Origin: an uncultured Candidatus Binatia bacterium
GTDB taxonomy: Bacteria > Desulfobacterota > Binatia > UBA9968 > JAJDTQ01
DNA length: 64,000 nt
Direction: 5' to 3'
Assembly (NCBI GenBank): GCA_965242525.1
Contig: OZ251459.1
Location: forward strand, 1,504,001-1,568,000
Shown: positions 1 to 64,000 of the stretch, in pieces
How positions within the stretch are numbered: position 1 is the stretch's first letter
Layout of the letters: the number at the start of each line of letters is the position of its first letter
The notes under the pieces: generated by a model
What the model was told of the DNA's origin: nothing
What the model saw: only the letters and a program-made list of their open reading frames with translations
The model's database searches: none
Program-made: the position numbers and the translations under genes

Positions 1-1
1 C

Positions 2-1480
2 GCCAACGGGCTGGGAGGGCTCATCAACGCCAAGTCGTGCCAGGCGCCCATGCTGTTCGTGGCGGGGCGCACCCCGGTCACCGAGGGGGAAGTGGCGGGG
101 GGCAAGAGCCAGCACATCCACTGGCGCCAGGAATCCCGGGACCAGGGCGGCATCGTGCGCGAGTTCGTCAAGTGGGACTACGAGAACCGCGCCAACGAGC
201 AACTCGGCGCCATCATCCCCCGGGCCTTCAAGATCGCCATGGCCGAGCCCCGGGGTCCCGTATATCTGTCGCTGCCGCGGGAGTGGCTCTACGAGTCCAT
301 GGAATCCACCCGCGTGTCCGCGGAAGCGTTCAAGCCCCCCGGCAAGCACCAGGCTCCCGAGGACGACCTGGAGCGGGCCGCGGAGCTGCTCATGGACGCC
401 GCGGAGCCGGTCATCCTCACGCGCTACCTGGGGCGGAACCCCGAGGCGGTGTCGGCGCTGGTGGAGTTGGCCGAACTGCTGGCCATACCGGTGGTCCAGC
501 ACTTCATGTCCCAGTACGTGAACTTTCCCGCGAGCCACCCGTGCCACGGCGGCCACGACGTGGACCCCCACCTGTCCCGGGCGGACTTGGTGTTCCTCGT
601 GGACACCGACGTCCCGTGGACGCCGGCCACCCGGGAGCGGCTCCGGCCCGGGGCCTCGGTGCTGCAACTGGAGGCGGACCCGCTGTTCTCCTCCATCCCG
701 GTGTGGAACTTCCCTGTGGACCACGCCATGACCGGGGTCTCCGACGTCACCCTCCCGGTGCTCAACCGCATCGTCCGGCGGAAGCTCGAAGGCGCCGGCG
801 CGGGAACCCGGAAGGCGGTGGAGGAGCGGCGCGCCCGGGTCGAGGCCGCCCACCGGCAGCGGCGCGCGGAACTCGCGGCCCGCATCGATCGAGTGAAGGA
901 CGAGCGGCCCATCCATCCATTGTGGGTCTCCCGCTGCATCGCCGAGGCCATGGACGAGAAGACCATCGTCATGGGGGAGGCGGTGACCTCGCCGGTGGAG
1001 GCCGTGCTCGGGCTGGAACGTCCCGGCTCCCACTTCGGCCAGGCGCCGGCCGGGCACCTGGGGTGGGGTCTGGGCGCGGCCATCGGGGCCAAGCTCGCAG
1101 CCCCGGACCACACGGTCATCGCCGCGGAGGGCGACGGCTGCTACATGTTCAGCGTCCCCACCGCATGCCACTTCACCGCGCAGAAGTACCGGGCCCCGTT
1201 CCTCACCGTGGTCTATAACAACGGGGCGTGGAACGCCTCCCTCAGCACGGTGCGGGAACTCTACCCGGACGGCGCGGCCCAGCAGACCGGGGTCTTTCCG
1301 GGCACGGACCTGACGCCCTCGCCCCGGTTCGAGCTGGTGGCCCAGTCCTGCGGCGCTTACGCGGAGCGCGTCGAAGACCCCGCGGAGCTGCCCGGCGCGC
1401 TCGGACGCGGCCTCAAGGCCGTCAGGGAGGAGGGACGGCAGGCCCTGTTGAACGTCATCTGCCGAAACCCCGCGGGCTGA
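2..1480 (+). CDS. Thiamine pyrophosphate-dependent enzyme (acetolactate synthase-like), 5'-partial
   Basis: Frame open from window start; 'PRGPVYLSLP' motif and TPP-binding motif GDG...YNN ('EGDGCYMF...VVYNNGAW'). Confidence 0.9.
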   Translation, partial: ANGLGGLINAKSCQAPMLFVAGRTPVTEGEVAGGKSQHIHWRQESRDQGGIVREFVKWDYENRANEQLGAIIPRAFKIAMAEPRGPVYLSLPREWLYESMESTRVSAEAFKPPGKHQAPEDDLERAAELLMDAAEPVILTRYLGRNPEAVSALVELAELLAIPVVQHFMSQYVNFPASHPCHGGHDVDPHLSRADLVFLVDTDVPWTPATRERLRPGASVLQLEADPLFSSIPVWNFPVDHAMTGVSDVTLPVLNRIVRRKLEGAGAGTRKAVEERRARVEAAHRQRRAELAARIDRVKDERPIHPLWVSRCIAEAMDEKTIVMGEAVTSPVEAVLGLERPGSHFGQAPAGHLGWGLGAAIGAKLAAPDHTVIAAEGDGCYMFSVPTACHFTAQKYRAPFLTVVYNNGAWNASLSTVRELYPDGAAQQTGVFPGTDLTPSPRFELVAQSCGAYAERVEDPAELPGALGRGLKAVREEGRQALLNVICRNPAG

Positions 1481-1546
1481 CACGGGTCCACGCTTCCGGC
1501 CGACCACGGCCGCTACCCTAGGGAAACACTACCGCAAGGAGGGAAC

Positions 1547-2509
1547 ATGCGTTTGACGAGGATTCTGACCATTGCCCTGGCGTCGGGCGTCCTGGCGCTG
1601 GCCAACGCCCCCGAAACGCCCGCCGCCTACCCGGACGGACCCATCACCATCATCGTGCCCTTCGGGGCCGGCGGAGCCTATGGCCGTCTGGGACGGAAGA
1701 TGGGCGCGGACCTGGAGAAGAAGCTCGGCGTGCCCGTGGTGGTCAAGAACAACCCGGGCGCCGGTGGACGCAAGGGCGCCGTGGTCCTGTTCAAGTCCAA
1801 GCCCGACGGCTACACCATCGGCTTCGTCCACTTCGTCTCCTTCCAGTCCAACGAGATCCTGCGCGGCAAGAAGGCGTCCATCGACTACAACCGCTTCAAG
1901 GTCATCCTGAAGATCTCGGACGCCAAGCAGTTCGTGTTCGTGAACAAGGAGTCGCCCATCCGGAGCTTGGCGGACTTCGAGAAGGCCGGCCGCGCCATCA
2001 AGTTCGCCACCACCGGAGTCGGCGCGGTCACCTGGATCGAGGCCAACGCCCTGGGCGCCACCCTGGGGTTCCCGGTGAAGTTCGTCACCGGCTACAAGAA
2101 CCTGCCCAAGGCCGCCCTCGCCGTTGCCCGGGGTGACGCCGAAGCGGGCGCCGGCGGGTACGTGCACGTCCGCAACGTGCTGGACGACTTGCGCATGCTG
2201 GCCTTCATCTCCGACAAGAAGGACCCCAACCTGCCGGACGTCCCCACCACGACCGAACTGGGGTATCCGCAACTGTCGGTCCTGGGGGTCCCGCGCATCA
2301 TGGCCGCGCCGCCGGGCACGCCCGACGACAGGCTGCAAGTCCTGCGCAAGGCCATGCAGGAGATCATGGCGGACGCCGCTTTCAGGGAGTGGGCCTCGAA
2401 GGGAGGGTTCTTCCTCGACCCGGATGGCCCCGACGCCACCTGGAAGGTGCTGGAGGCCAACGCCGGGATCATGCGCGACATCAAGCCTCTGCTGACCGGC
2501 AAGAAATAG
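1547..2509 (+). CDS. Tripartite tricarboxylate transporter substrate-binding protein (TctC/Bug family)
   Basis: Signal peptide, 'YPDGPITIIVPFGAGG', 'NNPGAGG', 'KPDGYTIG', 'LPDVPT'; RBS aggagg. Confidence 0.92.
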   Translation: MRLTRILTIALASGVLALANAPETPAAYPDGPITIIVPFGAGGAYGRLGRKMGADLEKKLGVPVVVKNNPGAGGRKGAVVLFKSKPDGYTIGFVHFVSFQSNEILRGKKASIDYNRFKVILKISDAKQFVFVNKESPIRSLADFEKAGRAIKFATTGVGAVTWIEANALGATLGFPVKFVTGYKNLPKAALAVARGDAEAGAGGYVHVRNVLDDLRMLAFISDKKDPNLPDVPTTTELGYPQLSVLGVPRIMAAPPGTPDDRLQVLRKAMQEIMADAAFREWASKGGFFLDPDGPDATWKVLEANAGIMRDIKPLLTGKK

Positions 2510-2540
2510 CCCGCGCACGGGCAAGCGTCCCGACCATGCG

Positions 2541-4058
2541 ATGCAGACGGCGCTCGCAGAAGCCGCCCTGAGGGTGACCGACCCGGCCGCCCTGTTCATG
2601 CTGCTCACGGGGACGGCGCTGGGCGTCGTCTTCGGGGCGCTTCCCGGGCTCGGCACCATCACCGCCCTGGCGGTGGTGCTCCCGTTCACCTTCGGCATGG
2701 ACCCCATGCTGGCCATGTTCCTGTACTCGGGCATCATCAGCAGCGGCACGTTCGGCGGGTCCGTGCCCGCCATCCTCCTCAACACCCCCGGCACCCCGCC
2801 CAACGCCGCCACCTGCCTCGACGGCTACCCCATGACCCGCAGGGGCGAGGGCGCCCGGGCCCTGGCCGTGTCCGCAACGGCCTGTTTCGTGGGCTCCCTG
2901 GGCGGCGCCGCGGTCCTCCTGGCCCTGCTCCCCGCGGTCAAGCCGGTGGTGTACGCGTTCGGTCCGCCGGAGTTCTTCTGGCTCGTGGTGTTCGGGCTCG
3001 TGACCATCGCGTTCGCGGCCAAGGGCAACATGGTCAAGGGGCTCGTGGGAGGCGGCCTCGGGATCCTCCTGTCCCTCATCGGGTACACCGAGATGTACGG
3101 CGTTTACCGCTACACCATGGACAGCGAATACCTTTGGGACGGCCTTCCCATGGTCCCCTTCGTCGTGGGGATGCTGGCCGTGAGCGAACTCGTCAGTTAC
3201 TCGGCGAGCGGCGGGATGACGGCGAGCGCGGCGGCCGGCGCCACCGGCGCCGACTGGCGGCGCCAGACGCTCCAGGGGATCCGCGACACCCTCTCCAGGC
3301 CCCTGGCCGCGGCCCGGGCCACGGCCATCGGCGCAGGCATCGGCGTGATCCCGGGAGTGGGAGCCGGGGTCGCCTCGTTCCTCTCCTACGTGGTGGCCAT
3401 CCAGGGCTCGGACGAGCCCGAGACCTTCGGGTCGGGGAACCTCGAAGGGATCATCGCCAGCGAGACCGCCAACGACGCCAAGGACGGGGGTTCGCTCCTG
3501 CCCACGGTGGCCTTCGGCATCCCGGGCAGCGCGGACATGGCCCTGCTCCTCGGAGCCTTCGTCCTCCACGGGTTGCAGCCGGGGCCGCTCCTGCTCCGGG
3601 ACCACATGGACCTGGTCTATGCGCTGCTCCTGGGGATCGTCATCAGCCAGGTGCTCACCAGCGGCCTGGGACTGCTGGCGGTCCCCTGGCTGGCGCGGCT
3701 CAGCACGCTGCCTTCGCGGACCATCGCGCCGTTCGTCCTCGTGCTGGTGTTCGTCGGGATGTACATGCTGCGGAGCAGCATATTCGACGTGGGCCTGGCC
3801 GTGGCGGCCGGCGTCTTCGGCTACTGCATGCGCCGGTTCGGTTTCCCGCTCATCACCGTGGTCATCGGTTTCATCCTCGGACCCCTGGCCGAACAGGCGT
3901 TCCTGCAATCGCTGATGATCTCCGACGGGAGCTACGACATCTTCTACGGCCAGCCCATCGTGGTGGTGCTCATGGTCCTGACCCTCGTCACCGTGACCTT
4001 GCCCGTCGTCAAGTCGCTGCGCCGAAAGGCCGCGGAGAAGGGGGCCGGAGGCCCATGA
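2541..4058 (+). CDS. Tripartite tricarboxylate transporter permease TctA family
   Basis: 'GALPGLG', 'AILLNTPGTP', 'DGYPM', 'ETANDA', 'PTVAFGIPGS'; many TM segments. Confidence 0.93.
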   Translation: MQTALAEAALRVTDPAALFMLLTGTALGVVFGALPGLGTITALAVVLPFTFGMDPMLAMFLYSGIISSGTFGGSVPAILLNTPGTPPNAATCLDGYPMTRRGEGARALAVSATACFVGSLGGAAVLLALLPAVKPVVYAFGPPEFFWLVVFGLVTIAFAAKGNMVKGLVGGGLGILLSLIGYTEMYGVYRYTMDSEYLWDGLPMVPFVVGMLAVSELVSYSASGGMTASAAAGATGADWRRQTLQGIRDTLSRPLAAARATAIGAGIGVIPGVGAGVASFLSYVVAIQGSDEPETFGSGNLEGIIASETANDAKDGGSLLPTVAFGIPGSADMALLLGAFVLHGLQPGPLLLRDHMDLVYALLLGIVISQVLTSGLGLLAVPWLARLSTLPSRTIAPFVLVLVFVGMYMLRSSIFDVGLAVAAGVFGYCMRRFGFPLITVVIGFILGPLAEQAFLQSLMISDGSYDIFYGQPIVVVLMVLTLVTVTLPVVKSLRRKAAEKGAGGP

Positions 4059-4134
4059 GGGGCTCCCTGCCCACCGGACGCTCGCGCCGCCCGCGGCCAC
4101 CTGGAGGAGCCGGAGGCCCATGAAGGGTTCCCTG
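4044..4134. repeat. Direct repeat of the tctA/tctB ATGA junction (26 bp x2, period 65) around a 39-bp insert
   Basis: gccggaggcccatgaggggctccctg (4044-4069) vs gccggaggcccatgaagggttccctg (4109-4134), 24/26 identical. Confidence 0.85.
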
Positions 4135-4644
4135 GCCTTCACCGCGTCGGTGGGCGGGTTCATCGCCCTCCTGCTGTGGGTCGGACTCGGCTATCCTCCG
4201 GAAGTCCAGGTGCTGCCGCTGGTGGTGGGCCTCCCCACCCTCGCGTTGACCCTCGTGCTGCTGGCGGGGGAGTTCCATCCCCCCGTCATGCAACGGCTCG
4301 ACTCCGCACTCGACGACCTCTGGGGCGGCCGCCGGGAGACGCCCGACCAAGCCGCGGATCCGTCCCCGGTCGCGTGGCTCCCGGTCGTGCGCATGATGGG
4401 CTGGGCCGTGGGCTTCTTCGCGGCCGTCTTCCTGCTGGGCATGTTCGTGGTCCCGCCCCTGTTCATCCTGGCGTACCTCGTCACCGAAGCCCGCATGCGT
4501 CCTGCCGGCGCGCTCCTCGCAAGCCTCGCGGCCTCCACCTGCCTCTACGCCGGCATGGCGCTCCTGGGCGTGGACCTTTGGCCCGGCAGCGTCACAGAGG
4601 TGGCGCCCGGGATCCTCGGGGGCGGCATCGTCCCGCCTCTTTGA
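4120..4644 (+). CDS. Tripartite tricarboxylate transporter TctB family small membrane protein
   Basis: Hydrophobic ~4-TM protein directly after TctA. Confidence 0.8.
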   Translation: MKGSLAFTASVGGFIALLLWVGLGYPPEVQVLPLVVGLPTLALTLVLLAGEFHPPVMQRLDSALDDLWGGRRETPDQAADPSPVAWLPVVRMMGWAVGFFAAVFLLGMFVVPPLFILAYLVTEARMRPAGALLASLAASTCLYAGMALLGVDLWPGSVTEVAPGILGGGIVPPL

Positions 4645-4767
4645 GCCGGCCGATTGCGGAACCTCCGGGTTCGCGTTTACAATGGTCTTGCGGCGGTGGG
4701 GGACCGAGGCTTCCGGCCCTTCGCCGACCCGCGCGGCCGTCCGATACCAGTCCGTCAGGAGGGAACC

Positions 4768-5085
4768 ATGGTCTGCAGGATCTTCTGGGGCAAGCTTCGA
4801 CTCGGGAAATGGGCGGAGTACGAGCAGTATTACAACGATGTGGTGGTTCCGGCCACCGCGAACATGCCGGGGTTCCGCGGCCGCCAACTGCTCCAGAGCT
4901 CGGAAAACCCGGACGAAGGGGTCTCCCTCACCTTCTGGGAGACCAAACAGGACATGGAGCAGTACGTGGCCAGCCAGGCCCGGGCCAACATGGTCAAGGG
5001 CGCGGAGAACCTGTACACGGGCGAGTACTGGGTCAAGGACTTCGAGGTGAAGTCCCTGTCCCTGTTGTCCCTGGGGAGCGTGTGA
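4768..5085 (+). CDS. Antibiotic biosynthesis monooxygenase (ABM)-like protein
   Basis: RBS aggagg before ATG 4768; 'MPGFRGRQLL...SLTFWET' ABM-type pattern; 105 aa. Confidence 0.75.
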   Translation: MVCRIFWGKLRLGKWAEYEQYYNDVVVPATANMPGFRGRQLLQSSENPDEGVSLTFWETKQDMEQYVASQARANMVKGAENLYTGEYWVKDFEVKSLSLLSLGSV

Positions 5086-5116
5086 CCCGCGCCGGCGCCC
5101 TCCCGGGGTCCGGTCC

Positions 5117-5959
5117 CTAGGCCGCGTGCTCCCTGAGCCAGCCGTCGATGGCGTCGATCACCACCTGTTCCCGACCGGCGTAGAAGTGGTTGGCGCCAGG
5201 GACCATGACGCACGTGCAGACGTCGGGTCCCGCGGCCTCGGCCAGTTCCCGGGCGTATTCGCGGAAGTAGGCGGCCTCCACCTCTCCCGCGGTCACCAGC
5301 AGGGGACAGCCCAGGGCCGCGGCGTGGGGGCGCACGTCGGTGGTGTGGTGGCGGCCGTACTTGTTGACGTAGGTCCTGCAGGTGAACAGTCCGGTGGCGC
5401 CGCTGGCCGGCGCCCACAGGAACTCCTCTCCCTCGCCCCTGGCCACCCGTTCCTCCGCCGTCGCCATGCGCGCCTCGAACTCCGGGTCCTCCGCGGCCCG
5501 GGCGGCGTAGAACTGCTTGGGGGCGGAGCACGAGACCACGCCCACCACGTCGTCCCGGCGGCGGACTCCCTGGTAGTAGAGGGACTTGACCGAGCCCAGG
5601 CTGTGCCCCACCAGCACGAAGCGCGCGTACCCCTGCTGCCGCAACCGTTGGATGGCGGCGTCCACGTCGAGCAGGCAGTCTTCGAACTCCTCGCAGGTGG
5701 CGCCTCCGAACGCGGTCAGGTCGCCGGCCCGGGCGATCCAGTCATGGCCCCGGGTGTTGATGGAAAAGGCGTGGTGGCCGCGCCCGGCCAGGGCTTCGGC
5801 GAACACCGGCAGGGGGCCGGTGTAGAAGCTCATGGCCACGCCGTGGACCATCACCAGCGCCAAGTCGTCGCGCCGCGGCGCGTCCGCGCGGAACAGGAGC
5901 CCGTGCAGGGTCTCGTGGTCCGAGGTCACGAACGAAAGCAGTTCGGCTTGCCGCGCCAT
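5117..5959 (-). CDS. Alpha/beta-fold hydrolase
   Basis: 'MVHG' oxyanion motif, nucleophile 'VGHSLG', C-terminal 'GANHFY'; RBS ggagg before ATG 5959. Confidence 0.85.
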   Translation of the reverse strand: MARQAELLSFVTSDHETLHGLLFRADAPRRDDLALVMVHGVAMSFYTGPLPVFAEALAGRGHHAFSINTRGHDWIARAGDLTAFGGATCEEFEDCLLDVDAAIQRLRQQGYARFVLVGHSLGSVKSLYYQGVRRRDDVVGVVSCSAPKQFYAARAAEDPEFEARMATAEERVARGEGEEFLWAPASGATGLFTCRTYVNKYGRHHTTDVRPHAAALGCPLLVTAGEVEAAYFREYARELAEAAGPDVCTCVMVPGANHFYAGREQVVIDAIDGWLREHAA

Positions 5960-5988
5960 GGATAACCTCCCTGTCCCGGTCCCGCGGG

Positions 5989-8565
5989 TCACGCGGACCG
6001 CGGCCGGTACGTTTCGAGCCACCTTGCGATGGACTCGCCGTCGCGCTCCAGCCACAGGGCGTTGGAGCGGATGCGCTCCAACGACTGGCGTATGGTGCGC
6101 GCGGCCGCGGGCGCCGGATGCGCCTCGAAGAAGGACTCCACCTCCCGGGCCTTGTCCAGTGTAGTGAAGTCTTCGGTGGTGATGGACACGATGCGGGCGA
6201 TGATGAACCCGCCCTGGCCGTAACGGCCGTCGAACTCGGCCCACCGCTCCCGCAGGAAGTCCCAGGCCAACTCCCGTCCGAAGCGGTTGGCGGCCACCGC
6301 GGCCACCGCCAAAGGCGTGTCCTGGGCGCGCACCTCCCCGGACAGCGAGAACTCCAGCGTGCGCCGCAGGAGCTCCCGGTCCGCGCTGCATCCCAACCCG
6401 TGCAGGCAGCGGTTCTTCTCCTCGTGGAGCTCGGCCTCCCGGTACGCCCGGAGCACCGCCTCGTAACCCTCCAGGCCCCGGTTCTCCACCACCGCGGCAT
6501 ACACCGCGGCCCGCAGGTCCGGGGCCAGGGCGCTGCCGCCGCCCGCCTCCCCGTCGAACCGGCGCAAGGCTTCCCCCACCGATCGGGGGTCGCCGTAGCG
6601 CACCAGGATGCCGATGACCATGGCCCGGAGCATGGTCGCGAGGTGGCCCTCCCCGGGCCGCGGGTCCCACCCGACCCTCGCGCAAACGGGTTGGTACAGG
6701 TCCCGGGCGAAGGCGCGGAACGGTTCGTGGCAGGTCCGGTCGGAGAGGAGCACGTCGTAGGCCCGGAGGTTGTGGGACAGGTCCGCCCACACCGTGTAGT
6801 CGGTCTCGTTGCGGTAGGCCGACGCCATGCCCAGGGCCCGGGGAGCGCCCACGCGGCCGGCCCGGGCCAGGGCGAACGCGTCGTTCTGGATCCCCAGGCG
6901 GTCGGTGGCCGAGAGCCCGCCCGTTTCCACCGCCGCGGCCAGCCGGTCCCACAGACCGGGGCCGTAGTTGACCCGGTAGAACCCGGTCTGGTCCGGGTTG
7001 AGCTTCAGCCAACCCCGGGGCGCCGGTCCCAGGTTCGCCTCCGCCTCTTCGAGGAGGCGGAAGGCGTCCGCCTCCCCTTCGGCGCGAAGGCCCACCGGGA
7101 CCGACCACCGGCTCGGGTCGTCCCGGTCCGGCGCGCCGCTCAGCAGGTACCGGCTCTGGCGGACCTCCACCGCGCCCCGCCCCACTTCCACCGACAGCAG
7201 CGGGTAGCCCGTCTGCTTGGTCCACGTGTCCATCACCCGCTTCACCGGCCGGCCCGACTCCTCCCCAAGGGCCTGCCACAGGTCCTCGGTGGTGGCGTTG
7301 GCGTACTGGTGACGCCGCAGGTAGCGCTGCAACCCCCGGCGGAACGCTTCCTCGCCCAGGTAGGCGGCGAGCATCCGTATCACCGAAGCGCCCTTGCTGT
7401 AGCTGATGGCGTCGAAGATCTCGTTGATCTGCTTCGGGTCCCGCACCTCCACCTCGATGGGGTGCGAGCTCTCGAGGCCGTCCAGGGCCATGGCGCGGCT
7501 GAAGTCGCTGAAGACGAACTGGGTCCACATGTCCCACTCCGGGAACAGGTGATCCACCGCCAGGTACTCCACCCACGAGGCGAACCCCTCGTTGAGCCAC
7601 AGGTGCGTCCACCACTCCATGGTCACCAGGTTGCCGAACCACTGATGCGCCAGCTCGTGGGCGATGACGATGGCCACGCGCTGGCGCGTGGCGGCCGAGG
7701 ACTCCTCGGGGTCCACCAGGATGGCGGTCTCCCGGTAGGTCACCGCCCCCCAGTTCTCCATGGCCCCCGCGGCGAAGTCCGGGATGGCGATCAGGTCCAT
7801 CTTGGGCAACGGATACGGGATGTCGAAGTACTCCTGGAAGAACGACAGGGTCCGGGAAGCCACGTCCAGGGCGAAACGCCCCTGCTCGCCCTTGCCCGCA
7901 GGCGTATAGACCCGCACCGCGACGCCTTCCCGGGTGCGCGTCTCCACGAAGTCGAACTCGCCCACGACGAACGCCAGCAGGTAGGTGGACATGACCGGCG
8001 TCTCCGCGAACCGCACCGTCTTGCGACCGTCCTCCCCTGTCTCCGTGCCGCTCGGCGGCATGTTCGAGATGACCGTCCGGTCCTGGGGCGCCGTCAGCGT
8101 GACCTCGAACACCGCCTTGGCCGCGGGCTCGTCCCAGCACGGGAACGCGCGCCGGGCGTCGGTGGCCTCGAACTGGGTCACCGCCATGTGCCGCTTGCGG
8201 CCGTCCACCCGGTACTCGCTGCGGTAGAACCCGCGCATCTTGTCGTTGAGCTGCCCGGTGAAGTCCAGGAGCAGCTTGGCGGGACCCGGCGCCACCGGCC
8301 GGTCGAAGACCAGGGTGACGGTCTCCCGCTCCTCGTCGGTCTCCACCTGTGCGGGCTCCACCGTGCTCCCGGCCTGCTCCAGGGCCGCCCGCCGGATCTC
8401 CAGCTCCGCGGCGTGCAGCACGATGCGCCGGGTGGCGCTCTCCACCCGGACGTCCACGGACTCGCTGCCGTCGAAGGTGAAGCGGTCCAGGTCCGGCGCG
8501 AGCGTGATGCGGTAACGCTCGGGACGAACGTCGGCGGGCAGCAGCACCCGTCCCTGCTCGGTCAT
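5989..8565 (-). CDS. M1 family aminopeptidase (puromycin-sensitive/ERAP1-like C-terminus)
   Basis: 'TQFEATDARRAFPCWDEP', 'GAMENWG', 'HELAHQWFG...LWLNEGFA'. Confidence 0.96.
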   Translation of the reverse strand: MTEQGRVLLPADVRPERYRITLAPDLDRFTFDGSESVDVRVESATRRIVLHAAELEIRRAALEQAGSTVEPAQVETDEERETVTLVFDRPVAPGPAKLLLDFTGQLNDKMRGFYRSEYRVDGRKRHMAVTQFEATDARRAFPCWDEPAAKAVFEVTLTAPQDRTVISNMPPSGTETGEDGRKTVRFAETPVMSTYLLAFVVGEFDFVETRTREGVAVRVYTPAGKGEQGRFALDVASRTLSFFQEYFDIPYPLPKMDLIAIPDFAAGAMENWGAVTYRETAILVDPEESSAATRQRVAIVIAHELAHQWFGNLVTMEWWTHLWLNEGFASWVEYLAVDHLFPEWDMWTQFVFSDFSRAMALDGLESSHPIEVEVRDPKQINEIFDAISYSKGASVIRMLAAYLGEEAFRRGLQRYLRRHQYANATTEDLWQALGEESGRPVKRVMDTWTKQTGYPLLSVEVGRGAVEVRQSRYLLSGAPDRDDPSRWSVPVGLRAEGEADAFRLLEEAEANLGPAPRGWLKLNPDQTGFYRVNYGPGLWDRLAAAVETGGLSATDRLGIQNDAFALARAGRVGAPRALGMASAYRNETDYTVWADLSHNLRAYDVLLSDRTCHEPFRAFARDLYQPVCARVGWDPRPGEGHLATMLRAMVIGILVRYGDPRSVGEALRRFDGEAGGGSALAPDLRAAVYAAVVENRGLEGYEAVLRAYREAELHEEKNRCLHGLGCSADRELLRRTLEFSLSGEVRAQDTPLAVAAVAANRFGRELAWDFLRERWAEFDGRYGQGGFIIARIVSITTEDFTTLDKAREVESFFEAHPAPAAARTIRQSLERIRSNALWLERDGESIARWLETYRPRSA

Positions 8566-8644
8566 TCCATGTCCTCCAAGGCCGGTTGGGGAAGGTCGTC
8601 GGTGGTTGGTCCTCGTCCGGGCCGGCCGACAAGCCGGGCGGGCG

Positions 8645-9415
8645 CTAGAGGTTCCTGTCGAAGAACTCCAGGGTCCGCTTCCACGCGGTCTCGGCCGCGG
8701 CCTCGTCGTAGTTGCGGCTGTCGGCGTTGGCGAAGGCGTGCCCCGCGTTGGGATAGATGAAGACCATGTGGTCCCCCTTCAGGGTCTTGAGCTTCGCCTG
8801 GAACTCACGGACGTTGTCCACCTCTATGCCGCGGTCCTTCTCCCCGAAGTGCCCCAGGATGGCGGCGCGCATCCTGCTGAGGTCGTCCCTGGGGTTGAAC
8901 CGGCCGTAGTAGATCACCGACGCCTTGACGCCCAGGTCGTTCCTGGCCATCTGGTAGGACCAGCCGCCCCCGAAGCACCAGCCCACGGAGGCGATCCGGG
9001 CAGGGTCCACCTCCCCCTCCAGCCCGGCGAGGTAGCTCACAGCCTGCCGGAGGTTGGCGAAGGCCGAATCCGGGTCCTTCCGCACGCCGCCGGCGAGCTT
9101 CCGCGCCCCGTCCCGGTCCGAGGCCACCCGGCCGTCGTAGAGGTCCACCGCCAGGGCCACGTAGCCCAACTCCGCGAACCTGCGCGCGTTCTCGCGGATG
9201 TTGTCGTTCAGTCCCCACCACTCGTGGATGAGGACCAGGGCGGGACCCGCCTTCCCGTCCGCGGGACGGGCCAGGTAGCCCCTGACCTCGTCGTTCCCCG
9301 CATGGTAGGCCACATCCCCGGCCGTGACCTTCCCGGCCTGTGCAAAGGCCGACCCGGCCGCGGCGTGGCACGCCAGCGACAGGATCACGGCGCACATGAA
9401 GAGGTTGCGTTTCAT
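8645..9415 (-). CDS. Dienelactone hydrolase family protein, secreted
   Basis: Signal peptide; 'IHEWWGLN', 'GWCFGG', 'AGHAF'. Confidence 0.92.
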   Translation of the reverse strand: MKRNLFMCAVILSLACHAAAGSAFAQAGKVTAGDVAYHAGNDEVRGYLARPADGKAGPALVLIHEWWGLNDNIRENARRFAELGYVALAVDLYDGRVASDRDGARKLAGGVRKDPDSAFANLRQAVSYLAGLEGEVDPARIASVGWCFGGGWSYQMARNDLGVKASVIYYGRFNPRDDLSRMRAAILGHFGEKDRGIEVDNVREFQAKLKTLKGDHMVFIYPNAGHAFANADSRNYDEAAAETAWKRTLEFFDRNL

Positions 9416-9467
9416 CGTGTCCCTCCTTCCCGGACCCTTGGAAACCAAAGGTCCGATTTTACGTTCA

Positions 9468-9620
9468 GGAAACTCGGAACAATCCCCGCTCGAACCCCAT
9501 CTCCCGTGGAAAAGCGCGTCCTTCGACTTCGCTTCGCTACGCTCAGGACGAACGGAAATAAGGGGTCAGGGTGAGGGGATCGGGAATCCATCCTGGATGT
9601 CTCGATTGTTCAGAGGTTCC
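9468..9620. mobile_element. MITE-like element with IS5-like termini enclosing a family-A REP palindrome (9516-9555)
   Basis: Ends ggaaactcggaacaat ... attgttcagaggttcc are imperfect inverted repeats; TCA on both flanks. Confidence 0.6.
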
Positions 9621-9739
9621 TCAGGACGAACGTGGATAATCGTTCAGGGTTTCCTTTACAGCTTTCAGGGAGCATTACCACGGCTTCCCTGATCCATCGA
9701 GCCGCAGGTGGGCTATTCCCTTACCCTGATCTCCTGTCC

Positions 9740-9779
9740 CCGTTCGTCCTGAGCGTAGCGAAGCGAAGTCGAAGGACGC
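9740..9779. repeat. REP-like palindrome family A (ccgttcgtcctgagcgtagcgaagcgaagtcgaaggacgc)
   Basis: 40-bp unit recurring about 10 times in the window; inverted relative to the 9516-9555 copy. Confidence 0.9.
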
Positions 9780-9833
9780 ATATCGGTTTCCTTGGCAGCT
9801 GCGCGCCCCGCGGCGGCCTGATGAGCAAGCGAG

Positions 9834-9910
9834 TGGCGCGCCCGAAGGGAGTCGAACCCCTAACCTCCAGATCCGTAGTCTGGCGCTCTATCCAATTGAG
9901 CTACGGGCGC
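9834..9910 (-). tRNA. tRNA-Arg(ACG)
   Basis: Reverse complement GCGCCCGTAGCTCAATTGGATAGAGCG-CCAGA-CTACGGA-TCTGG...GGTTCGACTCC...CCA; 77 nt. Confidence 0.96.
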
Positions 9911-9915
9911 AGACA

Positions 9916-10006
9916 TGGCGGAGAGAGAGGGATTCGAACCCTCGGTACCCTTTTGAGGTACACACGCTTAGCAGGCGTGCGCCTTCGACCGCTCGGCCAT
10001 CTCTCC
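9916..10006 (-). tRNA. tRNA-Ser(GCT)
   Basis: GGAGAGATGGCCGAGCGG...CACGC-CTGCTAA-GCGTG, long variable arm, GGTTCGAATCC, CCA end. Confidence 0.96.
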
Positions 10007-10194
10007 AGTGACATGCGATGGAGTAGAGACTATGACACACACCGCCCGCGCGGTCAAACTTTTCCGCGTCCTTCCGGCTTTCATGTGGGCAAGGCAGGAG
10101 GGGAAGGCAAGCGAAAGGGGTCACGACGTCTTTGCTCCGCAGACGCCTGCCCCGCCATTCCCGCAGACGCGCACCCTCCGTCATTCCTGCGAAG

Positions 10195-10396
10195 CCCACC
10201 TCGTCGTTCCCGCAGACTCCCACCTCGTCGTTCCCGCAGACTCCCACCTCGTCGTTCCCGCAGACTCCCACCTCGTCATTCCCGCAGACTCCCACCTCGT
10301 CATTCCCGCAGACTCCCACCTCGTCATTCCCGCAGACTCCCACCTCGTCATTCCCGCGAAGCCCCACTCCCGTCATTCCCGCGAAAGCGGGAATCC
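10195..10396. repeat. Tandem array of 24-bp units (cccacctcgtc[ag]ttcccgcagact, ~7 copies) ending in a family-B palindrome (gtcattcccgcgaaagcgggaatcc)
   Basis: Units start at 10195, 10219, 10243, 10267, 10291, 10315, 10339; degenerate units extend back to ~10130. Confidence 0.92.
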
Positions 10397-10462
10397 ACTT
10401 TGCCAGATCCACGGAAAGGGATTCGACGTGACACCCACATATGGAGCGATGGACTCCCATCC

Positions 10463-10502
10463 CCGTTCGTCCTGAGCGTAGCGAAGCGAAGTCGAAGGAC
10501 GC
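10463..10502. repeat. REP-like palindrome family A
   Basis: Exact 40-bp consensus copy. Confidence 0.9.
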
Positions 10503-10545
10503 TCTCATGCCTTCTGCCCGATTGTTCAGGGGTTCCTGGAAAGTG

Positions 10546-10702
10546 GATTCCCGCTTTCGCGGGAATGACGGAGTGGGCTTTTGCGGAATGACAGGGGTGG
10601 GCCTTCATGGGAATGACGGGAGTGGGCTTTCGTGGGAATGACGGAGGGTGCGCGTCTGCGGGAATGACGAGATGGGGCATCTGCGGGAATGAGGAGGTGG
10701 GG
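10546..10702. repeat. Inverted family-B palindrome plus degenerate tandem units (mirror of the 10130-10396 array)
   Basis: ggattcccgctttcgcgggaatgac followed by repeated gggaatgac units. Confidence 0.85.
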
Positions 10703-10852
10703 CGTCCGCGGCGCGCTGCCCGCCGGGCCCGCGCGGTTTGACAAAGCCGGACCGCGCCAGTAACAATCAGGGCCGCGAGGCGCGGGGCGGAACCCGTGAG
10801 CGGAACGGCTCCGCGCTCGCGTTTCCGCGGCCCCGCGCAAGCGGCTCGTTCC

Positions 10853-12292
10853 ATGCCCGAAGTCCGAACACGTTTCGCCCCGAGCCCCACCGGATACCTG
10901 CACATCGGCGGCGCGCGCACCGCGCTGTTCAACTACCTCCACGCCCGGGGCCTCCAGGGCAGGTTCATACTCCGCATCGAGGACACCGACCGCCGGCGCT
11001 CCACGCCGGAAGCCATCGACGCCATCCTCCGCAGCCTCGAATGGCTGCAACTCGACTGGGACGAGGGGCCGTTCTACCAGACGGAACGGAGCGGCCTCTA
11101 CCGGGAGCGCATCCGCTCCCTGCTGCGCGCGGGCGACGCCTACCCGTGCGTGTGCACGGCCGAGACCCTGGACGCCAAGCGGCGGGCCGCGCTGGAAGGG
11201 AAGCGCAAGCCCATGTACGACGGCGCCTGCCGCCCGCGGGAGCGCGCGGAAGCGCCGCTGCCGGAAGGCGCGCCCTTCACCGTCCGGTTCCGCTCGCCGG
11301 AGCGCGGGACCACGGTGGTGGAGGACAAGGTCAAGGGCCGGGTGGCCTTCGACAACGCCGAACTGGACGACCTCATCATCGCCCGCTCGGACGGTACTCC
11401 CACCTACAACTTCTGCGTGGTCTGCGACGACATCGACATGCGCATCACCCACGTCATCCGGGGCGACGACCACCTGTCCAACACCCCCCGGCAACTCCAG
11501 CTCTACCAAGCCCTGGGCGCCGAGCCGCCGGTGTTCGCCCACGTGCCGCTGATCCTCGGAGTGGACAGGAAACGCCTCAGCAAGCGGCACGGGGCCACTT
11601 CGGTCACCGCCTACCGGGACATGGGCTACTACCCCGAGGCGCTGAACAACTACCTGGCGAGGCTGGGATGGTCCCACGGCGACCAGGAGATATTCGACCG
11701 CGGGGAACTGGTGGAGAAGTTCGGCATCGACTCGGTGGGCAAGTCCTCCGCGGTCTTCAACCCCGACAAGCTGCTGTGGCTCAACGCCCACTACCTCAGG
11801 GCCCGTCCCCTGTCCCGGCTGGCCGAGGACGCGGTCCCCTGGGTCACGGCCCAGGGCCACGACGCCCCGGACGACCGCGCTTGGCTCGAGAAGATGGTGG
11901 CCACCTTGAGGGAGCGCGCCAAGTCCCTGGCGGAGCTCGCGGAGATGGGGCGCTTCTACCTGACGGATGAGGTCTCCATCGACGAGAAGGCCGCGCGGAA
12001 GCACCTGACCCCCGAGACCCGCCCGCTCCTGGAGGAGGCCGCGGCGAGGCTGGGGGCGCTGGCCGACTTCGACCCGGCCGGCATCGAGGGGGCCTTCGGC
12101 GAGATGGTGGCGGAACGGGGCATCGGCCTGGGCAAGGCGGCCCAGCCGGTACGGGTCGCGCTCACCGGCTCCACCGTGAGCCCCGGCATCTACGAGGTCA
12201 TCCACGTCCTCGGAAGGGACCGGACCCTGACGCGCTTGGCCGGGGGCATCCGGTACATCGACTCCGGCCCGGAGGGGCTCCGGGGCCCATGA
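10853..12292 (+). CDS. gltX: Glutamate--tRNA ligase
   Basis: 'RTRFAPSPTGYLHIGGARTALFN', 'LRIEDTD', 'RLSKRHGA'; TTGACA at 10738 upstream. Confidence 0.97.
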   Translation: MPEVRTRFAPSPTGYLHIGGARTALFNYLHARGLQGRFILRIEDTDRRRSTPEAIDAILRSLEWLQLDWDEGPFYQTERSGLYRERIRSLLRAGDAYPCVCTAETLDAKRRAALEGKRKPMYDGACRPRERAEAPLPEGAPFTVRFRSPERGTTVVEDKVKGRVAFDNAELDDLIIARSDGTPTYNFCVVCDDIDMRITHVIRGDDHLSNTPRQLQLYQALGAEPPVFAHVPLILGVDRKRLSKRHGATSVTAYRDMGYYPEALNNYLARLGWSHGDQEIFDRGELVEKFGIDSVGKSSAVFNPDKLLWLNAHYLRARPLSRLAEDAVPWVTAQGHDAPDDRAWLEKMVATLRERAKSLAELAEMGRFYLTDEVSIDEKAARKHLTPETRPLLEEAAARLGALADFDPAGIEGAFGEMVAERGIGLGKAAQPVRVALTGSTVSPGIYEVIHVLGRDRTLTRLAGGIRYIDSGPEGLRGP

Positions 12293-12329
12293 AAGGGAAG
12301 CGGGCGCGGCCGCGCCGCCCGCGCTCGCC

Positions 12330-13199
12330 GTGGACCCCCTCATCCCGCTGCTGGCCCTGGGCGCCGCCCTGTGCTTCTCGTCCGGCCAGATCTGTTCCCG
12401 GCTGGGCCTGAACTACGGCACCCCCACCGGCGCCATCTCCTTCTCGCTCTTCACCTCCACCGTCATCCTGCTGCTGGCCCTGGGTCCCCTCGCTTCCCTG
12501 GACCGCGCGCCCCCCGCGGGGCTCCTGCTGCTCACCGGCGCCGGGGTGCTGTCGCCCTTCTGCACCCAGATCCTGCTGTTCGTCTCGGCCAGCAAGGTGG
12601 GCATCTCCCGGGCCTCGCCGCTGCGCAACACCACCCCCCTGTTCGCCGGGGTGGTGGCGGTGGCGCTCCTGGGGGAGACCGTCACCGTCCCCATCGCGGT
12701 CGGGACCCTGCTCATCGTGCTGGGCGCGAGCCTCCTGGGCATCAAGGAATCCGAGACCGCCTTCCCCTACCGGCGCGTCTATCTCCTGCTGCCGGTGATG
12801 GCTGCGTTCCTGGGGGGCTTCTCCAACCCCATGCGCAAGCTCGCCTACACCATGATCGAGTCGGTTCCGCTGGCCATCTGCGTGGTGCAGGGAGGGGCAT
12901 TCGCGGCCCTGGTGACCTACCTGCTGGCCACGGGAAAGCACCGCGAGCTGGTGTTCCGGCGCGAGACCCTGGGCTGGTTCGGCCTGTCCGGGGTGCTCAA
13001 CAGCGCCGCGGTGGCCTGCAACATGACCGCGCTGGAGATGGGGGACGTGGTGCTGGTGTCGCCGCTCATCGCCACCACCCCGCTCTTCACCGTGCTCCTG
13101 AGCACGGTCTTCCTGCGGTCCTTCGAGAAGGTGACCCTCAAGGTGGCCGCGGGGGCCGGGGCCATCTTCCTGGGGGGAGTGGTGCTGACGGCGTTCTGA
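12330..13199 (+). CDS. EamA/DMT family transporter
   Basis: ~10 TM helices in two repeats; 'LLGETVT', 'FEKVT'. Confidence 0.88.
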   Translation: MDPLIPLLALGAALCFSSGQICSRLGLNYGTPTGAISFSLFTSTVILLLALGPLASLDRAPPAGLLLLTGAGVLSPFCTQILLFVSASKVGISRASPLRNTTPLFAGVVAVALLGETVTVPIAVGTLLIVLGASLLGIKESETAFPYRRVYLLLPVMAAFLGGFSNPMRKLAYTMIESVPLAICVVQGGAFAALVTYLLATGKHRELVFRRETLGWFGLSGVLNSAAVACNMTALEMGDVVLVSPLIATTPLFTVLLSTVFLRSFEKVTLKVAAGAGAIFLGGVVLTAF

Positions 13200-13269
13200 G
13201 GGCGGGCGGCCCCGCCTCGGGAAGCGCGGCCGACCCCTACCGGGGGAACGGGAACGGCGCGGCCTCCGC

Positions 13270-13983
13270 TCAGCCGATGGTCCCGTCGAGCAGTCTTCCG
13301 TATCCGGGAAGCGACGGCTCCAGGTCCAGCCCCTTCAACGCCTCCCAGATCCATGCCTGGGTGTTGGTGATGACGGGCTTGCCCAGGTCCGCCTCCAGCC
13401 GCTCGATGACGGACGAGACGCGCCACTTGTTGCAGGGCATGTAGATGCCGTCCACGTTGGGGCACTCGGCGAGGACCGCGGCCGCCAAGTCGTAGCCGGT
13501 CTCGGGGGCCAACTCCCAGATCTCCTGGGTGTTGTGGTAGCCCAGACCGCGGTTGGCGGCCACCTCCACGTTGTAGTGGTCCAGGAACCGGATGAGGTTC
13601 TCGTCCTGGTCGTGGGGAAACGGCGAGGCCATGACCACCCGATAGACGTCCAGGGATTTGAGCGCCCGCACCACCGCGGTCAACACCGTCGAAGCGTTCA
13701 CCGGGGTGATCTCCCTCACCGAGTCGAGCACCAGCCGGTCCGAGCCCGGACCGCGGTAGGAAAGGAACAACTCGCCGGTGATCATCAGGAAGTCCAGGGA
13801 CTCGCCGGCCAAGTCCCGGACCACGTCCGCGAAGGCCTCGTCCACCCTGGCGAAGTCCTCGTCCGTGAACGCGCCGACCTGCAAGGGCCGGCCCTTTATC
13901 TCGATGCCTTCCGGCAGGATGCGGTAGTACTCCTGGATGGTCGGGTCGTCCAGGTTGGGCGAGATCAGGCCCAAGCTCTTCAT
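13270..13983 (-). CDS. Maleate cis-trans isomerase / Asp-Glu racemase family protein
   Basis: 'LGLISP', 'VMASPF', 'DGIYMPCNKW', 'LEADLGKPVITN'; start placed at ATG 13983 (RBS ggagga). Confidence 0.82.
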   Translation of the reverse strand: MKSLGLISPNLDDPTIQEYYRILPEGIEIKGRPLQVGAFTDEDFARVDEAFADVVRDLAGESLDFLMITGELFLSYRGPGSDRLVLDSVREITPVNASTVLTAVVRALKSLDVYRVVMASPFPHDQDENLIRFLDHYNVEVAANRGLGYHNTQEIWELAPETGYDLAAAVLAECPNVDGIYMPCNKWRVSSVIERLEADLGKPVITNTQAWIWEALKGLDLEPSLPGYGRLLDGTIG

Positions 13984-14339
13984 CGGGTCCTCCGTGAGAC
14001 GCTGCCGGACACGCCGCCCCGGGCCTCCGGCGCAACGCCAACGCCTTCGACGAAAAAGACCAGCGCGCCCTCTTGGCCTGGCCAAGCGGCGGCTGGTCCG
14101 TCGTCGGGTTCAGTCGTTCATCTCGCTCGCGTTGCGCGGCCGGTCCGGACGCCGTGCCCGGTCGGGTGTAGGACGCCTACCAGAGCCGTCTTTCACTGTC
14201 AAGAGCGCCCCGGCGGGGGGACGCAGCTTGACTCGCGCCCCGGTCGCTGCTATCCGAAACGGTGACCCGAAGGGGTCGAACGCGGCCCCGCTCCACGAGG
14301 CCTGCGCAGAGGTCCAGAACCCGGGAGGGCTCCGAGTCC

Positions 14340-15170
14340 ATGGCTACCATGATAACCAGCGAGTGCATCAACTGCGGCGCGTGCGAGCCGGAATGCCCCA
14401 ACAACGCCATCACGCAGGCGGACGAGATCTACGTCATCGACCCGCTGCTGTGCACGGAGTGCGTGGGCTTCCACGACTACGAGGCCTGCGCCGCGGTCTG
14501 TCCGGTGGACTGCTGCGTGACCGATCCCAACAACGTGGAGAGCGAGGAGGCCCTCATCGGCCGCGCGCGGGAGATCCACGCCGACACGGACTTCGGCGAA
14601 GCCTTCGAGTCCCGGTTCCGGCAAGGCGAGACGGCCGCCCCGGCCAAGCCCCCGGAGGCGGCGGCTGCCGCACCCGCCCCGGGCGCGCCGCCGCAGGCCG
14701 CCCCGACCGCGGCCGGCGCTCCGGCCCCGGCGTGGGTGGACGCGTCGCAGCCCTCGGTGGCCATACCCGCTCCCGACCAATGGCCCGTGTCCCTCCCCTG
14801 CTTCTCCTGCGGCCAGGCATACGAAGTGGAGACCGGCCGCCTCACCATCGGGAACGTGCTGTTCTGCCCCCGCTGCTACAGGTCCACCGTGGTCAAGGAC
14901 GACCTCAACTACCTCGTCCGCACCGCGGTGGCGCGATTCCACGACCAGTGGGACGCCGAGCTTTCGGAGTTCCTGGAGCAGCGTGAGCGGGAGATGGCGC
15001 TGTTCCGGGAACGGCGGCAGAAGGAGCTTCGGGCCTTCGAGAAAGGCCTGGAGAAGCGCGCGGAGGAGTTCCGCAAGCGTCTCGCCCGGCTCACGGAGGA
15101 CTACCAGGCGCCGGGGAAACAGATCGAGAAGCGGGCGTTGCTGGGCTGGCGCTCCAGGGCCGTTGACTGA
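14340..15170 (+). CDS. YfhL-type 2x[4Fe-4S] ferredoxin fused to Ala/Pro linker, CxxC-CxxC ribbon and coiled coil
   Basis: 'ECINCGACEPECPN', 'CTECVGFHDYEACAAVCPVDCC'; then 'CFSCG...CPRC' and an E/R/K-rich helix. Confidence 0.85.
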   Translation: MATMITSECINCGACEPECPNNAITQADEIYVIDPLLCTECVGFHDYEACAAVCPVDCCVTDPNNVESEEALIGRAREIHADTDFGEAFESRFRQGETAAPAKPPEAAAAAPAPGAPPQAAPTAAGAPAPAWVDASQPSVAIPAPDQWPVSLPCFSCGQAYEVETGRLTIGNVLFCPRCYRSTVVKDDLNYLVRTAVARFHDQWDAELSEFLEQREREMALFRERRQKELRAFEKGLEKRAEEFRKRLARLTEDYQAPGKQIEKRALLGWRSRAVD

Positions 15171-15172
15171 AG

Positions 15173-15637
15173 TTGGCCGCGGACTTCCACATACTCTCCC
15201 TGACCCTCCATACCGGACTCGCCGCCGCCCTGTGGCTCATCCTGCTGCCGGCCTTGCGGCAGGATTCCTTGCGGGAAAGCCGCGCGGATCTGCTGGCGCG
15301 CGTGCTGCAGGTATACAACCCGGCGCAGGTTGCGCTGCTGGGCGTGCTGACCTTGACCGGAGCGTCGCAGATCACCGACCTCAAGGCCCTCCACCGGGCC
15401 TCCTACGCCGCTGCGTTCGGCGACGCCCTGACCGTCAAGCTGCTCTTGGCCTTCTTCGTCGTCATGCTCGGGGTCTGGCAGTGCATGGGCATCGGCCACC
15501 GTTTCGTCCGGCTCCACGAGTCCCCGGAAGGCGTCGGCCACGAGGACACGGAGGCGGTCCTGCGCAGGCTGGACCGTTCCTCTGTGGTGGTCCTCGCGTT
15601 CCTGGCGGCTGCGGTGTTCGCCGGAATCTCCCTGTAG
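15173..15637 (+). CDS. Four-TM membrane protein (CopD-like)
   Basis: Hydrophobic pattern, 'LTLTG', 'LTVKLLL'; TTG start right after the upstream stop. Confidence 0.6.
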   Translation: MAADFHILSLTLHTGLAAALWLILLPALRQDSLRESRADLLARVLQVYNPAQVALLGVLTLTGASQITDLKALHRASYAAAFGDALTVKLLLAFFVVMLGVWQCMGIGHRFVRLHESPEGVGHEDTEAVLRRLDRSSVVVLAFLAAAVFAGISL

Positions 15638-15709
15638 CGGGCCGCAACCCGTATCCGCCGCCGGGGAGAGGGACGTTCGTATTGCCCAATCCCGCTGATA
15701 TATGCTATA

Positions 15710-15838
15710 AGAAATCCTGAACGATCGAGCCAGGGGCCATGAGCGCGTCCTTCGATTTCGCTTCGCTCAGGACGAACGGGGACGGGATCGTCAGGGTGAG
15801 GGCATCCACCCTGGATGTCTCGGTTGTTCAGAGGTTCC
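15710..15838. mobile_element. MITE-like element with IS5-like ends and an internally shortened family-A REP
   Basis: gaaatcctgaacgat ... ttgttcagaggttcc; internal gcgtccttcgatttcgcttcgctcaggacgaacgg. Confidence 0.55.
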
Positions 15839-16076
15839 CGTAAACAGACGCCGTGAACATGGTTGCAGTAGCGCAAAAGAATCCGGCCATGCGTCGAAAT
15901 CGTCCGCTGGAACCCATTGCCAGGAGACCCCCCCCCCCCCCCCGTCATTCCCGCGAAGGCATGTCATCGCGGAAGCGGGGACGGGAATCCGCTTTCTTCA
16001 TCGCTCTCGTCGTACAAACATCTCCAGGTCGGATTCCCCTTCTCGGTCAACTCGATCCTCCATGCATGATTCCTCC

Positions 16077-16101
16077 GGATTCCCGCTTTCGCGGGAATGA
16101 C
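16077..16101. repeat. REP-like palindrome family B (ATTCCC-N8-GGGAAT)
   Basis: ggattcccgctttcgcgggaatgac; an interrupted copy lies at ~15944-15990. Confidence 0.85.
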
Positions 16102-16261
16102 GGGTGGGCGTCTGCAGGAACGACGAAGTGGGCGTTCGTATCTCGGGAAACCCTGAACAATCGAGACACCCAGGATGGATTAGCGGTTCCCTCGATGGGT
16201 TGGGGAGGATCGACCCCGTTCGACCCCGGGCGCTCCGTATGAACCAGGAAGGAGACTTCAC

Positions 16262-18148
16262 ATGAGATCAACCGAAGACCGTTTCCATCCAAGGCGCTTC
16301 CGGAATTCGTGTGGGTTGCGACACTCCCCATCCCGAAATCCCGCTTCATGCAAAGGTCTCGGGACAATCCTCCCCGTTCGTCCCGAGCGTAGCGGAGCGA
16401 AGTCGAAGGACGCCCTCTTCGTCCTCGCAACCGTCCTCATGGTCGCGGCCCTCGCCGGCTGCGGGGGCGGCAGCAGCAGCAAGATGGCGGCGCTGCCCAT
16501 GCCTACCCCCATAGCGCTGCCTCAGGGCATCGTGCTGGAACCGGGCGCCATCTTGACCATCCCGGCAGGAACGAGCCGGCCCGTCGGACAGGCCGATGGC
16601 CTCAGGGCCGTCGCCAGTTGCCCCCAAGGCGGCGAAGACTGCGTCATCACCGGTGGCCCGGACGGCGCCGCCCAGTACACCGGCGGCACTCCCACCGTAG
16701 ATACCGTTCCCTATACCACCATCCAACTGCCCGAAGGCGACCTCATGCTGCCCGAGGATCCCATCACCATCCTTGCCGGCACCTCCTACATACTTCGCCA
16801 AACCTTCGACGCCAGGACCGAACTCAAATGCCCCGACGCCGGCCCGGACTGCGTCGTCTCCCTTGCCGAGAACGGCGCCGCCGAATCCACCGGCGGCGCC
16901 CCCACGGTCGTGACCTACACCACCCTGTACCTGCCCATTGGCCATACCCTGACCGAAGGCCCCATCCTTGCCGGTGAGAGCCGGCCGTTGGGCGGCTATT
17001 CCAAGGGCAGCAGCAATGTCCTCGTGTGCCCGGCCGACGGCCCGGACTGCGAGATCGTCCTTGGGAAGTACGACTTCGAATCCACCGGCGGCGCGCCCTA
17101 CGTCGAGACCACGGTCATCAACCAGATGGTCTGGCAGGCCAACAACGGCCCTGACGGGACTTCCGACGGAGCCCACGCCAGGGGCCTCGAAGGGAGGCTG
17201 ATCCGGGGCAGCAACCTCAACGTCACCAACCCCCTGCTCGGATCAGGGGGGAGCCAGCGGGCCCAAAGGCAGACAGCCGTGGTGAACAACACTCGGAACA
17301 TGGGATCGGATCCCATGCGGACGGTGACGCCCACCGCAAGCTGGGCCAGCAGCGACGCCGCGCCGACGCTGGGGTTGACCGTGTCGAGCACGGGGGCCAA
17401 CACCTTCTCGGTTGACGACGACAGTGATCTCCCCAGCCTTGGAACCGGTTGGAACGGCGCCGTGCTGCACAAAACCGTCCCCACCGGAAACACCGCGCAT
17501 GCCATCCTCTACTCGGACATCACGAAGCAACCTGCCGGGGGAAGCGCGGACACCTTCTACATAACCCTCGGAGTATGGCTGGTGATGCCCGACGACCCCG
17601 CCGCCGCCAGCACCTTCTACGACCTGGGGGCCTTCGCGCATGGCTCGTCGGGCCTGCTCAGCAGTGTGACCGGCTCAATCCACCCTATCACCGGCATGGC
17701 CACCTTCAGAGGTCCGGCAGCCGGTCTCTATTCCGCGGCTACCTACAGCGACTCGGGCGGCTCGCGCGCGCTGGAAACCGCAGAGGTCGGCTCCTTCACC
17801 GCAACCGCCACCATCAACGCGAACTTCGGCGGGGCTGGCTCCTTTTCAGGTGTCAGCGGAACCGTGACCGATTTCATGGAGAACGGCGAATCCCTCGGCA
17901 ATTGGAGAGTGAACCTCGACACTACGTCCAACAGCACCGCCGGCAGTCCGGGACTCTTCATAGGCCAGATTTCTGGCGGTCAAGCAGGCAGTCGTAGTCT
18001 GGGTACCGGAAACTGGGGAGTCGAGTTCTACCGGAGCGGGGCCAGCGGTCACCCGGACTTGGCCCTGGGGATTTTCACTGCCTCCACCCTCGGCCCCGCT
18101 GAAGATGCCCTGCACATCGTCGGCGCCTTCGGCGCAGAACGACAATGA
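16262..18148 (+). CDS. Putative surface lipoprotein with three Cys-pair repeats and a TbpB-like C-terminal beta-barrel
   Basis: Lipobox 'ALAGC-GGGSSS'; repeats CPQGGEDCV / CPDAGPDCV / CPADGPDCE each followed by TGG(T/A)P; C-terminus 'GSFTATATINANFG...HIVGAFGAERQ'; start uncertain. Confidence 0.7.
   Translation: MRSTEDRFHPRRFRNSCGLRHSPSRNPASCKGLGTILPVRPERSGAKSKDALFVLATVLMVAALAGCGGGSSSKMAALPMPTPIALPQGIVLEPGAILTIPAGTSRPVGQADGLRAVASCPQGGEDCVITGGPDGAAQYTGGTPTVDTVPYTTIQLPEGDLMLPEDPITILAGTSYILRQTFDARTELKCPDAGPDCVVSLAENGAAESTGGAPTVVTYTTLYLPIGHTLTEGPILAGESRPLGGYSKGSSNVLVCPADGPDCEIVLGKYDFESTGGAPYVETTVINQMVWQANNGPDGTSDGAHARGLEGRLIRGSNLNVTNPLLGSGGSQRAQRQTAVVNNTRNMGSDPMRTVTPTASWASSDAAPTLGLTVSSTGANTFSVDDDSDLPSLGTGWNGAVLHKTVPTGNTAHAILYSDITKQPAGGSADTFYITLGVWLVMPDDPAAASTFYDLGAFAHGSSGLLSSVTGSIHPITGMATFRGPAAGLYSAATYSDSGGSRALETAEVGSFTATATINANFGGAGSFSGVSGTVTDFMENGESLGNWRVNLDTTSNSTAGSPGLFIGQISGGQAGSRSLGTGNWGVEFYRSGASGHPDLALGIFTASTLGPAEDALHIVGAFGAERQ
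16374..16413. repeat. REP-like palindrome family A lying in frame within the lipoprotein ORF N-terminus
   Basis: ccgttcgtcccgagcgtagcggagcgaagtcgaaggacgc. Confidence 0.85.
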
Positions 18149-18301
18149 AACCGCACGCTCCAGGCTTTCGGCCCCCCGAAAGCATGAAGCGCCCTCCCGC
18201 CCAACCCCAACTCGCCTGCCCCGGGTCCGGTGGCGGACCCGAGGCAAGCTCCCCGGTTGACAATCGGAAACCGAACGGCTATTCCCTCATGGGCGCCACG
18301 G

Positions 18302-18658
18302 ATGACTCCAGCCAGAGACAACAAGCCTCGAACGGCCAAGGCCGGGAAGGCGGCCCGCAGCAGCGGACAGGCCAAGGGCGCGGCCAAGGATCCCAGAACG
18401 GACGAGGTCGAGGACCAGGACCTTCCGGGCGACGCGGCCGGCCGGCTGAAGATCAAGCGGCAGTACGAAGACCTCCTGGGAATCCGCATCGAGAAGCTCA
18501 AGGGGCGCGTGCTCAACCGGGAAAAGATCAACAAGACCTTCGAAGGCATCTACTACATCTGCCACGAGTGCAGGAAGATCTGCCACAACCTGGACGAGGG
18601 GCTGGTCCAGGACGCCGAATCCCACCTCTGCTACTGCGGGGGCTGCCGCAAGAAGTGA
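18302..18658 (+). CDS. Small basic hypothetical protein with C-terminal Cys/His cluster
   Basis: GC3-rich codon usage; 'YICHECRKICHN...HLCYCGGCRKK'; start uncertain. Confidence 0.65.
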   Translation: MTPARDNKPRTAKAGKAARSSGQAKGAAKDPRTDEVEDQDLPGDAAGRLKIKRQYEDLLGIRIEKLKGRVLNREKINKTFEGIYYICHECRKICHNLDEGLVQDAESHLCYCGGCRKK

Positions 18659-18663
18659 CCCCG

Positions 18664-18773
18664 GGAAACTCCGAACAATTACTCCCGTTCGTCCTGAGCG
18701 TAGCGAAGCGAAGTCGAAGGACGCGCTTTCCCGCAGGGAGAGGGGGGCCAAGCCGGGATTGATCAGACGTTCA
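18664..18773. mobile_element. 110-bp MITE-like element (IS5-like ends + family-A REP)
   Basis: ggaaactccgaacaatt ... attgatcagacgttc; same length and layout as 30289-30398. Confidence 0.65.
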
Positions 18774-18784
18774 TTGGAGCGGCT

Positions 18785-19603
18785 TCACGGGCCCGGCTCG
18801 ATGCGCCGGGCCGCGGTGACGAAGCCCGTGTGCGCCACCATCCTGTGCTGCGGCCGGACGCTCATCTCCTTCACGCGCCAGTAGCGCACCAGGGTCTCCA
18901 TGGTGTCGATGCAGGCGAACCCGCCGTGCTCCTGCAGCGAATCCACGAAACCCTTCACCTGCAGCACGGTGGGCACGTAGCCCAGGAAGACCCCGCCGGG
19001 GCGCAGCGCGCGCCAGGCGCGTTCGGTCTGCCGCCAAGGCTCGGGGAGGTCGAGGAAGATCCGGTCCGCGCTCAGGTCCCGGAGCCCTTCGGACACGTCG
19101 CCCACCTCCAGCGTCCACTGGGGCGCGGGTCCGTAGTACCGGGCCACGTTCCGCTCCGCGGCCCGGGCGAACTCCTCCCGCAACTCGTAGGAGACCACCC
19201 GCCCCCCGGGTCCCACCGCCCGCAGCAACGCCAGCGTCAACGCCCCGGGGCCGACCCCCGCCTCCACCACCGTGGCCCCGGGATAGACGTCACCCCACAT
19301 GAGGATGAGCGCCAGGTCCTTGGGATAGATCACCTGGGCCTTGCGCGGCAGGTTGGGGATCAACCGCTCCAGGGTGGGCCGCAGCACCACGAAGCGCTCC
19401 TTCAGCGAAGAGCGCACGACCACGCCGTCGGCCTTGCCCAGCACGTCGTCCGCAGCGATGGCGCCGCCCCGGATGGAGATGGTCTCCCCGGCCCGAAGCG
19501 TCTTCAGGTACTCCCGGTCCTTGCGGTCGAAGAAGACCACAGACTCCCCGTCGCGGAGCGGCTCCCCCGTGGTCCGAAGGCCGTGGAACTCAGCCGAACT
19601 CAT
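18785..19603 (-). CDS. trmI: tRNA (adenine58-N1)-methyltransferase
   Basis: 'LPRKAQVIYPKDL', 'VVEAGVGPGALT', 'FLDLPEPW', 'RPQHRMVAHTGF'. Confidence 0.93.
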   Translation of the reverse strand: MSSAEFHGLRTTGEPLRDGESVVFFDRKDREYLKTLRAGETISIRGGAIAADDVLGKADGVVVRSSLKERFVVLRPTLERLIPNLPRKAQVIYPKDLALILMWGDVYPGATVVEAGVGPGALTLALLRAVGPGGRVVSYELREEFARAAERNVARYYGPAPQWTLEVGDVSEGLRDLSADRIFLDLPEPWRQTERAWRALRPGGVFLGYVPTVLQVKGFVDSLQEHGGFACIDTMETLVRYWRVKEMSVRPQHRMVAHTGFVTAARRIEPGP

Positions 19604-19641
19604 GATGGTGGTGTCAGGCAGAAAGAGGGGGCGCCCCGGAG

Positions 19642-19734
<93 letters not shown>

Positions 19735-19869
19735 ATGCTCATGCGGCGGCCTCCGGAAGCCGCCCTCCACAGGGCGTCCTCCGCAAGGGAGCCTGTCCGG
19801 ACAGTTTAGCATACCCGCGCAAGTTGGCGACTCCCGGGCGCGGGGCGGCGGAAAAAATCGCCGGAAGGA

Positions 19870-19948
19870 CCCGGGGAAGCATGCATCAGGCGGCGGTGTC
19901 CCGTCCCCGCGGCCGCCCGGGGAAGCAAGCCTCAGGTGGCGATGTCCC
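19870..19948. repeat. Direct repeat of the epimerase stop-codon region (33 bp x2, period 46)
   Basis: cccggggaagcatgcatcaggcggcggtgtccc vs cccggggaagcaagcctcaggtggcgatgtccc, 29/33. Confidence 0.75.
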
Positions 19949-20918
19949 TGGCCCAGCGGCGGTTGCGGCCGTACCACGCCGCCAACTCGCGCACCCCGCT
20001 CTCGAAGTCGGTCTCGGGCTTCCAGCCGAGCAGCCTCCGGGCCTTGGAGATGTCCGCCCAGGTGGCCTCCACGTCGGCGGGATGCCGCTCCTGATGCCGC
20101 ACCGCGGCGCTGCGGCCCACCGTCCGCTCGACCAAGCGGATGGCCTCGTTCAGGACCACGGGCTCGTCCGAGCCCAGGTTGATGACCTCGTATCCCCGCA
20201 CCGACACGAGGGCGGCGAGCACCCCGTTGGCCACGTCGTCCACGTAGGTGAAGTCCCGCTGCTGGCTTCCGTCGCCGAAGACGGTCACCTCCCGGCCCTC
20301 GCTGATCCACTGGACGAACCGGAAGAGGCTCATGTCCGGCCGGCCCGCAGGCCCATAGACGGTGAAGAAACGGAGCACCGCCAAGTCGAAGCCGTACAGG
20401 AAGTGGTAGCTGTAGCTCATGGCCTCCGCGGCCTTCTTGGATGCCGCGTACGGGGAGAGCGGGCGGCCGGTGTCGGCGTCCTCCCGGAAAGGGCGCGGGG
20501 CGTCGCCGCCGTAGAGGCTGGAGGTGGAGGCCAGCACGAACCTGCCCACCCCCAGGTTTCGGCAGAGCTCCAGCAGGTTCAGGTTCCCGGTCACGTTGGC
20601 GGCCACGCAGGTCCACGGGTCGGCCACCGAGGCGCGCACCCCGGCCCGGGCCGCCAAGTTGACGACGGCGTCGATCCCGCGGCCTCCGCCCAAGGACCGC
20701 CCGAAGGACTCCACCTCCTCCCGGTCGCTCACGTCCACTCGGTGGAACGCCCACCCGGGCCGCGCCTCCAGTTGCGCCAGACGCCACTCCTTGAGGCGCA
20801 CGTCGTAGGCCGCGTCGAGGTTGTCCACCGCGATGACGGAATCGCCGCGGGACAGGAGCCCTTCGCAAACCTTCCAGCCGATGAAGCCGCAGGCTCCGGC
20901 AACGATGACGGTTCCCAT
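19932..20918 (-). CDS. NAD-dependent epimerase/dehydratase (UDP-glucuronate 4-epimerase-like)
   Basis: 'GACGFIG', 'LAARAGVRAS', 'ASTSSLYG', 'PLSPYAASKK', 'LRFFTVYGPAGRPDM'. Confidence 0.93.
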   Translation of the reverse strand: MGTVIVAGACGFIGWKVCEGLLSRGDSVIAVDNLDAAYDVRLKEWRLAQLEARPGWAFHRVDVSDREEVESFGRSLGGGRGIDAVVNLAARAGVRASVADPWTCVAANVTGNLNLLELCRNLGVGRFVLASTSSLYGGDAPRPFREDADTGRPLSPYAASKKAAEAMSYSYHFLYGFDLAVLRFFTVYGPAGRPDMSLFRFVQWISEGREVTVFGDGSQQRDFTYVDDVANGVLAALVSVRGYEVINLGSDEPVVLNEAIRLVERTVGRSAAVRHQERHPADVEATWADISKARRLLGWKPETDFESGVRELAAWYGRNRRWARDIAT

Positions 20919-20934
20919 GGGATTCGACCACGGG

Positions 20935-21027
20935 CGCCGGATCCCGGAATGCCGGGAGCCGACTCCCACAGCGACCGCCGCGCCGCCGGCGACTCCGCCG
21001 GACCCCGGAGCGCCGGGAGCCGACGCC
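20935..21027. repeat. Intergenic direct repeat (32 bp x2, period 61)
   Basis: cgccggatcccggaatgccgggagccgactcc vs cgccggaccccggagcgccgggagccgacgcc, 28/32. Confidence 0.72.
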
Positions 21028-21229
21028 GCGCGGACGGAGTCGGGGCGTTGGCCCGCGGCCCGGAGCGCGAGACGGGTTGAACAATCGTGACGCTATTGTT
21101 AGTCGGAACCTTGTTCCCAAGTCAAGGAACCCGGCGCGCCCGCGGCGCCTCCGGACCCCGCACGGAAGCGCCGCCGCGCAACGACGGGCCGGCAGCCGTG
21201 AACGGTGCGAAGGCAGGAGCGAGGCTTCC

Positions 21230-21682
21230 GTGAACGTGGTGCTCTTCGAACCGGAGATCCCTCCCAACACCGGCTCGGTGGCGCGCCTGTGCGCGGCCAC
21301 GCGAAGCCCGCTGCACCTGGTGGAGCCCCTGGGCTTCCGGTTGGACGACAAACACCTCAAGCGGGCGGGTCTGGACTACTGGCCCCACGTGGACCTGCGG
21401 GTGCACGGTTCGTGGGAACGGTTCATGGAGCGGCACGGCCGCGAGCGGTTGCATTACTTCTCCAGGAGGGCGGCGAGGTCCTACGTCTCGGCCCGGTTCC
21501 GGCGCGACGACTTCCTCGTGTTCGGCCCGGAGACCCGGGGGCTGCCTCCGCACATCCTGGACGCCAACGAGGCGCACAGCTACGTCATCCCCATGATGAG
21601 CCCCGCGGTGAGGAGCCTGAACCTCGCCAACGCGGTCTCCATCGTGCTCTACGAAGGGCTTCGCCAGCTCGGCCAACTCTAG
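21230..21682 (+). CDS. trmL: tRNA (cytidine/uridine34-2'-O)-methyltransferase
   Basis: 'VVLFEPEIPPNTG', 'LKRAGLDYW', 'FGPETRGLP', 'RSLNLANAV'; GTG start. Confidence 0.94.
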   Translation: MNVVLFEPEIPPNTGSVARLCAATRSPLHLVEPLGFRLDDKHLKRAGLDYWPHVDLRVHGSWERFMERHGRERLHYFSRRAARSYVSARFRRDDFLVFGPETRGLPPHILDANEAHSYVIPMMSPAVRSLNLANAVSIVLYEGLRQLGQL

Positions 21683-21825
21683 CCGCCCGCGGTCGCCCAT
21701 GCGCGCCCCCTTCGTGGGCACGGGCCGAAAAAGTCAAATCCGACGGGCGGTTGCGCCCGCGTTATTGACCCGGCCGCTCCCCGTGCTTTACTATAGGGAC
21801 CACACCAATCCTGGAGGAATTGCTT

Positions 21826-23061
21826 ATGAGTGTCCGCAAAGCTCGTCTCGTCTGGCTGGTGCTGGGCCTCCTGCCGGTCTTGCTGCTGCCGGTATCGGGG
21901 GTCTCGCACGAAACCGGGGAACCGGCGACCGCCCGCGAGTCGGACGTACCCGACGAGGAGAAGGAGCCGTTCGAGCTGATCATGGCCTACACCCACGTCA
22001 CCGTGGGGCCGGGCCAGGAATTCGAGATGGACGCCGAGGTCGTCAACCCGAGGAAGGCGACGGTGCAGGTGGCCATCGACGTGGGGTCGGCGCCCGAAGG
22101 GTGGACCGCGGGGTTCCATTCCCGGTATCCGAGCTACCCGGTGAAGGGCATCATGGTCCAGGGGGAGAAGTCCACCACCCTCGAACTCAAGGTCAAGCTC
22201 CCGGACGACGTGGAGCCGGGCAACTACGAAGTGGCGGTGACCGCCAGGGACGGCAAGGGGGAGAAGGTGGAGAACGCCAAGCTCTTCCTCAGCGTCTCGG
22301 CCGGGAAGGTGGATACCGGCGGGCTCAAGATGGAGAGCCAGTACCCGGTCCTGAGCGGCGCCAGCGGCCAGACCTTCAAGTTCGGAGTGGATCTCAAGAA
22401 CGAGACCGACAACCCCCTCACCACCGCCCTGGCCGCCCAGGCCCCTCCGGGCTGGGTGGTCAAGGTCAAGCCCCAGTTCGAGGACACCCAGATATCGTCC
22501 ATCGCCCTCAAGGAAGATTCGTCGGAGACCCTGAGCGTGGAGATCGAGCCGCCGCTGCTCGGCGACCCCGGTGACTACCCGGTGGTGGTCAGGGCGCGCT
22601 CGGGCGCTTTCACCGCCCAGGCCGACCTCCAGGTCACGCTGTCCGGCACCCGGGAACTCAACCTGGGCACGGCCACGGGCCGGCTCAACGGCTCGGTGAC
22701 CGCGGGCAAGCAGGGCCAGATCGACTTCCTGGTGGCCAACGCGGGCACCGCGCCCCTGAACAACCTCGCCTTCATCTCCAGCAAGCCCGACCAGTGGGAG
22801 GTCAACTTCAAGCCCGACAAGGTGGATTCCCTGAACCCGGGGGAGCTCCGCGAGGTGAAGATGGAGGTCACCGCTCCGGACCGGGCGGTGGCCGGGGACT
22901 ACGTGCTGACGGTCACCACCAACAGTCCGGACGTCAGCAAGTCCATCGACTTCAGGGTCACCGTGTCCACGCCGACCATCTGGGGATGGATCGGCGCGTT
23001 GATCGTGGCCGTGGTGGTGCTGGGGCTGGCGGCCGTCTTCATCCGGCTGGGACGGCGATGA
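21826..23061 (+). CDS. Secreted, C-terminally anchored protein with tandem NEW3/Ig-like domains
   Basis: Signal peptide; repeated 'APEGW'/'APPGW'/'KPDQW' and 'PGNYEV'/'PGDYPV'/'AGDYVL' units; C-terminal TM + RR. Confidence 0.8.
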   Translation: MSVRKARLVWLVLGLLPVLLLPVSGVSHETGEPATARESDVPDEEKEPFELIMAYTHVTVGPGQEFEMDAEVVNPRKATVQVAIDVGSAPEGWTAGFHSRYPSYPVKGIMVQGEKSTTLELKVKLPDDVEPGNYEVAVTARDGKGEKVENAKLFLSVSAGKVDTGGLKMESQYPVLSGASGQTFKFGVDLKNETDNPLTTALAAQAPPGWVVKVKPQFEDTQISSIALKEDSSETLSVEIEPPLLGDPGDYPVVVRARSGAFTAQADLQVTLSGTRELNLGTATGRLNGSVTAGKQGQIDFLVANAGTAPLNNLAFISSKPDQWEVNFKPDKVDSLNPGELREVKMEVTAPDRAVAGDYVLTVTTNSPDVSKSIDFRVTVSTPTIWGWIGALIVAVVVLGLAAVFIRLGRR

Positions 23062-23990
23062 GCGGCCATATCATCGAAACCAGGAGCCTGACCAAGCGTT
23101 ACCGGGACAAGATCGCCGTGAGCGACCTCGACCTCGGGATCGCCCAAGGCGAAGTGTTCGGTTTCCTTGGTCCCAATGGCGCCGGCAAGACCACCACCAT
23201 CCTGATGCTGCTGGGATTGACCGAGCCCACCCACGGGGCCGCGTCGGTGTGCGGTTTCAACCCCACGACCCAGCCTTTGGAGGTCAAGCGGCGAGTCGGC
23301 TACCTGCCGGAGAACCCCGGTTTCTACGAAGACCTGACGGCCCGGGAAAACCTCGCCTACATCGCCAGGCTCAACCGCATCGAGGAGGGGAAGGTCCCCG
23401 GACTGCTGGACCGGGTGCTCGACCAGGTGGGACTCATGGGCGACGGGAACAGGCCGGTGCGGGAGTTCTCCCGGGGCATGAAGCAGAGGCTGGGCATCGG
23501 CGAAGTGCTGGTCAAGGATCCCGAGGTCATCGTCCTGGACGAGCCGACCCTCGGCATCGACCCGGACGGGGTCAACCGGCTCCTGGACCTCATCATCGAG
23601 CTCCGGCGCGAGGGCGGCCTCACGGTGCTGCTCTGCTCCCACCTGCTGCACCAGGTGCAGCGGGTGTGCCAGCGCATCGGCATCATCGTCCACGGCCGCA
23701 TGATCGTGCAGGGGAGCCCCGACGAGCTCGGCAAGGCCGTGCTCGAGGAACACCAATGGAACTTCCTGGTGGAGGTCCGGGGCGAGCACCCCATGGAGGA
23801 AGCCCTCGGGAAGCTGCCGGGGGTCGATCAATGCGAGAGGCGGGAGTCCGGATGGTTCATCCGGTGCACCCGTGACGTGAGGCCGGAACTCATGGAGCTG
23901 GTGAGGGAGAAGGGGCTGGACCTCTTGCAGCTTCGCGCCGAGGACCCCACCCTCGAAGAGATCTACCTCAAGTACTTCAGGGAGGCCTAG
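23058..23990 (+). CDS. ABC transporter ATP-binding protein
   Basis: Walker A 'GPNGAGKTT', 'FSRGMKQRL', Walker B 'IVLDEPT'; ATGA overlap. Confidence 0.95.
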   Translation: MSGHIIETRSLTKRYRDKIAVSDLDLGIAQGEVFGFLGPNGAGKTTTILMLLGLTEPTHGAASVCGFNPTTQPLEVKRRVGYLPENPGFYEDLTARENLAYIARLNRIEEGKVPGLLDRVLDQVGLMGDGNRPVREFSRGMKQRLGIGEVLVKDPEVIVLDEPTLGIDPDGVNRLLDLIIELRREGGLTVLLCSHLLHQVQRVCQRIGIIVHGRMIVQGSPDELGKAVLEEHQWNFLVEVRGEHPMEEALGKLPGVDQCERRESGWFIRCTRDVRPELMELVREKGLDLLQLRAEDPTLEEIYLKYFREA

Positions 23991-23992
23991 CC

Positions 23993-24922
23993 ATGACGGT
24001 CGTGTATTGGAAAGAGCTCTCGGACCATTTCGGCAGCCTCCGGTTCATGATCCTCCTGGCCCTCATCATGCTGCCCGGGGTCCTGGCGGTCTATATCTCC
24101 GGGCAGGCCATCCGGCAGGAGGTCCAGGACAACCCGACGCAACTGGTGTTCCTCCAACTCCTCACCACCGAGGCATTCTTCTTCTCCCTCGCCACCTTCC
24201 TGGGATACTTCGGGCCGCTGGTGGGCATCACCCTCGGGTTCGACAGCATCAGCGGCGAGTACGGACGGGGGACCTTGAGCCGGGTGCTCTCGCAGCCCAT
24301 CTACCGGGACAGCCTCATCAACGGCAAGTTCCTGGCGGGCCTCACCACCCTGGCGATACTGTGGGTGTCCATCCTGCTGGTGGTGATCGGCCTCGGCATC
24401 AACCTCCTGGGCTTTCTGCCCAACGCCCAGGAGCTCTGGCGGATGCTCTTCTTCGCGGTGGTGGGGATCGCCTACACGGGCTTCTGGCTGGCCCTTGCCA
24501 TGGTGCTGTCCATGCTCCTCCGGCGCACCGTCACCGCGGCCCTGGCTTCCATCGCCCTGTGGCTCTTCCTCGGGATCTTCGTGGGCGTCCTCGCCAGCGT
24601 CGTGGCCGGACTCATGGTCCCGAACCCCGGGACCGCCGCGGAAACGGCCCGGCTCGCCACCATCGAGACCGTGCTGGGGCGCATGTCCCCGAGCGTGCTC
24701 TACAGCGAGTCGGTGCGCCTGCTGCTGAACCCGGTGGCGCGGACCCTGGTGCCGATCCTGCCGGAACAGCTCGAGCAACTCCGGGGGTTGATCGTCACCC
24801 CCCTCACCCTGGGCCAGAGCCTCCGGTTGATGCTGCCCATGTTCTTCACGCTGGTGGCGCTGGTGGCGGTGTGCTTCGGCATCGCCTACATCAAGTTCAT
24901 GCGAACCGAAATCCGCGCCTGA
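23993..24922 (+). CDS. ABC-2 type transporter permease
   Basis: 'LGFDSISGEYGRGTLSRVLSQPIYR...GKFL'; ~6 TM. Confidence 0.9.
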   Translation: MTVVYWKELSDHFGSLRFMILLALIMLPGVLAVYISGQAIRQEVQDNPTQLVFLQLLTTEAFFFSLATFLGYFGPLVGITLGFDSISGEYGRGTLSRVLSQPIYRDSLINGKFLAGLTTLAILWVSILLVVIGLGINLLGFLPNAQELWRMLFFAVVGIAYTGFWLALAMVLSMLLRRTVTAALASIALWLFLGIFVGVLASVVAGLMVPNPGTAAETARLATIETVLGRMSPSVLYSESVRLLLNPVARTLVPILPEQLEQLRGLIVTPLTLGQSLRLMLPMFFTLVALVAVCFGIAYIKFMRTEIRA

Positions 24923-24939
24923 GGAAGGCGCGGCGAGGC

Positions 24940-24979
24940 CGGGGGTTTCCCGGAGCCGCGGGGTTCCGGGAAACCCCCG
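24940..24979. terminator. GC-rich hairpin between convergent genes
   Basis: cgggggtttcccgga ... tccgggaaacccccg, 15-bp perfect stem; no U-tract. Confidence 0.55.
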
Positions 24980-24997
24980 TAGCTCCGCGGGAGGGGA

Positions 24998-25489
24998 TCA
25001 GGAGGGTCCGGCGCCGCGGCCCGCCCCCATGATGGACTCGACGATCTTCTTGTAGCCGGTGCAACGGCAGAGGTTGCCGTTCATGTACTCGATGACCTCT
25101 TCTTCCGACGGGTTGGGGTTCTCGTCCAGCAGGGTCTTGGCGGTGAGGATCATTCCGGGAGTGCAGAACCCGCACTGGAAACCGCCGTACTCGATGAAGG
25201 CTTCCTGGAGCGGGTGCAGCTTGCCGTCCTGGGCCATCCCCTCGATGGTGAGTACCTCCTTGCCCCTGGCCTCGAATGCCGGCAAGGTGCACGAGCTCAC
25301 CGGGCGCCCGTCCAGCAGCACCGTGCAGGCGCCGCAGACCTGCACGTCGCAGGAGCGTTTGGCGCCGGTGAGTCCCAGCCGTTTGCGGATCACGTCGAGC
25401 AGGAGCTCGTGCGGCTCCACCTCGATGTCGTGGCGGGTCCCGTTCACGTGGAAGGATAGCGGAAGGGTCTGCCGTCCTCTCTCCGTCAT
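24998..25489 (-). CDS. (2Fe-2S) small subunit, CoxS/CutS family
   Basis: 'SCDVQVCGACTVLLDG', 'QCGFCTPG', 'GNLCRCTGY'. Confidence 0.94.
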   Translation of the reverse strand: MTERGRQTLPLSFHVNGTRHDIEVEPHELLLDVIRKRLGLTGAKRSCDVQVCGACTVLLDGRPVSSCTLPAFEARGKEVLTIEGMAQDGKLHPLQEAFIEYGGFQCGFCTPGMILTAKTLLDENPNPSEEEVIEYMNGNLCRCTGYKKIVESIMGAGRGAGPS

Positions 25490-25527
25490 AGCTGATGCCT
25501 CCGCTCGGTTCGGGCTGGCCGCGCGGT

Positions 25528-26397
25528 TCAACCGGCCAACTCGGCGCGAATGTCGTTGAAGGCCCGGGTCAACAACACCTTGACGATGTGTTCCTTGTAC
25601 TCGGCCGACCCGTGGAGGTCGCTGATGGCGTCCGCGGCCCTGGCGGCCACGTCGCCGGAGTCGGCGATCCGGCTCGCAGCCTCGTCGAAGCCCTTCTGCC
25701 GCAGACCCTCCTCCGCCTCTTCCACCCGCATGGACTTGGGGCCGACGCAGCCCACCGCGATGCGGACGTCGCGCACCGACTCCCGCGCCTCGTCCGCCAC
25801 CACCTGGAGGGCCACCCCGACGCTGGGGCGTTCCAGGTACCCGAACTTGCGGTAGCGGACGGCCGCGTTCCGGTCGGGCAGAGGGACGACGATCTCGGTG
25901 AGGATCTCGTCCTCTTCGAGGGCCGACTCGAAGGCGTCCACGAAGAACCCGGTCATGGGGATCTCCCGTTCCCCGTCCGCCTTCTGCGCCACCACCGAGG
26001 CGTCCAGCGCCAGCAGCAGCGTGCCGGGGTCCGCGTGCGGCTCGGCAAACGTCAGGTTGCCGCCGATGGTCCCCACCTCGCGCACCCGGAGGTTGGCCAC
26101 GTTGCGTTCCATCTCCGCCAGCACCGGCAGCCTGTCCTGCAGCTCCTCGGAACGTTCGAGTTGCCTGTGGGTGGCCAAGGCCCCCAGCCGGAGGCTCCCG
26201 TCGTCCTGCCGGATCCGGTCCAGGCCGGCGATCTTCTTGACGTTGACGAGACAGTCGTAGTGGACCAGCCCTTCCTTCATGGCCAGCAGGAGTTCGGTGC
26301 CCCCCGCATAGACCTTGGCGGAGTCGCCGTAGCGGGCCAGCGCCCGGGACGCCTCCCCGACGCTCTCCGGCTCTTCCAGGCGGAACGGACGCAGCAT
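25528..26397 (-). CDS. FAD-binding medium subunit, CoxM/CutM family
   Basis: 'YAGGTELL', 'REVGTIGGNL', 'DLHGSAEYK'. Confidence 0.93.
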   Translation of the reverse strand: MLRPFRLEEPESVGEASRALARYGDSAKVYAGGTELLLAMKEGLVHYDCLVNVKKIAGLDRIRQDDGSLRLGALATHRQLERSEELQDRLPVLAEMERNVANLRVREVGTIGGNLTFAEPHADPGTLLLALDASVVAQKADGEREIPMTGFFVDAFESALEEDEILTEIVVPLPDRNAAVRYRKFGYLERPSVGVALQVVADEARESVRDVRIAVGCVGPKSMRVEEAEEGLRQKGFDEAASRIADSGDVAARAADAISDLHGSAEYKEHIVKVLLTRAFNDIRAELAG

Positions 26398-26400
26398 GGG

Positions 26401-26853
26401 TCAGGCTCCTCCCTCGAGTTCCTTCTTCACCGCCTGCGCAAAGGCCGCCACGTCGTTGTCGGCCTTGCGTTTGATGATGCTGTGTCCCAGGGTCGCCAGC
26501 TTGCCCAGGATGTCCACGGAAGCGACGAAGGAGACCAGCGTCGAACTCCCCTTCTCTTCCAGGGAAACGTCGAGCTCCACCTTGAGATGGCTGCCGATCT
26601 TGTTGTCGCTGCCCGACGCCCGGGCCTTGATGCGCTGCTTGGGCTCGCTCTCCAACACTTCGATCTTGATGGGGAACGTCACCTTGAAGGGACCCACCCG
26701 GGCCACCATCGTGGCGTTGTAGTGCTTGCCGGCTTCCACGGTGGTCGCTTCCTCGCAACCCGGAACGCAGGAAATCAGCCGGTCCACGTCCCACAGGAAG
26801 TCCCACGCCTTGTCCCGGGGGACGTCGATTTCGATGCTGTTCTCGAAGATCAT
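26401..26853 (-). CDS. CoxG/SRPBCC family protein
   Basis: 'WDFLWDVDRLISCVPGC', 'VGPFKVTF', 'GKLATLG'. Confidence 0.88.
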   Translation of the reverse strand: MIFENSIEIDVPRDKAWDFLWDVDRLISCVPGCEEATTVEAGKHYNATMVARVGPFKVTFPIKIEVLESEPKQRIKARASGSDNKIGSHLKVELDVSLEEKGSSTLVSFVASVDILGKLATLGHSIIKRKADNDVAAFAQAVKKELEGGA

Positions 26854-26886
26854 GTCCGGGTTCTTAGCAGAATCCCGCCCGGAACA

Positions 26887-27867
26887 TCAAGCACGCTCGC
26901 GGAACCCGTCGAGCTGGTCGAACTCCTCCGACAGGTATTTCTTGAGCTTCTTCTTGACCCGGTTCTCGATCTGCCGGACCCTTTCCCGGCTGATGCCGTA
27001 CCGCTCGCCGATCTCCCGCAACGTCAACGGCTGCTCGGCCATCAGCCGTTCCCGGAAGACCACCAGGTCCTTGTCCTCCAGGCCCTCGCCGAAGGTCTTC
27101 AGGCGCTCGCTGACCGCCCGGCGGTACTCGTCCTCGGCCAGGCTCTCTTCCGGGGTCGGGCGGTCGTCCGTCAGCGTATGGAGCAGCGTCGGGGCCTCGC
27201 CGTGACCCATGGGCGCGTCGGTAGAGAGGTCCCGGCCCGAGAGCCGCTGGGTCATCTCCACCACCTCGGACTCCTTCACGTCCAGCCGCTGGGCGATGAG
27301 TTTGGCCGCGGGCACGAAGCCCTCGGCTTCGAGCTTCTCCTTCTCCTTCTGCAGGTTGAAGAACAGCCTCCGCTGGGCCTGGGTGGTGCCCAGCTTCACC
27401 ATGCGCCAGTTGTTCATGAGGTAGCGGATGATGTAGGCGCGGATCCACCAGACCGCATAGGACGGGAACCGCACGCCGCGGTAGGGGTCGAAGTTCTTGA
27501 GGCTCTCCATGAGCCCGATGTTGCCCTCCTGCACCAGGTCCAGGAGGTTCCGAAACGCCCTCTCGTACTCCCGGGCGATCATCACCACCAGGCGGAGGTT
27601 GGACTTCACCAGCTTGTAGGCGGCCTCGATGTCGCCGAACTGCTTGTACTGGACCGCCAACTCGTGCTCCTCCTCGCGCGTAAGCAAAGGGTAGCGGCGG
27701 ATCTCCGACAGGTAGCTTTGTAGCGCGTCGAAGGGAACCAGTGCCCCGGACGGCTCTTCCACGGGGTCGGGGCCGTCCACCTCGTCCAGCAACACCGCAT
27801 CCTCGGACGCCTCCGCAGCCGGAGCATCGATCTCGTCGGCCGTTTCGATGGGTGGATAGACAGCCAT
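26887..27867 (-). CDS. rpoH: RNA polymerase sigma-32 (RpoH-type) factor
   Basis: 'YLSEIRRYPLL', 'SNLRLVV', 'DLVQEGNIGLM', RpoH box 'VKLGTTQAQRRLFFNL', 'ISRERVRQIE'; start uncertain. Confidence 0.88.
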   Translation of the reverse strand: MAVYPPIETADEIDAPAAEASEDAVLLDEVDGPDPVEEPSGALVPFDALQSYLSEIRRYPLLTREEEHELAVQYKQFGDIEAAYKLVKSNLRLVVMIAREYERAFRNLLDLVQEGNIGLMESLKNFDPYRGVRFPSYAVWWIRAYIIRYLMNNWRMVKLGTTQAQRRLFFNLQKEKEKLEAEGFVPAAKLIAQRLDVKESEVVEMTQRLSGRDLSTDAPMGHGEAPTLLHTLTDDRPTPEESLAEDEYRRAVSERLKTFGEGLEDKDLVVFRERLMAEQPLTLREIGERYGISRERVRQIENRVKKKLKKYLSEEFDQLDGFRERA

Positions 27868-28045
27868 GGGAACCTGTCCAACTCTATCGTTTTTGCAGGA
27901 TTTTTTCAATCATCCGGCGCTTGCATTCCCGCACGGGATGACTTATCAACCCACGAGACAACCCGGGAGAAGGAAGACTCGATCATCCAGGGGGTTTCCC
28001 AGGACGGTCGAGCAGGCGCAAACGCCCCGAAACGAGGACGCGGAC

Positions 28046-28588
28046 ATGAAAGAACCCTTCAAGACGGACCTTCAGGAGATCCAGCGGCGGGCCCGGGCGA
28101 AGATGGAGGAAGGCGCCATTACCGGGGCCTACCTTGCCGACCGGGAGCAGGTGCTCGACGTGCTGAACGAGGTGCTGGCCACCGAGATCGTCTGCATCCT
28201 GCGGTACAAGAACCACTACTTCATGGCCAGCGGCATCAACGCCGGGCCGGTGGCCAGCGAGTTCCTGCAGCACGCCAACGAAGAGCAGATGCACGCGGAC
28301 TGGGTGGCCCAGCGCATCACGCAACTCGGGGGCACGCCCAACTTCGACCCGGAGGGTCTCGCCACCCGGTCCCATGCGGAGTACCACCAGGGCGGCTCGC
28401 TGGAAGAAATGATCCGGGAGGACCTGGTGGCCGAGCGGGTGGCCATCGAGACCTACTCGGAGATCATCCGCTGGCTCGGAAACGACGACCCCACCACCCG
28501 TCGGACCATCGAAGACATCCTCAAGATGGAAGAGGAGCACGCCGACGACCTGGCGAGCCTGCTCGTAACCCTCGGAAAGTCCCCTTGA
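28046..28588 (+). CDS. Bacterioferritin/ferritin-like diiron protein
   Basis: 'LATEIVCILRY', 'EEQMHAD', 'DLVAERVAI', 'EEEHADDL'. Confidence 0.9.
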   Translation: MKEPFKTDLQEIQRRARAKMEEGAITGAYLADREQVLDVLNEVLATEIVCILRYKNHYFMASGINAGPVASEFLQHANEEQMHADWVAQRITQLGGTPNFDPEGLATRSHAEYHQGGSLEEMIREDLVAERVAIETYSEIIRWLGNDDPTTRRTIEDILKMEEEHADDLASLLVTLGKSP

Positions 28589-28678
28589 ACTGAAGCTCCC
28601 GCAGTGCGCCCACCGGAAGGGCCGCCACAAGAGAACCTGCCCATCCACGTCCGCACATGGCCCGGAGACGACGGACCG

Positions 28679-28788
28679 GGGGTTCAGCACACGGTTCGCG
28701 CTTCGGGCAAACCGTCCCGGATCGCCGCCTACATCGGCCGCAAGGCATACGGGGTTCAGCACACGGTCCGCGCTTCGGGCAGACCGTC
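28679..28788. repeat. Direct repeat of the cobalamin-binding gene 3' end (38 bp x2, period 72) around a 34-bp insert
   Basis: ggggttcagcacacggttcgcgcttcgggcaaaccgtc (28679-28716) vs ggggttcagcacacggtccgcgcttcgggcagaccgtc (28751-28788), 36/38. Confidence 0.92.
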
Positions 28789-29676
28789 GGGGAGGGGATG
28801 GACGTGGGGGTGGAGGGTGTGGGCCAGGATCTCCAGGCTGTCCACCAACCGCGGGCCGGGGCGACTGAAGTAGGCGTTGCCGTCGAACACGTGGACGCGG
28901 TGCTCCCTCACGCAGGGCAGGTCCGCTGACTCCAATCGGGCCTTCAGCACGGGCAGGTCCTGCAAGGTCCGCGGGATGTCCATGCCGCAACAGGCGACCA
29001 GCAACACCTCGGGCCGCGCCTCGGTGACCGCATCCCAACCGAGGGTTCGGGACGGGCCGTTCCGGTTGCCCAGGCAATCCACGCCGCCGGCCCATTGGAT
29101 CATCTCCGGGATCCAGTGTCCGGCGCTGAAGGGCGGGTCGATCCACTCCAGGAACACGACCCGCGGCCGCCCCTCCACGGGGACCTTCGACGCGGTCCTT
29201 TGCTTGACCGCGTCGAGCCTCGCGGTCAAGCCGGCGACGACGCCCTTCCCCTCTTCCACACGGTCCGTGGCCTTGGCCAACGCGCCTATGGCGGCGAGGA
29301 CGTCCTCCAGGGACGTCGGTTCCAGGTTGACGATCCTCGGCGCGCCCGGCAGGGAGCGGGCCGCCTCGCGCACCTCCGTCTCCGCCACCGCACAGACGTC
29401 GCACAGGGCCTGGGTCACGATCAGGTCGGGGTCGAGCCGTCCCAGGACCTCCATGTCCAGGGAATAGAGCGCCGGGTCGGACCGGAGCCGGCTGCGCACC
29501 AGCCTGTCGATCTCGAGACTGCCGGCGTCGTGGGGAATCGAAGTCCGGGTCACCTTGGGGAGCGCCGAGACCGAAACCGGATGGTCGCATTCGTGCGTCA
29601 CCCCCACGAGTTGCTCGCGCAGCCCCAGCGCACAGATCATCTCGGTGGAACTGGGCAACAGGGAAACGATCTTCAT
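28756..29676 (-). CDS. Cobalamin-binding protein (BtuF-like)
   Basis: 'KIVSLLPSSTEM', 'VGVTHECD', 'TQALCDVCAV', 'FSRPGPRL'; B12 locus. Confidence 0.88.
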   Translation of the reverse strand: MKIVSLLPSSTEMICALGLREQLVGVTHECDHPVSVSALPKVTRTSIPHDAGSLEIDRLVRSRLRSDPALYSLDMEVLGRLDPDLIVTQALCDVCAVAETEVREAARSLPGAPRIVNLEPTSLEDVLAAIGALAKATDRVEEGKGVVAGLTARLDAVKQRTASKVPVEGRPRVVFLEWIDPPFSAGHWIPEMIQWAGGVDCLGNRNGPSRTLGWDAVTEARPEVLLVACCGMDIPRTLQDLPVLKARLESADLPCVREHRVHVFDGNAYFSRPGPRLVDSLEILAHTLHPHVHPLPDGLPEARTVC

Positions 29677-29758
29677 GGACGCGGCTCAGGCGGTGTCACG
29701 GCCCCGGTCGGGGGTTGGCCCGCATGGAGGAAACGATCTTCATGGACGCGGCTCAGGC
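29662..29758. repeat. Exact direct repeat of a stop-intergenic-start junction (30 bp x2, period 67) around a 37-bp insert
   Basis: ggaaacgatcttcatggacgcggctcaggc at 29662-29691 and 29729-29758, identical. Confidence 0.95.
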
Positions 29759-30265
29759 CACCTGCAACGGCCGGTTGCGCCAGGCCTTCATGGTCTCGTA
29801 ACCGCCGAACAGCACGGCGCCGTAGAGCGCATTGCCCGCAAGGGTCCTCCACAGGTAGGGCAGGCCGCTGGCGTAACAACCGGCCAGGCCCTCCCAGGTC
29901 ATGGGCCAAGCCGCGATCCACATGCCGAAATTGGACACCAGGTAGAACGCCAAGGCCGCGGCGAGGACCCCTCCCCCGAAACGGGGGACAGTGCGTTGCT
30001 CGTGCAGGAAGATGCGCCCACAGAAGGCGCTGCAGGCAAAGCCCAGATAGACGAACAGCATCACCACCGGGCTGTAGAGACCCCCGGCCAGGTCGCCCGG
30101 CAGGAGGGCCGCCAGCGGCAACAGCCATGCCCAACGCCTTGCGACATAGGCGCCGGCGAACAAACCCAGGGCCCCCACCGGCGTGACGTTCAACGGATGC
30201 GGCATGACCCTCGACGCGGCTACGATGACGACCAGGACGCATAGCCCTGCGATGTTGCCCTTCAC
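29753..30265 (-). CDS. DUF6580-like putative membrane transport protein (B12-associated)
   Basis: 'SRVMPHPLNVTPVGALGLFAGA', 'FYLVSNFGMW', 'GLAGCYASGLPY'; GTG start assumed. Confidence 0.75.
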   Translation of the reverse strand: MKGNIAGLCVLVVIVAASRVMPHPLNVTPVGALGLFAGAYVARRWAWLLPLAALLPGDLAGGLYSPVVMLFVYLGFACSAFCGRIFLHEQRTVPRFGGGVLAAALAFYLVSNFGMWIAAWPMTWEGLAGCYASGLPYLWRTLAGNALYGAVLFGGYETMKAWRNRPLQVA

Positions 30266-30288
30266 GTTCTCCCCCTCGCTGTTCTTGC

Positions 30289-30398
30289 GGAAACCCTGAA
30301 CCATTGTCCCCGTTCGTCCTGAGCGTAGCGAAGCGAAGTCGAAGGACGCACTTTCCCACGGGGAGAGGGAGTTGAAGCCGGAATTGATCAGACGTTCC
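30289..30398. mobile_element. 110-bp MITE-like element (IS5-like ends + family-A REP)
   Basis: ggaaaccctgaaccatt ... attgatcagacgttcc; REP at 30310-30349. Confidence 0.65.
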
Positions 30399-30413
30399 TT
30401 ACGTTCCCGAAGG

Positions 30414-30572
30414 TCACAGGATCAGCTTCACCAGCGCGACGGTGAGGCTGGCGGTGAAGCCCACGATGCCGATGGCCATGATCCAGAGGTGGCGATAGAG
30501 GACTGAAAACTGGTCCGCCATTTCGGCGCGAAGGCCGCTCATGTCGGCCTTGGTAGCGACGTTCCCGGTCAT
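30414..30572 (-). pseudogene. Short DUF1640/CCDC90-like fragment
   Basis: 52-aa ORF MTGNVATKADMSGLRAEM...LYRHLWIMAIGIVGFTASLTVALVKLIL; 'ATKAD' + C-terminal TM; appears N-terminally truncated. Confidence 0.5.
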
Positions 30573-30694
30573 GGCGTCACCCACTGGCCCATCACTACGA
30601 CACGCGAACCGGGACTTGTCAAGGTCCGACGCGGTTGACAGAGCCGCCCGACCGGGGTAAACCCCATCCGTACTTGGGCGGTCTTCGTTACCGC

Positions 30695-30860
30695 CCGGTC
30701 CCCGGGTCCCTCACGGGATAACAGGGAAACCGGTGAAAATCCGGTGCGGTCCCGCCACTGTAAATGGGAACCCTTGCCCTGAAGCCACTGTCCCCCGCAC
30801 GGGATGGGAAGGCGGCAAGGTCGTCGTTGCGACGAGCCCATGAGCCAGGAGACCTACCTG
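30695..30860 (+). ncRNA. Cobalamin riboswitch upstream of tonB
   Basis: aacagggaaaccggtgaaaatccggtgcggtcccgccactgta ... agccactg ... tgggaaggc ... gagccaggagacct (B12 box); ends approximate. Confidence 0.93.
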
Positions 30861-30978
30861 GGGACGGAACGAAGCCGTGCTCTCCGAGGAGAGAGGAGGT
30901 CTCGCCATTCCATATTCCTCCACAGACGTGACGCATCCCCGTTCCGCGGCGCTTCCCTGACCGGCCGCCGGGAGTGAG

Positions 30979-32013
30979 ATGCGCTTCCTCTGCTTCCTGC
31001 TGGGCTCCGCCCTGCTCCATGCGGCGTTCCTCGCCCTGCCCCTGTCCACGAGCACGGGCGACGCCGGAAAGAACGCCCTGCAACCCCTGCGGGTCCGCCT
31101 GCTGGCCCCCGGGATCCGTAAGGCTGAAGCGGCGAACATGAAGACGCCGCGTCAGCCGGCGCTCCGGGAGCACGGGTCTGCCGGTGGAGCCGCAAGGACG
31201 GAGAGGCCGCAGCCCGCCTCCAGGACCGACGAAACCGCGTCAGGGCAGGTTGCCCGAGAGCGGCCGCAAGCCTTGGCCCAGGACCGGGCCACGCTTGCAG
31301 TTCGGTCTCCTGCGACGCGATCTCCCGCAGCGCCGGAGGCGCTCGGCGAATCCGGGGCGAGGGGAAAGGCATCGCGTAAGGCAAGGAAGCCGGCCCGGGT
31401 CGGGCCGGAGCCGCGGACGCCCAGGGCGCCGAAGACCGAGTCGGTACGCGCGCGGTCCGGCGCGCTCCCGGCGGACCTTGCCGTTCCCCCCGCGCCCGTG
31501 CGGGCGGCGCTGCGGACGAGTATCGCGGCTGCGCCGGCGCCGAAGACGCCGGACGGACCCGGCCAGGACCGCGGCCCCACCCGGAGCGTCGAAGGACCTC
31601 CGGGCAAAGATCCCGGCCGCGAACGGGAGCCGTGGACAAGTCCGGGCGGCGAAACCGCGCTCGCCCTTGCCTCGGACCCGGAACGCCGTCGGGGACCGCG
31701 GGCAAGTCCGGGCCGGGACGCCGGGGCGGCGCGTACCCCGGTGCGCTATGCGCGCGTGGTCAAGCCCAAGTACCCCCGGAAGGCGCGGACCCAGGGATGG
31801 GAGGGGACCACGGTCCTGAAGGTGCGGGTGGATCGCGGGGGAAGGCCCGGCCTCATCGCGGTGGACCGCACCTCGGGGTTCGAGGTCCTCGACCGCGCGG
31901 CCATGAGGGCCATGAGTCGATGGGAGTTCCATCCCGCGCGCAACGGCGACAGGACCGTAGCGAGCTGGGTGGAGGTCCCCGTGTCGTTCCGGCTCGAGGA
32001 GGACCCACCATGA
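30979..32013 (+). CDS. tonB: Energy transducer TonB
   Basis: N-terminal TM with 'SALLHAA', long Pro/Ala/Arg linker, TonB_C 'PKYPRKARTQGWEGTTVL...LDRAA...WEFHPAR'. Confidence 0.88.
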   Translation: MRFLCFLLGSALLHAAFLALPLSTSTGDAGKNALQPLRVRLLAPGIRKAEAANMKTPRQPALREHGSAGGAARTERPQPASRTDETASGQVARERPQALAQDRATLAVRSPATRSPAAPEALGESGARGKASRKARKPARVGPEPRTPRAPKTESVRARSGALPADLAVPPAPVRAALRTSIAAAPAPKTPDGPGQDRGPTRSVEGPPGKDPGREREPWTSPGGETALALASDPERRRGPRASPGRDAGAARTPVRYARVVKPKYPRKARTQGWEGTTVLKVRVDRGGRPGLIAVDRTSGFEVLDRAAMRAMSRWEFHPARNGDRTVASWVEVPVSFRLEEDPP

Positions 32014-32053
32014 AGAAGTAGCGTCACGCCATCGGAGTCAACCACACGGACGT

Positions 32054-32200
32054 CCGGAGACGGATTCCAGGGAAAGGGGTGAAACGCCCCTGCTGCCCCG
32101 CAACTGTAACGGCCACGAAAGCTGCCACGGAGAGCCACTGCCCCTGCGGGGGCGGGAAGGCGCAGCGATTAGGATGAAGCCGGAGCCAGGAGACCTGTCC
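32054..32200 (+). ncRNA. Second cobalamin riboswitch upstream of the TonB-dependent receptor
   Basis: cagggaaaggggtgaaacgcccctgctgccccgcaactgta ... agccactg ... gggaaggc ... gagccaggagacct; ends approximate. Confidence 0.9.
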
Positions 32201-32243
32201 GTCTGCCGCCAACAATCCGCCTTCGCGGGAAAGGAAGATTGCC

Positions 32244-34235
32244 ATGAAGTTTTCGACCCACGGTTTCGTCACCACCCACGGTTTCACCACTCTCCTGGTT
32301 TTCGTCGCCCTCCTGGTCCTGTGGACCTTTCCACCCGGGGCCGCGGCGGAAGCGCCGCAAAGCGCCGCTTCCCCGCCCGCCGCGGACGAGGCCGCGGAAC
32401 GGCTTCCGGAGATCGTGGTCTCGGCAAGCCGGACGCCCCTGGAAGCCCGGGCCGCGGGCAGCGCCGTCACCGTCATCACCGCGGAAGAGCTGGAGCGCAA
32501 GCAGGTGCGCGTGCTCTCCGACGTGCTGCGGGAGGTGCCCGGGCTGGCGGTGAGCCGCTCGGGCACGGTGGGCGCCTATACCCAGGTGCGGATCCGCGGC
32601 GCCGAGGCCAACCACACCCTGGTCCTCATCGACGGGGTGGAAGTCAACGACCCCAGCGGCAACTCGGAATTCGACTTCGCCGACCTGCTCGCCGCGGACG
32701 TGGAACGGGTCGAGGTCCTGCGCGGGCCCCAGAGCGCGCTGTACGGCAGCGACGCCATCGGCGGCGTCATCAACGTCATCACCCGGAAGGGGCGCGGCCC
32801 CGCGGCCGCAAGCCTTCGACTGGAAGGCGGTTCCTTCGGCTCCGGCGAGGTCTCCGCGGGCGTCCGCGGCGCGGGCGAGCGCTACCACTTTTCGTTGGGC
32901 GGGACGGGCTTCCGGACGTCCGGCGTGTCCATCGGGTCCCCGTCCGGGGGGAAGCCGGAGAAAGACGGCTACCGGAGCCACGGTTGGCGCGCCCGGCTCG
33001 GCGCCGACCTGCTCGAAGACCTGGAAGTCGAGTTGCTGGGGCGCTACGTCCGCTCGAAAGTGGAGACGGACCCGGGAGGCCTCGTCGGCGACTTCCGCAT
33101 ACCGGTGGACGGGGACGACGAGACCCGGGGGACCCGGTGGAGCGGACGCGCCCGGCTCGCCTACAGCCTGTTCGACGGAGCGTGGGAGCACAGGCTCGGA
33201 GCCGGAACCAGCCGGAAGAAGCGGGGCTACTTCAGCGCGGGAAGCCGGACCTACGAAGCCGAAGGCGCGAGGTCGCGCTTCGACTACCAGACCAGCGTCT
33301 TCTTCGACACCGAGGCCCTCGCGGACGCGGCCCATTCGTTCACCTTGCTGGCCGAGCGCGAGAAGGACTCCCAGACCGCCGGCGGCGCGCAGTCCGACGT
33401 GACCGGCTACGGCTACACCGGAGAGTACCGGGTGGGCGTGTGGGAGCGGCTCTTCCTGTCGGGCAGCGTCCGCTTCGACGACAACGACCTCTTCCGGGAC
33501 GCCGTCACCTTCCGGGCCACCGCGGCCTACCTGGTCGAAGGGAGCGGGACGCGGCTGCACGGCAGCTACGGCGCCGGGGTCAAGAACCCCACCCTGTTCG
33601 AGTTGTTCGGCTTCGCCCCGGGCTTCACCCCCAACCCCCGCCTCACCCCCGAGAAGAGCAACGGCTGGGACGCGGGAATCGAGCAGCGCTTCTTCGACCA
33701 ACGCCTGACCGTGGACGTCACCTACTTCGACAACCGGATCCGGGACCACATCCAGGGGTCCTTCGACACCTCCGTCAACCTGGACGGCGTCTCCGAAATC
33801 CGGGGCGTGGAGACCACCCTGAAGGCGCGCGTCACGCCGGCCCTGACCCTCACCGGACAGTACACCTGGACCGACGCCAAAGACCCCATGGGCATGGAGC
33901 TGACGCGGCGGGCGCGGCACGTGGCCAGCGCCCATCTCGCATGGGAGGTCCTCGACGGCCGGGCCGAGCTGGGGCTCGGCGTCCGCTACAACGGCCGACA
34001 GCAGGACCTCCGCTTCCACGGCGACTACAGCACGAGCCGCGTGACCCTGGACGACTTCGTCCTGGTCAACCTCACGGCCTCCTATGAAACGGCCCCGGGG
34101 GTCGAACTCTTCGGCCGCGTGGAAAACCTGCTGGACCAGGACTACCAGGAGGTCTTCGGTTTCCGCAGCACCGGCATCGGCGGTTTTTTGGGCATTCGAT
34201 GGACCCTGGAGCCGCTCACGGTCCCGTCCGGATAG
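32244..34235 (+). CDS. btuB: TonB-dependent receptor, BtuB-like
   Basis: 'IVVSASR', plug 'IRGAEANHTLVLIDG', 'VEVLRGPQSALYGSDAIGGVINVIT', 'ENLLDQDY'; riboswitch upstream. Confidence 0.85.
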   Translation: MKFSTHGFVTTHGFTTLLVFVALLVLWTFPPGAAAEAPQSAASPPAADEAAERLPEIVVSASRTPLEARAAGSAVTVITAEELERKQVRVLSDVLREVPGLAVSRSGTVGAYTQVRIRGAEANHTLVLIDGVEVNDPSGNSEFDFADLLAADVERVEVLRGPQSALYGSDAIGGVINVITRKGRGPAAASLRLEGGSFGSGEVSAGVRGAGERYHFSLGGTGFRTSGVSIGSPSGGKPEKDGYRSHGWRARLGADLLEDLEVELLGRYVRSKVETDPGGLVGDFRIPVDGDDETRGTRWSGRARLAYSLFDGAWEHRLGAGTSRKKRGYFSAGSRTYEAEGARSRFDYQTSVFFDTEALADAAHSFTLLAEREKDSQTAGGAQSDVTGYGYTGEYRVGVWERLFLSGSVRFDDNDLFRDAVTFRATAAYLVEGSGTRLHGSYGAGVKNPTLFELFGFAPGFTPNPRLTPEKSNGWDAGIEQRFFDQRLTVDVTYFDNRIRDHIQGSFDTSVNLDGVSEIRGVETTLKARVTPALTLTGQYTWTDAKDPMGMELTRRARHVASAHLAWEVLDGRAELGLGVRYNGRQQDLRFHGDYSTSRVTLDDFVLVNLTASYETAPGVELFGRVENLLDQDYQEVFGFRSTGIGGFLGIRWTLEPLTVPSG

Positions 34236-34315
34236 GCGGACCCTTCTCGCCGCTCACGGCTCTACCATCCTTCCCGGCTGGAGCCGTTCACGGTCCCGTC
34301 CGGGCAGGCGGCCCC
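34206..34315. repeat. Direct repeat of the receptor gene 3' end (38 bp x2, period 72) around a 34-bp insert
   Basis: ctggagccgctcacggtcccgtccggataggcggaccc vs ctggagccgttcacggtcccgtccgggcaggcggcccc, 34/38. Confidence 0.9.
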
Positions 34316-34343
34316 GCGGGACCCCTGCCCACGGGGCCGCGGT

Positions 34344-36107
34344 TCACTCCGCCAGCAGCGGCACCACCCGGCGCTCCTTGGCGCGCACGAGGCCGCGGCC
34401 CGTGATGCGGAGCTCCGGGAGGGTGACGAAGGTGAGGAAGCATAGGGCGTAGAGGGGCTTGGGGAAGGCGGAACCGCGTTCCCTCAGGGTCCGCTGCACC
34501 GCGGCGAGCCGCTCGCCCACGAGGCGCCAGGGCTCCGGCGAGAACAGGCCCCCGATGGGGAAAGGGAGGTGTTCGAGGACCCGGCCCCGGTCCACCACCG
34601 CGACGCCGCCGCCGGACTCCAGCAGGAGGTTGGCGCAGCGGGCCATGTCGTAGTCGCTGGAGCCCGCCACCAGCAGGGCGTACTCGTCCAGGTTGACGGT
34701 GGTCCCCACCGCGCCCACGTCCGCGCCGAGACCCCGGACGAAGCCGAAGGCGGGACGGAAGCCCTCCCCCCGGTCGAACACCGCGACCTTGAGCAAGTCC
34801 CGGTCCGGGTCCGCGGGAAGGACCCCGCCGGGGGCGGCCGACTCCACCACCCGCTCCCGGGTGATGGTCTGGTTGGCGAGGTCCATCACCCGCACCCGCG
34901 CACGCGGGCGGTCGCACCCTATCCTCAGGTCGTCCGCGGTGACCGGCTGGCGGAAGGCGGTCCTGATCCCCATGTCCGCGGGAAAGGGAGGCGGCGCGGC
35001 GTCCACCTTCGACTCGCCGCCTTCGGCCACCGGCTCGCCGCCGATGAACACCGCGCCCACCCGCACGGTCTCCAGGTCTTCGAGCAGCGCGAAGTCGGCG
35101 AACCGCCCGGGCGCCACCCCGCCCATGTCCTGCTCCAGGCCGGAGTACATGGCGGGATGGAGGGTGGCGGCCTGGATGGCGCGCACCGAACCCAGGCCGC
35201 ACTCCACCGCGCGGCGCACCACGAAGTCCATGTGGCCGGACGCGGCCACGTCGTCCGGGGCCATGCCGTCGGTGACCAGTATCAGCCGCCCGGTATCGAT
35301 TCCGCTCGCCAACAGCGGCTTGAGCGTGGCCTCCAGGTCCTGCCGGAAGGAGCCCTCCCGCAGCATGGTCCAGTAGCCGAGCCGCAGGCGCGCCAGCGCC
35401 TCCGCGCCGCTGATGGGCTCGTGGCACGACGACACCGAAGCCGCGGCAATGGCGTTCAGCCGGCGGTCCCGTGCCCCCGCGGTGTGTCCGTGCACGATCT
35501 TGCCCCGGTCCAGGGCCATGTGGATGCGCGCCAGCAGGTCCGGGTCTCCCTGCACCAGCCGGAGCCACGAGACCACCTCCCCCAGGCCAAGGACTCGGGG
35601 GTCATCCAGGACGTCCGCCACCTCCCGGTCCGACAGGGTCTCGGTCCGGCACAGCAGCGGGTCCTGGGGCGCGGCCATGGACACCAGTGTATGGACCCGG
35701 ATCGGGTGGCTCGCAGCCTCCTCCAGGAACAGCTTCATGCCGGCGAGGCCGAAGGCCACCGTGTGCTCGTCGCACGAAGCCACGACCCCGGTGGTCCCGT
35801 GGGGCAGGTACGCCTGCAGGAACTCGAAGGGGCGGCAGAAGTGGCCGATGTGGGTGTGGGCGTCGATGAACCCGGGGACGATCCAGCGGTCCCGGGCGTC
35901 GATGACCCGGGTCTCCTCCCCGCGGGTGTGGGCCGCGCTGGGACCCACGTAGCAGACCCGTCCCCGGCTGAAGGCCACCTCCATGCCCTCCAGCACCTCG
36001 CCCGTATAGACGTTGACCAGGCGCCCGCCGGTGACCACCCCGTCGGCCTTGACCTCGCCCATGCTGGCGCGCATCAGGCGGCGGATGCTCTCCCCGGTCT
36101 TCCGCAT
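34344..36107 (-). CDS. Adenine deaminase (Ade) family amidohydrolase
   Basis: 'PGFIDAHTHI', 'LGLGEV', 'GHT', 'SCHE', 'LREGS', 'LVTDG', 'APGRFADF', 'LPELRIT'. Confidence 0.88.
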   Translation of the reverse strand: MRKTGESIRRLMRASMGEVKADGVVTGGRLVNVYTGEVLEGMEVAFSRGRVCYVGPSAAHTRGEETRVIDARDRWIVPGFIDAHTHIGHFCRPFEFLQAYLPHGTTGVVASCDEHTVAFGLAGMKLFLEEAASHPIRVHTLVSMAAPQDPLLCRTETLSDREVADVLDDPRVLGLGEVVSWLRLVQGDPDLLARIHMALDRGKIVHGHTAGARDRRLNAIAAASVSSCHEPISGAEALARLRLGYWTMLREGSFRQDLEATLKPLLASGIDTGRLILVTDGMAPDDVAASGHMDFVVRRAVECGLGSVRAIQAATLHPAMYSGLEQDMGGVAPGRFADFALLEDLETVRVGAVFIGGEPVAEGGESKVDAAPPPFPADMGIRTAFRQPVTADDLRIGCDRPRARVRVMDLANQTITRERVVESAAPGGVLPADPDRDLLKVAVFDRGEGFRPAFGFVRGLGADVGAVGTTVNLDEYALLVAGSSDYDMARCANLLLESGGGVAVVDRGRVLEHLPFPIGGLFSPEPWRLVGERLAAVQRTLRERGSAFPKPLYALCFLTFVTLPELRITGRGLVRAKERRVVPLLAE

Positions 36108-36154
36108 GGGTCCGGCCTCGGGCGCCGCCCTGCCGGCGGCGGCCTTCCGCGGCG

Positions 36155-37144
36155 TCAGATCTTGAACCCTTCGCGGGTGTTGGGCGCGTACAGGCCCGCC
36201 ACGTCCACCGGGTTCCGGATCACCCCCTGCTCCAGCAGGTAGGAGTGGAAGGTCTCCAGGGTCTTGCGGTTGCCCTCAAAGCCGTAGGGCCAGAAGTCCT
36301 CGCCCATGAGATCCACGGTCTCCTCGTACTCGAACAACTGCCAGAGCTGGCTCGTGCGCAGCACGTTGGTGTCGTAGAGCTGGGCCGCGCACAGGTCCTT
36401 GGCTTGGCAGAACGCCTTGTAGAGGTTTTGGGTGATCCACGGGTGGGCCTCGTAGATCTCCCGGCGCACCACCACGCAGTGCATGATGGGGAACAGCCCC
36501 GTGCGGCGGAAGTAGTCCATCTCCGCGGCCCGGCAGTCCTCGAACAGGCGGGTGATCCCGGAAGCGCGCCGGACGAAACAGGCGGGCATCCGGGCCGACA
36601 CCAGGGCGTCGATGTCGCCCGACTCCAGCATGTCGTTCAGGGTCCGGCGTTCCTCGGTCTCCATGGACACGCCGTCCGGAGGGTCGAAGGGCACCCGGTC
36701 CTTGCGCCCCGGCTGCTCCACCCCGCCCTGCACCCAATGGACGTCCCCGGGCTCCACCCCGAAGTCGTGCTGGAGCATGCCGCGCACCCACACGGACGCG
36801 GTCATGGTGTACTCGGGCACCCCCACCCGCCGGCCCTTCAGGTCCTCGGGCCTGCGCACCCCCGAAGCGGCGTTGACGAATATGCAGCGGTGGCGGAACA
36901 TGCGGGAGGGAAAGACCGGTATGGCGATGAAGGGCCGGTGGCCCCGGGACGCGTCCACGTGGTACGCCCCCATGGACATCTCCGCGGCGTCGAACTCCCG
37001 GAAATGGAGCATGCGCCAGAAGATCTCCTCCACGGGCAGCACCACGTAGTGGAGGTCGATGCCTTCGGGCTTCACCAGCCCGTCCTTCAGGGCCCGGGTG
37101 CGGTCGTAGTCCTCGCAGGCCAGCGTCAACTCGATGTTGCCCAT
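36155..37144 (-). CDS. 4,5-dihydroxyphthalate decarboxylase-like / substrate-binding-fold protein
   Basis: 'LTLACEDYDRTRAL', 'IPVFPSRMFRH', 'VGVPEYTMTASVWVRGML', 'FPIMHCVV', 'FWPYG'. Confidence 0.82.
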   Translation of the reverse strand: MGNIELTLACEDYDRTRALKDGLVKPEGIDLHYVVLPVEEIFWRMLHFREFDAAEMSMGAYHVDASRGHRPFIAIPVFPSRMFRHRCIFVNAASGVRRPEDLKGRRVGVPEYTMTASVWVRGMLQHDFGVEPGDVHWVQGGVEQPGRKDRVPFDPPDGVSMETEERRTLNDMLESGDIDALVSARMPACFVRRASGITRLFEDCRAAEMDYFRRTGLFPIMHCVVVRREIYEAHPWITQNLYKAFCQAKDLCAAQLYDTNVLRTSQLWQLFEYEETVDLMGEDFWPYGFEGNRKTLETFHSYLLEQGVIRNPVDVAGLYAPNTREGFKI

Positions 37145-37168
37145 GACTCCCTCCGGCGCCCTGCCCTG

Positions 37169-37345
37169 CCCCTACGCACCGGGGCGGGGCGCAGCCAACG
37201 CATCGTTGAGTCGGTCGAGCGGTAGGTTGGCGGCCTTCCGCTTCCCCCAGGCGCCGGGGCGGGCGGCCAATGCATCGGCGCTTCGGAGTAGCTGCGGCAT
37301 TGGGCCGCGCTTCCCCTACGCGCCGGGGCCGGGCGCGGCCAACGC
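37169..37345. repeat. Three direct copies of the aldolase gene 3' end separated by unrelated ~30-35 bp inserts
   Basis: cccctacgcaccggggcggggcgcagccaacgc (37169), cccccaggcgccggggcggg---cggccaatgc (37244), cccctacgcgccggggccgggcgcggccaacgc (37313); first-to-third offset 144. Confidence 0.85.
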
Positions 37346-37972
37346 CCGCTCCACCAGCCCCACGAACTCCCTTGCCGCGGCCACGAGGCCGTCACGGCCT
37401 TCGCGGGCCAGGACGTCCGCCAGGAAGGTGCTGCCCAGCACGATGCCCGTGACCCCCAGAGCCGCGTACTCCGACACGTTGGTCCGATCGACCCCGCCCG
37501 AGACCATGAACCGCGCGTCGGGAAAGGGACCCAGCATCTGGCGGACGAAGCGCGGTCCGCCCACGCAGTCCGCGGGGAAGATCTTCACCAGGTCGGCGCC
37601 GCCGCGGAGCGCCCGGACCACTTCCGTCGGGGTCGCCCCCGCGGGGATGAAGGCCGCCCCGGCCTCGCGGCACACCGGCGCCAAGTCCAACTCCAGGCTG
37701 GGCGAGACGATGAAGCGCGCTCCGGCCTCGATGCCCGCGCGCGCCTGCTCCTCGGACAGCACCGTGCCCGCGCCCACGCAGGCCCCGCCCTCCGCAGCCA
37801 GGGTCCGGATAACCTCCGGGGCCCCGGGCACGGAAAAGGTCACCTCCACGAACCGCACCCCCGCCTCGGCCACCGCCCGGGCAGTGGCCAGCGCCTCATC
37901 CGCGGTCCTCGAACGGATCACCGCCACCAATCGATGGGCCTGCATGGCGGCCATCAGCTCAGCCTTGGTCAT
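37316..37972 (-). CDS. KDPG/KHG aldolase (Eda family)
   Basis: 'LVAVIR', 'VEVTFSVP', 'VGAGTVL', 'GARFIVSP', 'VKIFPA', 'MVSGGV'. Confidence 0.9.
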   Translation of the reverse strand: MTKAELMAAMQAHRLVAVIRSRTADEALATARAVAEAGVRFVEVTFSVPGAPEVIRTLAAEGGACVGAGTVLSEEQARAGIEAGARFIVSPSLELDLAPVCREAGAAFIPAGATPTEVVRALRGGADLVKIFPADCVGGPRFVRQMLGPFPDARFMVSGGVDRTNVSEYAALGVTGIVLGSTFLADVLAREGRDGLVAAAREFVGLVERALAAPGPGA

Positions 37973-38067
37973 CCGGGACTCCTCTTCTCCGCCGGGGACC
38001 TGCCGCCCTGCCTCCGCCCTCCCGACCAGGGCAGACGCCGGAGACCGCGAACCTGACCTTCCCATCC

Positions 38068-38107
38068 CCGTTCGCCCTGAGCGTAGCGCAGCGAAATCGA
38101 AGGGCGC
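38068..38107. repeat. REP-like palindrome family A (variant), followed by IS5-like end at ~38128-38142
   Basis: ccgttcgccctgagcgtagcgcagcgaaatcgaagggcgc ... ttgttcggagtttcc. Confidence 0.8.
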
Positions 38108-38142
38108 GCTCATGCCCCCTGTCTCGCTTGTTCGGAGTTTCC

Positions 38143-38910
38143 TCAACTCAGCGTAAGGCCGCCGTCCACCAGCAGGGTCTGGCCGGTCACGAAGTCTCCG
38201 CCGGTGACGAGACCCAGGACGGCCCCGGCCACGTCTTCCGGCTGCGCCACCCGTTTCAGCGGATAGTTGGCGGAGGCGCGCTCGATGACGTCCGCGTAGT
38301 CCGCGCCGAAATGGTCGCGCATCCACTGGGTATCCGTGAACGCCGGCGCCACCGCGTTGACGCGGACCTTCGGTCCCAGGGCCACGGCCAGGCCCCGGGT
38401 CAGGTAGATGAGTCCAGCCTTGGCGGTGCCGTAGGCCAGGGACGACAGGGTGGATGGGGCGATGACGCCCGAGATGGACGACACGTTGACGATCATGCCC
38501 CCGACGGCGGCAAGGTGGGGAGCCGCGGCCCGGGCGCACCGGAACGCGCCCTTGACGTTCACCTCCAGGGTCGCGTCCCACACCTCGTCGGTCAGCGCCT
38601 CCAGGTCCGAGATGGGCACCCAACGGGTCACGCCGGCGTTGTTCACCAGGACGTCCAGGCGTCCGAACCGCTCCACGGTCCGCTCCACCATCTCCCTTGC
38701 GTCGGCGTCCCGGCGCACGTCGCCGTGCACGCACAGGGCCTCCGCCCCCAGCCCCTGCACCTCGGCCGCCAGGCTCTCGGCCTGGTCCCGGGCCGAGCGG
38801 TAGTTGACGGCCACGCCCGCGGCACCGGCCCGGGCGAGCTCCAGCGCCGTGGCCCGGCCGATTCCGGTGGCCGCGCCGGTGACCAGCGCCACCCGCTCCC
38901 GCAGGTTCAT
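38143..38910 (-). CDS. SDR family oxidoreductase
   Basis: 'VTGAATGIG', 'LVNNAG', 'YGTAK', 'VTGQTLLVDGG'. Confidence 0.94.
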   Translation of the reverse strand: MNLRERVALVTGAATGIGRATALELARAGAAGVAVNYRSARDQAESLAAEVQGLGAEALCVHGDVRRDADAREMVERTVERFGRLDVLVNNAGVTRWVPISDLEALTDEVWDATLEVNVKGAFRCARAAAPHLAAVGGMIVNVSSISGVIAPSTLSSLAYGTAKAGLIYLTRGLAVALGPKVRVNAVAPAFTDTQWMRDHFGADYADVIERASANYPLKRVAQPEDVAGAVLGLVTGGDFVTGQTLLVDGGLTLS

Positions 38911-40628
38911 GCGCCCCGGACCTCCCTGGTGGCGGCTTCGTCCACCACCCACTGCTCGGGCAGGCGGACCTTCTCGTCTTCGCCGCCGGTGAACCGCACC
39001 ACCACGCCGTAGTCCCTGGCCGCGGCCTCGGGGGTGACGTAGCCGAGGACCACGTCCATGCGGACCCGGTCCGGGTCGCGCTGGAAGGGCTCGCCGTAGC
39101 CGCCGCCCCCGGGATGGTTGAGATGCACGCTGCGGGGACCCTCCAGCCGGGTCTGCGCCTTGGGGTTGGGACGCTCGCCGCCGTCGAGGACGAACTCCCC
39201 GGGCAGGCCCGGACGGCCTCCCAGGATCCCCGGGGCCGGGTAACGGGTGCGGTCGAGTATGCCGTTGACGCTCCAGCCGCTCCGGGTGCGGTTGGTGAAC
39301 TCGGTGAACTGGCCCAGGCCGCCGCGCCAGACGCCCGCGCCGCCGGAGTCCACCCGCAGCTCGCGCCGGCGCATGACCAGCGGGGACAGGCTCTCGATGA
39401 CCTCCGCGGGCACGCCGGCCACGCCGCTCGGGAAACCCACCGCGCTGAGGCCGTCCTTGGTGGGCCGGGCGCCGGTGCCGCCCACCTGGAACACCGTCAG
39501 GTTGAAGGCAGGGTCCTCGCCCCGCCACACGCTGAGCCAGATGGGGTCCGCGCTCGGGGCCATGAGCTTGCCCGGAAGGGCCTGGGCCAGCGCGGTGAAG
39601 ACCGCGGTGGGCACGAAATGGCCCACGGTCTGCCGCGCCGCCACCGGAGCGGGGTCGTCGGCGTTCAGGATGCAGCCCGCGGGCGCGCTCACGTGCACCG
39701 GCCGGAAACTCCCCTCGTTGTGGGGCACGTCGGGGTAGATGGCGGCCTTGGCCGCGAAGCTGGCGTAGGCGTGGGTGTAGTTCATCACCACGTTGATGCC
39801 CCGGCGGCTCTGGGGCGAGGAGCCGGCGAAGTCGATGAAGATCTCGTCCCCCCGGACTTCGAGCCGGGTCTTGATGAGGATGGGCTCCTCGAAGCCGTCG
39901 CTCCAGGTCTCGCCTTCCCAGGCGCCGTCCTCCAGCTCGGCGATGGCCGCGCGCACGGCCTTCTCGGAGCGGTCGATGATCTCCTCCGCCACCGGGTCGA
40001 AGCTATCGAGGCCGAACTCGTCCATGGTCTCCACCAGGGCGCGGCCGCCGGCGTCGTTGCACGCGGCCTGGGCGTAGAAGTCGCTCACCACCTCGTGGGG
40101 CAGGCGCACGTTGGCGCGGACCAGTTGCAACAGGACGGGGTCAGGCTCGCCCGCGTGGAACAGCTTCAGGATGGGGATGCGGAGACCTTCCTCGAACACT
40201 TCCCGGGCTTCGGCCGAGAGGATGCGGCCGCCGATGTCCGCGGCGTGGCAGGTGTTGGCGAAGAACGCCGTCAGCCGCCCGGCCCGGAAGACGGGCGTGG
40301 TGATGGTGACGTCGTTCACGTGCCCCGCGGTCTGCCACGGGTCGTTGGTGATGAGCACGTCCCCGGGAGCCAGCGTCTCCGGGGGGAACTCCCGCAGGAA
40401 ATGGCCCATGGACGTGGCCATGGCGTTGATGTGGCCCGGGGTGCCGCTCACCGACTGGGCCACCATGCGGCCCCGGGTGTCGAACAGCCCGCAGGCCAGG
40501 TCCTGGCTCTCGCGCACGATGGTGCTGAAGGCCGTGCGCATGAGCGCGTCCTGTTGCTCGTTGGCCACCGACAGGAGCCGGTTCCAGATGACCTCCAGGG
40601 TCACCGGGTCGATGACGGCGCTACTCAT
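38907..40628 (-). CDS. Hydantoinase B / oxoprolinase family protein
   Basis: 'DPVTLEVIWNRL', 'RTAFSTIVRE', 'TNDPW...GHVND', 'EEGLRIP', 'PGGGGYG'. Confidence 0.94.
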   Translation of the reverse strand: MSSAVIDPVTLEVIWNRLLSVANEQQDALMRTAFSTIVRESQDLACGLFDTRGRMVAQSVSGTPGHINAMATSMGHFLREFPPETLAPGDVLITNDPWQTAGHVNDVTITTPVFRAGRLTAFFANTCHAADIGGRILSAEAREVFEEGLRIPILKLFHAGEPDPVLLQLVRANVRLPHEVVSDFYAQAACNDAGGRALVETMDEFGLDSFDPVAEEIIDRSEKAVRAAIAELEDGAWEGETWSDGFEEPILIKTRLEVRGDEIFIDFAGSSPQSRRGINVVMNYTHAYASFAAKAAIYPDVPHNEGSFRPVHVSAPAGCILNADDPAPVAARQTVGHFVPTAVFTALAQALPGKLMAPSADPIWLSVWRGEDPAFNLTVFQVGGTGARPTKDGLSAVGFPSGVAGVPAEVIESLSPLVMRRRELRVDSGGAGVWRGGLGQFTEFTNRTRSGWSVNGILDRTRYPAPGILGGRPGLPGEFVLDGGERPNPKAQTRLEGPRSVHLNHPGGGGYGEPFQRDPDRVRMDVVLGYVTPEAAARDYGVVVRFTGGEDEKVRLPEQWVVDEAATREVRGA

Positions 40629-40669
40629 GGCAACCCTCCACGGAGGCGCCGCGCCCGCTCCTCTTATTT

Positions 40670-40759
40670 CCGTTCGTCCTGAGCGTAGCGAAGCGAAGTC
40701 GAAGGACGCGCCTTCCCACAGGAAGGGGGAGGTCGAGCCGGATTCGATCACACGTTCCC
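40670..40759. mobile_element. Family-A REP plus MITE right arm overlapping the hydantoinase A stop codon
   Basis: REP 40670-40709 then ...gagccggattcgatcacacgttcc, matching the right arms at 18724-18773 and 30349-30398. Confidence 0.6.
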
Positions 40760-42829
40760 ATAGTCGAACTCTACGATCACGTTCCGATGCTCGTCAACCC
40801 GGGCGCGCCCGCGGGCGCTCACCACCAGGGTGGACTCCCGCTCCTCCACTACCGCGGGCCCCGGGAAGGTCATGCCCGGGGCCAGGGCGTAGCGGTCCAG
40901 CACCGGGGTCTCCACGAACTCCCCCCGGGCCGGCGAGAACACCGGGCGCGCGCCCTTCTCCGCCGGGGTCCCGGTCTCCTTCCCGCTCCGGGCGGAGAAG
41001 TCCAGCCGCGGCTCCGGCCCCCGGGCCACCACGCGCCAGTTGACGACCTCCACCGCCACGTCCGGGACCGTGCGCCCGTACATGCGCTCGTAGGTGCGCT
41101 CGAAGGCCCGGGCGATGGCGCCGCGGTGGCCCGCGCCGAGCACGCCGTCGGGTATGGGCACCGACACTTCGTGCCCCTGCCCGGTGTAGCGCATGTCCGC
41201 GGTGCGCTCGTACGCGATATCGTCCGGCGCCAGCCCCGACCGCTCCAGGATGGCGCGCCCCTCGCCGCACATGTCGTCGAACAGGCCGTTGACGAAACCC
41301 CAGTCCAGATCGTCCAGGCGGCTGTAGGCGCTGCGCACGAAGTCGAAGGCCAGGGGCGCGGCCAACAGTCCGAAGGTGGATCCCACGCCCGCGCCCATGG
41401 GGGAGACCAGGGTGGGCAGGCGCAGCAACTCCGCCACGTGGCACCCGTGCACCGGCCCGGCGCCGCCGAAGGCGTACAGGGGCAGTTCCCGTGGGTCCTT
41501 GCCCCGCTCCCCCAGGTGGGCGCGGGCGGCGTTGGCCATGTTCTCGTTGACGATCTGGTGCATGCCCCAAGCCACTTCCTCCACGCGCATGCCGAGTTGC
41601 GCGGCCACGCTGGCAAGGGCCTGCCGCGCCGCGTCCACGTGGAGCTTCATCTCGCCGCCCAGGAAGTAGTCGGGGTCGAAGTAGCCGAGGACCAGGTTGG
41701 CGTCGGTGACCGTGGGGCGCACGCCGCCGCGGCCGTAGCAGGCCGGACCCGGCTCGGCCCCGGCGCTCTCGGGTCCCACCTTGAGCAGGCCCAGGGAGTC
41801 CACCCGGGCGATGCTGCCGCCGCCGGCGCCGATCTCGATCATGTCGATGACCGGGACCTTGATGGGCAGGCCGCTGCCCTTGCGGAAGCGATATACCCGG
41901 TCCACCTCGAACTCCCGGGCCCTGAGCGGAGAGCCGTTCTCCACCGCGCACAGCTTGGCGGTGGTGCCGCCCATGTCGAAGGAGAGCAGGTCCGGGTAGC
42001 CCGCGCGCCGTCCCAGCGCGGCCGCGGCCAGGGCCCCCGCGGCCGGCCCCGATTCGAGCATGCGCACGGGGAACCGGGCCGCGGTCTCGGGAGTGCCGAT
42101 GCCGCCGCTGGACAGCATCACGAAGAAGCTGCCGGTGAACCGCAAGCCGTCCAGCCGCTGCCGCAGCTCGTGGAGGTAGGCGGCCACGCGCTCCTGCACA
42201 TAGACGTTGGCCGCGGTGGTGCTGGTGCGCTGGAACTCCCGGATCTCGGGCACCACGTCCGCGCTCACCGACACGCGGATCTCCGGGGCCACATCAGTGA
42301 TGATCTCCCGGGTGCGGCGTTCGTGGGCCGGGTTGCGGAAGCTGTTGAGGTAGCACACCGCCACCGCCCGCACCCCCTTGTCCCGGAGCTCGGCCGCCAG
42401 GGTCCGCACGAAGTCTTCGTCCAGGGGTTCGATCACGGCGCCGTCCGCGGCCATCCGCTCGGGCACGTCGAAGCGGAGGTAGCGCGGCACCAGCGGCTTG
42501 GGGAACTCCAGGTCCAGGTCGTAGAGCTCGTAGCGGTGCTCGCGGCCGATCTCCAGCGCGTCCCGGAACCCCTCGGTGGTGAGCAGCGCGGTGAGCGCTC
42601 CCTTGCGCTCGATCAGGGCGTTGGTAACCAGGGTGGTGCCGTGCACCACCGTCCCCTGCCCGGCCCGGTCCACGATGCCGGTCTCCAGCCCCTGCTTCAT
42701 GGCCGTCTCCACCGCCACGCTGGGGTCCTCGTGGGTGGTGAGGGTCTTGCCGATGAAGGATGCGCCGTCCTCGGCCACCAGGAGCAGGTCCGTGAAGGTC
42801 CCGCCGATGTCAACGCCAACGCGGTACAT
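40748..42829 (-). CDS. Hydantoinase A / oxoprolinase family protein
   Basis: 'VGVDIGGTFTD', 'HGTTLVTNAL', 'LESGPAAG', 'DMGGTTAK', 'IGAGGGSIA', 'FGGAGP'. Confidence 0.95.
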   Translation of the reverse strand: MYRVGVDIGGTFTDLLLVAEDGASFIGKTLTTHEDPSVAVETAMKQGLETGIVDRAGQGTVVHGTTLVTNALIERKGALTALLTTEGFRDALEIGREHRYELYDLDLEFPKPLVPRYLRFDVPERMAADGAVIEPLDEDFVRTLAAELRDKGVRAVAVCYLNSFRNPAHERRTREIITDVAPEIRVSVSADVVPEIREFQRTSTTAANVYVQERVAAYLHELRQRLDGLRFTGSFFVMLSSGGIGTPETAARFPVRMLESGPAAGALAAAALGRRAGYPDLLSFDMGGTTAKLCAVENGSPLRAREFEVDRVYRFRKGSGLPIKVPVIDMIEIGAGGGSIARVDSLGLLKVGPESAGAEPGPACYGRGGVRPTVTDANLVLGYFDPDYFLGGEMKLHVDAARQALASVAAQLGMRVEEVAWGMHQIVNENMANAARAHLGERGKDPRELPLYAFGGAGPVHGCHVAELLRLPTLVSPMGAGVGSTFGLLAAPLAFDFVRSAYSRLDDLDWGFVNGLFDDMCGEGRAILERSGLAPDDIAYERTADMRYTGQGHEVSVPIPDGVLGAGHRGAIARAFERTYERMYGRTVPDVAVEVVNWRVVARGPEPRLDFSARSGKETGTPAEKGARPVFSPARGEFVETPVLDRYALAPGMTFPGPAVVEERESTLVVSARGRARVDEHRNVIVEFDYGNV

Positions 42830-42906
42830 GGGAATCTTTCGGAGACGAAGAACCGCCGACGGCCGGCGCGGTGCGTGGGCCGGGCGCGGCCGCGGACCTG
42901 CGTCGG

Positions 42907-43911
42907 CTACTGGGCGAACAGGTCCATCAGGGCGTCGGTCTGGTCCGCCGCGGCCGGGCGGAGCAGGGGGATCTTGACGCCCGCGTCGCGGTACTGCTGC
43001 ACCCGCGCCTTGACCTCGTCCGGGGTGCCGCTGGCGGTCATGCCCTCCACGTAGGAGTCGGGGACGGCCTCGATGAGCGCCTCCATGCCGCCCTTGGCGT
43101 GGGCCTCCTCGAACCGGGGGATGTCTTCCTCGTGGATGTAGGGCTCGCCCACGCGCATCTTGGGGCGGGCGATGAACGGAAGCTGCACGGGGTCGAGCTT
43201 GGTGGCCACTTCCCAGCGGATGGCGTCCAGGGCCTTGGCGTGGTCGTCGGCGATGGAGCAGTTGATCAACTGGGCCACCTCGAACTTGGAGAAGTCGCGC
43301 CCCGCTTCCTCCGCGGCTTCCCGGATGATCTTGAGGGCGTTGGCGGTGTACTCCGGCGAGCACACCGCGTTGAGCACCACGCCGTCGCCGATCTGGCCCG
43401 CGAGCTTCAGGCCGGGCCTCGCGGTGGCCGGGAGGTAGAGAGGGATGCTGGTGCGCAGGGGCTTCCAGCCGATGCCCACGTTGTCGAACTTGACGAACTG
43501 TCCCTGGTAGCTCACCTTCTCGCCGCTGAACAGCAGGCGCATGGACTCGATGTATTCCCTGAGCACCTGCACCGGGTCCTGGTGCTCCATGGCGTGGACC
43601 CTGGCGTGGCTGCGGGTGCAGGCGCCCGGAGCGAGGGTCAGGCGCCCCCCGGTCAACTCGTCCAGGGTCATCAGCGACTGGGCCATGCAGATGGGCGTGC
43701 GCAGGCGCACGATCTGGGTGGCCCCCAGCGTGACCCTGGAAGTGGCCAGGCCCATGGCCGCCAAGGCCGAGACCGAGTCGCGCATGAGCTCGATGGTCTC
43801 GGAGAAGAACCCCATCTCGAAACCCCGCTCCTCCGCGCGCCGCATGAGATCGGCGATCTCCCGGACGTTGGTGAACTTTCCGTAACCCAGTGCGAAACCG
43901 ACCCTGGCCAT
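42907..43911 (-). CDS. LLM class flavin-dependent oxidoreductase
   Basis: 'AEERGF', 'ATSRVTLG', 'TLDELTGGRL', 'IPLYL...LAGQIGDG', 'GTPDEV'. Confidence 0.9.
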   Translation of the reverse strand: MARVGFALGYGKFTNVREIADLMRRAEERGFEMGFFSETIELMRDSVSALAAMGLATSRVTLGATQIVRLRTPICMAQSLMTLDELTGGRLTLAPGACTRSHARVHAMEHQDPVQVLREYIESMRLLFSGEKVSYQGQFVKFDNVGIGWKPLRTSIPLYLPATARPGLKLAGQIGDGVVLNAVCSPEYTANALKIIREAAEEAGRDFSKFEVAQLINCSIADDHAKALDAIRWEVATKLDPVQLPFIARPKMRVGEPYIHEEDIPRFEEAHAKGGMEALIEAVPDSYVEGMTASGTPDEVKARVQQYRDAGVKIPLLRPAAADQTDALMDLFAQ

Positions 43912-44182
43912 GAGCCCTCCTGACTCCGTGAGCGCATCCCCGGCCCGCGTCCTTCAGGATCTCCCGGTGCGAGCCCCGAACCGGAAGGGAGCGTCGGTCA
44001 TGTCCTTCACGGGAGGGTCCCGCCCTGCGCCTTGCAGACTCGGCGCGTTTCGGAGGACGGCGGCGGGTGTTGCGGTGTCCTTGAAGAAAAAGCCTTTCTA
44101 TACCATGCGTTGCCGCCCGTCAAGGAACCGGGGGCCAAGGCCCGTTGCCACGCGCCCCTCGATTGCCTAAGCTGGCGGGAAG

Positions 44183-44788
44183 ATGCTGGGCCTCGACATC
44201 GACGGCGTGGTCGCCGACTTCCTCTCCCCCTTCCTCGTCCTGCTGGAGAAGAGGACCGGCAAGGGGCCCATCCCTGCCGACTCCCTCGTCAGCATCGATT
44301 TCACCGCCCACCCCGCGTTGACCGAGGAGGCGGTGGAGGCCTGCGCCGACGCGGTGAAGCGGGACCCCGGGTTCTGGACCGGCCTGGACTCCCTGTTGAG
44401 CCGGGAACAGTGGCGGCGCCTGGAGGCGCTGAACCGGCGAAAGCGGCTGTCGTTCATCACCCACCGGTCCGGCGGCGACGGCTGCGACATCCGCGCGGTG
44501 ACCGCGGAGTGGCTGCGGCGCCACGGCATCACCCAACCCGCGGTCTTCTTCACGGACGAACCCAAGTCCGGCTTCGTCGAGGAGCTAGGGGTGGCGCTCT
44601 TCGTGGACGACAACTACGAGAACTGCCGGGACGTGGCCGAGAAGACCGGCGCCCGGGTGATGATGCCGCACCATCCCTACAACCGGACCTTCTCGCATCC
44701 CGGGGTGAGGCGCATCACGCATTTCGACGAGGTGTTCGCACAGTTCGAGGGCGGTCGGGCGTTGGCCAAGGAGGCCGGCGGCGTTTGA
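44183..44788 (+). CDS. HAD-superfamily 5'(3')-nucleotidase-like protein
   Basis: 'GLDIDGVVADF', 'FITHR', 'TAEWL', 'FVDD', 'HPYNR'. Confidence 0.8.
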   Translation: MLGLDIDGVVADFLSPFLVLLEKRTGKGPIPADSLVSIDFTAHPALTEEAVEACADAVKRDPGFWTGLDSLLSREQWRRLEALNRRKRLSFITHRSGGDGCDIRAVTAEWLRRHGITQPAVFFTDEPKSGFVEELGVALFVDDNYENCRDVAEKTGARVMMPHHPYNRTFSHPGVRRITHFDEVFAQFEGGRALAKEAGGV

Positions 44789-44870
44789 CCATCGGGGTCC
44801 ATGCCCGGCGCCCGGCCTGCTCGCGGGCGGTTCCGGTCCGTCCGTGCCACCGGGGTCCGCGCCACCGGAA

Positions 44871-46034
44871 CTACCGGCCGAAGCTCCCCTCCCACATCAT
44901 CTCGACGGCCTTCGCATAGGGGAGCACGGTGACGCCGCCCGCCTTGAGGACCCGGTCGCCCCGATAGACGCCGTAGGCGTGCTGGATGTCGCCGGACTGC
45001 ATCAGGACGTTCAACCCCTTGTGGAAGGTCCCCTTCCAGGCAACGGACGACTTGATCTCGAAGCCCACCGCCTGCTTTCCCCTCTTCCAGACCAGGTCCA
45101 CCTCGTTGCCTGACTCCGTGCGCCAGTAGAAGAACTGTCCACCGTGGGACCGCCAAGCATTGAGGGCGCGGAACTCGTTGAGGACGAAGGTTTCGAACAG
45201 GGCGCCGGTTTCGGCCGCGGAAGGCTTCTCCCGGTGCAGACCCGCCAGGGCGCGCTGCACCCCGCAGTCGAACAGGTAGAACTTGGGATGGGCGGTCTCC
45301 TTGACCTTGGCCCGGTTGCGGTAGGCCGGCAGGCGCCAGCCCAGCAACGTGTCTTCCAGTATGCCGAAGTACCCCTGGACCGTGGACCGGGCCACGCCCA
45401 CGTCCCGGGCGATGTTGGCGATGTTCAGCACCTGTCCGTTCATGAGGCCGGCCACCGCCAGGAACCGATAGAAACCGTCCAGGTTCCTGACCAGGGCCTC
45501 CTGCTGGATCTCCTCCTTCAGGTAGGTCTCGACGTAGGCGTCGAGGAAGTCGATCTTCTCGGCCCGGGTAGCCGACGTGACGCTCAAGGGCAGTTGCCCG
45601 AAACGCAGCGCATCCTGCAAGCGGAAATCCTCGCCCAACTCCAGCAGGCTCAGGGGAAACATCCTCCTCAGGAGGGCGCGTCCGGCCAGCATGTTGGCCT
45701 GGGACCGCTTGAGCTTTCGGGCGCTGGAACCGGACAGCGCAAACCGGCAGGCGTACCGCTCGTCGAACAACAGGGCGTGAACCTCGTCCAGGAGTTCCGG
45801 GAGTTTCTGCACCTCGTCGATGACGACCCAGGCCGGCCGGTTTCCCAGCGCCGCCACTTCCTGCGCGAGAAGGGACGGGTCCCGTCTGTACCGCAGGTAT
45901 TCGCCGGACTTGAGAAGGTCGATGCTCAAGTCCGCATGGCCGAGGCGCTGGGCCAGCCACACGGATTTTCCCGTGCCTCGGGGACCGAACAGGAAGAAAC
46001 TCTTGTGGGGGAGGTCGAGCCTTCGGGGATACAT
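44871..46034 (-). CDS. AAA+ ATPase with DUF4143-type C-terminal domain
   Basis: 'FGPRGTGKS', 'IDEVQK', 'SGSSA', 'LAGR', 'PKFYLFDCG', 'YWRT..GNEVDLV...FEIK'; start placed at ATG 46034. Confidence 0.9.
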   Translation of the reverse strand: MYPRRLDLPHKSFFLFGPRGTGKSVWLAQRLGHADLSIDLLKSGEYLRYRRDPSLLAQEVAALGNRPAWVVIDEVQKLPELLDEVHALLFDERYACRFALSGSSARKLKRSQANMLAGRALLRRMFPLSLLELGEDFRLQDALRFGQLPLSVTSATRAEKIDFLDAYVETYLKEEIQQEALVRNLDGFYRFLAVAGLMNGQVLNIANIARDVGVARSTVQGYFGILEDTLLGWRLPAYRNRAKVKETAHPKFYLFDCGVQRALAGLHREKPSAAETGALFETFVLNEFRALNAWRSHGGQFFYWRTESGNEVDLVWKRGKQAVGFEIKSSVAWKGTFHKGLNVLMQSGDIQHAYGVYRGDRVLKAGGVTVLPYAKAVEMMWEGSFGR

Positions 46035-46081
46035 GTCGGCGGTTCCGTCGAATTTACCGTAAAAATGACGGAACCACCGAC
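46035..46081. promoter_or_regulatory. Long imperfect palindrome abutting the ATPase start codon
   Basis: gtcggcggttccgtcgaatttac c gtaaaaatgacggaaccaccgac. Confidence 0.45.
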
Positions 46082-46266
46082 GGCTGTCAACCACCCGGAC
46101 GCGTCGGCCCGGGGCTACCGGGACGCCGCGCCGTTGCGGCGCGTCCCTCGTTTGCGTAAGCTGGACCCAGGAGAACGGGTTTTCAACGGGTTTTCAACGT
46201 GGACGCCGTGGCGGCCGGGCTTCCCTCTCGCTTCCGCCGCCGGCGTCGGCTTGGCGGAGGATCACC

Positions 46267-46992
46267 ATGTACGGCTGGCGCGCGCGTGTGGGCCATGTGG
46301 CCCCGTCCCGCGGGGACACCCTAGTTTACGAGTTCTACCGCATGTTGCCCGAGGGGTTCCAGTTGCTCAACAGCACCGGGACCATACGGCAACTGGTGGA
46401 CACGGACTTCGAGCGGCAGCTCGGGCGCATCGAGGAAGCGGCCCTGGATTTGGTGGACAACGGCTGCGACGTGGTGGTCCTCGGAGGCTCCCCGCTCTTC
46501 ACCAAGCTGGGGCACGGCAGCGACGTGGAGATGGGCCGGCGGCTCACCGAGAAGACCGGCGTCCCCGTCACCGCGGGGATTACCGGCGAGGTGCAGGCCC
46601 TCAAGGCCATGGGGCTCCGCCGCCTGGTGGTGGCCACCCCCCACGAGGACGAACTGAACGCCCGGATGAAGGCGTTCCTGGAGGCTTCCGGCTTCGAGGT
46701 TCTGCGGGTCGAGGGCTACGGGCTCCGCAAGAACTCCGCCATCTCCGACCTGCCCGTTCACGCCTCCTACAAGATCGCCAAGCGCCTGTACGAAAAGGCC
46801 CCGGAAGCCGACGGCATCTTCATCCCCTGCCCGCGCTGGCCCACCATCGAGGACGTGGAACTCCTGGAGCACGAGATCGGCAAGCCGGTGGTGACCAGTT
46901 GCCAAGCCTACATCTGGCACGCCCTGAACCTGATCCGCATCCGGCAGGAGGTCAGCGGCTACGGGCGGTTGATGGGGAGCTTGGCGGCGTGA
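46267..46992 (+). CDS. Maleate cis-trans isomerase / Asp-Glu racemase family protein
   Basis: 'YGWRARVGHVAPS', 'VVATPH', 'DGIFIPCPRW', 'IGKPVVTS'. Confidence 0.85.
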   Translation: MYGWRARVGHVAPSRGDTLVYEFYRMLPEGFQLLNSTGTIRQLVDTDFERQLGRIEEAALDLVDNGCDVVVLGGSPLFTKLGHGSDVEMGRRLTEKTGVPVTAGITGEVQALKAMGLRRLVVATPHEDELNARMKAFLEASGFEVLRVEGYGLRKNSAISDLPVHASYKIAKRLYEKAPEADGIFIPCPRWPTIEDVELLEHEIGKPVVTSCQAYIWHALNLIRIRQEVSGYGRLMGSLAA

Positions 46993-47082
46993 GCGGACGG
47001 AGGCGATGGAGCGGAGTGTCCTCGATACGTTGGAAACCTCGTCTCGCGCAAAATCGAGGGTGTCCCAGAGGAAGAAGAAACG

Positions 47083-47349
47083 ATGATGAATCGGCCGATG
47101 GAAGTGGAAGCGCGCGACGGCTATCGCATCTGGCTGCGCTACTCGGACGGGACCGCGGGTGAAGTCGATTTGTCGCACCCGGCCGGACGAGGCGTGTTCG
47201 CGGCCTGGAACGACCGCGCTTGCTTCGAGGCGGTCCGTGTAACGGCCGACGGTGGAATCGCCTGGGGAGAGGACCTCGATCTTTGCCCCGACACGATCTA
47301 TATGCAGCTCACCGGGAAACCCAACCGGGAAGTGGCGGATAGGCGATGA
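47083..47349 (+). CDS. DUF2442 family protein
   Basis: 'YRIWLRYSDGTAGEVDL...GVF...F..V...GIAWGEDLDLCPDTIY'. Confidence 0.85.
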   Translation: MMNRPMEVEARDGYRIWLRYSDGTAGEVDLSHPAGRGVFAAWNDRACFEAVRVTADGGIAWGEDLDLCPDTIYMQLTGKPNREVADRR

Positions 47350-47603
47350 GCCTCAACATCAAAGACGCCGAGGCCTGTCGACTCGCCGGCGAGCTCGCGC
47401 GGCTGACTGGCGAGAGCATGAGCGGCGCGATTACCATCGCGCTGCGCGAACGCCTGGAGCCTGAAAAGCGCCGCCGCGGCGCAGACGCCCTGGCTCGAGA
47501 ACTTCACGTCATCGAACAGCGCTGCGCCAGTCTCCTGGGGCCGGGACCATCGGCCGCGGAGCATGGCGATCTGCTTTACGATGAGCGAGGACTGCCCAAG
47601 TGA
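47346..47603 (+). CDS. vapB: Type II toxin-antitoxin antitoxin, VapB family
   Basis: 'MSLNIKDAEACRLAGELARLTGESM...ALRERL...LYDERGLPK'; overlaps a vapC-like start. Confidence 0.85.
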   Translation: MSLNIKDAEACRLAGELARLTGESMSGAITIALRERLEPEKRRRGADALARELHVIEQRCASLLGPGPSAAEHGDLLYDERGLPK

Positions 47604-47790
47604 TCGTTGATACTTCGGCAGTCCTTGCCGTTTTGCTTGACGAGCCAGACGCGGGACGCTACGAAGATGCGCGCGGCGGCTTGGCCTCGTCGCATCGCGG
47701 TGGTTGGGTTGCTCGAAGCTGCGATGGTCGTCGAAAGCAGAGGCCGAGCGGGGACGGGACAGGAACTCGACGTGTTGCCAGAAAATTTTG
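47600..47790 (+). pseudogene. vapC: VapC (PIN) toxin, frameshifted and truncated
   Basis: 'MIVDTSAVLAVLLDEPDA' then frame change near 47670 to 'RRIAVVGLLEAAMVVESRG...ELDVL'; C-terminal half absent. Confidence 0.8.
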
Positions 47791-47799
47791 GAGACCGAG

Positions 47800-48905
47800 A
47801 TGGAAATCTCTGATGCAACCGTATGGCAGGTGGCCGCAGGAGACAGGAAGAGATCCTACCAGGATGTGTTTCTGGATTGGGACGTGGTTTGTATTGGTCC
47901 AGGCGCCAGAGGGGAATGGCCGAAGTGCAAGGAGCAATTGATTAAGGATGGCTTCAGTCTTAAGGGACTCAACAAAATCGAAAGATTACACAATGAGATG
48001 AAGGAGGGAGACGTAGTCGTCTTGCGCATCGACACAGGAAAGGTCTACGGAGTAGGTCGAGTCGTCGGCGACTGCTGCTGGAACGACCACTTCGGAGATA
48101 TTGACGGCTGGGACCTTCAATTCGTCCGACGTGTAGTTTGGCTTTGGGATTATCGAAAAGATAATGATGGCAAGCCAAAGGGCTTCGAAGCCGGCGAAAT
48201 GAGAGGGGTGCCGCGGTTCTACAACTTAAGGAAGATGGACCCGTGAGAAATTGGATCGGTCATCCCGATTTTCCACCAAGGGAGTTACGGTGTGACCTTG
48301 TTCCACTTCCAGATGGCGAGCCAAAATCCATTGAGGTCTCGGAGGTGGCCGACTACCTGTTCGATCAAGGGGTCGCCGCAGACTCGATCAATGCCCTCAT
48401 CAAAGACTTGGGAGAGCTGCAGCGCATCGCTTCCTGGTACTATCGGAGCGGCACAAGGCCATCCGAATACGAAACAGTGGCTTACCTGGGGGTTCCGTTA
48501 CTTCGGGCTTTGGGTTGGACACCACAACAAATGGCGGTTGAATGGGACAAGATTGATATTGCTCTGTTCAGTCGACTCCCCAGAGGCGATAAAAACCTGG
48601 CGGTGGTGGTCGAGGCCAAAAAACGTGATGACGCTGTCATGTCTTATGAGGTCCTGTTACAAGCCGTAGGTTACGCGACCCAGCCCGGACGTGACGAATG
48701 CCACCGGATCATATGCACGGATGGGATCCGATACGCTGTGTATGTCAAGGGCAACAACGGCCATTTTCCTGATTCTCCTTATACTCCGACAGCCTACCTC
48801 AACATAAACAGGATGATGGATGGCTATCCTGTTTTGAAGTGCCCCGGCGCGGCTGAGGCGCTGCGACTGATTTCCTCCGATTGGACGGGCGAAGCACCCG
48901 AATAG
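47800..48905 (+). pseudogene. Probable frameshifted nuclease gene (N-terminal DNA-binding-like domain + HsdR_N-like PD-(D/E)xK domain), seen as ORFs 47800-48246 and 48243-48905
   Basis: Second part has 'PSEYET...VPLLRALGW...VEW.KIDIALF...VVEAKK...QAVGYA...CTDG'; its frame is open from the GGGG run near 48206. Confidence 0.6.
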
Positions 48906-49032
48906 CCCGGCCGGGAGTGACCCAGCAGTTGTCCGCTGAGTTGATGAACCCACCTTCGACTTGACCCATCGGACAGGACCGTTTCAATGGGGGAAGTCCT
49001 TGGTCCAATTACCGGGCATTTCGCCTGTTCCC

Positions 49033-50748
49033 TTACGACGCATGCATTTCCGAGATAAGCGAACGAGTATCTTCCAACAAGTCCGTGAGTTCCCGGAAGA
49101 GGTTGCTGCGCGAACGCCGCATGTCCCGGAGCTCATCCAGTTGCCCATCCACCTCTGCAAGACGCGTATCCAGGGATTCGGCCACATAGGTGTTGGTCGC
49201 TTCGTCGAAATGGAGTTCGATGGCATGGGCTGCTTCACCGAACCCCGCCCGCACGGCCGTTCGGCCTTCGCGCAGTTCCCGTTCCAGCTTGGCCGCATCG
49301 GCGTCTTCCTTGACCTGGAGCGCAACAGTCAAGACGACCCCCGCTACGCTCAAGACCCGACCGGCGTTCGTGATCGTGCGCGCCCATTTGACCGCTTCCC
49401 AGGGCTTGAAGGACTTTCCGAAGAGGTGTCCCAGGTCTTTTGCGAGACCGTGGGTCGCCGTACCCGAATACTGGCCGAGATTGAACAGACTCGCCCTGTC
49501 CGCGGGATTGAACGAGTGCTTGAGGAGGAACTGCCCGAGTTTGTGAGTCACGTCCGCACCCTGCCTTGCCATGGACAGTGTCTTCGGGTCGATATCGATA
49601 GCCTGGACCCTTTGGGTCAGCCTCGGCATCAGTTCCTTGACGAACTCGCCTTCGAGTATCCGATCTACACGTGCGGCAAGGTCGTTGACCTGCTCCGCCA
49701 TCGTCTCTTGAAGGGCGCCGGACAGAGCGTCCACGTGTTCCTGAACGCGCTCCTGGGCGGCCGCCAGTTCCCGGTTGACGGCCTCGGAGTCCGCCCCCTC
49801 ACGGATCAGCTCGGCCGCGTTGCGGCCTTCCTCCCGAATCCTGGCGGTCGTCTGATGGACCCTGCTTTCCACTGATCGCGAAAGCCGTGTCTTGCTGTCC
49901 AGCAACGCGCGCCTCTGCTGGATCAGCAACTCTTGCAGGGCGTCCACGTCAGGATCATCGCCGGTCTCGGCCGCGAGGGCCTCTTGGAGCGCCTGTTCGA
50001 GGGTGTAGAGCGCCGTCGTATAGCGCCCAGCCAGCCCCTTTTCCCGCACGAACGCATCGAGGTTGTCGATGAAGGCGTCGAAACCGCTCCTCTGCCGGTA
50101 TATCCTGCAAACATCTTCGTCTTCCTCTGCACGGGCCTCCAGCGCGGCCTCGGCGTCCACGAAAGAGAGGCGAAGTTGTTCCGGGGTGAAGGGGACGAGG
50201 ACTCTTCGGAGATCTTGCCGGATCACTTCCTGCGCTTCCGGTGTGTTGCCCTCGGCGCACCTCTGCATCTTGTTGACCACCAACAGCATTTCGTGGGCTT
50301 TTTCCCGTTCGACTGCGAGTTTCCTGAAGTGCTCCGCCATATGGGAGTCGAACAACTCGTTGGTGACGACGAAAACCAACAGGTCGGCCTTGCCGATGGC
50401 CTCGTAGGTGGTTTCGTCGTGGTCGGGCCGCAACTCCGTATGGACACCGGGAGTGTCCACCACCTTGATCCCGTTCCAGTCGAGTTGCCGGCCCTGCTCG
50501 GTGGTGATGCCGCCCCCGATCTCGATGTCTTCTCGACCGGTCATGGCCTTGAGGATGGAAGACTTGCCGGCACTGTATTGACCGGCGAAGACCACCTGCA
50601 CCGATTCTTCGAGAGGCGCCGCTTCTCCCGGAATGCGCTGCGCGAACTCCCGCACCTTGTCGAAAGGCGCATCCTCGAGGACTTCCCTGGCTCTGTCGAG
50701 CAGGGCTTGTCCTCTTTCGAGCCATTGTCCAAGCGCCAGATCCTTCAT
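49033..50748 (-). CDS. LeoA-type dynamin-like GTPase
   Basis: G1 'GQYSAGKS', G3 'DTPG', G4 'NKMQ'; helical stalk with 'FKPWEAVK' and hydrophobic paddle as recalled for LeoA; 571 aa. Confidence 0.75.
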   Translation of the reverse strand: MKDLALGQWLERGQALLDRAREVLEDAPFDKVREFAQRIPGEAAPLEESVQVVFAGQYSAGKSSILKAMTGREDIEIGGGITTEQGRQLDWNGIKVVDTPGVHTELRPDHDETTYEAIGKADLLVFVVTNELFDSHMAEHFRKLAVEREKAHEMLLVVNKMQRCAEGNTPEAQEVIRQDLRRVLVPFTPEQLRLSFVDAEAALEARAEEDEDVCRIYRQRSGFDAFIDNLDAFVREKGLAGRYTTALYTLEQALQEALAAETGDDPDVDALQELLIQQRRALLDSKTRLSRSVESRVHQTTARIREEGRNAAELIREGADSEAVNRELAAAQERVQEHVDALSGALQETMAEQVNDLAARVDRILEGEFVKELMPRLTQRVQAIDIDPKTLSMARQGADVTHKLGQFLLKHSFNPADRASLFNLGQYSGTATHGLAKDLGHLFGKSFKPWEAVKWARTITNAGRVLSVAGVVLTVALQVKEDADAAKLERELREGRTAVRAGFGEAAHAIELHFDEATNTYVAESLDTRLAEVDGQLDELRDMRRSRSNLFRELTDLLEDTRSLISEMHAS

Positions 50749-50766
50749 TGCTCACAGCCTCCATCT

Positions 50767-52872
50767 TCACTTCATCACGTATAGTTCGGTCAACTGCTGC
50801 GCGAGGCGAATACGAGAGACGGTAGCCGCATCGAGGTCATCTACCGAAACGTGGGCCACCTGAATGTCCGGCTCGATACGGATTTGGCTTCGTTTGCAGC
50901 CGCGCCCGATGACCTGGACGAGGATCGAGACCTTGTTGGGCGTGTTGACCGCATACAGTATATCTTCCCCAAGCAGCTTCTCCAGTCCCCGGTGTACGTC
51001 CTCGGGCATTTTCGCCCCAAGCTCCATCAGCAGCAACATCACTTGTCCGGGCACTCGCGCCACGTCTCGAACCAGACTCTCGCAGTCCTCGCGCCCAAGG
51101 CGTCGAAGCGCCTCATCGAGCAACGCGCGATGCAGGTTCTTCTGCCGCCGGTCGAGTCTCCACGCCAGTCTTCTTTGTGCGTCCGCCAATGCTGAGACAT
51201 CCGAAACGATCGTCGAGAGTTCGCCAAGACAGGCATGAACCTGGTTTTCCAGGATCTCATCGAAAAAGCAGTTGTGGAGTTCCTCTTTGAGCTTGTCTTC
51301 TATCCTTTCGACGTCGGCCTCGAGTTTGTCCTTGAGTTCAACGCGTTGCTTTTGCGCCTTCTCTCTTCGGCTCTCGAAAAGCTGCGAAACGAGCCAACCT
51401 GCCAATCCGACTGCGACTGCAGCCGCGGCCCAGACGAGCGGAACGCCACCAAGGATGAGGGAAGCAATGACGAGTCCTCCCGTAAGGCTGTTGGTGAACC
51501 AGTCCCAGGCGCGTCTCGAATCGAAAATGGCATCCATGCTGATCCGTTTGTCGCCAGCGAACCTGCCGACGAAATCCAACTCGGCCTTCAGTTGGCGTGT
51601 GCTGTCCGATAGCTCATCTCGGCATTCTTCCTGGATCTGCTCGACGAGTTTCTGGGCCTTTTGGCCTAACTGCTGCCTCTCGACCAATGCCTCCCAGCGC
51701 TCTCCTGCATCGCGCCGATCATAGTTGTTCTCCGCAAACGCCGGAATTTCCGCGCGAAGCGCGTTCATTTCCCTTTCGATAAACGTGGCGATGCGTTCTT
51801 CTCCGTCTTTGCGGAACTGGTGGGACCACGTTTCGACCTGTCGCCTCTTGTTGAGGAAAACGCGGCCACTGGAGGAATTCTCATAGCTGAATTTCAGGAG
51901 TTTCTCGCTGAGCTCCATCATTGGACATACGGCGGCGTCGATGAAGCTCTTCCATCGCAGGAAGGCGCCGCGGCCGATCATCTCCGAAACGATTTCTTCT
52001 TCCACACGGTGGAAACGGCTCGCAGATTCCAGGTCTTTCTTTTGCAGCTCGTAGTCGGGCTGCTGGGAGAGGAACTTGGCTCTCAGATGGGTGCTGAAGA
52101 AAGGGATGCGGGCGCCCGGGCCGTATCTGTCCGCAAACTCGTGGAACTGTTCCACGATGGCGCCGAGCCGTTCAGGTTCGAACTTCCTTCTCAAGAGAGG
52201 TAGTTCGTCAGCATTGTGGAGGGCTGCCTTGACGTTGAGGAGGCCCAGGACCGGCTTGCCCAGCGCCCGAACGCGGGCGAGACACTTGGCTTCTTCGTCT
52301 TGCGGCGCGTCGTCGGTGATGAGAAAGAGCACCAGGTCCGCTTGCTTCGCGGCCTCGAACGCGACTTCCTCGTCCTCGCGCCCCTCGAACGCGGCCACGC
52401 CGGGCACATCGGTAACCGCAAGCCCCTTCCACTCGTAGCTCCGCACGTCCCGGGTCGTGCGCTGAGACCCCTTGCCGATGGATGATCCGTCGCCGTTGGT
52501 CAGGATCTCCATCAACGTGGACTTGCCCGCCATCGTTCGACCGAAGAGGGCGATGGAGAACTTGTCGAGGCGCGCGTATTGCTCTGCCAGGGAAGCACGC
52601 AACTGCCTGGGCAACAGATCGAACTGGGATACCGCTTCTTGGAGTTGTCTTCGGAGTTGAGCGCTGAACTCGTTGGTGTTGACCTGTCTGTTGTCCAGCT
52701 TCGAAAGGTTCCGTTTCAGGTCAGCCAAAACCGCATCGGAGTCGACCTGGATCCCCTTGAGCGTCTCGCTTGCGATCCGGTATCCCTCGCGAGCCGTTCG
52801 CCGGCAATCGGCAAGGGCCTGTTCCAATTCGCTCTTTTCCTGCCCTTTGCCAAACCCGAGAAACACGTTCAT
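50767..52872 (-). CDS. Dynamin-like/Era-type P-loop GTPase with membrane hairpin
   Basis: G1 'GRTMAGKS', 'RTT', G3 'DVPG'; coiled coils; hydrophobic hairpin 'GGLVIASLILGGVPLVWAAAAVAVGLAGWLV'. Confidence 0.8.
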   Translation of the reverse strand: MNVFLGFGKGQEKSELEQALADCRRTAREGYRIASETLKGIQVDSDAVLADLKRNLSKLDNRQVNTNEFSAQLRRQLQEAVSQFDLLPRQLRASLAEQYARLDKFSIALFGRTMAGKSTLMEILTNGDGSSIGKGSQRTTRDVRSYEWKGLAVTDVPGVAAFEGREDEEVAFEAAKQADLVLFLITDDAPQDEEAKCLARVRALGKPVLGLLNVKAALHNADELPLLRRKFEPERLGAIVEQFHEFADRYGPGARIPFFSTHLRAKFLSQQPDYELQKKDLESASRFHRVEEEIVSEMIGRGAFLRWKSFIDAAVCPMMELSEKLLKFSYENSSSGRVFLNKRRQVETWSHQFRKDGEERIATFIEREMNALRAEIPAFAENNYDRRDAGERWEALVERQQLGQKAQKLVEQIQEECRDELSDSTRQLKAELDFVGRFAGDKRISMDAIFDSRRAWDWFTNSLTGGLVIASLILGGVPLVWAAAAVAVGLAGWLVSQLFESRREKAQKQRVELKDKLEADVERIEDKLKEELHNCFFDEILENQVHACLGELSTIVSDVSALADAQRRLAWRLDRRQKNLHRALLDEALRRLGREDCESLVRDVARVPGQVMLLLMELGAKMPEDVHRGLEKLLGEDILYAVNTPNKVSILVQVIGRGCKRSQIRIEPDIQVAHVSVDDLDAATVSRIRLAQQLTELYVMK

Positions 52873-52942
52873 AGGGACACAACCCGGAAACGGCCGGTCG
52901 CCTCCGACTCGCTGACCGTGGACGGGAACTCCGGTCGCGGAG

Positions 52943-54004
52943 CTATCCGTTGTCGGCGGCGGTCATGCGGTTCTTGAGGTCCGCGGCCAGGGACGCGCTG
53001 GCGTGGGACAAGTAGCTGGCGAGCTTCTTCAAGTCCTCCGCGAGACCCTCCACGCCCTTCTTCTCCGCCTTCTTCGCCAAGGCGCTGGCGGTCATTCCCG
53101 CCACCATGCCCGCGGCCAGCGCCAACCCGGCCGGGCCGCCGAGGGCCACTACCGCCGGCACCACCGCCATGGGGGCGGCGGCCACCGCGGTCCCCTTGGC
53201 AAGGCCTTTCAGCCCCTCCTCATAGCTGCCGGTCTTGCGGGCTTCCGTGAACGCCTTTGCCAACGCCACCAGGGTCACGACTCCCAGGATCGGGTTGGCG
53301 GACACGATTGCGGCAAGCCCCGTCCCTCCCACGATTGCTCCAAAATCCCGCGCCTCTCCGTCCGACCAACGAAACACCAGCGCGACGCTCCCCAGCAACC
53401 CGCCCAGGACCTCGGCCGAATCGTAGGCAGCCAAGTCCGCAAACCACTGCTTGGGGACCCCGAAGGTCTGGTCCAGCGTGTCCGCGACCTTGTGGTACGT
53501 CTCCGGGTCCCAGGTAAAGAACGGAAGCCCCGCTGGCGTGCTGGCATCCCGGAAGAGCCCAAGGGTCATTCCCATGGCGCGCGCTATGAGACCGTCTTCT
53601 CCCGGAGCGTCCTTGGCGGCCTCGAACGCGCCCCATAGCGTGTGTCCTCCGTCGAACAACCGGTGGAGCCCGCCGCCCACGTGAGTTTCCAGGTACTGCG
53701 CGTCCATCATCCTGTCGTAGATGGTGGGCGCGCCCTTGGCTAACTGGGCGAGCATGTCGTTCAGGTTGTTCGCCAGTTCGGTGGCCAGAAGCCCCTGCCC
53801 CAACGCATTCAGGCGCTTGACCGCGGCGGTTGCGGCCTTTGCCGTCTGCTCACCCCCCGACTTGCTCTTGCCGTAGCTCCACGCCACCGCTTCTGCGACC
53901 GCGCCGGCGCCACGAGTCCCGTATTCGCCTACTGCGGAAGCGGCCCTGCCCACGGTCTCCACCGTCGTGTCCTTGACCTTCTTCACGCCTTCGCTCGGAT
54001 CCAT
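52943..54004 (-). CDS. Hypothetical membrane protein with HRLFDGGH motif and glycine-zipper-like helices
   Basis: 353-aa ORF, coding-like codon usage, 'TIYDRMMD...LHRLFDGGHT...GLPF'; Gly/Ala-rich hydrophobic C-terminal helices. Confidence 0.7.
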   Translation of the reverse strand: MDPSEGVKKVKDTTVETVGRAASAVGEYGTRGAGAVAEAVAWSYGKSKSGGEQTAKAATAAVKRLNALGQGLLATELANNLNDMLAQLAKGAPTIYDRMMDAQYLETHVGGGLHRLFDGGHTLWGAFEAAKDAPGEDGLIARAMGMTLGLFRDASTPAGLPFFTWDPETYHKVADTLDQTFGVPKQWFADLAAYDSAEVLGGLLGSVALVFRWSDGEARDFGAIVGGTGLAAIVSANPILGVVTLVALAKAFTEARKTGSYEEGLKGLAKGTAVAAAPMAVVPAVVALGGPAGLALAAGMVAGMTASALAKKAEKKGVEGLAEDLKKLASYLSHASASLAADLKNRMTAADNG

Positions 54005-54273
54005 CTCAGGGTTCTCCCATCATGCCGGCACCTTGCGCTGACCTTCCATCCATGAACGCTACATGAAGATCCGTATCCGTGAGGCGAAAGATCGGATCGC
54101 CGCCATGACTTCTTTCACCTTCACCCGATCCGCCCCCGGTCTGCGCTCCGGATCCGCGGCTTGGCCTTCGCCAGCCATGTTCGACCCCCGGCAGAGCCGG
54201 CGGTCCCGGAGAACTTCGGACCCGCGGAGCGATCACCCCGACCGCGCCTGCGGCAACGGGCCGCGGCAAAGCC

Positions 54274-54531
54274 TCAGCCGCCGTATTTCTCCCACTGCTC
54301 GGGGGTGAAGGTCTTCAGCGAGAGTGCGTGGATGCGTTCGTCGCCGAGCTCGTCCTTGAGCGCGTCATAGACCATCTTGTGCTGGTCGATGAGGCCCTTG
54401 CCGGCAAAGGAGTCGTGCACGACCACCACCTGGTAGTGGTCTCCCCCGCCCGTCAGGTCCTTGATGACGGGGACCGAGCAGCCCGGAAAGACCTTCCCCA
54501 ACGTGCCTTCGATTTCTTCTGGCTGGATCAT
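54274..54531 (-). CDS. BolA/IbaG family protein
   Basis: 'DLTGGGDHYQVVVV..SFAGKGLIDQHKMVY..L...IHALSLKT.TP'. Confidence 0.93.
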   Translation of the reverse strand: MIQPEEIEGTLGKVFPGCSVPVIKDLTGGGDHYQVVVVHDSFAGKGLIDQHKMVYDALKDELGDERIHALSLKTFTPEQWEKYGG

Positions 54532-54633
54532 GGGTTTGGATTAGCACACGTGCAGGCCGCCGAACAAGCGGAGGGCGGCGGGCCGCCCGCGGTTTCCTGC
54601 GCCCGGCCCGCCGCCTCCCCTGCCCCTCGCGGT

Positions 54634-55140
54634 TCAGGCCTGGGGGTCGTAGTCGTCCCGGCACTGCCGGATCATGGCCCGCATGTCGGCCCGCAGCTCC
54701 TCGTTGGTGGGCCGGCCCACGTAGTACCAGCCGTTGTAGATCCGGTGGACGGTAAGGTCCGGCAGCAGCGAGAAGGCATAGGGGATCGCCAGGGTCCCGT
54801 GCTTCTTGTCCGTGGTATCCACGATTTCCAGGGCTTCGATGGCCTTGAACTCGCGGTCGCTGAGGAACGGGAACGCGGCCCCGAGGCCGGCCCTGAGCGC
54901 CGCGTTGACCTTGGGCGGGTCCACGCTGACCACCGCCAGCTTGCAGTAGCTGACCGGAAGCTCTTCCTGCAGGGTCACCAGGTGGCGCAACTGCACCACG
55001 CACTTGCCTCACCAGTAGCCGCGGTAGAAGACCAGGACGAGGGGGAACTTCCCCGCGGCCAACTGCGACAACGGCGCCTGCTCGCCGAGATGGTCCTCCA
55101 GCGACAGGTCCGGAAACTTCATGCCGACTGTCTGGTTCAT
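54634..55140 (-). CDS. AhpC/TSA (redoxin) family selenoprotein, UxxC motif, in-frame TGA at 55009-55011
   Basis: RBS ggagg + ATG 55140 gives MNQTVGMKFPDLSL...VLVFYRGYW-TGA-GKCVVQL..., continuing in frame into the 54634-54999 ORF; hairpin just 3' of TGA. Confidence 0.85.
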
Positions 55141-55323
55141 GATGCCCTCCTTTCGTCTGTTGCTCGTTGCCCGCATGGCGCCGGGGGTTTTGCGCCGGCC
55201 TTCGGTGGGGTATTATAGTACAGGTTTGAAAACCATGACGAATGCAAGAAAGCCCAACTCGGTGAACTCCAGGCTTTGACGGCAACGGCAACCAGGTTGC
55301 CAGCCTGACCCCAGATCCCACCC

Positions 55324-55360
55324 GAAGACGCCATCCCGGAAAATCCGGGATGGCGTCTTC
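55324..55360. terminator. Perfect hairpin followed by a pyrimidine tract
   Basis: gaagacgccatcccgga aaa tccgggatggcgtcttc, 17-bp stem. Confidence 0.55.
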
Positions 55361-55368
55361 TCTCTTCC

Positions 55369-55398
55369 TTGACAGGATATGCCGGGGTCTCGTATAGT
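55369..55398 (+). promoter_or_regulatory. Sigma70-like promoter for the NHLP precursor
   Basis: TTGACA (55369-55374), 18 nt, TATAGT (55393-55398). Confidence 0.6.
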
Positions 55399-55553
55399 CA
55401 GGGCGCCCCGTGGTTGTAGTGGGCTGCGGGCTTGGCGGCGTGCAGTCTCCACTACCAGGGACAGGTTATCCTCGTTACCTTCTTTGCTGCACGCCGCCAC
55501 CTTGAAGGCAGTAAGGCTTGGGGAGCCTGACTAACCAGAGGAAGGAGGAAGCA

Positions 55554-55832
55554 ATGGAAACGGTAAGTGAAATGCGGGAAAGGATCGTGGTCAAGGCGAG
55601 AACGGATGCGGACTTCCGCGCACGGTTGCTTAGCGACCCGAAGGGAACCATTGGGCAGGAGTTGGGCGTCACTATTCCGGAGTCCATTTCCATCGATGTC
55701 CACGAGGAGAGCGCTACATCCGCGCATCTGGTTCTGCCCCCCGAGAGCAAGTTGAGCGAGGAAGATTTGAAAGCGGTTGCTGGTGGAACGAGCCTGTGGG
55801 AGGCTATTAAGCAGACCGCAAGGGATTGGTAA
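55554..55832 (+). CDS. NHLP (nitrile hydratase-like leader) RiPP precursor
   Basis: RBS aaggagg; 'IVVKARTDADFRARLLSDPK...HLVLP...LSEEDLKAVAGG' then core TSLWEAIKQTARDW. Confidence 0.9.
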   Translation: METVSEMRERIVVKARTDADFRARLLSDPKGTIGQELGVTIPESISIDVHEESATSAHLVLPPESKLSEEDLKAVAGGTSLWEAIKQTARDW

Positions 55833-55870
55833 TCCTGCCGGCCGCTTTGGTTGTAGCCCTTGACCCAACC

Positions 55871-55917
55871 GGAAACGCCGCCCACGCCGTCCCCACGGCG
55901 CCCAGGGCGGCGTTTCC
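55871..55917 (+). terminator. Hairpin downstream of the NHLP gene
   Basis: ggaaacgccgccc ... gggcggcgtttcc then pyrimidine-rich tract. Confidence 0.5.
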
Positions 55918-56148
55918 TCTCTCTCCCTTCCCTTTCCCTACTGGCAGGCTCAACGGGCTTCCTGGGCGCCCAGAGCCTGACCCCGGACGGACGTCCTCGA
56001 CAGCGCCCGCGAGGTCCCCGGAACCTTCCCCGGGGACCCGATTTTCCCACCTTCCGCCCTTGACTTTCGGGAAAGCCCGATGTATGAAAATCCTTAAGTA
56101 TTTCAAGGTCTTGGAGTTAATCTATTAGTCGGGAAAAGGATATCCGTC

Positions 56149-56370
56149 ATGCCTCTGTATGAATTCCAGTGCAAGGGTTGCGGCCACGAGTTCGAGGACC
56201 TCGTGCTGGGGTCCTCCTGCCCCGTCTGTCCGAGTTGCAACGGCCAACGGCTCGAGCGGCTGCTCTCGGTGTTCGCGGTCAACGGCGCCGCGGACGATCC
56301 GATGCCGGCTCCGGGCGGCTGTGGAAGCTGCGGCGACCCAAGGGGGCCGGGGGCGTGCTCGATGGATTAG
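56149..56370 (+). CDS. FmdB family zinc-ribbon protein
   Basis: 'MPLYEFQCKGCGHEFE...CPSC...RLLS'. Confidence 0.9.
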   Translation: MPLYEFQCKGCGHEFEDLVLGSSCPVCPSCNGQRLERLLSVFAVNGAADDPMPAPGGCGSCGDPRGPGACSMD

Positions 56371-56390
56371 CGGTTGGGCGGCGGGGGGAT

Positions 56391-56415
56391 GGATTCCCGC
56401 TTTCGCGGGAATGAC
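56391..56415. repeat. REP-like palindrome family B
   Basis: ggattcccgctttcgcgggaatgac. Confidence 0.85.
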
Positions 56416-56544
56416 GGAGATGTAGGTCGCCGCGGGGCCTGCTTCCCGGGAGCGGGGCAGGGAATCTCGACGGAAAATTTCTGCGGGGTGTGACTTTCCC
56501 GAAGAATTGGGGTAAACAGTAGGGTAGCGCTCAAGGAGCTGGAC

Positions 56545-56647
56545 ACCTTATCCAGAGTGGTGGAGGGACAGGCCCGTCGAAGCCACAGCAACCGCGTTCC
56601 CCAGGGGACGCAGGTGCTAATTCCGGCCCGCAAGGGACAGATAAGGT
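56545..56647 (+). ncRNA. SAM-I (S-box) riboswitch
   Basis: accttatccagagtggtggagggacaggcccgtcgaagccacagcaacc ... ggtgctaattcc ... agataaggt; P1 accttatc/gataaggt. Confidence 0.95.
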
Positions 56648-56656
56648 GAGGAGAGG

Positions 56657-56688
56657 ACCTCTTCTCATCCCGGAAGAGGTTTTTTTTT
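56657..56688 (+). terminator. Intrinsic terminator of the SAM riboswitch expression platform
   Basis: acctcttc ... gaagaggt followed by a T run. Confidence 0.85.
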
Positions 56689-56706
56689 GCCCGGAGCATA
56701 CGGTTC

Positions 56707-57486
56707 ATGCGCCTGACACCGGAACAGATCGAGCGGTACAGCCGCCAGATCATGATCCCCGAAGTGGGTGGCGGCGGGCAGACGCGGCTGCGCCAGGCCG
56801 GCGTGCTGGTGGTCGGGGCCGGCGGCCTGGGGAGTCCCGCGGCCTTGTACCTCGCGGCCGCGGGGGTCGGGCGGCTCGGCATCGTGGACGGGGACACGGT
56901 GGACCTCTCCAACCTGCACCGGCAGATCCTCCACGCCACCGCGGACCGGGGCCGCCCCAAGGTGGAGTCGGCCAGGTCCCGGCTGCTGGAGATCAACCCG
57001 GAGGTGGAGGTGGAGGTCCACGGGGTGCGCCTGACCGGGGAGAACGCAGCGGAACTGATGGAGCCCTACGACTTCGTCATCGACGGGAGCGACAACTTCG
57101 ACACCAAGTTCCTGGTCAACGACGTGGCCGTGTCGTTGGGCAAACCCTTCTCCCACGCGGGGATCGTCCGCCTCCAGGGGCAGACCATGACGGTGCTGCC
57201 CCCGGACAGCGCCTGCTACCGCTGCCTGTTCCAGGAACCGCCGGCCCCGGGCGAGGTGCCGGGGTGCCAGCAGGCCGGCATCCTGGGCGCGGTGGCCGGG
57301 ACCCTCGGCTCCCTCCAGGCCACGGAGGCCATCAAGTACGCGGTCGGCATGGAGGAGCACCTGCTGGTGAACCGCCTGCTGACCTACGACGCCAAGACCA
57401 TGCAGGTACGGAACGTGCCCGTGCCGCGGAACCCCGGCTGCAAGGCATGCAACCCGTCCGCGGCCTTCCCGAGGAGTCAACCATGA
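56707..57486 (+). CDS. HesA/MoeB/ThiF family adenylyltransferase
   Basis: 'RYSRQ', 'VGAGGLGSP', 'DLSNLHRQ', 'DGSDNF', 'CYRC', 'CKAC'. Confidence 0.94.
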   Translation: MRLTPEQIERYSRQIMIPEVGGGGQTRLRQAGVLVVGAGGLGSPAALYLAAAGVGRLGIVDGDTVDLSNLHRQILHATADRGRPKVESARSRLLEINPEVEVEVHGVRLTGENAAELMEPYDFVIDGSDNFDTKFLVNDVAVSLGKPFSHAGIVRLQGQTMTVLPPDSACYRCLFQEPPAPGEVPGCQQAGILGAVAGTLGSLQATEAIKYAVGMEEHLLVNRLLTYDAKTMQVRNVPVPRNPGCKACNPSAAFPRSQP

Positions 57487-58760
57487 GCTTTGTCCAGGGA
57501 CTGAGATGCCGCGAGTGCAGACGGGAGTACCCCGTCGATCCCCTCCACGTGTGCGAGGACTGCTTCGGCCCGTTGGAGGTGGAGTACGACTACGACGCCA
57601 TTCGGCGGAGCCTGAGCCGCGAGAAGATCGCCTCCCGCCCGCGCAACCTGTGGCGCTACCGGGAGCTCCTGCCCATCGACGGAGAGCCCAGGGTGGGCCT
57701 CTACTCGGGCTTCACCCCGCTGGTACGCGCCCGGCGCCTGGGGGAGGCCCTGGGGGTGGAGGAACTCTACCTCAAGGACGACTCGGTGAACCACCCGACC
57801 TTCTCCTACAAGGACAGGGTGGTGTCCGTGGCCATATCCAAGGCGGTGGAGTTCGGTTACCGGACGGTCTCGTGCGCCTCCACCGGGAACCTGGCCAACT
57901 CGGTCTCGGCCCACGCGGCGAGCGCCGGGCTGGACTGCTACGTGTTCATCCCCGAAGGCCTGGAGGAAGGGAAGATCATCGGCTCGGCCATCTACGGCCC
58001 GCGCACCATCGCCATCAAGGGCACCTACGACGACGTGAACCGGCTGTGCAGCGAGATCGGCGACAAGTACCAATGGGCGTTCGTCAACGTGAACCTGAGG
58101 CCCTACTATTCCGAGGGCGCCAAGACCCACGCCTTCGAGGTCGCCGAGCAACTGGGCTGGAAGCTGCCGCAGCACATGGTGGTGGGGTCCGCGGGGGGGA
58201 CCATCCTTCCCAAGCTGGGAAAGGGGTTCGGGGAGCTCCGCAAGGTCGGGCTGGTGGACGCGGACCAACGGTGCCGGATCTACTCGGCCCAGGCCGCGGG
58301 CTGCTCCCCCATCATCAACGCCCTGAAGAAGGGCACGGACGTGGTGGACCCGGTCAAGCCCGACACCATCGCCACCTCCATCGCCATCGGCAACCCGGCC
58401 GACGGGTACTACGTGCTGCAGACCATCAGGGACTCCGGCGGGTGGGGCGAATGCGTCACCGACGAGGAGATCCTCGACGGAATCCGGCTGCTGGCGTCCA
58501 CCGAGGGCATATTCACAGAGCCGGCCGGCGGCACGGAAGTGGCGGTCACGAAGAAGCTCGTCGAACAGGGCCGGATCCCCCGGGACGAGTCCATCGTGGT
58601 CTCCATCACCGGCAACGGCTACAAGACCGTGGAGGCGGTGGCGCACGTCATCGAGCGGCCCTACAGCATCGACGCCGCCATCGGCGCCTTCGAAGATCTC
58701 TACGGCGAGCTGTCCCGGGAACCGCAGGAAAAGGCCCGGGCGGGGGCCGGGGCGGGCTGA
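57483..58760 (+). CDS. thrC: Threonine synthase-like PLP enzyme
   Basis: N-terminal CxxC/CxxC, 'LWRYRELLP', 'PTFSYKDR', 'CASTGN', 'IAIGNP', 'ITGNG.K'; physiological reaction uncertain. Confidence 0.8.
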   Translation: MSFVQGLRCRECRREYPVDPLHVCEDCFGPLEVEYDYDAIRRSLSREKIASRPRNLWRYRELLPIDGEPRVGLYSGFTPLVRARRLGEALGVEELYLKDDSVNHPTFSYKDRVVSVAISKAVEFGYRTVSCASTGNLANSVSAHAASAGLDCYVFIPEGLEEGKIIGSAIYGPRTIAIKGTYDDVNRLCSEIGDKYQWAFVNVNLRPYYSEGAKTHAFEVAEQLGWKLPQHMVVGSAGGTILPKLGKGFGELRKVGLVDADQRCRIYSAQAAGCSPIINALKKGTDVVDPVKPDTIATSIAIGNPADGYYVLQTIRDSGGWGECVTDEEILDGIRLLASTEGIFTEPAGGTEVAVTKKLVEQGRIPRDESIVVSITGNGYKTVEAVAHVIERPYSIDAAIGAFEDLYGELSREPQEKARAGAGAG

Positions 58761-58871
58761 CGCCGGGGGGCCGCGGCCCCGGGGAGCGGCCCGGAGACGC
58801 CCGGCGCCGGCGCCCCGTGTTGCAAAGGCCGGGCACGGGTTCTATCCTGACGCAGAGGAGGTCCTTCCATC

Positions 58872-59150
58872 ATGAGTGTTCGCGTACGCGTGCCCACGCC
58901 GCTGAGGAAATTCACCCAGGGGTCGGACGAGGTGGACGCCAACGGCGCTACCGTCGCCGCGATGTTCGACGACCTGGAGCAGAACCACCCCGGCATCAAG
59001 GAGCGCATCATGGACGAAGGCGGCAAGGTCCGCCGGTTCGTGAACGTTTACGTCAACGGGGACGACATCCGGTTCCTGAAGAACGTGGATACCGCGCTGA
59101 AGGACGGGGACAACATCTCCATCGTGCCGGCCATCGCCGGAGGAGCCTAG
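58872..59150 (+). CDS. MoaD/ThiS/CysO family sulfur-carrier protein
   Basis: 'VRVPTPLR', 'RRFVNVYVNGDDIR', C-terminus 'VPAIAGGA'. Confidence 0.93.
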   Translation: MSVRVRVPTPLRKFTQGSDEVDANGATVAAMFDDLEQNHPGIKERIMDEGGKVRRFVNVYVNGDDIRFLKNVDTALKDGDNISIVPAIAGGA

Positions 59151-59163
59151 CCTGCTCGTCGCG

Positions 59164-60147
59164 TTGCGGAAGAGCGCGCCCCCGCCCCGCCGGGAGCTCC
59201 GCAAGGCGGAGGCCGTTACCGACCTGGTGGGCGACACCCCGCTGGTGGAGCTCCGCAAGGTCGCCCGCGGCCTTTCGCCCCAAGTGCGGGTCCTGGCCAA
59301 GCTCGAAGGGTTCAATCCCGGCGGCTCGGTGAAGGACCGGCCCGCCCTCAGGATGGTCCGGGAGGCCATCTACAGGGGCCAACTGACCCCGGGCCGGACC
59401 ATCATCGACTCGACCTCCGGGAACACCGGCATCGCCCTCGCCATGATCGGCGCGGCCCTGGGCTACCGGGTGCGTCTGGTGACGCCGTCCAACGTCAGCG
59501 AGGAGCGCAAGGGCATCATCCGGTTCTTCGGCGCCGAATTGGTGTACAGCGACCCCCTCGAAGGCTCGGACGGGGCCATTCGGCTCTGCCGCAAGATCGT
59601 GGACGAAGACCCGGAGGCGTATTTCAAGCCCGACCAGTACTTCAACCCCATGAACAGCCAAGCCCACTACGAGACCACGGGGCCGGAGATCCACCGGCAG
59701 ACCGAGGGCCGCGTCACCCATTTCGTCGCGGGCATCGGCACCGGCGGCACCGTCATGGGCACGGGGCGTTTCCTCAAGGAGCGGGACCCGCGCGTCCGCG
59801 TCGTCGCGGTGGAGCCGGACGACGCGCTGCACGGGCTGGAAGGGCTGAAGCACATGGCCAGCTCCATCGTCCCCGGCATCTACCGGGAGGAAGAGCTGGA
59901 CCTCAAGGTCCCGGTATCGACCGAGGACGCCTATGACATGGTCTATCGCCTGAGCCGGGAAGAGGGCCTCCTGGTGGGCCAGTCGTCCGGCGCCGCCATG
60001 GTCGCGGCGCTGGAGGTCGCGCGCCAGCTTTCCCACGGCACGGTGGTGACCGTGTTTCCCGACTTCGGCAGCCGGTACATGACCACGAACCTCTGGACCG
60101 CCCGGAAGGAAAGCCTGGACGTGGGCAACGCGGGCTTCTCCATCTGA
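59164..60147 (+). CDS. Cysteine synthase family (CysK/CysM) PLP enzyme
   Basis: 'VGDTPLV', 'KLEGFNPGGSVKDR', 'TSGNTG', 'GIGTGGT', 'GQSSG'. Confidence 0.93.
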   Translation: MRKSAPPPRRELRKAEAVTDLVGDTPLVELRKVARGLSPQVRVLAKLEGFNPGGSVKDRPALRMVREAIYRGQLTPGRTIIDSTSGNTGIALAMIGAALGYRVRLVTPSNVSEERKGIIRFFGAELVYSDPLEGSDGAIRLCRKIVDEDPEAYFKPDQYFNPMNSQAHYETTGPEIHRQTEGRVTHFVAGIGTGGTVMGTGRFLKERDPRVRVVAVEPDDALHGLEGLKHMASSIVPGIYREEELDLKVPVSTEDAYDMVYRLSREEGLLVGQSSGAAMVAALEVARQLSHGTVVTVFPDFGSRYMTTNLWTARKESLDVGNAGFSI

Positions 60148-60153
60148 ACCGTC

Positions 60154-61467
60154 ATGATCATCCGCTGTCCCAATTGCTCCACCACCTACAAGATCGACGG
60201 CGCGTCCTTCGACGCGCCCCAACCCACTTTCCGCTGCTCCCGATGCAAGCACGTGTTCGCCGTCCAGATACGGTTGCGGTTGCGCGACGAGGACGCGGCT
60301 GCGGCCGAGACCGCGGCGCCCCCGACCCCGGAGGGACCTCCCACGGTGGACCCCGGCCCGGAACCGGAAGACCGGTCGGACGCCCACGAACCCGCGGACA
60401 CGGCCGGCCCCGCCGACGCGGAGACCTTGGAGCCCGAGCCGGCGCCGCAGGCTCCCGAGCCGGAGACCCCGGAGACCGGAGCGGCGGCGCGCAGCGCGGA
60501 CCCGCCCGAACCGGAACCTGAACCCGAACCGGAGCCGGCGCCCTATCTTGAACCGGCACCCGAGCCCGAGATCGAACCGGAACCCGAGCCGGCGCCTGAA
60601 CCGGAGCGGGAGACCGAACCGGAGACCCTCACCCCGATCGCCGCGACCGCCCGAACCGTCGCCGACCCGGTCCGCATCACCGACCTCGGCGAGGCCGATT
60701 TCCCGCACCCGGACTTCGATCCCCCCGCGGCCAGGACGGCGCCCACGGACGCGCGGCAACCGGACTTGCCCGAACCGGCCCCGGTCATCGAGACCATCGA
60801 CTTGCCCCGCCGCAGCGCCCGCGCGCCCGACTTCCGAATCGACGACGATCGAATCGACGACGATCTCGTGATCCCCCCGAGGGAAACGAGGCCCGCCCCG
60901 CCCAAGGCCGCGGACGGCAGCGGCTCCATCGTGCCCTTCGTGAGCCTCGTGGGCCTGGCGGTCTTCGCCTTCGTGCTGGTGAGCGTGATCTACCAGATGA
61001 GCCCGCAGGCGCTGGACTCGCTGATACGGCGGATCCCGTGGTACGGCGAGGCGGTATTCGAGAACCGCCATTTCAAGAGGACCCTGGCGTTCGAATCGCT
61101 GGTGTCGGGGGTGCAGCCGGCGCTGAACCGGACGGAAGTGTTCGTGGTCTCGGGCAAGCTGGTCAACGGCAACGACCGTGGCATCCACCGGGTGCGAGTG
61201 GAGGCCCAGCTCTTCGACGCGGAGGGAAAGCCCTTGGCCCGGCAGGCCATATTCCTGGGAAACGCCATCTCCGCCAAGATCATCGAGGAGATGTCGCTCC
61301 GGGAGATCGCGTTGCTGCAGAGCCTGAAGCCCCAGAACCCCTACCCGATCCCGCCCAACGAGTCGGTGAACTTCACCATCGTCTTCCCCAAGCCCGGGGC
61401 CGCAGTGGAGTCCTTCAGTTGCCGGGTCCTTTCCGCGGAAGTCACGTCCTCTCCCGGTCCCGCCTGA
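60154..61467 (+). CDS. MJ0042-type zinc-ribbon / DUF3426-like membrane protein
   Basis: '[12 protein letters not shown]...RCSRCKHVF', long Glu-Pro linker, one TM, C-terminal beta domain. Confidence 0.8.
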
Positions 61468-61609
61468 CCCCGCCGCGGCCGCGGGAAGGCCCCCCTCTAT
61501 TCGAGACCGTGCGCCGAGGACGCACCGACGCCGCGGGCGAACCCTGCCACCGCGGAGGAGCGTCCACCCGCGCCAAGCCCTCGGGCGGAGAGCGGGACCC
61601 AAGGCGGGG

Positions 61610-61801
61610 TCAGTCCTTGGATGACTTGTCCTCGCCCTTGTCGGTGGCCGTCACGTCGATCTCGTCCGGCTCCCGGAGGGACTTGCGGAAGCCGTGGATC
61701 CCCTTGCCGAGACCCTGGCCGATCTCCGGAAGCCTCCGGCTGAAGAGCACGAGGACGATCACCATGATGATCAGCAGTTCCCAGATACCCAGTCCAAACA
61801 T
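61610..61801 (-). CDS. tatA: Twin-arginine translocase TatA/TatE subunit
   Basis: 'MFGLGIWELLII...LFSRRLPEIGQGLGKGIHGFRK'. Confidence 0.93.
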   Translation of the reverse strand: MFGLGIWELLIIMVIVLVLFSRRLPEIGQGLGKGIHGFRKSLREPDEIDVTATDKGEDKSSKD

Positions 61802-61842
61802 GATGCCGCCATCCTAACCCAAAAAACCGCGGATTGACAGGA

Positions 61843-61978
61843 GGAACGTCTGATCGATCCCGGCATGGATTCCCTCTTCTCCCTGCGTCCTTCGACTCCG
61901 CTTCGCTACGCTCAGGATGAACGGGGGACTTCGCTACGCTACGCTCGGAACGAACGGGGGTAATCGTCCAGGGTTTCC
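61843..61978. mobile_element. MITE-like element (reverse orientation) with one full and one partial family-A REP
   Basis: ggaacgtctgatcgat ... aatcgtccagggtttcc; REP at 61885-61924 and partial at ~61927-61957. Confidence 0.6.
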
Positions 61979-61985
61979 GGGAGCA

Positions 61986-64000
<2,015 letters not shown>

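Follow-up and report, generated by a model that had tools for sequence, protein, structure and literature searches.

Dispersed repeat-insert-repeat units in a Binatia genome are probably footprints of off-target spacer integration by Cas1-Cas2

Ordinary sites in the chromosome of this uncultured Binatia bacterium carry short units in which a locus-specific segment is directly repeated around an unrelated insert of spacer size, and these units are very probably footprints of off-target (non-canonical) spacer integration by Cas1-Cas2. We observe insertion together with duplication relative to related genomes, discrete size classes, inserts derived from the host's own chromosome and the enzymes themselves; from this we infer that the resident Cas1-Cas2 enzymes made the units.

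Results

Units in the window

The stretch analysed here (the window, 64,000 nucleotides) had been given a preliminary description from its sequence alone, listing five clear and three weaker loci of this kind. With the boundaries found here, they read as follows.

4041-4137, plus strand: unit 1, period 65; arms 4041-4072 and 4106-4137, insert about 4073-4105
28679-28788, minus strand: unit 2, period 72 (38+34); arms 28679-28716 and 28751-28788, insert 28717-28750
29662-29758, minus strand: unit 3, period 67; arms 29662-29691 and 29729-29758, insert 29692-29728
34206-34315, plus strand: unit 4, period 72 (38+34); arms 34206-34243 and 34278-34315, insert 34244-34277
37158-37345, minus strand: unit 5, three copies at about 37158-37201, 37233-37270 and 37302-37345; periods 75 and 69
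20935-21027, no strand assigned: candidate with a period of 61; its arms, about 32 nt long, are 88% identical, and its insert measures about 29 nt
19870-19960, no strand assigned: 46-bp near-tandem duplication at the 3' end of an epimerase gene
31625-31720, no strand assigned: weak 66-bp repeat, about 80% over 26 nt

The direct repeats were recovered at 4041/4106 (65), 28679/28751 (72), 29662/29729 (67), 34206/34278 (72), 37158/37233/37302 (75+69), 19870/19916 (46) and 20935/20996 (61). At the five clear loci, a diagonal comparison confirmed sharp arm edges and inserts without in-register similarity to their flanks, and the 38+34 bp split described for two loci is correct for 28679 and 34206. 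According to ORF coordinates and sequence, a stop codon lies within six of the eight repeats, as had been claimed (4041, 28679, 29662, 34206, 37158 copy 3 and 19870). The weaker loci fared unevenly. At 19870 only about 13 nt separate the copies, which reads as a near-tandem 46-bp duplication, and we rejected it as a spacer-insertion unit; 31625 was rejected as a recent insertion, both copies being colinear in the closest relative (G036, 84% identity); 20935, upstream of an epimerase gene, was left as a candidate.

The clear units sit at gene ends, with gene names taken from Pfam. In unit 1, the TGA stop of a TctA gene (2541-4058) falls inside arm 4041-4072 and the ATG (4120) of the following gene inside arm 4106-4137. 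Arm 28751-28788 of unit 2 carries the stop (28756-28758) of a minus-strand periplasmic-binding-protein gene, for which no orthologue was found in the genus; the other arm, 28679-28716, lies downstream of that gene as a vestigial copy. Unit 3, with identical arms (30/30) around an unrelated insert, contains the start (29674-29676) of gene 28756-29676 in arm 29662-29691 and the stop (29753-29755) of a DUF6580 gene in arm 29729-29758. The TAG stop (34233-34235) of a TonB-dependent receptor gene lies within arm 34206-34243 of unit 4, the other arm, 34278-34315, being placed in the spacer between two convergent genes. Copy 3 of unit 5 carries the stop (37316-37318) of gene 37316-38734, and its three copies imply two successive insertions at one site. 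Such repeated use, which the preliminary description had proposed, is also found at C1:608173, a unit of three repeats and two spacers, both self-derived.

Empty sites in relatives and other strains

Four of the five clear loci (4041, 28679, 34206 and 37158) are derived insertions. At 4041, all seven congeners holding the locus (L019-L025) have a single copy and lack 65 bp; they show an overlapping ATGA stop/start, which is duplicated in the window, so that survival at gene ends through a rebuilt stop and start, as suggested earlier, is directly visible here. At 28679, a contig of strain X6 (record 29) has 28 letters in place of the window's 97 (28654-28750), approximately one unit fewer. G036 has a single copy without the unit at 34206, where strains X4 and X6 carry it. 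At 37158, too, G036 has one copy; a contig of run X4 lacks both extra units there, with 2 letters separating 37185 from 37335, and all three copies are present in X6. Two loci beyond the window, 3308953 and 4048080, are single-copy in G036 as well.

G036 and the genus lack the segment 28589-30407, so that 29662 has no empty site to be compared with. A contig piece of X6 ends at 29661, the arm edge, which we note as a hint. The intergenic region at 20935 differs in G036, with no clean empty site there. Tests of this kind were uninformative at 608173, 1349408, 1871938, 3560316 and 1484773, and ambiguous at 4045024, 4048243 and 20935. The independent sample X2 yielded contigs with identical sequence at the window's loci, indicating that the assembly is sound.

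A genome-wide period peak with two size classes

A scan of the whole genome for direct repeats gave no flat distribution of periods: unique-arm matches numbered 89 in the 19 periods 60-78, compared with 31 in 276 control periods (2000-2275), an approximately 40-fold enrichment per period, and 46 of 99 single-hit loci fell at periods 60-78. Arms and inserts were measured at 61 of the 65 listed loci; those dropped were 31625 and three protein sub-repeats. Arms had a median length of 24.5 nt where the period was 59-64 and of 35 nt where it was 71-78 (Mann-Whitney p = 2e-4), with insert medians of 36, 37 and 38 nt; thus arms scale with period and inserts do not. Where source matches define the duplications, these are 25-29 nt and 33-38 nt long, the resident CRISPR repeats being 28 and 37 nt. 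The measured arm medians lie below these repeat lengths, which we assume to reflect trimming of diverged ends. If the duplications in the window are taken as 28 or 37 nt, its units have inserts of 37, 39, 35, 35 and about 35-38 nt; for the 4041 unit, a 28-nt duplication would give a 37-nt insert, equal to the commonest spacer length in the 28-nt-repeat array.

Some loci depart from this scheme. Nine to eleven have periods of 61-62, under the 63-69 of the resident 28-nt-repeat array, and call for a further assumption; a period-66 group has arms of 36-39 nt and inserts of 27-30 nt, outside the type I-G range of 71-78. The period is divisible by 3 in 19 of 22 units called inside genes and in 7 of 24 elsewhere, the calls coming from a crude GC3-based caller that seems to have erred in at least one 'inside' call (4045024).

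Resident CRISPR-Cas systems

Cas1 is encoded at two loci of the genome, and at each of them Cas2 and an array follow. One is a type I-G module (a Cas4g/Cas1g fusion of Cas4 and Cas1 at 773 bits, Cas3g, Csb1/2 and Cas2) with a 37-nt repeat and a period of 71-78, into which the periods of about 72 bp in the window fall; the other, a divergent I-D-like system that likewise encodes Cas1 and Cas2, has a 28-nt repeat and a period of 63-69. Together, the two array periods bracket the 65, 67, 72, 72 and 75 of the clear units. Canonical spacers measure 35-41 nt in the 28-nt-repeat array and 34-41 nt in the 37-nt-repeat array, with a mode of 37 in both, and none of 191 has a full-length chromosomal match. 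A search for Cas1 returned these two matches, both outside the window, and no third Cas1 in the genome. The earlier statement that the window holds no cas gene thus stands for Cas1, and the suggestion of an unknown Cas1-like integrase finds no candidate. Among 27 congeners, 8 have a type I-E Cas1; together with an I-E-like remnant at C1:500376-500525, this offers a CRISPR explanation for the 61-bp class.

The arms themselves are locus-specific native sequence in two to three copies each, with no repeat common to many units. Across about 60 loci, their similarity to the two CRISPR repeats was not above control except at 4041, whose arm agrees with the 28-nt repeat in 17 of 28 positions (control 99th percentile, 16), an unremarkable value because it is one among about 60 loci tested. 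A canonical CRISPR array was accordingly rejected as a description of the units.

Sources of the inserts

Twenty loci, none of them in the window, carry as their insert a near-identical, sharp-edged copy of unique chromosomal sequence from elsewhere; the sources are 29-42 nt long, with unrelated flanks, and one lies inside the Hsp70/dnaK gene. Viewed from the other side, 16 of 54 strictly two-copy, isolated short duplicates have flanking arms (score at least 13), always at one copy only, the corresponding figure for random positions being 39 of 4000. Inserts are unique to their locus; multi-copy matches came only from two dispersed repeat families, which we set aside. Searches of the genome, phage records and 27 congeners and an exact metagenome scan yielded no source for any of the inserts in the window. 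No consistent PAM is clear beside the sources: in small samples, TTN stands directly beside the source in two of six long-arm cases, and short-arm sources have no clear adjacent motif.

Discussion

The ectopic spacer acquisition with ruler-set duplication that had been proposed for the window is supported by empty sites, by two Cas1-Cas2 modules with repeat lengths and periods that bracket the periods of the window's clear units and by inserts copied from the chromosome. Points against it are the lack of a clear PAM, arms that in general do not resemble the CRISPR repeats, window inserts for which the searches gave no source and a 61-62 bp class outside the range of either resident array. We envisage that Cas1-Cas2 loaded with a fragment of about 32-40 nt would attack both strands of a non-CRISPR site, the distance between the two attack points being fixed by the enzyme's ruler, and that gap filling would then duplicate the stretch between them to give arm-insert-arm. 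Units with duplications of about 35-38 nt and periods of 72-75 (28679, 34206, 37158) would be the work of the resident type I-G module, and those with duplications of about 27-30 nt and periods of 63-67 (4041, 29662) that of the 28-nt-repeat system; members of this second group with periods of 61-62 would fit a type I-E-like module that the lineage has probably lost. Because the arms are not CRISPR repeats, the cell presumably makes no guides from self-derived inserts and tolerates them. Insertions would survive selection if they keep the reading frame, fall between genes or lie at a gene end whose stop and start are restored by the duplication.

Several other processes could conceivably leave similar traces. 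A non-Cas integrase or transposase making long staggered cuts and inserting captured short DNA fragments would fit the lack of a PAM, arms unlike CRISPR repeats and a 61-62 bp class that matches neither resident array. However, the duplications fall into two length classes close to the repeat lengths of the resident systems, the insert has the length of a canonical spacer, the genome lacks a third Cas1 and the 61-bp class is explicable by I-E, so that we consider such an enzyme decidedly unlikely. No transposase is known to yield 28- or 37-nt duplications around a 35-nt cargo. A MITE or IS element with target duplication was rejected, the inserts being unique and belonging to no multi-copy family. 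Errors of repair or replication, such as template switching or end-joining with filler DNA, can likewise produce a duplication with a captured fragment, and the 1-5 nt that some inserts share with their arms at the junctions can be read as microhomology; yet such errors predict neither the narrow two-class duplication length and constant insert of about 36-38 nt nor the sharp peak at 60-78 (46 single-hit loci, as opposed to 10 at periods 79-130), making them a very unlikely source.

Full-length tandem duplications with a diverged middle, or internal protein repeats, do occur in this genome: 19870 is near-tandem, and the loci dropped at 2409318, 2564269 and 2500134, inside genes, are true protein sub-repeats. 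For the clear loci this account is extremely unlikely, being contradicted by similarity that is confined to sharp-edged arms, by the wholly identical arms of 29662 around an unrelated insert and by the distant origin of twenty inserts. That the units are assembly artefacts or chance similarities, for which the weak 31625 is the sole supporting point, is barely conceivable given the identical contigs of X2, the presence of some of the units in strains X4 and X6 and the enrichment over control.

If off-target integration by Cas1-Cas2 is indeed the origin of the units, the adaptation enzymes would appear as a recurrent natural mutagen, which has placed about 60 spacer-sized insertions in ordinary chromosomal sites, uncoupled overlapping genes, extended gene ends and seeded small new arrays; we lean slightly towards this broader reading. 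It may also have lengthened proteins, in frame, by segments of about 22-25 residues. Under the same reading, the units would escape the autoimmunity filter and thus form an archive of naive, largely self-derived acquisition. So far, the evidence for off-target spacer integration comes mainly from experiments in which E. coli enzymes were over-produced, and what we describe is most likely this laboratory process preserved in dozens of natural copies. Dozens of dated footprints, with protospacers and empty sites, would make target choice measurable, as well as the ruler length per CRISPR type from the footprints of one genome, PAM use without interference selection, the mutational load of an active adaptation module and the birth of new arrays; past CRISPR systems would become detectable by the size signature of their footprints alone.

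Comparison with known systems

Insertions of transposons, MITEs and casposons also consist of inserted DNA flanked by a direct target duplication. In the units described here, by contrast, the cargo is 30-40 nt long, unique per locus and of no family, the duplications are far longer than typical, and no terminal inverted repeats were noticed in the insert listing. Closer parallels come from CRISPR adaptation. In Streptococcus thermophilus and S. mutans, ectopic acquisition likewise takes place away from the leader-proximal repeat, but inside arrays, in genuine CRISPR repeats (PMC7999890, PMC5338259, PMC8265633), whereas here locus-specific non-CRISPR DNA was duplicated. Canonical adaptation by type I-U/I-G Cas4/1-Cas2 yields spacers of about 36 bp, targets the leader-proximal repeat and shows a TTN PAM in 50-80% of spacers (Almendros et al. 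2019, PMC6547450). Spacer size, the 37-nt-repeat system and the Cas4/1 protein family are shared with our case, in which ordinary genome sites are hit and TTN is clear only in the two of six sources mentioned.

The nearest counterpart is the founding of neo-CRISPR loci by off-target integration, credited in 10.1101/148544 and PMC7054753 to Nivala, Shipman and Church (2018, Nat Microbiol), who worked with over-produced Cas1-Cas2 of the E. coli type I-E system, so that the process is already described, contrary to what had been supposed for the window. Natural evidence is referred to as only 'circumstantial', from two other species (10.1101/148544). Both cases have in common a spacer-sized insert, a duplication of roughly repeat length of a non-CRISPR genomic site and a reused site that can seed a small array. 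They differ in that the events described here are natural, with about 60 in one genome, that they are attributable to a type I-G Cas4/1-Cas2 and a 28-nt-repeat system, possibly also a lost I-E, and that many self protospacers are identified and effects on genes are visible.

Repeat-insert-repeat units at gene ends

To characterize the units in which a locus-specific direct repeat (arm) flanks an unrelated insert on either side, the period being the sum of arm and insert, we scanned the window for direct repeats and aligned every locus against itself at an offset of one period. The search recovered direct repeats at window positions 4041, 28679, 29662, 34206, 37158 (three copies), 19870 and 20935. 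In the self-shift comparison, sharp-edged arms hold all of the similarity and the inserts align in register to neither flank, which led us to reject diverged tandem duplication as a reading of the clear loci and bears out the repeat-insert-repeat structure reported for the five clear loci in the preliminary description. Two of the weaker loci leave the class: 19870 is a 46-bp near-tandem duplication, and both copies at 31625 are colinear in G036, the closest relative, so that this locus is not a recent insertion. Elsewhere in the window, a run of 16 C occupies 15928-15943.

Clear loci in the window and the genes they touch (Pfam)
4041: spans the TctA stop and the start of the gene that follows
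28679: contains the stop of the periplasmic-binding-protein gene
29662: contains the start of the periplasmic-binding-protein gene and the stop of the DUF6580 gene
34206: contains the stop of the TonB-dependent receptor gene
37158: copy 3 contains the stop of a gene with a KDPG-aldolase domain

Empty sites in relatives and strains

If the units were inserted, relatives should carry a single arm copy, as had been anticipated, and this is what we find at four loci, in relatives or in other strains. A genus-wide search with window 3300-4900 as the query returned two alignment pieces in seven congeners, overlapping by 27-32 nt in the relative and lying 65 bp apart in the window; in a multiple alignment, all seven of these (7/7) are single-copy, with an overlapping ATGA stop/start and without the 65 bp. 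G036, with 85-93% identity over the syntenic parts of window 19000-38500, has one copy at 37158, compared to three in the window, and one at 34206, where species-level relatives are too diverged in intergenic DNA for an exact empty site. Contigs of other samples in public sequencing runs supply closer comparisons. In a contig from run X6, window 28654-28750 is represented by 28 letters, a shortfall of roughly one 72-bp unit, and the aligned piece ends at 29661; on the X4 contig, 37185 is joined to 37335 with two letters between. The 34206 unit is present in both X4 and X6, and all three 37158 copies are present in X6. X2 contigs match the window without differences, and X5 contigs are too short to span any unit. 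The units at clear loci with empty sites are thus derived insertions. Sequence near-identical to window 19000-38500 occurs in public runs labelled sponge metagenomes, from several studies, and unit content in this region differs among the strains.

The fifth clear locus, 29662, lies in a 1.8-kb segment (28589-30407) with two genes, one for a periplasmic binding protein and the other for a DUF6580 protein, and a dispersed repeat at its end. Since G036 and the genus lack this segment, an empty site cannot be demonstrated for 29662; orthologues of the segment's two genes were not found in the 27 congeners. Among other units, the regions surrounding those at 608173, 1349408, 1871938 and 3560316 of contig C1 are not colinear in G036, the unit at 1484773 is absent along with a dispersed repeat, and the comparison is ambiguous at 4045024, 4048243 and window position 20935.

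Genome-wide distribution of units

In the 4.23-Mb genome (67% G+C), where the window is C1:1504001-1568000, all periods between 25 and 300 were scanned, and periods 2000-2275 served as the control; arms with at most two genomic occurrences were kept and two dispersed repeat families were excluded. This yielded 313 near hits, in 261 of which the insert was 6 nt or longer, versus 31 control hits, with 89 hits at periods 60-78. Merging left 99 single-hit loci, 46 of them at periods 60-78 compared to 17 at 25-59 and 10 at 79-130, so the genome-wide distribution is not flat, in line with the earlier proposal. Crude gene calling from GC3, which gave 3173 genes and 85% coverage, puts 22 of the 46 loci inside genes, with a period divisible by 3 in 19/22; for the 24 outside genes this holds in 7/24, and their periods concentrate at 61-64 and 69-75.

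The catalogue comprised 65 loci, including six window entries added by hand; dropping three protein sub-repeats and 31625 left 61. Among these, arm medians grow with the period, from 24.5 nt (periods 59-64) through 30 nt (65-70) to 35 nt (71-78; short- versus long-period groups, p = 2e-4), while insert medians are steady at 36, 37 and 38 nt. Two other properties were set aside. The hairpin propensity of arms exceeds only mildly that of random positions (p = 0.03) and that of stop-codon neighbourhoods (p = 0.0016). The window appears enriched (8 units in 33 kb versus 0.5 expected), but this excess is ascertainment-biased, because the six entries were hand-added from the earlier finding; the blind scan found about four.

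Of the excluded families, one has a unit of about 33 nt, often in tandem at periods 33, 66 or 99, and occurs in hundreds of copies, in G036 as well; it is found at window 61894-61960, 30300-30350 and 9520-9650 and at many places genome-wide. The other, with a 24-25-nt unit, is arranged in inverted tandem blocks with as many as 10 copies at window 10137-10382, 10553-10711 and 16085-16133 and at many other genomic sites.

Origin of the inserts

For several inserts, BLAST against the own genome returned near-identical matches over the full length at distant loci; further sources came from scanning k-mers for isolated short duplicates. In alignments of 20 units with their sources, 29-42 nt match and both flanks are unrelated; duplication lengths set by these matches fall at 25-29 nt and 33-38 nt.

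Examples of units with self-derived inserts
C1:608173-608330: mini-array of three repeats and two spacers made of native sequence, the spacers copied from C1:3238388 (inside the Hsp70/dnaK gene) and C1:2327665
C1:3308953: 36+37 nt
C1:1571780: 37+37 nt

Among 54 isolated, strictly two-copy duplicates of 26-52 nt, flanking arms occur in 16 and in each case at just one of the two copies, compared to 39 of 4000 random positions. Sources were found for these 20 units genome-wide, but for none in the window: its inserts gave nothing beyond chance matches of 15-20 nt in the own genome by BLAST, none or 24/26 nt at E = 0.03 in phage records, and none in an exact scan of metagenome contigs, and the 29692-29728 insert is absent from the 27 congeners with up to three mismatches allowed. 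The suggested shared PAM does not emerge from this small sample: the 20 sources show no consistent motif, and TTN, given as the type I-U/I-G PAM in PMC6547450, is cleanly adjacent at 2 of 6 sources of long-arm units.

Full-length chromosomal matches were found for none of the 191 canonical spacers, as would be expected if self-derived spacers were lethal in a working array and harmless at unprocessed sites. Spacer 5 of array A1 matches small contigs C4 and C6 at 35/37 nt. The contig pairs C3/C5 and C4/C6 share sequence, and C3-C6 may represent copies of a mobile element against which A1 is directed.

Comparison with the resident CRISPR systems

The genome contains two arrays and two Cas1 genes; a search of the genome gave no match for further Cas1 genes.

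Resident CRISPR arrays
A1, C1:435890-439400: 54 copies of a 28-nt repeat, period 63-69, spacers 35-41 nt (mode 37)
A2, C1:754990-765420: 140 copies of a 37-nt repeat, period 71-78, spacers 34-41 nt (mode 37)

Next to A1 lie Cas1 and Cas2 (C1:434339-435737) and weak, type I-D-like matches to Cas7 and Cas3', and next to A2 a clear type I-G set including a Cas4/Cas1 fusion, which together with Cas2 occupies C1:752769-754780. In the proposed comparison of canonical repeat-plus-spacer length with the units, window periods 65 and 67 lie within the A1 range, and 72, 72 and 75 within that of A2. A2 also carries an identical spacer twice, two units apart (C1:755300-755520), and more internal duplications near 759295 and 765374.

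Judged from these sequence features, the units were very probably made by off-target Cas1-Cas2 integration. The arms show no general excess of likeness to the two CRISPR repeats over 3000 random positions (compared in register, allowing slack, on either strand), 4041 alone exceeding the control at 17/28 positions. Not all sizes fit the resident systems: units of period 61-62 (arms of about 28-30 nt, inserts of 32-33 nt) fall below the A1 range, and a period-66 group with 36-39-nt arms matches no resident range. For the 61-62 class, origin from a lost type I-E-like module is plausible. Type I-E Cas1 scores above the cut-off in 8 of the 27 congeners and not in this genome, and three degenerate palindromic repeats at C1:500376-500525 (periods 61 and 60, no cas genes nearby) may be what is left of a decayed type I-E-like array.

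Comparison with known off-target integration

The preliminary description took the units for ectopic acquisitions by an undescribed process. The first part is largely right; the second is not, since Nivala, Shipman and Church (2018) are credited with detecting off-target integration in E. coli cells that over-produced Cas1-Cas2, so that the process itself is known. According to 10.1101/148544 and PMC7054753, such integration can spawn neo-CRISPR arrays, and the evidence from two other species was only circumstantial. A literature search of limited coverage, with sources seen in part, found no natural genome-wide cases. In contrast to the E. coli system, we describe here a natural record. What is new is how large this record is, that it is attributed to other CRISPR types, that it contains self-derived spacers and that its effects on genes can be seen.
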